IMG/VR virus record: IMGVR_UViG_2541047910_000003
Span: 1 to 55,048 of that record
DNA from: a virus
Taxonomy: Duplodnaviria > Heunggongvirae > Uroviricota > Caudoviricetes
DNA: 55,048 bases
Direction: 5' to 3' (one strand)
Shown here: positions 1-55,048 of the stretch, one piece after another
How positions within the stretch are numbered: the stretch's first letter is position 1
Layout of the letters: every line of letters begins with the position of its first letter
Notes under the pieces: model-generated
What the model was told of the DNA's origin: nothing
The model's input: only the letters and a program-made list of their open reading frames with translations
The model's database searches: none
Position numbers and translations under genes: made by a program

Positions 1-30
1 ATGAGTTTTCTTTTGCCGTGTGGTGGAATT

Positions 31-525
31 ATGAATAATATAGATTTATTAAAAACTATAACAAACTACAAAAAAATCAAAAATCCGGCATACCCGGCTC
101 AGGAGAGTCTGTTAATACACTTATATATTAGAGTAAATGACAAAATCCAGAGTATTATAGAAAATGAATTGAGCGAGTATAGAATAAACACTTCAACATT
201 TATGGTGTTAGTTTCATTATATATGTCTGATGATTATTGTCAGTCCCCTTCTGATATTTACAAGGAGTTACAATTCTCCAAAACAAACATCACACACATC
301 ATAGACAAATTAGAAAAAAAGAATATTGCCAAAAGAATTAATAATAAAAACGATCGTCGAAGCAAAAGTATTTGCTTAACCCCTGACGGAGTTACACTTG
401 CTCAAAAACTAATAAACACTCAAAATGTAATGCTAAAGAAAATCTGGAGCGGGCTATCAGATGATGAAATGAAAACATTTGAACTCGCCAACAAAAAATT
501 ATTATCAAACCTTAATGTTAATTGA
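31..525 (+). CDS. MarR-family transcriptional regulator (winged HTH), AT-rich, probably horizontally acquired; ORF frame is open from position 1, likely ATG start at 31
   Basis: Translation has MarR-like wHTH core (TNITHIIDKLEKKNIAKRINNKNDRRSKSICLTPDG); followed by inverted-repeat terminator near 684-720. Confidence 0.55.
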   Translation: MNNIDLLKTITNYKKIKNPAYPAQESLLIHLYIRVNDKIQSIIENELSEYRINTSTFMVLVSLYMSDDYCQSPSDIYKELQFSKTNITHIIDKLEKKNIAKRINNKNDRRSKSICLTPDGVTLAQKLINTQNVMLKKIWSGLSDDEMKTFELANKKLLSNLNVN

Positions 526-683
526 TGTTAAAACATACTAACAGTCATCTTCTTACAATGTATTCTTCTGGAGAGAATAACTACCTGAATATATAAAGAC
601 ATTAATCACACTCTCATTTAATTACAATGAGCATAAGAGCCACCAATGTTTATGCTGGTTAGGCTTTATACAGGAAACAATAA

Positions 684-720
684 AAAAACGTCATTAAACA
701 AAGCGTTTTTAATGGCGTTG
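684..720. terminator. Inverted repeat hairpin (aacgtcattaaa...tttaatggcgtt), likely bidirectional terminator after MarR gene
   Basis: Perfect inverted repeat read directly in sequence. Confidence 0.4.
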
Positions 721-959
721 TTATTTAAAAGAAAGATATCAAATATAGATTAACCCCCATCGAATAAAGATGTTGTCTAATCATACCTGAAGGTATTTAT
801 CACTAGAATTTTATTTGTATAAATGGACATATACCATTGGAAGATTTAGAAAAGCATGTCTAGGAGTTTAAGGACAAATCTCATACTGATTATCGGAAGC
901 TTTTATCATTATATGATTACCAAGCATACAATGTATAATTATATACACTATTATTGTGA

Positions 960-1298
960 TTATAATTTGTTACTGTGCCACTCAAGGGCAATATCTTTGA
1001 AGGTGTTGTTTAACTGCGTTTCCCGGGCAATCTTTTCCTCTCGCTTCACTTCCATCAGATCGATTCCCCCAGAGATACCTCTTTTAGCTTCTTCAAGTTT
1101 TGCAGGAGCATCAGCTAAGGTGACCTCAGGATACACACCTAGTGCTAACAGCTTCTCTTTACCAGCTACACGATACTTGAGACGCCAATATTCTCCTCCA
1201 CCAGGTTTTACCAGGAGGTACAGACCACCACCATCAGCCAACTTGTAAGCCTTCTCTTTTGGCTTGGCAGTGTCTATTTGACGGGCATTGAGTTTCAC
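960..1298 (-). pseudogene. Truncated P4-type tyrosine integrase, N-terminal arm-binding domain only (DUF4102-like), remnant of older island
   Basis: 112 aa matches conserved N-terminus of P4-family integrases (KLxxRQIDTAKPKEKAYKLADGGGLYLLVKPGGGEYWRLKYRVAGKEKLLALGVYPEVTLADA); no catalytic domain follows; lies immediately downstream, on the same strand, of the 21-bp tRNA 3'-end copy. Confidence 0.7.
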
Positions 1299-1450
1299 TT
1301 GGGGGTATCTCCACTAAACTGAACAGCAAATCCCCTCAATTGCTTGTAGAGTTTGGGGTACTTAAATAGACGTCAAAAGACTAAAAGGGGCATTAATATA
1401 CTGATTATAAGAGGTTTTTAAATACTTGAGTAGACTTGGGGAGACGTTAG

Positions 1451-1471
1451 AATGGTGCCGATAATAGGAGT
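1451..1471. repeat. att-site copy: 21 bp identical to 3' end of tRNA-Thr (aatggtgccgataataggagt), distal junction of element B
   Basis: Exact match to 53603-53623 and 13991-14011. Confidence 0.8.
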
Positions 1472-1557
1472 AAAACACTCGATTAATCTCGTGTTAATGC
1501 CATCACCTACGACCATTACTAATTGATTGAATCTTATAGAAAAAATCATCATTTTCT

Positions 1558-2892
1558 ATGCGTTACAATCAATTTTCACATTACAAACGCTCCGACACTT
1601 TAGCCGGGGAGTTTATGAGATACAAGCCCAATCAATACATAATCTGTGATTCTTACGGTAACTACTATTTGAGGATCACATTGCCTGTGTATATGCAGCC
1701 CTTTTTTGAAGGAAAAAGGACGTTTGTCAGGAGTCTACATACAAGTAATCTTCGTGTTGCACGTAGAAAGCGTGATCAGATTGCAGATGAATACCATTGC
1801 TTACGGGAGAGTGTCGCTCCTGTAAACAGCACAATAGAGAACACGCTGGAACTGTTACGAAGTAAGGCTAAATACGCCAAAACAGCTACCAGAATGCAAG
1901 ATACAGCGTCTTCGTGTCCGTCATTGCTTAAAATTCTTGAAATCTACCTGACAATTAACAGCACGAAGAAGAAGCCAGCCACTTTAGCTAAGGCAAGAAA
2001 AGCGGTAGAGATGTTTCTCTCCTACCGTAAAAAGCCTGATATTGCATTGCAAGATGTGAGCCGCACCACTGTTACAGGCTGGATTGAACACATGCAAAAA
2101 ACCCTTTCACAACAATCAATTGCAAATTATATCAGCCCAATGGCCCAGCTATGGGAGTTAGCTTCATCACGTTACCACGATGCGCCAGAAAGGGCGCTCT
2201 CCCCCTGGCGAGGGCATAGGCTTGATGTGGCACAAAGTAGAGAGAGCTACGAGGCATTTTCTAACAAAGAGCTATTGCAGGTGTTGCAAGTATTTTCCGG
2301 TAATTCAGCAGAAAACAAAGAAATGATGGCTTTGTGTCTTATCGGTTTATATACAGGTATGCGGATCAATGAGATAGCAAGTCTCACAATAGACGATGTG
2401 AAAGAGATCGAAGGTGTGCTGTGTTTTGAAATCACACAGGGAAAAACGAAAGCTGCGGCACGTGTTGTGCCTGTGCATAGCCTTATCACTCCGTTGGTGT
2501 TGTCGCTGCGTGAAAAGCCTCATAATGGCTTTTTGTTCTATCACGCCAGCATTACAGAGCGTGCTGATGGTAAACGCTCTACGTGGCACACGCAGAGATT
2601 TACAAGAGCTAAACGAAAGGCTTTAGGGGAAAAGGGAACAGAAAGGAAAGTGTTTCATTCTCTGAGACACGGAGTAGCACAGCTTCTTGATCGAAATCAA
2701 ATTCCAGAAGACAGGATCGCCCTTCTCCTGGGCCATACACGCGGCAATACAGAGACATTCCGCACATATAGCAAGAATGCAGCTTCTCCAGTAGAGCTTA
2801 AAAACTATATTGAGCTTCTACGCTACCCTGAAATAGAGAAAGGCTTATCAATCAATAAAAAATCAAATTTAAGGCGTAAAACAACGCCATAG
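1558..2892 (+). CDS. Tyrosine recombinase/integrase of element B
   Basis: C-terminal catalytic region with HSLRHGVAQLL...LLGHTRGNTETFRTYS (R..HxxR..Y pattern); adjacent to att copy. Confidence 0.85.
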   Translation: MRYNQFSHYKRSDTLAGEFMRYKPNQYIICDSYGNYYLRITLPVYMQPFFEGKRTFVRSLHTSNLRVARRKRDQIADEYHCLRESVAPVNSTIENTLELLRSKAKYAKTATRMQDTASSCPSLLKILEIYLTINSTKKKPATLAKARKAVEMFLSYRKKPDIALQDVSRTTVTGWIEHMQKTLSQQSIANYISPMAQLWELASSRYHDAPERALSPWRGHRLDVAQSRESYEAFSNKELLQVLQVFSGNSAENKEMMALCLIGLYTGMRINEIASLTIDDVKEIEGVLCFEITQGKTKAAARVVPVHSLITPLVLSLREKPHNGFLFYHASITERADGKRSTWHTQRFTRAKRKALGEKGTERKVFHSLRHGVAQLLDRNQIPEDRIALLLGHTRGNTETFRTYSKNAASPVELKNYIELLRYPEIEKGLSINKKSNLRRKTTP

Positions 2893-2973
2893 ACGCAATA
2901 AAGAGGCTTCAACATAGATTGGTAGCCTCTTTTATAATTACATCGTTACAGAGCGTTTTAGAGGCGTTTACGG

Positions 2974-3687
2974 CTATTCCTGTTTAAAGGCAGGCGTAAT
3001 AGTGTCTTCACCTTCACTACTTGATCTTTCAGCGTTAACACGTTTCTTCAAATTCGCCCCGATGTTCTTAGATGGCTGTGTTTTGATAGCTACAGTGTTT
3101 ACAGTGCCATAAGACACTAATCTGATCTGTTCAAATTCCAAATCAAATACCAGGGATTCGCTTGCCTCTTCTGTGTATTCGATGCCTGTTAAAACAACGT
3201 TCTCAAAAGTTTTATTTTCTGTAACAAGAAGAAAAGGCTGTCTACTGTCCATAATCTGATTCAGATAATCTATAGCCAATGATCTTCTGTTCCCGTTCAC
3301 CCCTGCACTCTTTAACAAGCCAGGATCGCTTTTAATCGGTGTTTCAGTGATCCTTCCTTTAAGAGAAAACTTATTGTTTTTAATTTGAACGTGATCAGAC
3401 ACAGTAGCACCATTCTCTACGGGGTAGCTTGTGACATCTGCCGAACGTCTCACGTTCACATCGTCTACACTGTCAAAGGCCAGCGCCATATAATTTTCAT
3501 AAACGTCATTGCCAGAAGATGCCAAGCCACTGGTAACAATAGCAAACCCATTTTCTCCTTTTGTTTTATTGGCTTTGCTATTTTCGTTTTTTGTAGAGTT
3601 TATATCTTGTTCTGCTTTGTAAACAGCCTGAACGTGTTGTTCTGGAGTATTTGCTGCACGTATGGTTAAAATTCCCGCCGTTGCCAT
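2974..3687 (-). CDS. Hypothetical protein, last gene of structural-like minus-strand operon of element B
   Basis: 237-aa ORF tightly following the 611-aa ORF; no recognisable motif. Confidence 0.4.
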   Translation of the reverse strand: MATAGILTIRAANTPEQHVQAVYKAEQDINSTKNENSKANKTKGENGFAIVTSGLASSGNDVYENYMALAFDSVDDVNVRRSADVTSYPVENGATVSDHVQIKNNKFSLKGRITETPIKSDPGLLKSAGVNGNRRSLAIDYLNQIMDSRQPFLLVTENKTFENVVLTGIEYTEEASESLVFDLEFEQIRLVSYGTVNTVAIKTQPSKNIGANLKKRVNAERSSSEGEDTITPAFKQE

Positions 3688-3717
3688 AATAATTTCCTTG
3701 TAATGTTATGGCGGGAA

Positions 3718-5553
3718 TTACCCGCCGTTGGATTGTCCTGATAAGCTGGTTAATGTTAATGATTTCAAGAAGCTATCCCGACTTGCTCTCGCTGTAAAAT
3801 CCACATAATCGCTTAATCTTGATGTGTCAGAATTAATAGTAAGAGGAACCTCTGTTACCACTTCAAATGTAGGATTCAGATTAAACACAGGAGATAAATT
3901 ATAAGCTGGAGTTGTCATTGTAAGATTATTTAAAGCACCCTGTTTGAGATTGGTTATCGGTGCTTCGCTGACTGACATTTTTACATCTGACACAGAAGAA
4001 GCATTATCATCGAAAAGCCATCCCTTAATTGTGTTAAAAAGAGAATGACTATTATCAGGTGTAGTTGTTGCAGTTCCAGCGCCTTTATATTGGTCAGGAA
4101 CGAGATTAGAAAGATGCTGTTTCATCCCTTCATTGCTTAATGGCGGTGCATCTCCCATATTTTTCTGAATAGCATCTGTCTTATCATCATTACGATTAAA
4201 CCAGTTTACAATCTTCATAATGGCCTCAAAGAGACTTCCTGTAGCTTCTCCCAGCTTCGTAAAATACGGAGTGAGATTAGAAAGGTTTTTCATAAACTCT
4301 TCCGTTACTTTTGGATCGAGAGATTTCATAAAGCCGTCTACAAATGCTACTTGTCTTGCATCAGAAAGCTGTGAAAGCTGTCTGTTTAGTTCTCTGAATT
4401 TAACAATAGATTCTTGCTGTGTTTCTGTTAGCCATTTTCCAGAGGCTTTTTGCTGATTAATACTTTCTTGTACATCTTTAACGGAACGTTGCCAATATTT
4501 TGATGTAAGCATCAAATCATCGCCCAGGTCTTCTAAACGTTGTCCAATTTGGGAGTCTGAAAACCCTTTTTTCATCATTCCATTAACAGCCTTAGAAATT
4601 AATCCGGCTGGATTATCAGCAAATTTTTTAAGGTCGCTCTTGTTAATAACACCGATGTTTAGAAGTTCATTAATAGCGTTATCACCGCCTTTCCACTCGC
4701 CGCCTTTACCAGTTTTTTTATCGACTACATATTCAGCTTCACTATAGGATTTTGCGGCACGTTCCCTAACATCTTTCATCTGATCCAGGTATTTCCTAGC
4801 CCCTTGATCACCCATCATAGAGTCAACGCCGTTTCTATACGCCCATTCTGTAATATTATACATCTGGTTAACGTCTACACCGCCAAGCCTTGCACGTTGG
4901 ATTAATTCTCCTTGTGTTTCAGCATTAGCGAAGCTATTAGCCATAAACTCGGCGGTTTTACTAACAGCCATCACGCCAGCAGCAGCCGTAGCGCCTCCAA
5001 ATAACAGAGCGCCCATAGTGGCGGAATTCCCTGATCCTCCCTTAACGGGGGCAAATTGAGCTTTTCTGTTGCCATTAATCTTACGTTGTTGTTGTTGTAA
5101 GCGTTTCATTTGGCTATTCATACGTGCAAGCGAGATAGCGCCTTGTTCGTATTGTTTCGCTATCTCTCTAGCCTGTGCAATAGCTTTATATTGTTCCGCT
5201 ACAGAGAGGCGGTGCATTGCACTTATAGAGCTTGACACATCAAGGAGTTTTAATTCTGCTTTCTCTTTACGTGCTGCTATTTGTGCCTGTTGCCTTGCCT
5301 GTGCTCTTGCTGCGGCAGCTTGTGCTCTTTGATTCTGTTTTTCGTTTTTCGCTTTCTGTTGAGCAATCTTATCTACTTCACTTTGTGCTTTCTTATAGCC
5401 TTTAGTGACATTATCAAATCTTAATTTAGCTGGCTTGATGTTCTCTGCGAATTCCTTTAAGCCTGTAATAGAGTCTTTCGCTTTTTTCAAGCTGTCTTTA
5501 TCTACACTAAATGTTACTGTGTTCTTAATTTTAGAAGTGTTAATTTCTAACAT
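3718..5553 (-). CDS. Large coiled-coil, Gly-rich hydrophobic protein (tape-measure/internal-virion/scaffold-like), function unknown
   Basis: 611 aa; long Q/A/K/R coiled-coil N-terminal region (QQKAKNEKQNQRAQAAAARAQARQQAQIAARKEK) then GGSGNSATMGALLFGGATAAAGVMAV segment; no NTPase motifs. Confidence 0.5.
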   Translation of the reverse strand: MLEINTSKIKNTVTFSVDKDSLKKAKDSITGLKEFAENIKPAKLRFDNVTKGYKKAQSEVDKIAQQKAKNEKQNQRAQAAAARAQARQQAQIAARKEKAELKLLDVSSSISAMHRLSVAEQYKAIAQAREIAKQYEQGAISLARMNSQMKRLQQQQRKINGNRKAQFAPVKGGSGNSATMGALLFGGATAAAGVMAVSKTAEFMANSFANAETQGELIQRARLGGVDVNQMYNITEWAYRNGVDSMMGDQGARKYLDQMKDVRERAAKSYSEAEYVVDKKTGKGGEWKGGDNAINELLNIGVINKSDLKKFADNPAGLISKAVNGMMKKGFSDSQIGQRLEDLGDDLMLTSKYWQRSVKDVQESINQQKASGKWLTETQQESIVKFRELNRQLSQLSDARQVAFVDGFMKSLDPKVTEEFMKNLSNLTPYFTKLGEATGSLFEAIMKIVNWFNRNDDKTDAIQKNMGDAPPLSNEGMKQHLSNLVPDQYKGAGTATTTPDNSHSLFNTIKGWLFDDNASSVSDVKMSVSEAPITNLKQGALNNLTMTTPAYNLSPVFNLNPTFEVVTEVPLTINSDTSRLSDYVDFTARASRDSFLKSLTLTSLSGQSNGG

Positions 5554-5772
5554 TTAAAACCCCCCCTTATTAATCATTTTACCACCTTCTTTACTTAAGA
5601 AATGGTGTAGAGCCTGATCAATACTCTCGTTTAGTCTGAACATACGGGCTTTTACGCCTTCATATGGAACATCTAAGAGAGAACAGAGATATTTCAGATT
5701 TAACAAGCCTCTAGAATCATTAGCATCTAAATGTACGTGTACACCATTTTTTGATTTCAAAATCACTTCCAT
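5554..5772 (-). CDS. Small hypothetical protein (72 aa) translationally abutting 611-aa ORF
   Basis: ORF stop abuts the downstream start at 5553. Confidence 0.35.
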   Translation of the reverse strand: MEVILKSKNGVHVHLDANDSRGLLNLKYLCSLLDVPYEGVKARMFRLNESIDQALHHFLSKEGGKMINKGGF

Positions 5773-5799
5773 ATTTTAATCACCTCTCAAAATTTAAAA

Positions 5800-5842
5800 A
5801 TAAATAAAAAAAGGCGAAGCGTGAATACACGCCACGCCTCTA
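5800..5842 (-). terminator. Rho-independent terminator directly after capsid-like gene (GC hairpin then T7 run on minus strand)
   Basis: Minus strand: ggcgtggcgtgtattcacgcttcgcc followed by ttttttt. Confidence 0.6.
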
Positions 5843-5857
5843 TTACACGTTAAAATA

Positions 5858-6886
5858 TTATTTAACAGTGATTTGAACGGAGAAGCCTACACCGTGGTTT
5901 ACAACCATCTGGCTATTCTCTGTAACAACGTTAACAGCATCACCACGAGAAGATTCATAGCTGTAACTATACACCTCAGCAGGAGCGGCATTAATCAGTT
6001 CAAAGGTGCTGGAAGCCGCCCCATAGATGGCCTGGTAGACGTTAGAGAATTTAGCGAATTTAGGCACAGCTACAGCGTCTGCGGTCATATGTGCAAGGTG
6101 TAGCGGATCTACCAGTTTAACAACATCAATGTTAGTTCCTGGAATAGTGAACGCTGTCACTCCTGGTAGCAGGTCACGACGCTGATACACAACGTTCCCT
6201 TCTTCCAGTGGGCTTACATACTGGAATGCGTTTGCCATACCAGCAGAGAATCGAATTGCAGAGAAGGCTTCCGGCTTACAGAAAACAACAATACGCTCTA
6301 CAGCAGCCGCCTGGCTTTGTGCTTTTTCGATAATGTCAGTAGCAATCTGATCAAATTCTTTAAAAATCTTCGTGGTGTCAGTGCTGGAAGCGTTCACAGT
6401 GGCTTTCATAGCTGATACGTTAAACAGCTTGCCCCACTCAATTAACACATCATCAGTTTTAGGCGTGTAAGTTTTGCCAGAGAACAAAGAAGCAGCCAAT
6501 ACGCTCTCTTTTGTACGCTGGAATGCAACATTGTGTTTAGCAACATATTCCGCGTAGATATCAGTGAGTGTTTCCTGGAAATCAGTGCCAGGTTTACGTT
6601 TGCCTTGAACATCAGAAGGACGGATCACATCTTCACGCAGGAAGTAAGGGATCTCGATCAGCCATTCTTTACCTTGTTCTCGCTTAGTAACATTGTGTTC
6701 AGAAGAGAAACGAGAGGTTTCTTTGTTGAACAGAGATTCGTTGCTTTCGACAAGCTGGGAAACAGCTACTTTATGAGATGTAACCCCTACAGAATCCGTA
6801 AAATCAAGGGTAGAAAGCAGATAATTTCTAGTGCTATGCGCAGAGAACAGAGGAGCTAAATCAACGTAATCATTACCTAGAATCAT
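5858..6886 (-). CDS. Major capsid protein homologue, T7 gp10-like
   Basis: 342 aa; segment VERIVVFCKPEAFSAIRFSAGMANAFQYVSPLEEG resembles T7 gp10A PAADRVFYCDPDSYSAILAALMPNAANYAALIDPEKG; size matches gp10A (345 aa); terminator immediately downstream as in T7. Confidence 0.5.
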   Translation of the reverse strand: MILGNDYVDLAPLFSAHSTRNYLLSTLDFTDSVGVTSHKVAVSQLVESNESLFNKETSRFSSEHNVTKREQGKEWLIEIPYFLREDVIRPSDVQGKRKPGTDFQETLTDIYAEYVAKHNVAFQRTKESVLAASLFSGKTYTPKTDDVLIEWGKLFNVSAMKATVNASSTDTTKIFKEFDQIATDIIEKAQSQAAAVERIVVFCKPEAFSAIRFSAGMANAFQYVSPLEEGNVVYQRRDLLPGVTAFTIPGTNIDVVKLVDPLHLAHMTADAVAVPKFAKFSNVYQAIYGAASSTFELINAAPAEVYSYSYESSRGDAVNVVTENSQMVVNHGVGFSVQITVK

Positions 6887-6904
6887 TTATTATTATTCCT
6901 TTTA

Positions 6905-7267
6905 TTAAGAAGTGAAAACAGAATGGAACCCTTCAAGCTGGAAGCCTTTTTTAATTAATGCTGTTTTTGCTGCTTCACTTACAGCATTCAGGGCATCAGC
7001 TTTAATGCATACAAGCCCAGCATTGCTACGTAAAACATCTACAGGCTTGTTGTCTCCAGCCGTTACAAATTCACTCATAACAACATAGATATCATCTCCT
7101 GATACATATTTAGCGCCCGTGCTGGTGATCAAGTCGCCGCACTCAACATCAGCAGGAAGAGAAGCAAAAACCTTGCTTTCTACAGAGGCAAACGGATCAG
7201 TACAATAACTTACAATATCTGTGAAAGTCTTTCTAACTGGAAACAGAGTGTCTAAATCAATAATCAT
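6905..7267 (-). CDS. Hypothetical 120-aa protein upstream of capsid gene (possible scaffold/decoration)
   Basis: Position and size only. Confidence 0.4.
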   Translation of the reverse strand: MIIDLDTLFPVRKTFTDIVSYCTDPFASVESKVFASLPADVECGDLITSTGAKYVSGDDIYVVMSEFVTAGDNKPVDVLRSNAGLVCIKADALNAVSEAAKTALIKKGFQLEGFHSVFTS

Positions 7268-7476
7268 TTAGTAATCTCCTTAGCTTTTAATTTGATTAAT
7301 TCATTAATGGAAGGTGTAGACGGAGAAGAAGGAGAAAAATATTTTTCAACACATCGTTCTACGTCCTCTACAGAACACCCAGCGTATTTAGCTACCATTT
7401 CGGTAATTTGTGGATTAATTTTCAGCATTTCATCTTTATACTTGATGATTTGCTCTTTATCATTTAAGAACAACAT
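7264..7476 (-). CDS. Hypothetical 70-aa protein
   Basis: ORF overlapping start of downstream gene by 4 nt. Confidence 0.35.
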   Translation of the reverse strand: MLFLNDKEQIIKYKDEMLKINPQITEMVAKYAGCSVEDVERCVEKYFSPSSPSTPSINELIKLKAKEITK

Positions 7477-7806
7477 TTATATAAACCTTGTTACCTTGTT
7501 TAAAGTAAGAAATACAACTTTTAAGTTGCATAACGGGCAAAATAAAAGGCAGCATTTAAAGCCGCCTTTGTAATTACCCTATGTTATGCACACTCCAAGA
7601 TGTATGCATAACAAAGGAAAAAAGAGGTATAATGACACAGTATTACTTAAGGAGGAGAAGCGGGGAGCGGAGATTTTACTCCCCTTTAACGACAAGAAGA
7701 ATTTTTAATATCGAACCAATAAAGGAAAAATAATAACCCTATATAATTATATTAACATACAATATATGAAATGTCAAGATATTTTACAACTTTTTTGTTG
7801 CTTTTT

Positions 7807-8172
7807 TTATTCTTCTGTGATAGTAGCGCCTAAGCGTTGAGCTAGTTCAACAAGTCCATCTCCTACATAGCGAACATCAGAGTCGATATCTTCTATCCAG
7901 TTTGATAGCTCCCATAGCTGAGAGGCTGTCAGGTATGCGTTCTCACGCTTACAGAGCATCTCTACACGCTTAGAGAGGTGCTCAAAGGCATTCACAGCTA
8001 AATCCCAGTGTTTAAACGCCTCATTTAGTGCCGCTGGCGTGTTTTCTTTGTATGCTTCAAGTTCAGCGCGGTTTAAAGGCAGGAGGTAATCATCCTCATA
8101 ATAATTAATTAGTGAGTAAATTGTGTCATACGTGTTTTTGTTCATATTAAAAGTCTCCATAGTGATCAGCAT
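7807..8172 (-). CDS. Hypothetical 121-aa protein
   Basis: ORF in operon context. Confidence 0.4.
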   Translation of the reverse strand: MLITMETFNMNKNTYDTIYSLINYYEDDYLLPLNRAELEAYKENTPAALNEAFKHWDLAVNAFEHLSKRVEMLCKRENAYLTASQLWELSNWIEDIDSDVRYVGDGLVELAQRLGATITEE

Positions 8173-8557
8173 TATCTAAAATTTGAAAGTCTGGAACTAA
8201 ATTATTTAGGCCATTGGTGGCGAGATAACCAACGTAGTGGTTATAGTCTTCAAATCCTAAAATCTGGTATTTGCGTAAATCAGAGCTATCAACAATATAC
8301 TCTTTTCTTTTTCTAGGTTTCCAGAATACGCCAGGTGTTGAAGATAAGATTTCTTGTAAGGCGTTAAATTCATCTCCACAAGGCACAGAGGGAGAATGTT
8401 CTATGATCTCTGTTTTCCATTCGCCAGGGGCGCTATTATGCTTGGTGAGCGTAACTAGCTCTTTAAAGTCTTTGCGTCTTAGAATAGATTTAGGTTTACT
8501 TAGAAGAGAAGCTGAATCACCGATTTTCTTAACAACGTTGTTTTTTCTTTTTGCCAT
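8147..8557 (-). CDS. Hypothetical protein with strongly basic N-terminus (MAKRKNNVVKKIG), possible DNA-binding/internal protein
   Basis: 136 aa ORF. Confidence 0.4.
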   Translation of the reverse strand: MAKRKNNVVKKIGDSASLLSKPKSILRRKDFKELVTLTKHNSAPGEWKTEIIEHSPSVPCGDEFNALQEILSSTPGVFWKPRKRKEYIVDSSDLRKYQILGFEDYNHYVGYLATNGLNNLVPDFQILDNADHYGDF

Positions 8558-8686
8558 TTATTTTTCCTTTTCTTTTAAAGGAAAACACCCCGAAATATGC
8601 TTCTAACGTGAGAAAGAACAATAACCAATACATAGCTACTATCATAATAATGTTTTCCTTTTATATTTTAATTACATAGAGAGATT

Positions 8687-8965
8687 TTAGAGAGTGGAAT
8701 AGATGAATTCTATTTCTTTATCTAGTCTTTTGAGATTGAATGTAGAGAAAGATAATTCTTTAATCTCTATAACACCGAAATTTGATAGCTGTTTCAGCCA
8801 GAATTTTAAACCAGCTTCAGAGCACCCTGCTCGATGTAACACATCGCTATATTTTAGCGGTGTTGGCTTTCCTTTATAGAGGTAAGCAAGTGTCTCGTAG
8901 ATGCGTTTTCCTGTGTCATTACACTGAATTCTGTCTACTTGATTTTTTACTAAATATTGAATCAT
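8687..8965 (-). CDS. Small winged-helix-like DNA-binding protein (92 aa)
   Basis: Helix-rich, basic; adjacent to Rep-like gene. Confidence 0.35.
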   Translation of the reverse strand: MIQYLVKNQVDRIQCNDTGKRIYETLAYLYKGKPTPLKYSDVLHRAGCSEAGLKFWLKQLSNFGVIEIKELSFSTFNLKRLDKEIEFIYSTL

Positions 8966-8976
8966 AACCCTCCTTA

Positions 8977-9708
8977 TTAAAATGGAATATCAAAGTCGTC
9001 ATATACATTTGGGTAATGCTTAGAAAAATATGCCTCAATACCATTTGGTCGTTTTAGCCCGTATCTACAAGCTAGTGAATTTGCAAACTCAATAAATGAT
9101 GCTCCTCCTGTTCGTGTGTGTTTCTCCTGGATGATAAGAGAGGCAAAATTCTCTAACACATCCTCCTCATTATCATTAGCTACCTTTTCACTTGATGAAA
9201 CAGGTGTTTCTTCCGTCTCCCACGGCAAAGGCGCATCCCAATCATCAAGAACATCAAAAGAAGGCTGTTTATGGCCTTTAGGTTGTTCCTGTGCTTCTTC
9301 TGCCTCAGAAAGATCAGAGAGTGATGATTCTCCTGGGGGAGTAATATGTGCATCTGTAAATGGTAATGCTTTATAGAGTGATGTTTGACCGTCCCGTGCC
9401 TCTACAGAAAGAACTCCCATATCAACAAACATATTTATAATATTGCGAACCTGGCGATCACTAACCATTCCAATATTAGCTAATGTTTTTTGAGTAGCGT
9501 AACATTCTTGCCCTTGTTCATTGAATCCAGCTATATAGCTATAGATTTCAACGGCTGGCAGTGTAGCGGTGTATTCATTACCAGATGGTGAATACCATTT
9601 TTTAAACATCTTCAACCATTGCTCAACAACTACATATTTTTGTTTACCATCTTTCTGATTTAGACATTTGGCTTTCGCTTCGGCAATTGTTTTGATATTT
9701 TTGATCAT
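8977..9708 (-). CDS. Putative replication initiator (N-terminal wHTH, acidic C-terminal region)
   Basis: 243 aa; HTH-like segment TQKTLANIGMVSDRQVRNIINMFVDMGVL; located next to iteron-rich region. Confidence 0.45.
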   Translation of the reverse strand: MIKNIKTIAEAKAKCLNQKDGKQKYVVVEQWLKMFKKWYSPSGNEYTATLPAVEIYSYIAGFNEQGQECYATQKTLANIGMVSDRQVRNIINMFVDMGVLSVEARDGQTSLYKALPFTDAHITPPGESSLSDLSEAEEAQEQPKGHKQPSFDVLDDWDAPLPWETEETPVSSSEKVANDNEEDVLENFASLIIQEKHTRTGGASFIEFANSLACRYGLKRPNGIEAYFSKHYPNVYDDFDIPF

Positions 9709-9832
9709 TTAGTTCCTCCTTTGTAAGGACTGTAATTAGTAGTTCATTAACAAGTTTTGGAATTGATTTCCCTTCTGCCTTTGCGCGATTTAACAACGCG
9801 TTATAAGTTGCAGAATCAAAATTAATATTCAT
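9644..9832 (-). CDS. Ribbon-helix-helix (Arc/CopG-like) DNA-binding protein
   Basis: MNINFDSATYNALLNRAKAEGKSIPKLVNELL is a classic RHH beta-strand + two helices. Confidence 0.5.
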   Translation of the reverse strand: MNINFDSATYNALLNRAKAEGKSIPKLVNELLITVLTKEELNDQKYQNNCRSESQMSKSERW

Positions 9833-9855
9833 TTGGTTTTCTCCTTCTCCTGTTA

Positions 9856-10038
9856 TTATTCTTTCTCTGCTTCTTTCTTACGCAGTTCATCAATAATCTT
9901 GAGTGCTTCATTGAAGCAAGCTGCTCGCTCTGGATAACCTCGACTCCTTGCCATATTACGATTCATTACTACTTGGTGGCGTGTAAGCTCACCTTCTTTA
10001 AATGCCTGTACGACGTGTTCCGGTGTAAACCATTTCAT
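9856..10038 (-). CDS. Hypothetical 60-aa protein, first gene of minus-strand operon
   Basis: ORF with upstream AT-rich promoter region. Confidence 0.35.
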   Translation of the reverse strand: MKWFTPEHVVQAFKEGELTRHQVVMNRNMARSRGYPERAACFNEALKIIDELRKKEAEKE

Positions 10039-29771: not shown

Positions 29772-30656
29772 TTATTCGATTTTTGCGCCGGGGCATAATT
29801 TGTTGAATTCGTCTTGTTTCGCATCAGCACCGCCACCACGTACTTCCGGCTCTGGCTTGATGGCTTTCTTTGGTTTTGGAGCAAGGCTTACCTGTTTGCT
29901 AATCTGCCCCAAGAGGAATGCTGCGCGAATTGGATCTGTCTCAGCGGCTACACGCTGGCGTAATTGCTGGCTCTTACCTAAGCCATAGGCGAGTAGTTCA
30001 GAGCCTTCGTCTGCACAGTGAATGATGATTTCCTGCTGAATTGGTGGTAGCTCACTAAGAACAATGGCTTCCATTTCCTGATAATCTTTCACAGGAAGTT
30101 TGGCTGCCCGTTGTTTATGCGCTTCTACCCTTTGCTGGAAACGCTGCTGGTATTCCTGTTGCTGACGTAGTTTTTGTTGCTGCTGCTGTTCGACACGGCC
30201 TTTTTTCTCATGCCAATCAGTCAATGCCTGTTCAAACGCCTGTTCGTCATAATCACACGACTCAAGAGTCGGTTTTGGTGGAATAGCGTCTGGTTGTGGT
30301 TGCTGATGTTCCGCAGGCTTGGCTAATGCTTCCTCAAGCTGGCGTCGCAACTCACGGTTTTCTTTCTGTGTTTCTTTGAAGCCTTTGCGAAGATCTTTCA
30401 CCCATTGCGGTGCAGGTTGCCCGTCAATGTGATCATCATCGTCAGCGTTAAGCTGAATTTCTTCATCACCAATACGCAAGGCGTAATCTTCTGGTGTCTC
30501 TTCGGTTTTTTCAGGATCAGTTGCCATCTCTTTTCCGTTGTCATCCTGGCTTTCATTCTCAGGCTGTGACTCTGTTTGGATGATGGTTTCTTCTGCATTT
30601 TCCTGTGTTTCAGACAGGTCAATAACCTGACCGTCGATGATCAGTTCGTTTTCCAT
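29772..30656 (-). CDS. Scaffolding protein, P22 gp8-like
   Basis: 294 aa, acidic/Q-rich coiled coil, between portal and coat. Confidence 0.75.
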   Translation of the reverse strand: MENELIIDGQVIDLSETQENAEETIIQTESQPENESQDDNGKEMATDPEKTEETPEDYALRIGDEEIQLNADDDDHIDGQPAPQWVKDLRKGFKETQKENRELRRQLEEALAKPAEHQQPQPDAIPPKPTLESCDYDEQAFEQALTDWHEKKGRVEQQQQQKLRQQQEYQQRFQQRVEAHKQRAAKLPVKDYQEMEAIVLSELPPIQQEIIIHCADEGSELLAYGLGKSQQLRQRVAAETDPIRAAFLLGQISKQVSLAPKPKKAIKPEPEVRGGGADAKQDEFNKLCPGAKIE

Positions 30657-30669
30657 TGATTACTCCTGG

Positions 30670-32796
30670 TTAACTCGGCATTAAGTCTGCCGGTGACTGT
30701 GGTGGTGACTGGAATTGCTGTTGTTGTGACTCGGCGACATCTTTCAGAAGGCGTATTACCTCCATCACTGCTTTGTCATCGATGTTTCTGGCTTGAGCCA
30801 GTTTATAGACAGTGTTTGCCTGACTCTCCATCGCATCCTGCTGGGCAGTAAATGCTTTGATTTGAGTTTGAGCAGTTTCGTTAGTTGCTTTTTGCGCTTC
30901 TGCCTGCGCTGCTACCATTTGCGCCTGAGCGAGAACCATTTCAGGATTTGGCTGGCTTTGTGCTGCCATTTGCGCCTGTTGAACAATCTGCTGCTCTTTC
31001 TCATTGCGTGGTTTTGCAATACCAGATATCAGCAGTTGGTTTCGGTTGTACTCTTTGAAGTCATCAAGGCCTTCGCCATCGATATTGTCCAGAATAATAC
31101 CCTGAATTGCCGGGCGCATTGGGTCTGTTGGAAGCATAGAGCTAAGGACATTTGTCAGTACAGAAACCGTTGCATCACGTCGTGCTGTGTAGCTTGGTCC
31201 AACATCAACCGTCACATCGTATCGACCGACAGAAAGGTCATTTAACGCAACAACAGCCCCTGTTTGCCTGTCAACAACCTGTGCGCTCAGGACAGCGATA
31301 TCATCGCTTCCATCTTCGTTAACGATGCGCACTTCACGCTCTGAACCGTACACTTCACGCGCCATTGACAGCCATACTTCACCAGCGCGTTTAAGACTTT
31401 TCGCCATATTGTCCAGATAGATAAACGAAGCCATATCTGCTCTGTTCATCAAGTTGTTAACCGTTTCCTGAGCAATATTACTTGGCATCTGCTGCATGGC
31501 CTGACTGCCGCCTGTAACCTCCTGAATATCAGCACTGGTTTGCTGTAGTAATGCAGCCAATGCCTGATTCATAACCGCAGGCTGTGTATATCCTGCCGGG
31601 GTAGCTCCAGCGATAATGTTGCCAGATTTATCTCTCACTTCGCGCAACGGCAAGAACGCTGGGCGTTTCTTGTTGCGAGCCTCCCAGTGCTTCTCAAGTC
31701 CACGAATTTGCTCCATGCCAACTATAGGGATCTGACCGGGGTCTTGCGCTGCAGTATCAGCCAGCATTGAAACCTGAAGGTTGTACAAACGCTGTGGATC
31801 CATTGCTTTTGCAATGTGCCCTTCGACACGCTCAATGTCATCAATGAACCAGCGTTTTCCATAAACCGGGATGAGGGGGATATGCTCACCAGGAATACGT
31901 CGAGGTTTCTCAAGGAAACCATCACCATCCACTACGGATACATACACACGACGGCGCTTCACTGAGCGCCTTGCCACTTCCTGAAATCCAGCTATTGCCA
32001 GTTCATCTTCAATATCTTCAACCTGATCACTGTCGTATGTTGCAATCTCTCCAGTGATTGGATGTCGATAACTGATGACGTCAACAGACTCTTTACGAAC
32101 TTCGTAATACTTCGCTATGTAAATAACATCTGCATCAAACCAGTCATATTCCCAACTGGTCATAGACGTTACATCCAGAGAAGCAGGAGGTTTCTTTCCG
32201 TATTCAGCCTCATATTTTTCAGGTGACAACGAATACATGCAGAACGCCCACAACGCGTCAGATTTGTCGTACTTCTTAGCGTCGGGGTCAAACCACACAG
32301 AGCGCGACGGGTCGTATATTGGTTCAATAGCAATACGCTGACGATCGTCCATGGGGTCGTATTCATTGACCAGCATCGACGTCAAACGGAAGCAACCGAA
32401 ACCACCAGTAGCAGCGTCGTCAAATGCATTATCGCAAGCCTCACCGCCATCGGTTTCTTCGTAGTCAGCACGGAACAGACCATTTAATTTATTGGCTAAC
32501 TCTTCGCTTGCCTCTCTGTCACCAGGACGAAACTTAACGGTGATTCTGTTATTGCGGTATTCTGCAATGATGCGGTTAAGTTCAGTTGCTACCTTATTGA
32601 TTTCAAACTTAGGATACTTCTCGAACTGCTCATCAAGCTTAGTTCCAGCCGCCGTTGCTCCTTCCCATTGACCTCCGGGGACACGAGCAAACCTCGTAGC
32701 TTCAATGCACTTTTCGCGCACTTCCTGCTGTGGAGAATAGGCGCGGTCAAACCTGAGCATGATCCGCTCATGTTTTTTCTCTAATGTCTCTGCCAT
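30670..32796 (-). CDS. Portal protein, P22 gp1-like (likely start MAETLEK; six-frame ORF extends to 32868)
   Basis: Conserved P22-portal segments GEHIPLIPVYG and RRRVYVS; ~709 aa with C-terminal Q/A-rich barrel. Confidence 0.9.
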   Translation of the reverse strand: MAETLEKKHERIMLRFDRAYSPQQEVREKCIEATRFARVPGGQWEGATAAGTKLDEQFEKYPKFEINKVATELNRIIAEYRNNRITVKFRPGDREASEELANKLNGLFRADYEETDGGEACDNAFDDAATGGFGCFRLTSMLVNEYDPMDDRQRIAIEPIYDPSRSVWFDPDAKKYDKSDALWAFCMYSLSPEKYEAEYGKKPPASLDVTSMTSWEYDWFDADVIYIAKYYEVRKESVDVISYRHPITGEIATYDSDQVEDIEDELAIAGFQEVARRSVKRRRVYVSVVDGDGFLEKPRRIPGEHIPLIPVYGKRWFIDDIERVEGHIAKAMDPQRLYNLQVSMLADTAAQDPGQIPIVGMEQIRGLEKHWEARNKKRPAFLPLREVRDKSGNIIAGATPAGYTQPAVMNQALAALLQQTSADIQEVTGGSQAMQQMPSNIAQETVNNLMNRADMASFIYLDNMAKSLKRAGEVWLSMAREVYGSEREVRIVNEDGSDDIAVLSAQVVDRQTGAVVALNDLSVGRYDVTVDVGPSYTARRDATVSVLTNVLSSMLPTDPMRPAIQGIILDNIDGEGLDDFKEYNRNQLLISGIAKPRNEKEQQIVQQAQMAAQSQPNPEMVLAQAQMVAAQAEAQKATNETAQTQIKAFTAQQDAMESQANTVYKLAQARNIDDKAVMEVIRLLKDVAESQQQQFQSPPQSPADLMPS

Positions 32797-32798
32797 GT

Positions 32799-34211
32799 TT
32801 ACCAACCGGAGGATGAGGGAACGTATATTTCTGTTTCTTCGCGGACCAATGCCGGGCAATGCATACACATCATCAGCGCATCAGCCAGGTTAGGAGATGG
32901 AATACCGAGCTTCTGCTTCATTTCGACCTTAGTCATAAGCTCCAGCTTCCCGTTATTATTGAATTTGCGCTGAATCTGCGTCAGTTCTGCAAACAGCTTC
33001 TCCAGCATCTTCTCGCCTATCGCTTCTTTGTCGAAACTCAGCATGTCGTCTGGGTCTGCATACTCACCGTGAACAACCGCCCGATATGTCAGATACAGCC
33101 TGTCAGCCAGCGCGTAATAGAATTGTGCTCGCTTATTGCGGAACACATCGCCAATAGTGCGAACGTTGTCACCCTGTACGACTTCATCAGCCCATGCTCC
33201 GGCCTGATACGGCGCATCTTCATCGAATGGCGATTCACTGCCCTTGAACATCGTGGCGGTGATTTTCTTGCCGGAGAACGCTTCCGTTGTCTGTCTGCGT
33301 AGCCCCGCACCGACGCCATCACCATCCCACAGGTAATGGTCAGCGCCGTCTTCAATCGCCAGCGAAGTTGCCCAGTCAGCACCTTCATTGATGTCCATCA
33401 GCAGGCCTTCGGCAATGCGCTTAACTACCGAACCGTGGCGCGATGCATAACCTTTAGCATCCGGTCCTGTATCTGACGGGTCATGCGCAGAGACAACAGC
33501 GCCTTTCGCCTTCCATCCGAGTTTCTTGTGCGCATCGGTTGCGGCTTCAAGCCATTCACGTTTGATGATTGCCATATCACTTGCGCTCACTGGCTCACCA
33601 AGCCAGATGTGACGATACAGTGTCGGATTTCTGCGTTTACACTCTTCCATCTCCAGACGGAGAACTTCAGGAAAGTGCGGGTTGTCGGTGTAGTTCACCG
33701 TCAGCAGACAAATATCATCAGGAGGGTTTACTACGAATCGCTGATAGGTATCGTCGAGGATGTTCTTCGGGTTAAAGCTCACCCATATTTCAGAGAACGG
33801 CTTACGGATGGTTGGGATCAGGATATCCCACGATTCCTTTGTTACCGCTTCCGCTTCTTCCACCCAGCAGATATCAATGCCTTCGAGCGATTTAATCTTC
33901 GTCGGGTTGTTTTTTATGCCGTAGAACATGAATTCAGCATTCGTTCCGAGATGACGAATCATTGAACGCTGAATTTCAAACTCAGCCGAATATCCTTCAC
34001 GCTCGATGGTGTCTTCAAGCAGCCGGATTACCGAATCGCTGATACTGTTTTGCAGTTCACGAGCACAGAGGATGCGCACAGGCTGCCGACGCGCCGCTTC
34101 AACAAGCAGCCTCGCAATTGCCCATGACTTACCGCTACCTCGACCGCCTTTGGCGACTTTGTAGCGATGCGCCTCAATGAACGGTTCAAAGATAGGATTA
34201 ATCGAGGTCAT
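32799..34211 (-). CDS. Terminase large subunit
   Basis: Walker A KGGRGSGKSWAIA; 470 aa; upstream of portal. Confidence 0.9.
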   Translation of the reverse strand: MTSINPIFEPFIEAHRYKVAKGGRGSGKSWAIARLLVEAARRQPVRILCARELQNSISDSVIRLLEDTIEREGYSAEFEIQRSMIRHLGTNAEFMFYGIKNNPTKIKSLEGIDICWVEEAEAVTKESWDILIPTIRKPFSEIWVSFNPKNILDDTYQRFVVNPPDDICLLTVNYTDNPHFPEVLRLEMEECKRRNPTLYRHIWLGEPVSASDMAIIKREWLEAATDAHKKLGWKAKGAVVSAHDPSDTGPDAKGYASRHGSVVKRIAEGLLMDINEGADWATSLAIEDGADHYLWDGDGVGAGLRRQTTEAFSGKKITATMFKGSESPFDEDAPYQAGAWADEVVQGDNVRTIGDVFRNKRAQFYYALADRLYLTYRAVVHGEYADPDDMLSFDKEAIGEKMLEKLFAELTQIQRKFNNNGKLELMTKVEMKQKLGIPSPNLADALMMCMHCPALVREETEIYVPSSSGW

Positions 34212-34648
34212 TTTCCGAACAGAGTGCTCATCGGTGATGTTTCAATCTGGATTGCGCCGCCGTCTTTGCCTGTTAGCTCGTGATCAACCTTGTCGCGCCA
34301 TTTATCCTTCTGTCGGTTCTTAAGCCAGAAAATGGCAGCGGTTGTATCAGGCGGGTAATACTTCTCAAGCGGAGTTTCGACAATTCTGTTTTCAATAACA
34401 CGAATATCGATATCTGGAGCCACGAAGCCCATAGCGCGTTGATAAAGACGATCACTAACTTCTGCATCAGCGACGGCCTTACCCTTTTTTATGGACTCCG
34501 AAAACTTAGGATAATCAAGCTTCCACTTGTTAATAGTTGACTCACTGACTTCAAAGAAATCAGCAAGCTCTGCATCGGTGTAGCCCAGCAAGCACAGTTT
34601 GCGTGCCTGTTCGGCGTACGCCTCTTGATACTTTGTTGGGCGCGCCAT
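34208..34648 (-). CDS. Terminase small subunit (Sf6/P22-like)
   Basis: 146 aa immediately upstream of TerL, overlapping stop/start. Confidence 0.65.
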   Translation of the reverse strand: MARPTKYQEAYAEQARKLCLLGYTDAELADFFEVSESTINKWKLDYPKFSESIKKGKAVADAEVSDRLYQRAMGFVAPDIDIRVIENRIVETPLEKYYPPDTTAAIFWLKNRQKDKWRDKVDHELTGKDGGAIQIETSPMSTLFGK

Positions 34649-34650
34649 GT

Positions 34651-34893
34651 TTATGCTCCGGTAGTAAACAGGTCTAACGCTTCCTTCGATTTACGCACCG
34701 CTTCGATAGTGCGGGTCGTGATATCTGAATTAGCGCCGCCTGACTGGAAGTGAATTTTGAATAGCTCAAGCTTCAGCTCGTCAGTGCCAATGAACTGAAA
34801 TGCTTCCTCTGCGGCTGCGTTCTGGTTCATGACCAGCTTGTAAATCTCTAACTGGAATTTCTGTTCTTCAGTCATGGGAATAATCTCTGCCAT
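34651..34893 (-). CDS. Hypothetical 80-aa protein upstream of terS
   Basis: ORF. Confidence 0.35.
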   Translation of the reverse strand: MAEIIPMTEEQKFQLEIYKLVMNQNAAAEEAFQFIGTDELKLELFKIHFQSGGANSDITTRTIEAVRKSKEALDLFTTGA

Positions 34894-35121
34894 TGTTGGC
34901 TCCGTTTATCCGTTAAAAGGGATATCAGTTAAGTTATCCCGTGTAGGGTATAAGCCATTGTCGAGACCATTCATTGAATGGCCTCTGCAATAACCGATGT
35001 CTTTCCATCAGTCCGCCACCACAAAGAATCTTTTTTGCCATAAGGCTGGAGATTCATCTTTCAGTGGCTGCCAGTGTTATTTCCCCCACTTACTGGCTTG
35101 GGTTGTTTCGCGGTGCTGCCG

Positions 35122-35664
35122 TTAATTGGTGAGTCCGGGGATTACGGTTTGCCCGTGCTGTTCAAGGCGTTCAATTCTAGCCAGCAGCTGTGGCTTCTTA
35201 ATTTTTCCCCAGCGATTTAGCAGGCGACCTGACATGCTGGCAACATCCTTCTCTTTCATGTACTCCAGCATTACGGCATTTCGCTCTTCTTCAAATTGAC
35301 GATTACCAACCTGAAGCATGGCGTACATCCAGTTGAATGCGTTGATGTAAGCAATTTTGATACGCATTGCTTCTTTTTTGGTGTAGGACATAACCAAAAG
35401 CATCAACCCATCCTTACGTAGCCGATAGAATTTTTGTGGCTTACCATTCTGTAACTCATTGTTTTTATAGCAAACCTCAAAATTGAGTTTTGTATCAAAC
35501 TCTTCAGGACAAGCAGCGATTGTTCTTTCTACATCACGCACAACGTTGTCATGTCGCTTACGAAATGCTTTCGCCACCATAAATGAATCGGTGACAGGGT
35601 CATTGTTGGTAATAAAAACCAGTTCTTTGAAATCAATGCCGTCAACGATAGTTGGATAATTCAT
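35122..35664 (-). CDS. Rha-family phage regulatory protein
   Basis: N-terminal ...SFMVAKAFRKRHDNVVRDVERTI resembles Rha motif. Confidence 0.65.
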   Translation of the reverse strand: MNYPTIVDGIDFKELVFITNNDPVTDSFMVAKAFRKRHDNVVRDVERTIAACPEEFDTKLNFEVCYKNNELQNGKPQKFYRLRKDGLMLLVMSYTKKEAMRIKIAYINAFNWMYAMLQVGNRQFEEERNAVMLEYMKEKDVASMSGRLLNRWGKIKKPQLLARIERLEQHGQTVIPGLTN

Positions 35665-35812
35665 CGGTAATTACCTTTTAGTGATGAACCTTGTCACACA
35701 GGATTCCGGCCCACAGAAAGGCACCGATAACCAAACCGGCATCCTCAAGGGTCATCCTGAAAGGCTCTGTGTTCATAAGTCGCGCGTGTGAAGCGCATTT
35801 ACTGAGGACATA

Positions 35813-35842
35813 AAAAAGCCCCGCTTCTGCGAGGCATTTTCC
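35813..35842 (-). terminator. Terminator after Rz (hairpin + T6 on minus strand)
   Basis: gcctcgcagaagcggggc tttttt on minus strand. Confidence 0.5.
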
Positions 35843-35877
35843 TGAAAGTCACTTGTTAAATTTCAGTGAAGTTAAAA

Positions 35878-36336
35878 TTATTTTAAGCACTGAGTCCTGG
35901 TGTACTCCTGCAGGTAGTTAACCTGCGCGGTTATCCTGTCGATTCCACTTCGGAGACGGTAATAATTGAGTTCAGCATCTGCTGTAAGTCCTGGGCTTTC
36001 TCCATCGCCCATGCCGCTGGCTCCGGTCGTTGACTTTGCACAGGTGGCGGCGACTTGCAGGCGCTTACGACCAGCAGAAACATCAGCACGGAGACTTTCG
36101 ATAGTCGCGTTAGCATCAGCAAGCTCCTTTGTGTATCTTGCGTCGAGTTCTGCTACATCACGTTGACGCTTCCGCATGTCAGCGATGGTGGCGTTCGCCT
36201 TCTCCAGTTCACTGGCCTTGTTATCGCGCTGCTCTTTGTAGGCGATTGCGTTATCACGGTAATGATTAACAGCCCATGACAGGCAGACAATGATGCAGAT
36301 AACCAGAGCGGAGATAATCGCGGTTAACCGACTCAT
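35878..36336 (-). CDS. Rz: Rz i-spanin
   Basis: [31 protein letters not shown] nearly identical to lambda Rz N-terminus. Confidence 0.8.
35931..36122 (-). CDS. Rz1: Rz1 o-spanin lipoprotein embedded in Rz (+1 frame)
   Basis: Lipobox VVSAC and proline-rich segment [13 protein letters not shown]; fully embedded in Rz. Confidence 0.75.
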
Positions 36337-36424
36337 GACATCAACACCCCAACGGCCAGAAACCACGGCCACGCATCGTTGCCATTCAATGCGAGCAACG
36401 CTGCCATGAAAAAGCAAATCATGC

Positions 36425-36928
36425 TCATTGCTGCCCCCACAAACAGACTTCACGCTCAATCTCACGGCGAGTCATCAGCCCTTTCCATTGCTTACCGCCA
36501 GCGTATGTCCAGCGACGTAGCTGGTCACATGCGCCATTGATATCGCCCTGGTTGATTTTGCGAAGAAGCGTCGATGTTCTGAAATTGCCTGCGCCCACGT
36601 TATAGACGAACGAATAAAGAGCGCCGCGCGTTGTTTCCGGTATATCGACTTTGATGTACGGGTTAATTTGTCTGGCGACCGTGGCAAGGTCTTTATTCAG
36701 GAGGGCTTTGCATTCTGCTTCGGTATACGTTTTACCGAGCATGATGTCTTTTCCGGTATGTCCGTGACATACAGTCCATACACCAACAATATCTTTGTAT
36801 GGTATGTAGCTGACACCTTCCAGACCATCGTTACCACTTGGCCCAGTGATTAACACAGATGCTATAGCAATAGCCCCACCACTTATCGCCGCTATTACGC
36901 TATTTCGTAGTGCCGGTGACATTGCCAT
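36425..36928 (-). CDS. SAR endolysin (phage 21 R21-like lysozyme)
   Basis: [50 protein letters not shown]... near-identical to R21 with N-terminal SAR domain. Confidence 0.85.
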
Positions 36929-37103
36929 TCAATCTGTCCTCGCGCTCTTTGCGCTTGTAGTACCAGTTGATGCCAAATGTGCCGACAGTACAAAGAATAC
37001 CAATGATGACAGCCCAGTCATTCAGGGAGAGAATGCCACCCATCGCAGTCAGTCCTCCGAAGCTGTAACTGAACCATTCTCTGATTTTGTCCATACGGTA
37101 CAT
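36900..37103 (-). CDS. Pinholin (S21-like class II holin)
   Basis: 67 aa, two TM segments, basic C-terminus, overlaps endolysin start. Confidence 0.55.
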
Positions 37104-37232
37104 GCTCTACCCCTTCATTGAGGGGATTTGCTCTATTTAATTAGGAATAAGGTCGATTACTGATAGAACAAATCCAGGCTACTGTGTTTAGTAAACAGAT
37201 TTGTTCGTGACCGATATGCACGGGCAAAACGG

Positions 37233-37262
37233 CAGGAGGTTGTTAGCGCGACCTCCTGCCAC
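37233..37262 (-). terminator. Rho-independent terminator (ggcaggaggtcgcgctaacaacctcctgcc then gttttgccc on minus strand)
   Basis: Perfect 10-bp stem. Confidence 0.6.
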
Positions 37263-37347
37263 CCGCTTTCACGAAGGTCATGTGTAGAAGGCCGCAGCGT
37301 AACTATCAATGATGAATTCAGGATAGCCAGTGGCTACGGCTCAGTTA

Positions 37348-37423
37348 TGGTGCTGGTTAACGGACTTGAACCGCTACCCATTCGCTTACAAGGCGACTGC
37401 TCTACCATTGGAGCTAAACCAGC
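37348..37423 (-). tRNA. Phage-borne tRNA, anticodon loop CTTGTAA (anticodon UGU, Thr) by manual fold
   Basis: 76 nt; acceptor GCTGGTT/AACCAGC, D arm GCTC..GAGC, T arm with GTTCAAGTC, terminal CCA encoded. Confidence 0.55.
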
Positions 37424-37428
37424 ATATT

Positions 37429-37502
37429 TGGCGGGACAGCGTGGACTCGAACCACGATAAGAAGGTTAACAGCCTTCCGTAATGACCTTTATACGACTGA
37501 CC
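37429..37502 (-). pseudogene. Degenerate tRNA-like sequence: intact anticodon arm (GAAGG-CTGTTAA-CCTTC, anticodon GUU), T arm and acceptor 3' strand + CCA, but disrupted 5' acceptor/D arm
   Basis: Manual fold; 5' half does not pair. Confidence 0.35.
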
Positions 37503-37510
37503 CAAATAAA

Positions 37511-37562
37511 AAATCCCGAAACCGTTGTGCAGGCTCTAACTATTACCTGCGAACTGTTTCGG
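37511..37562 (-). terminator. Large hairpin (atcccgaaac ... gtttcgggat) followed by T-run on minus strand; tR'-like terminator downstream of Q/pR'
   Basis: 10-bp perfect stems read from sequence, followed by ttttttatttggg on minus strand. Confidence 0.45.
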
Positions 37563-37777
37563 GATTGCATTTTGCAGACCTCTCAGCCTGCGATGGTTGG
37601 AGTTCCAGACGATACGTCGAAGTGACCAACTAGGCGGAATCGGTAGTAAGCGCCGCCTCTTTTCATCTCACTACCACAACGAGCGAATTAACCCATCGTT
37701 GAGTCAAATTTACCCAACTTTATTCAATAAGTCAATATCATGCCGTTAATATGTTGCCATCCGTGGCAATCATGCTG

Positions 37778-38401
37778 CTAACGTGTGACCGCATTCAATA
37801 TGTTGTCTGCGATTGACTCTTCTTTGTGGCATTGCACCACCAGAGCGTCATACAGCGGCTTAACAGTGCGTGACCAGGTGGGTTGAGTAAGGTTTGGGAT
37901 TAGCATCGTTACAGCGCGATATGCGGCGCTTGCTGGCATTCTTGAATAGCCGACACCTTTGCATCTTCCGCACTCTTTCTCAACAACTCTCCCCCACTGC
38001 TCTGTTTTGGCTATATCAACCGCACGGCCTGTACCGTGGCAATCTCTGCATCTTGCGCCCGGCGTCGCGGCACTACGGCAATAATCCGCATAAGCGAATG
38101 TTGCGAGCACTTGCAGTACCTTTGCCTTAGTATTTCCTTCAAGCTTTGCCACACCACGGTATTTCCCCGATACCTTGTGTGCAAATTGCATCAGATAGTT
38201 GATAGCCTTTTGTTTGTCGTTCTGGCTGAGTTCGTGCTTACCACAGAATGCAGCCATTCCGAATCCGGCTTGTGATTGCGCCATCCCCATAGCAGCCATC
38301 ACATCAGTACCGGAAAGAGAGTCAGAAGCCGTAGCCCGTGGTGAGTCGCTCATCATCGGGCTTTTTGGCGAGTGAAATTTAGCTACGCTTTCGAGTCTCA
38401 T
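37778..38401 (-). CDS. Q: Late antiterminator Q (lambda Q type)
   Basis: 207 aa essentially identical to lambda Q (MRLESVAKFHSPKSPMMSDSPRATASDSLSGTDVMAAMGMAQSQAGFGM...). Confidence 0.9.
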   Translation of the reverse strand: MRLESVAKFHSPKSPMMSDSPRATASDSLSGTDVMAAMGMAQSQAGFGMAAFCGKHELSQNDKQKAINYLMQFAHKVSGKYRGVAKLEGNTKAKVLQVLATFAYADYCRSAATPGARCRDCHGTGRAVDIAKTEQWGRVVEKECGRCKGVGYSRMPASAAYRAVTMLIPNLTQPTWSRTVKPLYDALVVQCHKEESIADNILNAVTR

Positions 38402-38586
38402 CGTCTTCCCTTTTTGCCTGGCGTGACCATCAGGACGCCGTTAACTATTACGTGACGCTCGCCTTTGCTGTCTCGGTTGTACTTGAGCACTGTTCCTCTT
38501 GCGCAGGAAAGCATCCTCGCCACTTCGGTCTGATTGCCTCGTGTCTGGATAAGAAGCTCTGGTATCGTTTGAATTGTGGCGTTCAT
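38398..38586 (-). CDS. ninH: NinH-like protein
   Basis: IPELLIQTRGNQTEVARMLSCARGTVLKY resembles lambda NinH. Confidence 0.65.
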   Translation of the reverse strand: MNATIQTIPELLIQTRGNQTEVARMLSCARGTVLKYNRDSKGERHVIVNGVLMVTPGKKGRR

Positions 38587-38945
38587 ACGTTCTCCAGTTC
38601 GGTGATTTTTATTCCAAGCCTTCCGCCTGGTACTTTCACGCCACGAATTACGCGAATGTCATCGAATTGCTCGTCGTCTTCCGCAAATCCGGCGTGGATA
38701 AGGGAGTCGAGTAAACCCTTCAGGATGTTATCGAGGTCGCGGCGGCGGGAGTCTGGAACGTCTGCGATGACTTTGATGCGGAGTCGTGATTTGGTGAAAA
38801 TATCTAACTTGAGTTGGCGGATGATTTGCTGAACGTCTTTTCGGTATTTCTGGCCTTTATCGCTGATGTAGTATTGGCTTCCCCGTCTTCGCCAGTAGGT
38901 ATTCACCGACGGCGGGTATGGAAGCACAAACTGATATTCGTTCAT
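38583..38945 (-). CDS. rusA: RusA Holliday-junction resolvase
   Basis: PPSVNTYWRRRG...DVPDSRRRDLDNILKGLLDSLIHAGF matches RusA catalytic region. Confidence 0.85.
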   Translation of the reverse strand: MNEYQFVLPYPPSVNTYWRRRGSQYYISDKGQKYRKDVQQIIRQLKLDIFTKSRLRIKVIADVPDSRRRDLDNILKGLLDSLIHAGFAEDDEQFDDIRVIRGVKVPGGRLGIKITELENV

Positions 38946-39232
38946 GACTTAATCTTCCCCTCCTTCAGCAGTATCGCCTGCGTCCTGATCACGCCTTCGA
39001 GGTGGTAAAGTCTGGCGTCTTTGTTGTCGAGGTTATGGGTGCGTCGGTCGACTTCATCGTGACACGCGCTACAAGCCCATGCGCCGATCAGGTCGTCAGG
39101 TTTCATTCCCGTTCCGCAAATTCCAGCCATCCGGTAATGTGCCAGAACTGTAGTTTCAGGGTTGCCATTGCATACGCCGTAAATACGTACCTGGCATTCT
39201 CTGCCGCGCGCTTCTTTGCGTAGGTTAGCCAT
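38942..39232 (-). CDS. DUF1364/YbcO-like zinc-binding putative nuclease
   Basis: 96 aa with Cys/His cluster, position before rusA as in DLP12. Confidence 0.6.
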   Translation of the reverse strand: MANLRKEARGRECQVRIYGVCNGNPETTVLAHYRMAGICGTGMKPDDLIGAWACSACHDEVDRRTHNLDNKDARLYHLEGVIRTQAILLKEGKIKS

Positions 39233-39437
39233 TTACCTTCCCTCGCAACTGAAGAATTGACTGAAGGTCTTTTTTAATAAATATGCGAGTGCGAATTGAG
39301 CAGTAGTTTTCCTTCATTCTGGCGTAGTAATAGTCCTTTCGTTGTTTAAGCTTGTTGGCATCCGCTGTCATCCAGTCTTTTACAGCAAACTTAATTAACC
39401 AGCGGTGGCAGAGATACCATTTCAGGTAATCACTCAT
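39225..39437 (-). CDS. Hypothetical 70-aa nin-region protein
   Basis: ORF. Confidence 0.35.
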   Translation of the reverse strand: MSDYLKWYLCHRWLIKFAVKDWMTADANKLKQRKDYYYARMKENYCSIRTRIFIKKDLQSILQLRGKVNG

Positions 39438-39602
39438 CGTTTTCTTCCTCGTACATTGAGCTATTCGGATCGCTCATCAGTTCTGCGCAGCAGTGCTCAC
39501 ACACGTGAACTTCCAGCACATGCAGCTTCTGACCGCAGTTAGCGCACGTTAAAGCCCGCTCGACGCTTTCTTTCTGGTATTGAAGTGATTGGGATGGACT
39601 AA
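39426..39602 (-). CDS. ninF: NinF (58 aa, Cys-rich)
   Basis: MLSPSQSLQYQKESVERALTCANCGQKLHVLEVHVCEHCCAELMSDPNSS near-identical to lambda NinF. Confidence 0.7.
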
Positions 39603-39970
39603 GCATTATTGGCGTCCTGCATCATGAGAAATACAATCATGGCGGCGCGGAGTGTGTTGTTGTCTATGGTAATAAATTCACAAAATCTATCCGCCTCCCA
39701 CCAATATTCATTCTTCATTCCAGGATTATTTCTTTCGTATGCACATATGCTGATATGATGTTTTGCGATTACAGGCCATGAGGCGCTCGGATCATTGCAG
39801 TAGTCAGGTAAAGGGTTTAATGGCTCAAAAGTTGTATCAGCATTTCCGTAATACCATTTGTTGGTGTTATTCCCTGACGTTTCCGGTTTACATGCCCAAA
39901 GGCCTTTAAAAATTATGTCTCCTACCATTCTGTTAATTTCAAAATCACTTAACTGTGAATAATCCATTGT
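39599..39970 (-). CDS. Hypothetical nin-region protein (likely start MTMDYSQL)
   Basis: ORF between ninE and ninF. Confidence 0.4.
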   Translation of the reverse strand, partial: TMDYSQLSDFEINRMVGDIIFKGLWACKPETSGNNTNKWYYGNADTTFEPLNPLPDYCNDPSASWPVIAKHHISICAYERNNPGMKNEYWWEADRFCEFITIDNNTLRAAMIVFLMMQDANNA

Positions 39971-40146
39971 CATTTCCTCGCACGATGTCTTAGCCACCGG
40001 ATATCCCACAGGTGAGCCGTGTAGTTGAAGGTTTTTACGTCAGATTCTTTTGGGATTTGCTTGCGTTTATTTCTGGAGCGTTTCGTTGGAAGGTATTTGC
40101 AGTTTTCGCAGATGATGTCGGTGATACTTCGTCGCTGTCGTCTCAT
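39970..40146 (-). CDS. ninE: NinE-like protein
   Basis: [27 protein letters not shown]... matches lambda NinE. Confidence 0.65.
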
Positions 40147-40583
40147 GCCGCCCTGTCTCCCCATCGCGCTTTCCATTCCAGAGCCAGTCTCGCTTCGTCT
40201 GACCACTTAACTCCACGCTCTGTACCGAATGCCTGTATAAGCTCTAATAGCTCCGCAAATTCGCTTACACGCATCCTGCTGGTTGACTGGCCTATTACCA
40301 CAAAGCCATTCCCGGCAAGGTTAGGAACAACATCCTGCTGCTTTAATGCTGCGGTAAACACACACTTCCAGCTTTCTGCATCCAGCCAGCGACCATGCCA
40401 TTCAACCTGACGAGAGACGTCACCTAAGCAGGCCCATAGCTTCCTGTTTTGGTCTAAGCTGCGGTTGCGTTCCTGAATGGTTACTACGATTGGTTTGGTT
40501 GGGTCTGGAAGGATTTGCTGTACTGCGTGAATAGCGTTTTGCTGATGTGCTGGAGACCGAATTTCAAAGGTTAGTTTTTTCAT
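40143..40583 (-). CDS. ninB: NinB (Orf recombination mediator)
   Basis: [68 protein letters not shown]... essentially identical to lambda NinB. Confidence 0.9.
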
Positions 40584-40631
40584 GACTTCCCTCTCCCCCA
40601 AATAAAAAGGCCTGCGATTACCAGCAGGCCT

Positions 40632-41243
40632 TTATCTGTTTTTAACACGCTTTCGAGTCCTTTTAGATTTTTCCTTAAGATATTCCGCAAGTTTATCCTC
40701 ATCATTATTAAATTGAGATAAAAGCTCATGCTCGCAATTAAGTGCTTTACTCGCATAAGTTCCATATAGTTTCTTTCTTGCTAGTGCTGCTATGAATGCT
40801 GCATCTTCTTTGCTATCGAAATACCCTAACGATATTGTCTTATTTTTATAACCAACATAAGACTTCCACCTGCCAGTTGGCTTATACCAAGACACTCCAA
40901 TTGCACCGGATGTGTTTAATCTATTCCCTACAATGTTTCTTGCATTCTGCTCTTCTGTTGCCAGTCTTAGGTTTGAAATCCTATTGTCAAGTCTGTTCCC
41001 ATTTACATGATCAATAAACTTAGGAGGCCATTTTTTGTATACATAGAACCAAGCAAGTCTATGCGCCTTATACAAAACATTGTTTATACTAATGCATATA
41101 TAACCACCACTAACACCTCCAGCAATACTACCTTTTACTCTTACTACTGAATTTGTTTTTAGCCATTTAAATATTCCTGTTTCTGAGTCATATGATAATG
41201 TTGACAGAAGCTCATCGTGATCAATTAGTTTTTTTATTCGCAT
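40632..41243 (-). CDS. Freestanding HNH homing endonuclease (AT-rich insertion between replication and nin genes)
   Basis: HVNGNRLDNRISNLRLATEEQNARN HNH motif; AT-rich composition. Confidence 0.75.
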   Translation of the reverse strand: MRIKKLIDHDELLSTLSYDSETGIFKWLKTNSVVRVKGSIAGGVSGGYICISINNVLYKAHRLAWFYVYKKWPPKFIDHVNGNRLDNRISNLRLATEEQNARNIVGNRLNTSGAIGVSWYKPTGRWKSYVGYKNKTISLGYFDSKEDAAFIAALARKKLYGTYASKALNCEHELLSQFNNDEDKLAEYLKEKSKRTRKRVKNR

Positions 41244-41324
41244 AAAGAATATACTTAATAATATATACAGTAAGAACCATTAGTAACGATAACCCTGCTA
41301 TTAACTCAGTGATGTAGATGGTCA

Positions 41325-42776
41325 TCAGAATCCTCCTTTCTTCTTGGACTGCGGTTCCTCGCGTTCACGGCGGCGCATTTCAGCAGACTGTTGGTCTGTG
41401 TCATAAATAGCGCCATTTGCCTGAATGCAATACACAGTGCCGGTATTGCCATGACGATTGAGACGAAGGATTAGTTCAGTTTCACCAGGTGGAACACTGT
41501 CATCAAAAGCGCCTTCACGATGGATCCCGACCCAATAATCGCAATCCTGTTCAATCTGCCCTGTATCTCGTGAGTCACTTGGTAATGGGCGTTTATTGGT
41601 TCTGCTTTCCAGTGCGCGGTTAAGCTGCGTCAGAAGCACAACAACGCAATCAAGCTCTTTGGCAAGGTTCTTCAGTCCTTTGGTGATCATGCCGTAAGCA
41701 AGATCGTTGCGATCGGCCTTCTCAGCAGTCATTAGTGTCAGGTAATCGACCAGAATCATGCCAACACATCCTTTTTCTCGCTTGATTCGACGGCTTTCGC
41801 TGACGATTTGAGCCAGAGATAATCCCGGCGTGTCGTCGATGTAAAGCAGGTCGATTTCACTCAAGCGATTGGCTGTTTCGATCGCCCTGTTGAAGTCACC
41901 ATCGTAATCACCCTGATAGCCGTCATCAGCGTCATTTGTCGCCGGAAGGTAAAAAATATTCGGGTTAACACCTGACTTCTGTCCCACCAGTTTTTCCAGT
42001 ATCTGGTCACCTGGCATTTCAAGGCTGAACATCAGAGCGGGCTTTTTCTCATGCACTGCGCAGTTGATTGCCATCTGGCTGTATAGCGTCGTTTTCCCCA
42101 TCTTAGGGCGAGCGCCAATGACAAACAGAGAGCCTTTCACCAGACCTTTCGGTGACAGCATCCTGTCCAGCGATGGGATCCCTGTGCTCATTCCTCGTTG
42201 TTCACCTGACGGGTCAAATCGCTTCTCAAGGTCGCTAACCCAGTCTTCCATGACCTCACCAAATGAGCGAAGGCCGCGACGCGATCCGGTTTTTGCATGG
42301 TCTGTCAGTTGCGTGAAAATAGCCTGAATAGCTTCGTACTTCTGCGTTGCAGTCATTCCGTTGCGGGAATAGAGCAATTCCATCGCTTCAGTCATGCGGT
42401 TGATGGCGTAGCGTTCCATTGCGGTTTCACGAACCTGCATTGCATAGGCAACGATGTTTGCTGCGCTTGGCGTGTTCTTTGCGATCTCAGCGATATAAGC
42501 AAAACCGCCAACAGACACCGTTAACGATTTGCGCTCCAGTTCATCGAAAAGCGTCAGGCCATCTACTGGCTTTTGCTCCCGGTGCATTCTGGTTATTTCT
42601 TCGAAAAGGATTTTGTGTGGTCGGCTGTAAAATGAATCGGGCTTCAGCATCGCCAGAACTTTCTGGACGCGCTCACTGCTGTCATCATCCAGAAGCAATC
42701 CACCAATCACCGCCTGCTCTGCCTCGATGCTATGGGGCGGCGCATAAAAATTATCGGTCATCGTGTTCACCCTCAC
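41325..42776 (-). CDS. Replicative DNA helicase, DnaB family
   Basis: N-terminal PPHSIEAEQAVIGGLLLD, Walker A GARPKMGKT, 483 aa. Confidence 0.9.
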   Translation of the reverse strand: MRVNTMTDNFYAPPHSIEAEQAVIGGLLLDDDSSERVQKVLAMLKPDSFYSRPHKILFEEITRMHREQKPVDGLTLFDELERKSLTVSVGGFAYIAEIAKNTPSAANIVAYAMQVRETAMERYAINRMTEAMELLYSRNGMTATQKYEAIQAIFTQLTDHAKTGSRRGLRSFGEVMEDWVSDLEKRFDPSGEQRGMSTGIPSLDRMLSPKGLVKGSLFVIGARPKMGKTTLYSQMAINCAVHEKKPALMFSLEMPGDQILEKLVGQKSGVNPNIFYLPATNDADDGYQGDYDGDFNRAIETANRLSEIDLLYIDDTPGLSLAQIVSESRRIKREKGCVGMILVDYLTLMTAEKADRNDLAYGMITKGLKNLAKELDCVVVLLTQLNRALESRTNKRPLPSDSRDTGQIEQDCDYWVGIHREGAFDDSVPPGETELILRLNRHGNTGTVYCIQANGAIYDTDQQSAEMRRREREEPQSKKKGGF

Positions 42777-43650
42777 GAACTTTCAGGTAGGTATTATCGT
42801 TAAGCAGAAAATCAAATCCCTTTTTGTGCCAGACAGTTCCGCGTTGATGGTTTGGACGCTCTTCGAACATCCATCGACAATTTTCGCCTACGTAGCTCAA
42901 ATAATTTCTCCAGTCCTGCATCGTGAACCCATGCCCGTCAAGCTGGCGGGTTATCACTCCGGCTTTGCGCCAGAACGTTCGGATCTGGTTTTTACGCTTG
43001 TCATTCAGTGCGCGGATTCTTGGCGCTTCAGGAAGGATTTCGTGGTAAGCATCGACAACATCCTGACAGCTGACGGAAGGTTTTTTCTTGTCAGACTTTT
43101 TGTCTGCTGTGGCACTCTCTAATACGTCAGTATTAGAGATAATATTATTATATTCTTTATCTGTGGTAATTTGCTGGTAATCTGCTGGTACAGCATTGCT
43201 TACAGGCATTGGTATTGCTGGCTTTGAGGTGGTAATTTGCTGGTAATCTGCTGGTACAAAATTTGACTGATAATCGTCATATTTCTCTACCGAGAAAACT
43301 GAGAATTTACCGTGTGAAACCCAGTCAATCATGCCGAGTTTTTTGAACTTTCTAAGCAGGTACTGAACGCGATCTGGTTTGAGTCCTGTTTCAAACGCCA
43401 GAGAGTTTCTACCGCCAAGTAGCTTCCCTCTGCCTACCAGAATTTCTCCTGCGTCAGTCATTACATACTCAGGCGTATGCTTTGCTTTGAGGATTAAGTG
43501 AACCCACAGATGCGCAGCTTCTGCGTCCTTGTAAAACGGCACATCCATAATTTTACGGTGCAGCAAGGCATACCCCTTACCGCTGCTTTGATGCGGTTGT
43601 TGTAGCCTTCTGGCCTCTCTGGCTTCGGCTAGATTAGATATGTTACTCAT
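42751..43650 (-). CDS. Replication initiation protein (lambda O-like N-terminal domain; internal tandem repeat [10 protein letters not shown] x2)
   Basis: Position upstream of helicase; direct peptide repeat encoded by DNA repeat ~43160-43260. Confidence 0.6.
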
Positions 43651-43821
43651 GACCTTTCTCCTTCTGCATCAGCTTCACCTTTTCCAACTCAGCCCGGAAT
43701 CGACCAGGCTGCTTGAAGCTGGACAGGAAGCGATCACGTAGTATGTGTTTGTGAATTTTGTCCTGGTAAGGACTGAGTTGTTTTGTCATAATGACTCCTG
43801 TGGATTGATCCAGTAATTCCC

Positions 43822-44118
43822 TCAGAATTGCATATCAATTTGCTTAAAATCCTCGGTGGCGCCCGGGGATTTTTTCTTTGTGATTTCATCAAGCGCATAC
43901 TTAAAAGCCCTGCTAATCGCACTGATGTCTGATGCCATTCCGAAAGCACACAAGACCGAAGCAATAAATCTCCAGTCCGTTCTGCTTATCTTCGATTCAT
44001 GACAGCCAATCATCTTTGCCAGACCGCGCTGGGTAAGCGTTGACAGGTTGATGAGTAAATCAGTTTCAGCGCGATCAATTTCTCGCTGTGTTGGCTTGCT
44101 GTAGCTTGCTTGTGCCAT
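43822..44118 (-). CDS. cII: CII-like transcriptional activator
   Basis: C-terminus [18 protein letters not shown] parallels lambda CII KKRPAATERSEQIQMEF; [14 protein letters not shown]. Confidence 0.75.
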
Positions 44119-44167
44119 TTGTTAATTTTCCTATATTGATATTGAGTTATAGCGGCACACCCAATGG

Positions 44168-44226
44168 ATTTGCCGCTGATGTTTGCTCACCCGGTTAGAG
44201 GTGAAAGGCCAGAACTGTTAAAGAGC
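44168..44226 (-). promoter_or_regulatory. nutR-like site: boxA (tgctctttaaca) and boxB-like hairpin between cro and cII
   Basis: boxA-like sequence read on minus strand. Confidence 0.4.
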
Positions 44227-44233
44227 AATTTGC

Positions 44234-44419
44234 TTATGCCGCTTGGCGGTAAGCACTTTCTTGATACTTCAGGGCGCCAGCTGTAACGATTTCCAATCGA
44301 TAGGCGTCTTTCTCTGGGATAACTTCTTTCCACTGAGAGACTGCTGCATCGCTAATGCCTAGTGCTTTAGCAACAGCACGCTGGGTTCCGAAGTGGTCAA
44401 TAACATCTTTTTTGTACAT
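44234..44419 (-). CDS. cro: Cro-like repressor (HTH)
   Basis: 61 aa, HTH GTQRAVAKALGISDAAVSQW, divergent from cI. Confidence 0.7.
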   Translation of the reverse strand: MYKKDVIDHFGTQRAVAKALGISDAAVSQWKEVIPEKDAYRLEIVTAGALKYQESAYRQAA

Positions 44420-44499
44420 AGACTCGCTCCGAAATTAAAGAACACTTAAATTATCCACCAAAGGAATCTTAAGTCAAGTTTATTTAAGATGTCTTAACT
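44420..44499. promoter_or_regulatory. Immunity operator/promoter region between cro and cI with repeated ttaaga/tcttaa-containing half-sites
   Basis: atcttaagtcaagtttatttaagatgtcttaact palindromic elements. Confidence 0.5.
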
Positions 44500-45150
44500 A
44501 TGAATACACAACTGATGGGTGAGCGTATTCGCGCTCGCAGAAAAGAACTCAAGATTAGGCAGGCTGCCCTTGGCAAGATGGTTGGCGTGTCTAATGTTGC
44601 TATTTCCCAATGGGAGCGATCTGAAACTGAGCCCAATGGCGAAAACCTATTGGCCTTAGCCAAGGCTTTGCAGTGCTCCCCTGATTACCTGTTGAAAGGA
44701 GAGGATAGTCTTTCAAACATTGCCTATCACAGCAGGCATGATCCAAGAGGTTCGTATCCTCTAATTAGTTGGGTAAGCGCAGGATGTTGGATGGAAGCTG
44801 TAGAGCCATATCATAGGCGTGCAATAGATAACTGGTACGACACAACGGTAGATTGTTCTGAAGACTCTTTTTGGCTCGACGTTAAAGGCGATTCAATGAC
44901 TGCCCCGGCAGGACTGAGTATTCCTGAGGGGATGATTATTCTCGTCGACCCAGAAGTCGAACCACGTAATGGAAAGCTGGTAGTCGCCAAACTTGAAGGA
45001 GAAAACGAGGCGACATTCAAAAAGTTAGTTATTGATGCCGGTAGAAAATTCCTGAAACCACTCAATCCACAATACCCAATGATTGAAATCAATGGGAACT
45101 GTAAAATCATTGGCGTTGTCGTTGATGCCAAGCTAGCAAACCTTCCTTAA
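44500..45150 (+). CDS. cI: CI repressor (HTH + LexA-like S24 peptidase autocleavage domain)
   Basis: N-terminal HTH LGKMVGVSNVAISQWE; C-terminal GDSM...K catalytic Ser/Lys pattern. Confidence 0.9.
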   Translation: MNTQLMGERIRARRKELKIRQAALGKMVGVSNVAISQWERSETEPNGENLLALAKALQCSPDYLLKGEDSLSNIAYHSRHDPRGSYPLISWVSAGCWMEAVEPYHRRAIDNWYDTTVDCSEDSFWLDVKGDSMTAPAGLSIPEGMIILVDPEVEPRNGKLVVAKLEGENEATFKKLVIDAGRKFLKPLNPQYPMIEINGNCKIIGVVVDAKLANLP

Positions 45151-45178
45151 GGGGCTTTCGCCCCTTTTTTATTTCCCG
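45151..45178 (+). terminator. Terminator after cI (ggggctttcgcccc + T-run)
   Basis: Read directly. Confidence 0.7.
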
Positions 45179-45314
45179 TTAAAAATCAAAGACAAACTAA
45201 ATTCACGCCCATAGAATTAAGTTTTCTTCAAAAATGCACTTGACCAATAAATTAAGAAGTCTTAAATTTAAGCCATCAGCAGGACGCTGGAAGCCAAACG
45301 GAACAGATTGGCAG

Positions 45315-45358
45315 GCTCTTTAACATCGACGGACTCTCAACCTAACCGTTGAGACCAG
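45315..45358 (+). promoter_or_regulatory. nutL: boxA (gctctttaaca) + boxB hairpin (tctcaac ctaacc gttgaga)
   Basis: Consensus-like boxA and perfect 7-bp stem upstream of N. Confidence 0.6.
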
Positions 45359-45464
45359 AACTTGAGTGGTTTTGGGGATGGCGCGAATTGCAGCTGCAAG
45401 ACAGCGATCGAGAAGATAAGCACCTCGACGCGTCATGCGCCAAAGCCACTTAAAGGAGATCATC

Positions 45465-45770
45465 ATGGTAACCATTGTCTGGAAAGAATCCAAAGGTACG
45501 GCAAAAAGCCGCTACAAAGCTCGCAGAGCAGAACTTATTGCCGAGCGACGCAGTAATGAAGCACTGGCGCGAAAAATTGCGCTAAAGCTCTCTGGTTGCG
45601 TCAAAGCAGACAAAGCAGCATCACTAGGAATCCTTTGCTGCAAGAAGAAAGAAGAAGTCGTTCGAAAAAATAGAAGTATTTATTACAAAGATTCAAACCC
45701 ATTAGGAAACAAAATACATGCAGTCCAAAAAATAAAATTGTACAGTAAACTACCGTACGGTGCTTATTGA
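45465..45770 (+). CDS. N: N-like antiterminator (phage 21-type Arg-rich motif), with AT-rich variant 3' end
   Basis: MVTIVWKESKGTAKSRYKARRAELIAERRSNEALARK matches phage 21 N; SD aggaga upstream. Confidence 0.8.
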   Translation: MVTIVWKESKGTAKSRYKARRAELIAERRSNEALARKIALKLSGCVKADKAASLGILCCKKKEEVVRKNRSIYYKDSNPLGNKIHAVQKIKLYSKLPYGAY

Positions 45771-45772
45771 GT

Positions 45773-46111
45773 ATGCTTATGGTGAAAAAGACTATTTATG
45801 TTAATCCTGACCGCGGACAAAACAGAAAAGTATCTGATAGAGGTCTTACATCTCGAGACAGGAGGAGAATAGCGAGATGGGAAAAGAGGATAGCATATGC
45901 ATTAAAAAACGGTGTAACACCTGGATTTAATGCTATAGATGACGGTCCTGAATATAAGATTAATGAAGACCCAATGGATAAAGTTGACAAAGCATTAGCA
46001 ACACCATTTCCTCGCGATGTCGAAAAAATTGAAGATGAAAAATATGAGGATGTAATGCACAGAGTTGTTAATCACGCTCACCAACGAAATCCAAATAAAA
46101 AATGGTCATAG
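45773..46111 (+). CDS. AT-rich hypothetical moron protein immediately downstream of N
   Basis: ORF followed by terminator cccacttcggtggg + T-run at 46113-46135. Confidence 0.45.
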   Translation: MLMVKKTIYVNPDRGQNRKVSDRGLTSRDRRRIARWEKRIAYALKNGVTPGFNAIDDGPEYKINEDPMDKVDKALATPFPRDVEKIEDEKYEDVMHRVVNHAHQRNPNKKWS

Positions 46112-46175
46112 CCCACTTCGGTGGGTTTTTTATTGTCTGAACAAATCTAATTTACTACCGCAAGCCACGCAGTGA

Positions 46176-46235
46176 AATGGGTGTGACTTGTGTTGGTCGC
46201 CAGAAAATGAAATTAGGCAGCAAACCACTTATTTG
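46176..46235 (+). pseudogene. Displaced remnant of N 3' end (MGVTCVGRQKMKLGSKPLI*)
   Basis: Matches canonical N C-terminus (..VTCVGRQKIKLGSKPLI). Confidence 0.5.
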
Positions 46236-46355
46236 AGGTGAGATATGGAAGAACAAGCAAACAAGATTCTCGTATAACTACTGCAAAAAGCCAGTAATGG
46301 AATAGACGCGGCTGTTTCATTCAGCCAGGCACAGATTCCTGATGTTGTTCATCAG

Positions 46356-46667
46356 TTGCTAATATGGAGTTTTGTCCATAGCGCACTTTTCCAAGTGGCT
46401 GGGTTGTTGCTTTTAATTGCAGCAATGAAACTTCCTGGTTTTGCAAGAACGGCAAGAAATAATGGCGAGAGATGGACGTCTTTAGATGGATGTCCAAATG
46501 ATAGATATTTTATATCTTCGTTTTATTACGATATATGCACCGTATTTGCTCCTATATATTGCTCAATTATTGGCGTTTTAATTATCGCCTTCAATTTCGA
46601 ATGGTTGAAGATTTGGCTTGCACCTAAGTTATTCCTAATTGAATATGCAGCATCATTGGTTAAGTAA
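46356..46667 (+). CDS. Small membrane protein (two TM segments), AT-rich moron flanked by terminators
   Basis: Hydrophobic stretches ALFQVAGLLLLIAAM and FAPIYCSIIGVLIIAF; terminator at 46671-46697. Confidence 0.45.
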   Translation: MLIWSFVHSALFQVAGLLLLIAAMKLPGFARTARNNGERWTSLDGCPNDRYFISSFYYDICTVFAPIYCSIIGVLIIAFNFEWLKIWLAPKLFLIEYAASLVK

Positions 46668-46906
46668 TTTCAGGCCGCATAGTCGGCCTTTATTTTTGGC
46701 ATAAACAACAGAATAAACACTGCACTGTGTATTCATTCCAACGAGTGAATACACGGAGCAATGTCGCTCGTAACTAAACAGGAGCCGACTTGTTCTGATT
46801 ATTGGAAATCTTCTTTGCCCTCCAGTGTGAGGGCCTTTTTATATGCATACCAATAACGCTTCACTCGAGGCGTTTTCGTTATGCAATCAAACAGAAGGAG
46901 CATCCT

Positions 46907-47077
46907 ATGCAACAGTTCGCTATTGCAGGGGCGGCATCGGTTCGCCCTTTCAACCCGATTTTATCGGTGCAGCATTCACGAAAGAATATTTTAACCGGAG
47001 CAGACTTTAAACAACCAAGAATGAAAAGTTTGCTCGAAAAGCTTTGGGATATTTTGAAACAACAAGGCCGCCCATGA
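46907..47077 (+). CDS. cIII: CIII-like protein
   Basis: MQQFAIAGAAS...LLEKLWDILKQQGRP parallels lambda CIII MQYAIAGWPVAG...LLERITRKLRDGWKRLIDILNQPGVP. Confidence 0.6.
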   Translation: MQQFAIAGAASVRPFNPILSVQHSRKNILTGADFKQPRMKSLLEKLWDILKQQGRP

Positions 47078-47158
47078 GTTTTACAGATAACTGGTCAGAC
47101 GAAGAGTTCATTCGTCAGATGAACAAAATGCTCAATCAGCACAAAGAACAGGAGAAAG

Positions 47159-47470
47159 ATGATGATTCTGACTCTGAATGATAAGCGTGAAATATCGCAA
47201 ATAATCTCAAGTTTTACTGATGAAGATTACGAACGAATCAACAGTGAAGTTGATCGCCTCTGCAAACGTTGCGACCCAATAAGCGAAATGCTTCGCTCAT
47301 ATAAACCAGATGAACACACTAAGGACGCTATCGACTGGCTGGAAGATGATGACTGTAACTATCAGGAAAAAGCCGCTGAATGGTTCTGGGATGCAATAAC
47401 CGAAAGAGTTAAGGCTGAATATGCCTTCGCAATATTCAAACGCAGACACATTTTTGGAGAAGCAGCATGA
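47159..47470 (+). CDS. Hypothetical early-left protein
   Basis: 103-aa ORF upstream of recT. Confidence 0.4.
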   Translation: MMILTLNDKREISQIISSFTDEDYERINSEVDRLCKRCDPISEMLRSYKPDEHTKDAIDWLEDDDCNYQEKAAEWFWDAITERVKAEYAFAIFKRRHIFGEAA

Positions 47471-48378
47471 GCAATATCGTTGAATTCGTTAAACAGCAAG
47501 AGCAGTTATTCTGCGGAGCATTGACTGAACAGACGGTGACATGGGCTAAGGAAAGCCAGTTTGCAATTCAGTATTTCCAGAAAAATGATTACCTGGCTAA
47601 AACGGCACTGGCAAATCCAACCAGCGCACAGAACGCCATCATCAATGTTGCGGCGATCGGCATCACCTTAAACCCGGCCAGCAAACTTGCTTATCTAGTT
47701 CCGCGCGACGGCATGGTTTGCCTTGATATCAGTTATATGGGATTGCTCCATATTGCAATGGAGTCTGGTGTTATCTCATGGGGTCAGGCAAAACTTGTTC
47801 ATGCTAACGATACCTATGAGTCAAACGGGCTTGATAAAGCACCAACCCATAAATACAACGCCTTCGGTGATCGTGGTGATATCGTTGGCGTTTACTGCAC
47901 AGTTAAGACGCCAGCAGGTGATTATCTAACGGAAGAGATGAGTCTGGCTGAAATTGAGGCTGTAAGGAAAACAAGCAAGGCAGCATTCAGCGATAAAGGA
48001 CCATGGGTAAATCACTGGAATGAGATGGCGCGAAAGACGGTCGTAAAGCGTGCAAGCAAGTATTGGCCTAAGGCATCACGTCTTGATAGTGCTATTCACG
48101 TACTAAACGAAGAAGAAGGTGTGTGGACTGAACCAGTTATGCCGCACAAATCAGAGGAAGATATCCGCGAAGATGAACGGAAATGCCAGCAGGAAATAAT
48201 GGATAAAGCACAACTTCTTTGCGATGAAATGGCTCAGGCAGAAAACATGGATGATTTGAAGCGATATTTTGCAGAAGCATATCGCCTGACATCTGGAATG
48301 AAATTGCAGCAGAACGTACAAGCCATTTACATAGAATGCAAAGCGAAACTGGAGGTTGCCAGTGAGCAAACTGTATGA
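47467..48378 (+). CDS. recT: RecT-family single-strand annealing recombinase
   Basis: GPWVNHWNEMARKTVVKR matches RecT signature region. Confidence 0.85.
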   Translation: MSNIVEFVKQQEQLFCGALTEQTVTWAKESQFAIQYFQKNDYLAKTALANPTSAQNAIINVAAIGITLNPASKLAYLVPRDGMVCLDISYMGLLHIAMESGVISWGQAKLVHANDTYESNGLDKAPTHKYNAFGDRGDIVGVYCTVKTPAGDYLTEEMSLAEIEAVRKTSKAAFSDKGPWVNHWNEMARKTVVKRASKYWPKASRLDSAIHVLNEEEGVWTEPVMPHKSEEDIREDERKCQQEIMDKAQLLCDEMAQAENMDDLKRYFAEAYRLTSGMKLQQNVQAIYIECKAKLEVASEQTV

Positions 48379-48844
48379 AATAGCCAATGAATACGCAAAG
48401 CTGATGGATTCAGATTTAGAGCCAGAGATGATTGCTGACACAATAGAAGGCATGGAAGGAGAATTTACCGATAAAATAGAGCAACTTCTTGCCATTATTA
48501 AAAATGAATCTGGTTATGCTGAACGCCTCAAGGACGAGGCAAAGTCACTGAATGAACGAGCAGCAGTAATTCAAAATAAGATTGACAGCATTATGGCGTA
48601 TATAGCGTCATCGCTTGAAATGGTTGGTAAGAAAAAGATTCGAGCAGGTATTCACCAGGTAACAATCCGCAAACCGTCAGAAACTGTAGAAATCATCGAC
48701 TCAAGCGCCCTTCCTCCTGAATACGTTGAGTTTGAAACGACAATTAAAGCCGACAAGTTGGCAATCAAGCACCAACTAAAAGCAGGAATAAATATCCCAG
48801 GCGCTCAACTCAAGGTTGGGAAACCTTCACTTCTTATCAAATAA
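48356..48844 (+). CDS. Siphovirus Gp157-family protein
   Basis: 162 aa, conserved N-terminal KLYEIANEY..., typical neighbour of RecT/Erf. Confidence 0.6.
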   Translation: MPVSKLYEIANEYAKLMDSDLEPEMIADTIEGMEGEFTDKIEQLLAIIKNESGYAERLKDEAKSLNERAAVIQNKIDSIMAYIASSLEMVGKKKIRAGIHQVTIRKPSETVEIIDSSALPPEYVEFETTIKADKLAIKHQLKAGINIPGAQLKVGKPSLLIK

Positions 48845-48855
48845 CGGTATCGACT

Positions 48856-49170
48856 ATGAAAAAGACTCCATGGGAGAAATGGGAAGTCGATTTCTTGCGC
48901 GAAGTGGCGGCGACAATGCCAGTTGAAGTTATCGCTGAAAAACTGGAAAGGACTGAAAAAGCAGTAATGGCGAAAGCAACAAGGATTGGCGCTGACATTG
49001 TTAGCCGACTTCGTGGAAGACGATGGACAAGAGCCGAAGTATCACTTTTCGGTAAGTTCTCCGCAGAAGAAATAGCAATTGCAACCTGCCGCTCAATTTA
49101 TTCAGTAAGAGCTATGCGATACAAGCTAAAAAAACTCGATGAAGAAAGAGCGGGCATACGAATAAATTAA
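48856..49170 (+). CDS. Hypothetical early protein
   Basis: 104-aa ORF. Confidence 0.4.
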
Positions 49171-49347
49171 CAAAGAGGAATTTACCATGAGAGGGCTTGC
49201 ATACAATCCCGGCATTCTTCCGGCAGAAATGATTATTCGCCAACGCGTAAAGCCAATGCCATCGAGAGAGGAATTGCTTAAGAGAAATTCTTTTCCATCA
49301 GTGAATCAAAACAAATATCTGAATGCAATGTGGCGGAGTGGGAAGAA

Positions 49348-49809
49348 ATGAAACAAATGTCACTAATTGAGATGGATGGTTTTCTGAAAGGTAAATGCAT
49401 CCCACGAGATTTAAAGGTTAACGAAACAAACGCTGAATATCTTGTCCGTAAGTTCGGTGAACTTGAATCAAAACTGGAAACTGCGTTGCGGGAGTGTCGT
49501 TCTGCTGGAATCACGATTGATAACCTTGAGGCCAAGTGCGCGGCGCTGGCAGCGGAGAGTTCGGGGATGAAGAAGTTCTGCAAAGACGCTGCATTCGATG
49601 CCGATTACGAAGCAGAGCTAGGTATGGAGCGTGGTGGATTCAGTGATGCGCTTAACGAAATCAAAACCCCAGCCACCGATGCTTTTCTGGCTGAAGTACG
49701 GGCGCAGGGCGTGGAGATGATGCGCGAACATCCATCAATCAAACTTTGCTCTTTGACGCACATATGTGACGAGTTAGCCGCCCAGATTCGCAAAGGAGTT
49801 CAGTCATGA
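49348..49809 (+). CDS. Hypothetical early protein (coiled coil)
   Basis: ORF in Ea22 region. Confidence 0.4.
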
Positions 49810-50039
49810 GCATCCGAACTGAACATGGATTTGGTCCTTCAACAGTCGAAGTCGAATGGCTTGATGATTGCCCTAAGTGCCAGCACGGCAAAGCCAAGGT
49901 AACAGGATGGTCGGTAACCAAAGATTCTTTGTGGGCGGGTGATGAGGCCGTCTGTTCCAAATGCGGTCACAAAGGTGAAATCGATGCTGATGGAGAGAAT
50001 GCCTGGGTGGAATGGGACGAAATCGAGGAGGCACAATGA
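49806..50039 (+). CDS. Small zinc-ribbon protein (two CxxC pairs)
   Basis: CPKCQHG...CSKCGHKG. Confidence 0.5.
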   Translation: MSIRTEHGFGPSTVEVEWLDDCPKCQHGKAKVTGWSVTKDSLWAGDEAVCSKCGHKGEIDADGENAWVEWDEIEEAQ

Positions 50040-50572
50040 GCAAAATTGACTATCAGGCACTGCGTGAGGCGGCAGTGAAAGCAACGTGGGGAGACTGGGA
50101 CTCATATAAACCACACCGTGGCGCACGTGGTTATGAGGTCCGACTAAGTAGTCAGGCCATTGCGCAACACGTTCTGAAAAACAACGCTGAGTTTATTGCT
50201 GCCTTTAATCCAAAGGTTGCTTTGGCACTACTGGATGAGATCAACGCATTAGAGGAAACGCGTATCAACGATGTTTGCCGTATTGCGGAACTAACAAAAC
50301 AACTGGAGTCGGCAAAATCAAAACTCAACGAACAGCGTGAATATTACAAAGGTGTTATCTCGGATGGGAGTAAGCGCATAGCAGAGTTAGAAAGTGATTC
50401 TCAGGCACAAAAGTTAGTTGAAGCAATCATTGTTGCGATAGAAAACGAACAGGAACGTCTTTTTGATGAAGATTACCTAATGGATTCGAAAGAATGCATT
50501 GACGTAATTCGTGAAGAAGTAAAGCGATGGAATGATTCCCGCGCCGCTGGCATTCGCATCAAAGGAGAGTGA
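50036..50572 (+). CDS. Ead/Ea22-like protein
   Basis: MSKIDYQALREAAVKATWGDW is the hallmark Ea22-like N-terminus. Confidence 0.7.
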   Translation: MSKIDYQALREAAVKATWGDWDSYKPHRGARGYEVRLSSQAIAQHVLKNNAEFIAAFNPKVALALLDEINALEETRINDVCRIAELTKQLESAKSKLNEQREYYKGVISDGSKRIAELESDSQAQKLVEAIIVAIENEQERLFDEDYLMDSKECIDVIREEVKRWNDSRAAGIRIKGE

Positions 50573-50573
50573 T

Positions 50574-50861
50574 ATGGCAACTTTGCAGGAATTAATCGAC
50601 CTGACGCCAGAACAGGAAAAAGCGTGGAATCGCCTTGTGAAGGCTGTAAAGGATTTCAGGGCAGCCGGAGGAAAGTTTTATAGCGTCCTGGACACGCTGA
50701 GCGCATACAACGGCGAGCACGTTGCCAGCATTGATAACGATAAGGGCTACCACACTGCAAGCGTCTATATGCCTAGCATTGATGCGCCAGGGCTAACCAG
50801 TTGGGCTGATGATTGGCACGGCATCACGCTGAAAGATGGCGTTGAAGTGGATGAGGACTAA
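50574..50861 (+). CDS. Hypothetical early protein
   Basis: ORF, start at MATLQELIDL. Confidence 0.4.
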   Translation: MATLQELIDLTPEQEKAWNRLVKAVKDFRAAGGKFYSVLDTLSAYNGEHVASIDNDKGYHTASVYMPSIDAPGLTSWADDWHGITLKDGVEVDED

Positions 50862-50864
50862 CAC

Positions 50865-51389
50865 ATGACTACTTTTACCGACAAAGAACTGATTAAAGAA
50901 ATCAGAGAGCGAATCGGCAGCCTGGACGTGCGAGACAATATTGAGCGCCTGGCTTATGAAATCGCGCTGGCATCACTGGAAGCAGTATCGGATGAACGGG
51001 CAGCCTATGAATTATTTATGGAGAAGCGTTTCGGGGAATCTGTAGATCGCCGCAGGGCAAAAAATGGCGATGGCGAATACATGGCATGGGATATGGCGAT
51101 TGGCTGGATTATCTGGTGTCACCGCGCCGCCATGCCTCAGGCCGGAAACTTTCGGGAAATCTCGGAAACGTCAACCAGCTCTCCGGTAACTCCGGATGGT
51201 TGGATAAGCTGTAGTGAGCGAATGCCCCCTCAAGATGATTGGATTTTAATTTATTCAAAGCACGGCGAGTATATGGCAGGACAGGTACAAGGGGAATACG
51301 TGGAGTTGAGCGACGGCACTTTATCGTGGTTAGGGAACGCCTTGTTCTGGATGCCGCTACCAGAACCGCCGCAGCATGATGGTGAATGA
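50865..51389 (+). CDS. DUF551-domain protein
   Basis: C-terminal DGWISCSERMPPQDDWILIY... is characteristic of DUF551. Confidence 0.55.
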   Translation: MTTFTDKELIKEIRERIGSLDVRDNIERLAYEIALASLEAVSDERAAYELFMEKRFGESVDRRRAKNGDGEYMAWDMAIGWIIWCHRAAMPQAGNFREISETSTSSPVTPDGWISCSERMPPQDDWILIYSKHGEYMAGQVQGEYVELSDGTLSWLGNALFWMPLPEPPQHDGE

Positions 51390-51576
51390 TGCCGCCAGTT
51401 AAAGTTGTGATTATCACTTTGGTGATGATAGTGATTGCGAGAATCATGTCTGGTGAAATTGGGTGGATATGGTAATGGCTAAGGCAGCAGCAGAGCGCAA
51501 CTAACAATCCTCGCATTCGCGGGGATTTCTTTTATCTGAACTCGCTACGGCGGGTTTTGTTTTATGGAGATGATAA

Positions 51577-51747
51577 ATGCACTTCCGAGTAACAGGTGAA
51601 TGGAATGGAGAGCCATTCAACAGGGTTATCGAAGCGGAGAACATCAACGACTGCTATGACCACTGGATGCTGTGGGCGCAGATAGCGCATGCAGACGTAA
51701 CCAATATTCGAATTGAAGAACTGAAAGAACACCAAGCCGCCTGATGG
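51577..51747 (+). CDS. Small hypothetical protein (56 aa) followed by terminator gccgcctgatggcggttttttt
   Basis: ORF below list cut-off; clear terminator 51733-51760. Confidence 0.35.
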
Positions 51748-51771
51748 CGGTTTTTTTATTGGAGACAAGAA

Positions 51772-52116
51772 ATGTCAGATTTGGCTATGAAGGTTTTGAA
51801 ATGGCAATCGACTGGCGATGTCGGCATCAGTAGCGCAACTCTTGCCTCAATCGCATGTGGACTGAAAAAGAATATCTATGGTCATCACTTCGGCGCTCCC
51901 CATGACGCAGCCGATTTCCGGCGATGCGTTGCGCTTGTCGAGCAGATTCCAGAAATCAGAGATTCATTCGACAAGGTTGCAAAGCGCGTTCCGGCATTCA
52001 AAGGAATCCTCAACGAATGGGATTCCCTCGTTGCTCTGTTGAAGTCTGAAATGAAGATACACGGAAACAAAGCACCAGAGACTTACAGAAGAATTAGCGA
52101 GTTACGCAAGGACTAA
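51772..52116 (+). CDS. Hypothetical protein adjacent to xis
   Basis: 114-aa ORF. Confidence 0.4.
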   Translation: MSDLAMKVLKWQSTGDVGISSATLASIACGLKKNIYGHHFGAPHDAADFRRCVALVEQIPEIRDSFDKVAKRVPAFKGILNEWDSLVALLKSEMKIHGNKAPETYRRISELRKD

Positions 52117-52205
52117 CCACAGCCTCACACTCGATGAGGCCTGTTCATTTCTCAAGATATCCAGACCTACCGCAATAATACCAACTCAATAAATGGAGAT
52201 TCCAA

Positions 52206-52553
52206 GTGGAAGAAGAAATCTTCACTCGTGAAGAGGCAGCATCGTATCTGAAGGTAGACAAAGGCACTATCACGCAGTGGATACGAAGTGGACGACTTCA
52301 GGCCGCAAAGATAAATCCAGATAAACCTAAAAGCCCATATCGCATTTGCAAGTCAGACTGCATTGCGGCGCTTAAGTCTGTAAGACACAATAGCGCGGTG
52401 AATGCGGTTGATGTGCAGGAGGTTAAAGCATGTCAATCAAACTACGCGGTGGCACGTGGCACTGTGATTTCGTCGCGCCAGATGGATCAAGAGTTAGACG
52501 CTCTCTTGAAACATCGGACAAAAGGCAAGCGCAAGAACTTCACGATCGTCTGA
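52206..52553 (+). CDS. xis: Excisionase-like HTH protein (AlpA/Xis family), overlaps int start
   Basis: REEAASYLKVDKGTITQWIRSGRL HTH. Confidence 0.6.
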   Translation: MEEEIFTREEAASYLKVDKGTITQWIRSGRLQAAKINPDKPKSPYRICKSDCIAALKSVRHNSAVNAVDVQEVKACQSNYAVARGTVISSRQMDQELDALLKHRTKGKRKNFTIV

Positions 52554-53590
52554 AAGCAGAAGCGTGGAGAGTAAAAAATCTCGGGGAATCACCGAAAAAG
52601 CTATTCAAGGAAGCCTGCATACGGTGGCTTCGTGAGAAATCGGATAAGAAGTCCATTGATGATGACAAGAGCATTATATCGTTCTGGATGTTGCACTTCA
52701 GAGAAACCATTCTCTCAGACATAACAACAGAAAAAATAATGGAGGCGGTAGACGGGATGGAAAACCGCCGCCATCGCCTGAACTGGGAAATGAGCCGGGA
52801 CAGGTGTTTGCGGCTTGGCAAGCCAGTGCCGGAGTATAAACCAAAGCTGGCAAGCAAAGGAACGAAGACGCGGCATCTGGCAATACTTCGCGCTATTCTC
52901 AATATGGCTGTTGAATGGGGATGGCTTGACAGGGCGCCCAAAATATCAACACCACGCGTTAAGAATGGACGCATTAGATGGCTTACAGAAGAGGAATCGA
53001 AGCGCCTGTTTGCAGAAATAGCTCCTCATTTCTTCCCTGTGGTCATGTTCGCAATAACTACAGGCCTTCGCCGTTCCAACGTTACAGACCTTGAGTGGTC
53101 ACAGGTCGATCTGGATAAGAAAATGGCATGGATGCACCCTGATGAAACAAAAGCTGGCAATGCGATCGGAGTTCCTCTTAACGAAACCGCATGCCAGATA
53201 TTAAGAAAACAGCAGGGGCTCCATAAGAGATGGGTATTTGTCCACACCAAACCTGCCTACCGAAGCGACGGAACAAAAACAGCTGCGGTAAGGAAGATGA
53301 GAACCGATAGCAACAAAGCATGGAAGGGAGCGTTAAAGCGGGCAGGCATTAGCAACTTCCGATTCCATGACCTGAGACACACCTGGGCAAGCTGGCTGGT
53401 TCAGTCCGGAGTCTCTCTTCTTGCACTTAAAGAGATGGGGGGATGGGAAACTCTCGAAATGGTTCAAAGATACGCTCACCTTTCAGCCGGGCATCTCACC
53501 GAGCACGCGAGCAAAATCGATGCGATTATAAGTCGCAATGGCACAAATACGGCACAAGAGGAGAACGTGGTTTACTTAAATGTTAGGTAA
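52430..53590 (+). CDS. int: Tyrosine integrase of prophage A, abutting thrW
   Basis: HDLRHTWASWLVQSG...LGGWETLEMVQRYAH catalytic motifs; stop 15 bp from tRNA 3' end. Confidence 0.9.
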   Translation: MSIKLRGGTWHCDFVAPDGSRVRRSLETSDKRQAQELHDRLKAEAWRVKNLGESPKKLFKEACIRWLREKSDKKSIDDDKSIISFWMLHFRETILSDITTEKIMEAVDGMENRRHRLNWEMSRDRCLRLGKPVPEYKPKLASKGTKTRHLAILRAILNMAVEWGWLDRAPKISTPRVKNGRIRWLTEEESKRLFAEIAPHFFPVVMFAITTGLRRSNVTDLEWSQVDLDKKMAWMHPDETKAGNAIGVPLNETACQILRKQQGLHKRWVFVHTKPAYRSDGTKTAAVRKMRTDSNKAWKGALKRAGISNFRFHDLRHTWASWLVQSGVSLLALKEMGGWETLEMVQRYAHLSAGHLTEHASKIDAIISRNGTNTAQEENVVYLNVR

Positions 53591-53604
53591 CTTATTGATT
53601 TAAA

Positions 53605-53680
53605 TGGTGCCGATAATAGGAGTCGAACCTACGACCTTCGCATTACGAATGCGCTGCTCTACCAACTGAGCTATATCGGC
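53605..53680 (-). tRNA. thrW: tRNA-Thr (anticodon CGU), thrW; phage attachment site
   Basis: 76-nt cloverleaf, anticodon loop TTCGTAA; sequence matches E. coli thrW by recall. Confidence 0.9.
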
Positions 53681-53794
53681 CCTGAAAGGACATGTTCACG
53701 AACGTGAATCACGGTGGACAAGGTTAAAACTAACCGGGCGATGCGTCAATGGCCTTGTGAATCAAATGGCTACTTTTGCATCACCCGGTTTTAT

Positions 53795-55048
53795 TTACGC
53801 ACGAATGGTGTAATCACCAATGCCGATCCACTTATAAGTGGTCAGAGCTTCCAGCCCCATTGGGCCGCGCGCGTGGAGTTTTTGTGTGCTTACCGCAACT
53901 TCCGCCCCCAGTCCAAACTGGCCGCCGTCGGTAAAACGCGTAGAGGCGTTAACGTAAACAGCGGAGGAATCCACTTCGTTAACAAAACGCTGGGCGTTGC
54001 GCATATCGCGGGTCAGGATCGCATCGGAGTGTTGCGTGCCGTGTTCACGAATATGGGCAATGGCGTCATCCAGATCGCTAACGATTTTGACGTTCAAATC
54101 TAATGACAGAAACTCATCGTCATACTCTTCGGCTTTAACAGCCACCACCTTCGCGGGGCCTGCCTGCAACTGCGCCAGCGCGGCTGCATCAGCGTGTAAC
54201 GTCACGCCGCTTTCCGCCATTTGTTTGCTTAATGCGGGCAGGAAGCTATCAGCGATGTTTTTATTCACCAGCAACGTTTCTACCGTATTACATGTGCTCG
54301 GACGCTGAGTTTTCGCGTTGACAATTACTTTCAGGGCTTCAGCGATCTCTGCACTTTCATCAACGTAAATATGGCATACGCCTATACCGCCTGTGATCAC
54401 CGGGATTGTCGACTGCTCGCGGCACAGTTTATGCAAACCAGCCCCACCGCGCGGGATCAGCATGTCGATGTATTTATCCATACGCAGCATTTCACTGACC
54501 AGCGCACGGTCAGGATTATCAATTGCCTGCACGGCACCCGCCGGTAAGCCGCAGGATTTCAGGGCGTCCTGAATCACCGCTACCGTTGCAGCGTTAGTGC
54601 GACAGGTTTCTTTGCCGCCGCGCAGGATCACCGCGTTACCGGTTTTCAGGCACAGGGAAGCAACATCAACCGTCACGTTCGGGCGCGCTTCATAAATCAC
54701 GCCAATCACCCCCAGCGGTACGCGACGACGCTCAAGACGCAGGCCGCTGTCCAGTACGCCGCCATCGATTACCTGCCCCACCGGATCGGCGAGATTGCAC
54801 ACCTGGCGCACATCGTCGGCAATGCCTTTCAGCCGTGCGGGCGTCAGTGCCAGACGGTCAAGCATCGCTTCGCTAAGGCCATTGGCACACGCGTCTGCAA
54901 CATCCTGCGCGTTAGCGTTGAGGATACTTTCGCTTTGTGCTTCCAGTTCATCGGCGATTTTTTCCAGCACACGATTTTTTTCGCGGCTGGAGAGTTGCGC
55001 TAATTTATACGAGGCTTGCTTCGCGGCAATGCCCATTTGTTCCAGCAT
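53795..55048 (-). CDS. proA: Gamma-glutamyl phosphate reductase ProA (complete, start at window edge)
   Basis: [28 protein letters not shown]... matches E. coli ProA; 417 aa. Confidence 0.9.

Follow-up and report, generated by a model that had tools for sequence, protein, structure and literature searches.

The 55,048-nucleotide stretch of DNA analysed here (the window) carries three unrelated integrative elements arranged in tandem, all of which entered at the 3' end of the E. coli gene thrW, a reading to which we assign a probability of about 0.9. The repeats, the boundaries of the units, the reconstruction of a phage attP region and the independent occurrence of the units elsewhere are directly observed. 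The array is of a known kind and its arrangement is ordinary; its less expected part is a 12.5-kb element (1451-14038).

The thrW gene, a tRNA-Thr(CGT) with the anticodon CGU, is found by both ARAGORN and Rfam on the minus strand; base for base, it is the same as thrW of prophage-free genomes and is unchanged by the insertions. A repeat search of the whole window identifies an exact 48-nt direct repeat, 13991-14038 and 53603-53650, which consists of the 3' half of the tRNA (46 nt) and 2 nt (AA) past its 3' end. A third copy is exact for 21 nt and falls to background thereafter (65% identity across the full 48 nt). The 19-mer TGGTGCCGATAATAGGAGT occurs exactly three times in the window, against 0.00 occurrences expected (100 shuffles). 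The earlier note had reported these three occurrences, and both partial copies are indeed exact, except that the longer one, placed by the note at 13991-14040, ends at 14038. Successive copies are 12,540 and 39,612 bp apart, in agreement with the proposed partition into a ~12.5-kb element and a ~39.5-kb prophage. The copies and the chromosomal flank are as follows.

1451..1471, plus strand: 21-bp copy of the thrW 3' end (exact match); distal junction of the 12.5-kb element
13991..14038, plus strand: 48-bp copy of the thrW 3' end (exact repeat; junction comparison); genome matches to the 12.5-kb element stop at 14038
53603..53680, minus strand: intact thrW (gene 53605-53680; ARAGORN, Rfam, repeat); the last 46 nt of the gene and the 2 nt beyond make up the prophage junction (53603-53650)
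53795..55048, minus strand: proA, conserved chromosomal flank; 99.5% identity to E. coli 536, annotated proA

The 48-bp copy serves two units: its first 21 nt close off the 12.5-kb element on the tRNA side, and it is also the distal junction of the prophage. At 1451-1471 the order is earlier flank, core and arm of the 12.5-kb element, and a junction of this type recurs at six other loci. The 21-bp copy belongs to the 12.5-kb element, and is not an att site of the older remnant to its left.

Comparison with related thrW loci shows that the region is not contiguous ancestral DNA, because complete E. coli genomes have the units alone and in other combinations, with breakpoints at 1451, 1471 and 14038 that are exact and hold in thousands of genomes. 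The 12.5-kb element alone adjoins thrW in GPEC1366; other genomes have it together with CP4-6, with the vat island (APEC O1 and TUM17543; junction spanned in 71 genomes) or, in E10, with a P22-like prophage in the absence of a vat island. Genome matches start at 1451 where the left flank differs. Conversely, the vat remnant abuts an intact thrW without the 12.5-kb element, the genome match ending at 1471, and CEA601S has the same triple order with another prophage variant.

The DNA to the left of 1451, described in the earlier note as an older remnant with a MarR gene and a P4-type int fragment, does contain both, and is more precisely that end of the known vat island which lies nearest to thrW.

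31..525, plus strand: vatX, MarR-family regulator (Pfam MarR, E=1.6e-9; coordinates per homologous genomes)
960..1298, minus strand: N-terminal fragment (112 aa) of a P4-type integrase (Pfam Arm-DNA-bind_3, E=9e-24)

vatX, described in PMC6592367, is annotated as a MarR family regulator directly downstream of vat in APEC O1, TUM17543 and CEA601S; judging by homologous genomes, vat itself lies just beyond the left edge of the window, and the remnant's own distal end also falls outside. The integrase fragment, a RefSeq pseudogene lacking its C-terminus, is 86-91% identical to intact integrases adjoining thrW in other genomes and is a relic of the vat island's own integrase; since it is truncated, the vat unit is unable to move by itself.

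The vat genomic island (VAT-PAI) at thrW of APEC/ExPEC goes back to Parreira & Gyles 2003, as cited in PMC7545054, PMC9781279 and PMC6592367. It has the same locus, beside thrW between yagU and proA, and the same vatX, and positions 1-14038 of the window are about 96% identical to APEC O1 and SF-468. The catalogued island of ~20 kb is, however, made up of two units split by the 21-bp att copy, namely the vat segment with its dead P4-type integrase and the independent 12.5-kb element; the window also adds the prophage and lacks vat itself. It is quite improbable that the vat genes and the 12.5-kb element are instead one pathogenicity island of ~20-22 kb, acquired whole, with only the prophage separate and the 21-bp copy an internal relic. 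The APEC O1 thrW island is indeed catalogued as a single 20-kb island (295124-315041; PMC7545054) whose coordinates cover both parts, and the junction between them is common to the 71 genomes mentioned above; however, genomes lacking vat can carry the 12.5-kb element, bounded exactly at 1451, the vat remnant is found against thrW without the element with its match ending exactly at 1471, and the element encodes an integrase of its own and has relatives at other tRNA genes. The two could have co-spread within lineages by recombination. The chance that the three copies are fortuitous similarities, or that the region goes back to one continuous ancestral stretch or was created by faulty assembly, is negligible, given the expectation of zero matches, the exact breakpoints, the same junctions in independent complete assemblies and the attP colinearity described below.

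The unit nearest to thrW (14039-53650) appears to be an intact 39.6-kb P22-like prophage with P22-family Int/Xis; its gene set includes the P22-type virion module, sar RNA, Ant, CI, Xis and Int.

14039..14253, plus strand: attP P' arm (HK75 attP colinearity), with two arm-type-like motifs at 14103 and 14144
14323-16401, minus strand: tailspike (PHROGs)
16502-17425, minus strand: antirepressor Ant (PHROGs)
17427-17493, plus strand: sar antisense RNA (Rfam sar, 77.7 bits)
20093..34648, minus strand: P22/HK620/Sf6-type virion module (injection proteins, needle, gp10/gp4, coat, scaffold, portal, terminase)
37348..37503, minus strand: phage-borne tRNA-Thr(UGU) and tRNA-Asn(GUU) (ARAGORN, Rfam)
44500..45150, plus strand: CI-type repressor (phrog_4, E=3.5e-64)
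52206-52553, plus strand: excisionase Xis (PHROG excisionase, E=1e-52; 42% identical to P22 Xis)
52430-53590, plus strand: integrase Int (PHROG integrase, E=2e-71; 54% identical to P22 Int)
53300..53602, plus strand: attP P arm (HK75 attP colinearity), with one arm-type-like motif at 53538

When the two arms are joined via the 48-bp core (53300-53650 and 14039-14253), the result is colinear with the attP region of the free phage HK75 (95.6% over 567 bp), and the motif ATGKCACAAAYA is restricted to the three positions in the arms. P22 integrates at thrW, and its attP contains the same 46-nt tRNA-derived attP/attB segment. Features in common with P22 and the P22-like phages HK620, Sf6 and CUS-3 also include homologous Int and Xis, an int read toward att (here xis and int, 52206..53590, are read toward thrW), P22-type virion genes, sar and immI, the last represented by 14323..17493 (tailspike, Ant, sar). 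At the nucleotide level the virion module is about 95% identical to HK620, Sf6 and vB_EcoP-611R6; strain E10 has an equivalent annotation. As a whole, the prophage differs from these phages as a mosaic of HK620/Sf6-like structural genes, an HK022/mEp235-like early region and an HK75/mEpX2-like att-int region, and of either of the prophage parts searched, at most 52% is covered by any one phage record. Over 1958 bp, the xis/int module shares 98% identity with its thrW-proximal counterpart in UPEC 536, which falls within the published coordinates of PAI III536; the counterpart stands at the head of a 77-kb pathogenicity island, not of a complete prophage. The phage-borne tRNA pair is located downstream of an ORF in the antiterminator position (37778-38401) and upstream of ORFs of the lysis region.

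Each of the three integrases is placed differently relative to its att, as the earlier note had pointed out, and their subfamilies are unrelated. The P4-type fragment is on the minus strand, and the full-length genes at 1558-2892 and 52430-53590 are on the plus strand. In the model that we propose, each integrase would recombine a short core in the attP of its element with the stretch of thrW that is identical to it; the copy carried by the incoming element would restore the tRNA and the displaced copy would stay at the far end of the insert, so that the site would be reusable and older inserts would be pushed away from the gene. Nearest to thrW is the prophage, with a core of 46(+2) nt; the 12.5-kb element, whose DUF6538-type integrase uses no more than the final ~20 nt of the tRNA, comes second, and the thrW-proximal end of the vat island third. 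Sequential independent integration, also claimed in the note, is strongly supported by the separate and recombined units in other genomes, the rebuilt HK75-type attP and the unrelated integrases. The insertion order is not deducible from the structure, because the 12.5-kb element and the prophage entering in either order give the same product, and an A/G polymorphism at 13991 does not discriminate; the order vat island, 12.5-kb element, prophage in this lineage is favoured by the comparative data only. Alternatively, the whole block, or the vat island with the 12.5-kb element, could have arrived via homologous recombination of flanking DNA.

Among the alternative excision products suggested in the note, excision of the prophage alone or of the 12.5-kb element alone is plausible from the sequence, whereas joint excision seems unlikely because the 21-bp copy does not have a P22-type core: this copy and the 23-bp core that the P22 record marks for attP have just 3 nt in common. 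In addition, the att copy adjoining thrW bears the arm of the prophage and not that of the 12.5-kb element. Tandem accretion at one att site is known from ICE/IME/CIME arrays, phage-ICE tandems and ssrA island arrays (PMC5704250, PMC5812530, PMC13651849, PMC3146451), which likewise have one shared target, a regenerated att, internal att copies between units and immobilised older units. Here, in contrast, none of the three recombinases is related to the others, and they act on different parts of the tRNA 3' end that hardly overlap (21 nt vs the 23-nt P22 core); therefore cross-recognition and co-excision would be less likely than in arrays of related elements.

The gene content of the 12.5-kb element is as follows.

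1558..2892, plus strand: tyrosine integrase (Pfam DUF6538, SAM-like and catalytic domains), read inward from the distal att
2974..3687, minus strand: tail tube initiator (Dit-like) homologue (Pfam Dit_like, E=4e-29; PDB phi92 gp135, E=3.6e-79)
3718..5553, minus strand: tape-measure-protein homologue, 611 aa (phrog_16051, E=1e-53; PDB phi92 gp134, E=2.6e-39)
5554..5772, minus strand: small conserved ORF directly upstream of the tape-measure gene; homologues in family members L022, L027 and L030
5858..6886, minus strand: major capsid protein, HK97-fold, lambda-E type (Pfam Phage_cap_E, E=5e-15)
6905..7267, minus strand: 120-aa protein conserved in all family members examined, candidate capsid decoration (cement) protein
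7477..7806, minus strand: capsid operon leader, with a sigma70-like promoter (7777-7749), a ~200-nt leader and an intrinsic terminator (7569-7545) ahead of the first gene
7807..8965, minus strand: three small conserved genes (121, 136 and 92 aa) with homologues in L022 and L027, without Pfam, PHROG or PADLOC match
8977..9708, minus strand: replication-initiator-like protein (Pfam HTH_36; PHROG replication-initiation families, E=4e-8)
10700..11460, no strand: iteron-like tandem repeats (13 bp x5, 23 bp x3, 18 bp x2.6) within a 2.1-kb non-coding stretch, a putative origin of replication
12143..12682, plus strand: serine resolvase/invertase (Pfam Resolvase, E=1e-33)

The virion homologues have relatives in phi92-like lytic myoviruses. 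The tube initiator has 54-61% amino acid identity to VEcB and phiWec188 (dN/dS 0.07-0.10). The tape-measure homologue matches 134 phage records, chiefly Stephanstirmvirinae of ~145-150 kb; the first 87 nt of its gene are 86% identical to VEcB DNA, its N-terminus is 61-71% identical to phage proteins, and the neighbouring small ORF is placed like a small phage ORF (compared: VEcB gp227). The capsid protein (dN/dS about 0.1), of a family distributed across Enterobacterales, is 22% identical over its full length to those of phi92 (gp124) and VEcB. For the 120-aa protein, the top Foldseek matches of an AF2 model (pLDDT 67) are decoration proteins, Sf14 9c2d_O (prob 0.98, E 0.011) and P21 SHP 1td3, and an hhalign comparison with a phage decoration protein was negative; it is possibly a decoration protein, as the model weakly suggests. 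PHROG and profile searches recognised no excisionase, and no portal, terminase, packaging gene or signal, or lysis gene was identified; the recognisable virion genes number three.

The element is present in 531 of the 5426 complete E. coli genomes, in the chromosome every time, and is a member of a tRNA-integrating family across Enterobacterales that is apparently undescribed so far. Its gene core is conserved in Klebsiella, Serratia and other genera; two members (Klebsiella and Buttiauxella) are flanked by direct repeats of other tRNA genes. The integrase (dN/dS 0.02-0.12 vs other copies) is 56% and 34% identical to those of L022 and L027, respectively, and the promoter-leader-terminator layout is shared with L022, L027 and L030 without sequence conservation. 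The serine resolvase is accessory: L003 and L011 have the gene; L002, L005 and others do not.

The most likely reading of the 12.5-kb element, which we hold tentatively and at somewhat less than even odds, is a helper-dependent phage satellite of phi92-like myoviruses. The small capsid, the tape-measure protein and the tube initiator would come from the element itself, and the remaining virion parts from the helper. Against this reading stand the lack of identified portal, terminase and packaging genes or signals and the absence of copies of the element from the phage collection. Like capsid-forming PICIs and P4, it is small (~12 kb), integrated at a tRNA gene, and equipped with its own integrase, a replication module and an incomplete set of virion-assembly genes. 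It differs from them in combining capsid, tape-measure protein and tube initiator, and the relatives of these genes are found in virulent myoviruses of ~148 kb, not in temperate helpers; Pfam and PHROG searches found neither the cfPICI markers AlpA, primase, TerS, portal, protease and connector nor the P4 markers Sid, Psu, Delta and alpha.

Two other readings are unlikely. The element might be what is left of a decaying prophage, or a gene cluster that has become fixed and domesticated, as the small number of virion genes and the lack of portal, terminase and lysis genes would suggest. Some copies carry IS insertions or stop codons, and the one ~12-kb Logan contig inspected was an integrated copy broken at repeats and not a circle. 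However, the integrase, capsid protein, tube initiator and 120-aa protein are under strong purifying selection (dN/dS 0.02-0.2) despite dS up to 0.26, gene order is held from Escherichia to Serratia down to 37% capsid-protein identity, and the ends fall precisely at att copies, with several different tRNA genes as targets and several kinds of flanking DNA. We also doubt that the element is chiefly an anti-phage island, in which diverged copies of the tape-measure protein, tube initiator and capsid protein would poison the assembly of phi92-like phages, with particle transfer secondary or absent. The tube initiator and the tape-measure N-terminus are close enough to the phage proteins for co-assembly, and the structural genes are located behind a promoter and a terminator. 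Known satellites interfere with their helpers via assembly proteins, which we count in favour of this reading. On the other hand, PADLOC found no known defence domain in the element, and a complete capsid protein with a possible decoration protein in every family member is more easily explained by particle formation. If the satellite reading is true, the 12.5-kb element would be a parasite of large lytic phages.

The stretch carries a tRNA-Thr(CGT) gene at 53605-53680 on the minus strand (ARAGORN, with Rfam in agreement), and because its right flank is proA (99.5% identity to E. coli 536), the gene is thrW; its sequence is the same as that of thrW in prophage-free genomes. A repeat search of the window detects an exact direct repeat of 48 nt, 13991-14038 = 53603-53650, which comprises the final 46 nt of the tRNA and 2 nt past its 3' end. 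A third copy starts at 1451 and is exact for 21 nt, after which similarity is at background level. Three occurrences of the 19-mer TGGTGCCGATAATAGGAGT in the window compare with 0.00 expected by chance, and the distances between the copies are 12,540 and 39,612 bp. The earlier note had described these copies and their sizes correctly, and the 48-bp and 21-bp matches are exact, as it required (0 expected by chance); only the end of the 48-bp copy needs correction, from 14040 to 14038, according to the repeat search.

Such tRNA 3'-end repeats are present at every unit boundary of the array, which consists of a prophage (14039-53650), a 12.5-kb element (1451-14038) and a segment to the left of 1451. 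There is one recombinase per unit, as previously noted: the three tyrosine integrases belong to different subfamilies, the oldest is cut to 112 aa, and the similarity among them is at most remote and lies in the catalytic domain. The left segment contains the following genes.

Features to the left of position 1451
31-525: vatX (Pfam MarR)
left of 1451, minus strand: P4-type integrase fragment of 112 codons (Arm-DNA-bind_3, E=9e-24)

Intact integrases beside thrW in other genomes share 86-91% identity with the integrase fragment. In every homologous genome fetched, the vat gene is directly upstream of vatX; in the window it would fall to the left of position 1. The setting is that of the vat island, between yagU and proA beside thrW: the window includes proA and thrW, yagU is at the far side in strain TUM17543, and the literature agrees. 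Judged by these comparisons, the left segment belongs to the known vat island, as its proximal end; the distal end of the island lies beyond the window. The "older remnant" proposed initially, a P4-type int fragment with a MarR gene, is thereby retained with both of its genes and given a more precise identity. In addition, the catalogued "thrW island" of APEC O1 (~20 kb) is composed of two units, because its coordinates cover both the vat segment and the 12.5-kb element. This makeup matters for the typing of islands and for epidemiology that takes the presence of the vat island as a marker.

At thrW of related genomes, the units of the array are found alone or otherwise combined, and the breakpoints fall at the repeats. 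Window 1-14038 has ~96% identity to APEC O1, SF-468 and other strains, and both APEC O1 and TUM17543 have, in this order, thrW, 12.5-kb element, 21-bp copy, Arm-domain integrase fragment, MarR gene, vat, IS1 and yagU. In GPEC1366, the element is the sole insert between thrW and yagP/paoD; in 2015C-4498, CP4-6 comes first and the element lies behind it; in E10, the element follows a P22-like prophage and the vat island is absent; and CEA601S has the identical triple order with another prophage variant. On this comparative evidence, the 12.5-kb element appears to be mobile independently of its neighbours.

The left junction was surveyed with window 700-2200 as the query, and the genomes were sorted into three classes. 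The complete junction occurs in 71 genomes. In many genomes the vat remnant stands against an intact thrW and the match stops exactly at 1471, and in many others the element has a different left flank and the match starts exactly at 1451. These classes are as expected for the arrangement "previous flank, core, element arm". The comparison of related thrW loci suggested in the earlier note thus finds the units separately, with breaks at the att copies, and its proposal of sequential independent integrations is essentially right, given the unit combinations and breakpoints in other genomes.

The order of the insertions is a separate problem. It cannot be derived from the structure, because an element entering the distal att copy of the prophage would produce an identical map. 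What favours, without proving, the order vat island, 12.5-kb element, prophage is the comparative series (vat remnant beside thrW; vat island plus element; triple array). The base at position 13991 was also considered as a marker of order. The tRNA-side junction of the element reads GATGG in most copies, which gives a 20-bp exact repeat, and AATGG in E10, in the window and in a number of copies directly beside thrW. Since thrW-abutting copies (100% matches) also carry A, this marker was dropped, and the A/G difference is, by the same comparison, a polymorphism uninformative on order.

As such, the array is ordinary: it is a tandem arrangement at a known hotspot, made with a known island and a P22-like prophage. 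Its value is as a clean and completely delimited case of one tRNA gene gathering mobile DNA. Separately, on the yagP side of thrW in vat-island-free strains (thrW loci L003:4940-5002, L004 and L005), the "native" flank by the distal att resembles the P arm of a P22-type attP (…AAATGCGGCACAGGAGGAAACGTGG…TTGATTTT). The resemblance is close; even a seemingly simple thrW site bears the scar of an earlier P22-type insertion.

Window 14039-53602 resembles P22-like podoviruses. Its virion genes have ~95% nucleotide identity to HK620, Sf6 and vB_EcoP-611R6, its early region has 97-98% identity to HK022, mEp235 and Kapi1, and the best phage record covers at most 52% of either part searched.

Features of the prophage
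gene assignments by PHROG: tailspike, Ant (phrog_245), CI-type repressor, RecT, Xis, Int
52430-53590, plus strand: Int, transcribed toward thrW

On the basis of HK620/Sf6 identity, tailspike PHROGs and the ORF set, the P22-type virion module is present (portal, scaffold, coat, gp4/gp10, injection proteins and a tailspike with head-binding domain). The immI region contains ant and the sar antisense RNA (Rfam sar, 77.7 bits against a gathering score of 43). Adjacent phage genes for tRNA-Thr(UGU) and tRNA-Asn(GUU) lie at 37348-37503 on the minus strand, with an ORF in the late-antiterminator position upstream and the lysis-region ORFs downstream of them. Three low-GC ORFs occupy the opposite strand (18260-20068, plus) between the injection genes and ant. 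Two of them match function-unknown PHROGs; all three resemble accessory (moron) genes, and PADLOC found no defence genes among the prophage morons.

The prophage ends were examined by joining window 53300-53650 to 14039-14400 as an attP construct. Its first 565 bp (53300-53650 plus 14039-14253) align with the attP region of the free phage HK75 in one colinear alignment, 95.6% over 567 bp, that runs across the join; at the sequence level, this match of the rebuilt attP to a free phage is decisive. The P22 attP contains the same 46 nt as the tRNA segment of the window, and P22 Int and Xis are 54% and 42% identical to those of the prophage. Copies of the motif ATGKCACAAAYA are confined to three places in the window (14103, 14144 and 53538), all of them in the two arms and in one orientation, and are candidate arm-type Int sites. 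E. coli 536 has an int-xis module of 98% identity (L038:4345-6301 against window 51746-53700) at that end of its island region which is nearest thrW. The module falls inside the published coordinates of PAI III536, so that this island appears to rely on an integration module of the P22 phage family.

The 12.5-kb element has the terminal ~20 nt of the tRNA as its core. The P22 record annotates AGTCGAACCTACGACCTTCGCAT as the attP core, and the two cores overlap by only 3 nt. With so small an overlap, insertion of the prophage would leave both att sites of the element intact, and the distal site of the prophage would re-form once the element excises, so that each should be able to excise alone; the 21-bp copy would be unusable by the prophage Int. 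In short, the units probably stay independently excisable because their integrases use adjacent, almost non-overlapping parts of one tRNA end. Joint excision would require the integrase of the element to pair its distal site with the prophage-arm site. A joint circle of ~52 kb would exceed the headful capacity of P22-type phages. For these two reasons, joint movement of the prophage and the element is unlikely.

The 12.5-kb element deserves follow-up separate from the array. All of its genes are on the minus strand except those for the integrase and the resolvase.

Features of the 12.5-kb element
plus strand: integrase
minus strand: tube initiator (Dit-like), homologue of phi92 gp135
minus strand: tape-measure homologue, 611 aa, homologue of phi92 gp134
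minus strand: small ORF between the tape-measure and capsid genes
minus strand: major capsid protein, homologue of phi92 gp124
minus strand: 120-aa protein and 70-aa protein
7477-7806, minus strand: 330-bp leader of the capsid operon
minus strand: three small conserved genes
minus strand: HTH_36 Rep-like protein
10700-11460 (repeats): 2.1-kb non-coding region with iteron-like repeats
plus strand: accessory resolvase

Three of these products have homologues among the virion proteins of phi92-like Stephanstirmvirinae, a group of virulent myoviruses of ~148 kb. The tube initiator matches phi92 gp135 (E=3.6e-79) and is 54-61% identical to the proteins of VEcB and phiWec188. The tape-measure protein matches gp134 (E=2.6e-39); its N-terminal 41 aa are 61-71% identical to the phage proteins, and the first 87 nt of its gene are 86% identical to the phage (VEcB) at the DNA level. 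The capsid protein is 22% identical to gp124 over the full length. The roles of gp135, gp134 and gp124 are those described in PMC13450770. A comparison of all element ORFs with ~125 kb of the 147.7-kb VEcB genome found nothing beyond the three structural genes. A separate 30-bp match (87%, E 0.009) connects window 12719-12748 with the left genome end of VEcB (L025:318-347); it lies just past the accessory resolvase gene, where element copies with and without the resolvase diverge, and may be a recombination site or a chance match.

The 120-aa protein occupies the position of the cement protein in the phage, and the best structural matches of its model (of moderate quality) are capsid decoration proteins, a weak indication of such a role; an hhalign comparison with the phage decoration protein was negative. 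A strong sigma70-like promoter, then a leader, then an intrinsic terminator stand ahead of the capsid operon in all family members that were examined. The leader is ~200 nt in the window and roughly 450-650 nt in the relatives L022:4787-5521, L027:8845-9408 and L030:8795-9360; the layout is kept across the family, but the sequence is not. By analogy with lambda PR'-tR' or P4 immunity, this conserved layout suggests that the operon may be under antitermination or may produce a terminated leader RNA. The iteron-like tandem repeats at 10700-11460 (13 bp x5, 23 bp x3 and 18 bp x2.6) lie ~1-1.8 kb 5' of the Rep-like gene, within the 2.1-kb non-coding stretch, and probably mark the replication origin.

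In Klebsiella, Serratia, Citrobacter, Enterobacter and further genera, the core genes keep their order: integrase, tape-measure, small ORF, capsid, 120-aa protein and onward. Three other family members adjoin tRNA-Gly(CCC) or tRNA-Leu(CAA), and two of these are bounded by direct repeats of 24 and 44 bp, in units of 13.8-13.9 kb. Of 5426 complete E. coli genomes, 531 (~10%) have the core, never on plasmids. A second, more divergent E. coli variant lies beside tRNA-Gly(CCC) in the locus L031, and adjoins type III secretion genes on those Logan contigs that reach the flank (L043 and L045); its 120-aa protein is ~70% identical, and its tape-measure and Dit-like proteins have 633 and 218 aa. The phage collection contained neither a copy nor a counterpart of the element. 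IMG/VR matches were rejected as packaged forms, since their isolate-genome-style UViG identifiers and 19-76 kb contigs suggest prophage calls and not virome reads; a 12.1-kb Logan contig, considered as a circular form, is an integrated copy broken at the tRNA repeats.

Two features bear on helper dependence, namely the incomplete virion gene set (Pfam and PHROG gave no portal, protease, TerS or connector in the element) and the homology to phi92-like structural proteins. We give a probability of about 40-45% to the reading that the element is a helper-dependent satellite of phi92-like phages. It differs from known satellites. The P4-like markers Sid, Psu, Delta and alpha primase-helicase are absent from the element ORFs scanned with Pfam and PHROG. 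In SatelliteFinder-type schemes, PICIs are marked by an AlpA-type regulator and a primase-replicase, and cfPICIs also by TerS, portal, protease and head-tail connectors; of comparable content, the element has only the capsid protein and the HTH_36 Rep-like protein. A rival reading takes the element for a defence island that poisons phage assembly; the phage structural homologues speak for it, and the negative PADLOC search for defence genes in the element speaks against it. Rfam found no known RNAs in the element. Another rival reading takes the element for a domesticated remnant, to be set beside the incomplete virion gene set on the one hand and, on the other, genes under purifying selection (dN/dS 0.02-0.2, dS up to 0.26).

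If the satellite reading is followed, the element may represent, as we propose somewhat more tentatively, an undescribed Enterobacterales satellite family of ~12-14 kb that integrates at tRNA genes, has its own capsid, probable decoration protein, tape-measure and, in E. coli, tube initiator, and parasitises virulent phi92/phAPEC8-like Stephanstirmvirinae. Literature searches for satellites tied to Stephanstirmvirinae, Phapecoctavirus, phAPEC8 or thrW found no description of it. Such a satellite would build small capsids and partly self-specified tails. If this is true, it would be the first case in E. coli of a satellite that uses a large lytic phage, and the first satellite known to encode tail-length and tube-initiation components, and satellite biology would be widened accordingly. 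In particular, phages of the phi92/phAPEC8 type are in development for phage therapy of ExPEC and APEC, and the efficacy of such treatment could be affected by a satellite that exploits them.

What the first reader, a model, noticed from the sequence alone, without database searches (positions are those of the whole stretch)
45640..46240. Mosaic N gene: AT-rich moron inserted with replacement N 3' end, leaving a displaced N C-terminal remnant
The N-like ORF (45465-45770) is phage-21-like for ~75 codons and then switches to AT-rich sequence encoding a variant C-terminus (..KIHAVQKIKLYSKLPYGAY). It is followed by an AT-rich 113-aa ORF (45773-46111) and terminator. Then at 46176-46235 comes a normal-GC fragment encoding MGVTCVGRQKMKLGSKPLI*, the canonical N C-terminus. 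The moron appears to have been acquired by recombination within N 3' sequences, carrying its own N tail. The cargo protein, directly downstream of N in the ral/sieB neighbourhood, is uncharacterised and may be an anti-restriction, exclusion or defence factor.
Basis: partly seen in the sequence, partly recalled or inferred. Interest (0 to 1): 0.55.

Follow-up and report, generated by a model that had tools for sequence, protein, structure and literature searches.

The report
Nun exclusion gene inside mosaic N
The "uncharacterised cargo" after the N gene is Nun, a well-studied phage HK022 protein that lets a prophage block infection by phage lambda, and the split, mosaic N gene around it is real but occurs in about 4% of complete E. 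coli genomes.

Summary
The sequence observation holds; the key interpretation does not. N (45465-45770) is phage-21 N for about 61-65 codons. It then switches to an AT-rich tail, a 112-aa ORF and a hairpin terminator. The last 29 codons of a 21/CUS-3-type N follow at 46150-46236, displaced and unstartable.

The cargo is not uncharacterised. It is HK022 Nun, 108 of 109 residues identical to PDB 6ALG chain N. Nun binds lambda boxB RNA and arrests RNA polymerase, which excludes lambda.

The AT-rich N tail is not aberrant. It is a natural N C-terminal type, closest to Salmonella phage ES18 N. It carries the annotated nun promoter hexamers (45718-45723 and 45741-45746). HK022 keeps the same 39 codons as a non-coding remnant upstream of its own nun.

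The prophage's own nut sites are 21-type, so Nun should not act on it.

The same arrangement is in phages mEp235, mEpX1, Kapi1, PA28 and Stx1a phages. Among 5426 complete E. coli genomes, 221 match nun (219 over at least 80% of the query). 219 also have the N-centre-to-nun junction, and 188 have the nun-to-remnant junction.

The gene and its function are already known. The modest new points are descriptive: nun normally follows N, the promoter lies inside N codons, and other cargo occupies the same N breakpoint.

The parts
44187..44204 (-). nutR boxB hairpin, phage-21 type (UCACCU-CUAACC-GGGUGA); boxA-R lies at 44219-44226
   Evidence: Mapped from the phage 21 annotation; sequence and fold.
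44500..45150 (+). imm21/P22 c2-type CI repressor (216 aa) with its terminator at 45149-45166
   Evidence: Pfam HTH_3 plus Peptidase_S24; annotations of mEp235 and phage 21; terminator scan.
45240..45268 (+). pL promoter (TTGACC, 17 nt spacer, TAAATT), overlapping the OL operators
   Evidence: Promoter scan. It lies just upstream of the position equivalent to the annotated phage 21 pL start, about 45275.
45315..45354 (+). nutL: boxA GCTCTTTA (45315-45322) and 21-type boxB TCTCAACCTAACCGTTGAGA (45335-45354)
   Evidence: Phage 21 annotation mapped onto the window; fold. This is not a lambda-type boxB.
45465..45770 (+). Hybrid antiterminator N (101 aa): phage-21 arm and centre, nun-linked C-terminal tail
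   Evidence: PHROG 271 at E 3e-30.
45465..45647 (+). The phage-21-derived part of N (about codons 1-61): arginine-rich arm and conserved centre
   Evidence: 96-98% identical to phage 21 and L010; alignment.
45648..45770 (+). The nun-linked N tail (KEEVVRKNRSIYYKDSNPLGNKIHAVQKIKLYSKLPYGAY*), GC 0.30. The same DNA is a non-coding remnant upstream of nun in HK022, HK75 and O276 (from 45653).
   Evidence: ES18 N and L015 N carry this tail type in intact genes.
45718..45746 (+). Nun promoter: -35 ATGCAG (45718-45723) and -10 TACAGT (45741-45746), inside N codons 85-94
   Evidence: 'nun gene promoter' features in the O276 record, mapped by exact match. Both hexamers are unchanged in the 74%-identical locus L015.
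45773..46111 (+). nun, the transcription arrest and exclusion factor (112 aa from ATG 45773; 110 aa from 45779; 109 aa from GTG 45782, as in the PDB entry)
   Evidence: 108 of 109 residues identical to 6ALG chain N, E 2.5e-71; 26 of 26 identical to the 1HJI peptide; PHROG 5632 at E 4.5e-71.
46110..46133 (+). Intrinsic terminator after nun (AGCCCAC-TTCG-GTGGGTT plus a T-run)
   Evidence: z -3.07. It differs from HK022 by a compensatory A-T to G-C change. The hairpin is degenerate in PA28, HK75 and KTa005.
46134..46149 (.). Junction filler between the nun unit and the N remnant; origin unclear
   Evidence: Shared with mEp235 and PA28 only. Match to phage 21 is at chance level.
46150..46236 (+). 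Displaced N C-terminal remnant (N codons 72-100 plus stop, CUS-3/21 type). A stop lies in frame upstream and there is no ribosome-binding site.
   Evidence: NCBI's PGAP pipeline annotates the equivalent remnant in L017 as an incomplete 'regulator' pseudogene.
46236..46256 (+). 21-bp boundary sequence (TGAGGTGAGATATGGAAGAAC). In CUS-3 it flanks ral on both sides; ral is absent here.
   Evidence: The overlapping alignments to CUS-3 1252-1272 and 1581-1601; CUS-3 annotation.

Best explanation
This is the left-operon start of an imm21-type lambdoid prophage that carries the HK022 nun exclusion unit fused into its N gene.

In the lysogen (inferred from HK022), CI shuts pL, so N is not made. The weak constitutive nun promoter, embedded in the last about 17 codons of N, produces a short transcript. 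That transcript ends at the hairpin after nun.

When a phage with lambda-type nut sites infects, the Nun arginine-rich arm binds the nascent lambda boxB RNA. With the Nus factors, the Nun C-terminus wedges into the elongation complex and stops translocation just downstream of nut. The invader's early genes are then not expressed.

The resident phage escapes because both of its boxB hairpins are 21-type. On induction, the hybrid N binds these and carries polymerase through the nun terminator.

Origin (inferred): a phage with a native N-nun pair, whose N had this tail, recombined homologously with a 21-type N in the conserved N centre. An illegitimate join just past the nun terminator re-entered the recipient N at codon about 70-72. 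This left the old 29-codon tail stranded.
For: Identity of the cargo: 108 of 109 residues match Nun in the cryo-EM complex 6ALG. The one difference, S10R, lies outside the arm. The boxB-binding peptide of 1HJI matches 26 of 26, and the C-terminal residues H93 to W108 studied by mutation are all present. PHROG 5632 'Nun-like' matches at E 4.5e-71.

Mechanism: taken from the literature (PMC5386594; PMC4496710).

Promoter: the features annotated in O276 map exactly to 45718-45746. They are conserved in a 26%-diverged homologue.

Terminator.

Self-compatibility: nutL and nutR are 21-type. There is no lambda-type boxB beyond one chance-level 2-mismatch hit 40 kb away.

Mosaic map: window 45150-45687 matches phage 21, 45653-46128 matches HK022, and 46150-46256 matches the phage 21/CUS-3 N 3' end.

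Native tail: the tail occurs in intact N genes of ES18 and L015, and in L015 nun follows directly.

Viability of the hybrid N: the same N-nun-remnant structure is present in the isolated phages mEp235, mEpX1 and Kapi1.

Prevalence in 5426 complete E. coli genomes: 221 match nun (219 over at least 80% of the query), 219 have the N-to-nun junction, and 188 have the nun-to-remnant junction.
Against: No expression or exclusion data exist for this prophage or, as far as I could find, for any phage that has both N and Nun.

The consensus promoter scan did not flag the nun promoter, whose hexamers are weak. I could not read the primary promoter paper (King et al. 2000), so its position rests on the O276 GenBank annotation and on my memory of the abstract.

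The post-nun hairpin is degenerate in PA28, HK75 and KTa005, so termination there may not be general.

That Nun ignores 21-type nut sites is recalled from Robert et al. 1987. It was not tested here.

The order and number of recombination events cannot be fixed. PA28 switches from 21-type to nun-type sequence about 20 nt further right than this window does.
Confidence: 0.88

Rival explanations
1. One reading: the cargo is an uncharacterised moron protein, possibly an anti-restriction or new defence factor.
For: Pfam and NCBIfam have no model for it. RefSeq labels it 'hypothetical protein' or 'transcriptional regulator' in E. coli genomes. It sits where ral lies in phage 21 and CUS-3.
Against: It matches HK022 Nun at 108 of 109 residues, and Nun has solved structures and decades of genetics. 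Phage records annotate it as Nun.
Confidence: 0.02
2. There was no insertion into N. The N-tail-nun arrangement is simply the native form of one N lineage, and the downstream 'remnant' came with a separately acquired block (the gene at 46245-46667) that dragged along the 3' end of its former neighbour N.
For: L015 has a native N-nun pair with this tail. KTa005 has the same hybrid N and nun without any remnant, joining at 46703 as in HK022 and HK75. In CUS-3 and L018 the remnant sequence is contiguous with the downstream genes.
Against: The N 5' part is 96-98% identical to phage 21, while the tail is only distantly related to the phage 21 tail, and the composition shifts at the switch. A crossover inside N is therefore still needed. 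This rival changes only which partner is called donor and which recipient. It does not change what the parts are or what they do.
Confidence: 0.3
3. The N remnant is kept because it is functional, for example as a small peptide (MGVTCVGRQKMKLGSKPLI), as an RNA element, or as the translation-initiation context for the next gene.
For: It is 100% identical across several otherwise different prophages (L010, L018). It ends in the conserved boundary sequence that carries the next gene's ribosome-binding site and ATG.
Against: No Shine-Dalgarno sequence precedes ATG 46177, and a stop lies in frame upstream. No Rfam family matches. PGAP treats the equivalent remnant as a pseudogene. KTa005, HK022 and HK75 lack it altogether. 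The high identity is equally explained by recent spread.
Confidence: 0.05

Closest known systems
Nun of coliphage HK022 (PDB 6ALG chain N and 1HJI; PHROG 5632)
   Same: 108 of 109 residues are the same. The boxB-binding arm and the C-terminal arrest residues are identical. The upstream 120 bp with the annotated promoter hexamers matches, and the downstream hairpin is homologous with a compensatory stem change; the whole unit is 96.8% identical in DNA over 476 bp.
   Different: HK022 has no N. It uses put RNA, and the 39 N-tail codons upstream of its nun are a dead remnant with the stop mutated to TGG. Here those codons are the working 3' end of a complete N, and the phage uses 21-type N/nut antitermination. 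There is one substitution, S10R.
N-Nun region of phages mEp235, mEpX1, Kapi1 and PDP110P1 (98-99.6% identical) and of PA28 and Stx1a-converting phages (91%)
   Same: They share the architecture: 21-type nutL, hybrid N, nun and the displaced N remnant. N and Nun are already annotated in mEp235, mEpX1 and PA28.
   Different: The downstream genes differ. PA28 switches to the nun-type tail about 20 nt later, has an N that runs 11 codons further and overlaps nun, and has a degenerate hairpin.
Phage 21 N / nutL / ral region (OL657228)
   Same: The region from OL/pL through nutL to N codons 1-61 is 96.5% identical. The last 29 codons of N are 96% identical to the remnant.
   Different: Phage 21 N is uninterrupted (100 aa) and is followed by ral. 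It has no nun.
Morons as defined for HK97 and HK022 (a promoter-gene-terminator unit of atypical composition added between conserved genes)
   Same: The unit has its own promoter, one gene and a terminator. Its GC is low, and it is absent from otherwise near-identical relatives.
   Different: The unit is not intergenic. Its left end is the coding 3' domain of the neighbouring essential regulator N, and its promoter lies inside those codons.

Membership tests
HK022 Nun (PHROG 5632) | Full-length sequence similarity to Nun | tested here: met
   108 of 109 identical to 6ALG_N, E 2.5e-71; PHROG 5632 at E 4.5e-71 over 112 of 112 positions.
HK022 Nun (PHROG 5632) | N-terminal arginine-rich arm that binds lambda boxB RNA | tested here: met
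   Residues DRGLTSRDRRRIARWEKRIAYALKNG match 26 of 26 residues of the peptide in the Nun-boxB structure 1HJI. Binding itself was not assayed.
HK022 Nun (PHROG 5632) | C-terminal arrest determinants (H93, R94, N97, H98, H100, R102, K106, K107, W108) | tested here: met
   The C-terminus ...HRVVNHAHQRNPNKKWS is identical. The residue list comes from PMC5386594.
HK022 Nun (PHROG 5632) | Constitutive prophage promoter just upstream of nun | tested here: met
   The annotated O276 hexamers are present unchanged at 45718-45723 and 45741-45746. Activity was not tested.
HK022 Nun (PHROG 5632) | Excludes phages with lambda-type nut sites but not the carrier phage | not testable with these tools
   Indirect support only: the carrier's nutL and nutR are 21-type and there is no lambda boxB.
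Lambdoid N antiterminator (PHROG 271; Pfam N_peptide) | N-terminal arginine-rich arm with a cognate boxA-boxB nut site in both early operons | tested here: met
   The arm is identical to that of phage 21 N. 21-type nutL lies at 45315-45354 and nutR at 44187-44226.
Lambdoid N antiterminator (PHROG 271; Pfam N_peptide) | Profile match | tested here: inconclusive
   PHROG 271 matches at E 3.3e-30 over residues 1-99. Pfam PF25694 scores 18.4 bits, below its 27.9-bit cut-off.
Lambdoid N antiterminator (PHROG 271; Pfam N_peptide) | Intact C-terminal polymerase-binding domain | tested here: inconclusive
   The tail is homologous to the tails of the intact N proteins of ES18 and L015 and keeps IYY...G...QKIKL.SK. 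The same hybrid N is in isolated phages. No functional assay was done.
Moron (promoter-gene-terminator add-on) | Own promoter, own terminator, atypical composition, and absence from close relatives | tested here: met
   Promoter, terminator, GC 0.36 against 0.44-0.48, absent from phage 21 and CUS-3. Caveat: the left end is coding sequence of N, and the hairpin is degenerate in some relatives.

The most novel reading that the evidence does not exclude
The boundary before the C-terminal domain of N (codons about 62-72) is a recurrent cassette-exchange point in lambdoid phages.

Cargo units arrive with their own N tail, which in the nun unit also houses the cargo's promoter. Old N tails are left as stacked remnants. 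The conserved N centre and the remnant then serve as homology arms for swapping cargo.

On this view nun's natural home is directly after N, and the textbook HK022 ('Nun instead of N') is the derived exception, with a truncated N.

Relatedly, Nun-like proteins with arms copied from lambda N or phage 21 N would form a family of exclusion factors retargeted to different nut types.
Probability: 0.45. Interest if true: 0.45.

Novelty: already known. Interest (0 to 1): 0.25.

Why it matters
Practically, it corrects an annotation gap. Nun has no Pfam or NCBIfam model, so RefSeq labels it hypothetical in about 220 complete E. coli genomes, including O26, O103, O111, O145, O157 and O55 strains and Stx1a phages.

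Biologically, it changes the usual picture. In the E. coli data searched here, Nun almost always coexists with an N antiterminator of a different nut specificity rather than replacing N as in HK022. Carrying an anti-lambda arrest factor next to a 21-type N is therefore a common competitive strategy among lambdoid prophages.

The promoter embedded in N codons and the stranded N tails are a clear example of how mosaic joints form inside a gene at a domain boundary. None of this opens a long-standing question.

Tried and rejected
- Pfam and NCBIfam scans of the cargo gave nothing. Identity came from the PDB sequence search and PHROGs.
- The consensus sigma-70 scan found no promoter inside the N tail. 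The annotated nun promoter has weak hexamers, so the scan is uninformative there.
- The primary promoter paper (King et al. 2000, PMC94296) is not held. I used the O276 GenBank features written by the same author.
- Literature searches for any description of N and Nun in one phage, or of an N remnant in HK022, found nothing relevant. This does not show it is undescribed, because the older papers are not in the library.
- A lambda-type boxB search gave one 2-mismatch hit at 2719-2733, at chance level (17 of 100 shuffles) and far from any nut context. I rejected it as a self-target.
- Rfam gave no match in 44000-47000 or in the HK022-like loci, and Rfam appears to have no put family. I showed putL in L012-L014 by direct BLAST instead.
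- I first read the A-T to G-C change in the terminator stem as covariation support. PA28, HK75 and KTa005 have degenerate hairpins, so I give it little weight.
- I considered microhomology at the right junction (ATTTAYTAC, the IYY codons, present in both tails). The 46134-46149 filler matches phage 21 only at chance level, so the join mechanism remains open.
- I did not run structure prediction or fold searches, because a solved structure of the same protein exists.

Full report
**What is in the sequence.**

The region is the start of the leftward early operon of a lambdoid prophage, read on the + strand. In order it contains:
- An imm21/P22-c2-type repressor (44500-45150) with its terminator.
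- pL (45240-45268).
- A phage-21-type nutL, with boxA at 45315-45322 and boxB TCTCAACCTAACCGTTGAGA at 45335-45354.
- A 101-codon N gene (45465-45770).
- Two bases later, a 112-codon ORF (45773-46111), followed by a hairpin with a T-run (46110-46133).
- After 16 nt of unassignable sequence, 87 nt (46150-46236) that encode the last 28 residues and the stop of an N protein. An in-frame stop lies upstream of them and there is no ribosome-binding site.

GC falls from 0.48 in the N 5' part to 0.30 in the N tail and 0.37 in the cargo gene, then returns to 0.44 in the remnant. Two refinements apply. The remnant starts earlier than reported (IYYRKPRSEMGV...). The switch inside N is at about codons 61-65, not 75.

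**The mosaic map.**

Pairwise BLAST against reference phages gives a clean three-part map:
- Window 45150-45687 matches phage 21 (OL/pL, nutL, N 5' part) at 96.5%.
- Window 45653-46128 matches HK022 at 96.8%. This covers 120 bp upstream of nun, nun itself, and the hairpin.
- Window 46150-46256 matches the 3' end of phage 21 N (nt 1979-2085 of locus L001) at 96.3%, and CUS-3 N at 94%.

Relative to phage 21, about 490 bp are inserted and only about 20 bp of N are missing.

**The cargo is Nun.**

The ORF is 108 of 109 residues identical to 'Transcription termination factor nun' in the cryo-EM structure 6ALG (E 2.5e-71). It matches 26 of 26 residues of the Nun peptide in the boxB RNA complex 1HJI. 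The single difference (S10R) lies outside the arginine-rich arm. The C-terminal residues probed by mutagenesis (H93 to W108) are all present. PHROG 5632 'Nun-like transcription termination factor' matches end to end.

Pfam and NCBIfam have no model for it. This is why RefSeq genomes call it hypothetical, and probably why a reader without tools could not place it.

Nun's function is well established. It is made by the repressed HK022 prophage. It binds the boxB hairpin of nascent lambda nut RNA through its arm, in competition with lambda N. With the Nus factors, its C-terminus blocks RNA polymerase translocation, so lambda early transcription stops. No role other than lambda exclusion is known (PMC5386594; PMC4496710).

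**The 'variant N tail' is a natural tail that doubles as the nun promoter.**

The tail ...KEEVVRKNRSIYYKDSNPLGNKIHAVQKIKLYSKLPYGAY aligns with the phage 21 tail ...AEEVERKQNRIYYSKPRSEMGVTCVGRQKIKLGSKPLI. It is closest to the tails of intact N proteins of Salmonella phages such as ES18 (...ERKKNRIYYHDANPLGNKIHAVQRIKLNSKPLI).

At 90% identity or more, the tail is found only next to nun (31 phage records). In HK022, HK75 and O276 the same 39 codons sit between putL and nun as a dead remnant. There is no N 5' part, and in HK022 the stop has mutated to TGG.

The O276 record was annotated by R. King, who mapped the nun promoters. It marks the nun promoter -35 (ATGCAG) and -10 (TACAGT). These map by exact match to window 45718-45723 and 45741-45746, inside N codons 85-94.

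Metagenomic locus L015 carries an N with an unrelated arm (MTNREHKKLLRAIRHQQG...) and the same tail type, followed 8 nt later by a 65%-identical nun. Its DNA is only 74% identical to the window over tail plus nun. Even so, both hexamers and most of the 37-nt block around them are unchanged. I infer that an N tail with an embedded promoter, followed by nun and, in this window, a terminator, is a co-inherited unit, and that HK022 holds a truncated copy of it. From memory of the abstract of King et al. 2000 (the paper could not be opened), the promoter is constitutive in lysogens and its transcripts are expected to end after nun.

**Why N and Nun can share a genome.**

Both nut sites of this prophage are 21-type. 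The nutL sequence is given above, and nutR boxB UCACCU-CUAACC-GGGUGA lies at 44187-44204 on the minus strand. No lambda-type boxB occurs beyond one chance-level hit 40 kb away. Nun's arm is the lambda-boxB-specific one. From memory (Robert et al. 1987), HK022 excludes lambda but not phages with 21-type N/nut. The resident phage should therefore be spared while lambda-nut competitors are arrested. This step is inferred, not shown.

**How common it is.**

The same N-nun-remnant arrangement occurs in mEp235 (98.8%), mEpX1, Kapi1 and PDP110P1, and at 91% in PA28 and a set of Stx1a-converting phages. N and Nun are already annotated side by side in mEp235, mEpX1 and PA28.

Among 5426 complete E. coli genomes:

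| Feature searched | Genomes |
|---|---|
| nun, any match | 221 |
| nun, at least 80% of the query covered | 219 |
| N-centre to tail to nun junction, at least 80% covered | 219 |
| nun to remnant junction, at least 80% covered | 188 |

The HK022 arrangement (put RNA, no N) is thus essentially absent from these genomes. The count of junction-bearing genomes equals the count of genomes with full-length nun. KTa005 shows that remnant-free N-nun phages also exist.

**How the structure probably arose.**

The N centre (...ARKIALKLSGCVRADKAASLGSLRCKK...) is conserved among N proteins with different arms (phage 21, CUS-3). It provides a homologous crossover zone. The window, mEp235 and KTa005 switch to nun-type sequence by 45648. 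PA28 switches about 20 nt later. HK022's remnant starts at 45653. This fits repeated homologous exchange, not a single fixed scar.

The right junction has no detectable homology, so an illegitimate join must have re-entered a 21/CUS-3-type N at codon about 70-72. An equally valid description is that a downstream block carrying its neighbour's N 3' end was joined to a native N-nun phage. That changes the labels 'donor' and 'recipient', not the anatomy.

**The same breakpoint holds other cargo.**

Two E. coli prophages show the same pattern with a different insert. They are L010 (strain 2017-02-2CC, phage 21 arm) and L017 (WP3-W18-ESBL-08, CUS-3 arm). Each has an N that diverges at the same point (phage 21 nt 1957 in L010) into a different tail (...GSICLPNVAIYAAGYRKSKQLTAR). 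An unrelated ORF of about 120-125 aa follows, and then an N remnant that again starts at ...LYYRKPRSEMGV. PGAP annotates the L017 remnant as an incomplete 'regulator'.

This suggests that the N domain boundary is a recurrent exchange point. I did not survey it systematically, and I offer it only as the most novel reading not excluded by the evidence.

**Verdict.**

The headline, an uncharacterised cargo, is wrong, because the cargo is the classical Nun exclusion factor. The whole arrangement is already present, and partly annotated, in sequenced phages and about 4% of complete E. coli genomes. The residual interest is descriptive: a promoter inside N codons, HK022 as a truncated derivative, and other cargo at the same site.

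Noticed in passing
window 46245-46667 (stop at 46275-46277): The membrane-protein gene after the remnant (PHROG 3054, unknown function) is 97.7% identical in DNA to CUS-3 ECRS218_0047. It has a GAA-to-TAA nonsense change at codon 11, leaving only a 103-aa ORF from TTG 46356. It is probably a pseudogene or an N-terminally truncated product.
   Followed up: partly
window 46236-46256: ral is absent. The 21-bp sequence TGAGGTGAGATATGGAAGAAC matches both the N/ral junction and the junction between ral and the next gene in CUS-3. This is a short repeated boundary sequence across which ral appears to have been lost or never gained.
   Followed up: partly
L010 1693-2341 (NZ_AP027764.1) and L017 1299-1830 (NZ_AP022003.1): A different cargo sits at the same N breakpoint: an alternative N tail (GSICLP...AGYRKSKQLTAR), an ORF of 120-125 aa with no Pfam, PHROG or NCBIfam match, and in L010 a reverse 54-aa ORF. 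A displaced N remnant starting at LYYRKPRSE follows.
   Followed up: partly
L007 2240-3180 (Hafnia phage Pocitis76, OL512804.1): N is followed 3 nt later by two Nun-like proteins that share the Nun C-terminus (..VVNHAHQRN..KKW). The first has an arm MDAQARRREKRKAKQEEWKKQN. It is 50% identical over 52 residues to a lambda-like N (E 5e-16). It looks like an arrest factor carrying an N-type arm.
   Followed up: partly
L013 2376-3940 (metagenome ERR3406188) and L012 468-1603 (Citrobacter braakii MTJW01000031): A near-exact HK022 putL (51-52 of 52 nt) lies about 75 nt upstream of a 60-66%-identical nun homologue, with no N tail between them. L013 then encodes a 97-aa Nun-like protein with a phage-21-like arm (E 9e-5 to the N of this window), followed by a lambda-like N. 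L012 has an N-tail remnant ORF (..ERKNHRTWYKDANPFGNKIHAVQKSRGKSTPLI) directly after nun. The 21-armed Nun-like protein would be predicted to target phages like the one in this window.
   Followed up: partly
window 45740-45758: The imperfect palindrome GTACAGTAAACTACCGTAC overlaps the nun promoter -10 and the expected start site. It is not conserved in L015, and its significance is unknown.
   Followed up: no
E. coli RefSeq genomes; protein cluster P0001: Nun is labelled 'hypothetical protein' or 'transcriptional regulator' throughout RefSeq E. coli genomes. Cluster P0001 has 556 member sequences on 860 contigs. One variant, P0003, has a 7-residue duplication (RIARWEK) inside the RNA-binding arm.
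   Followed up: no
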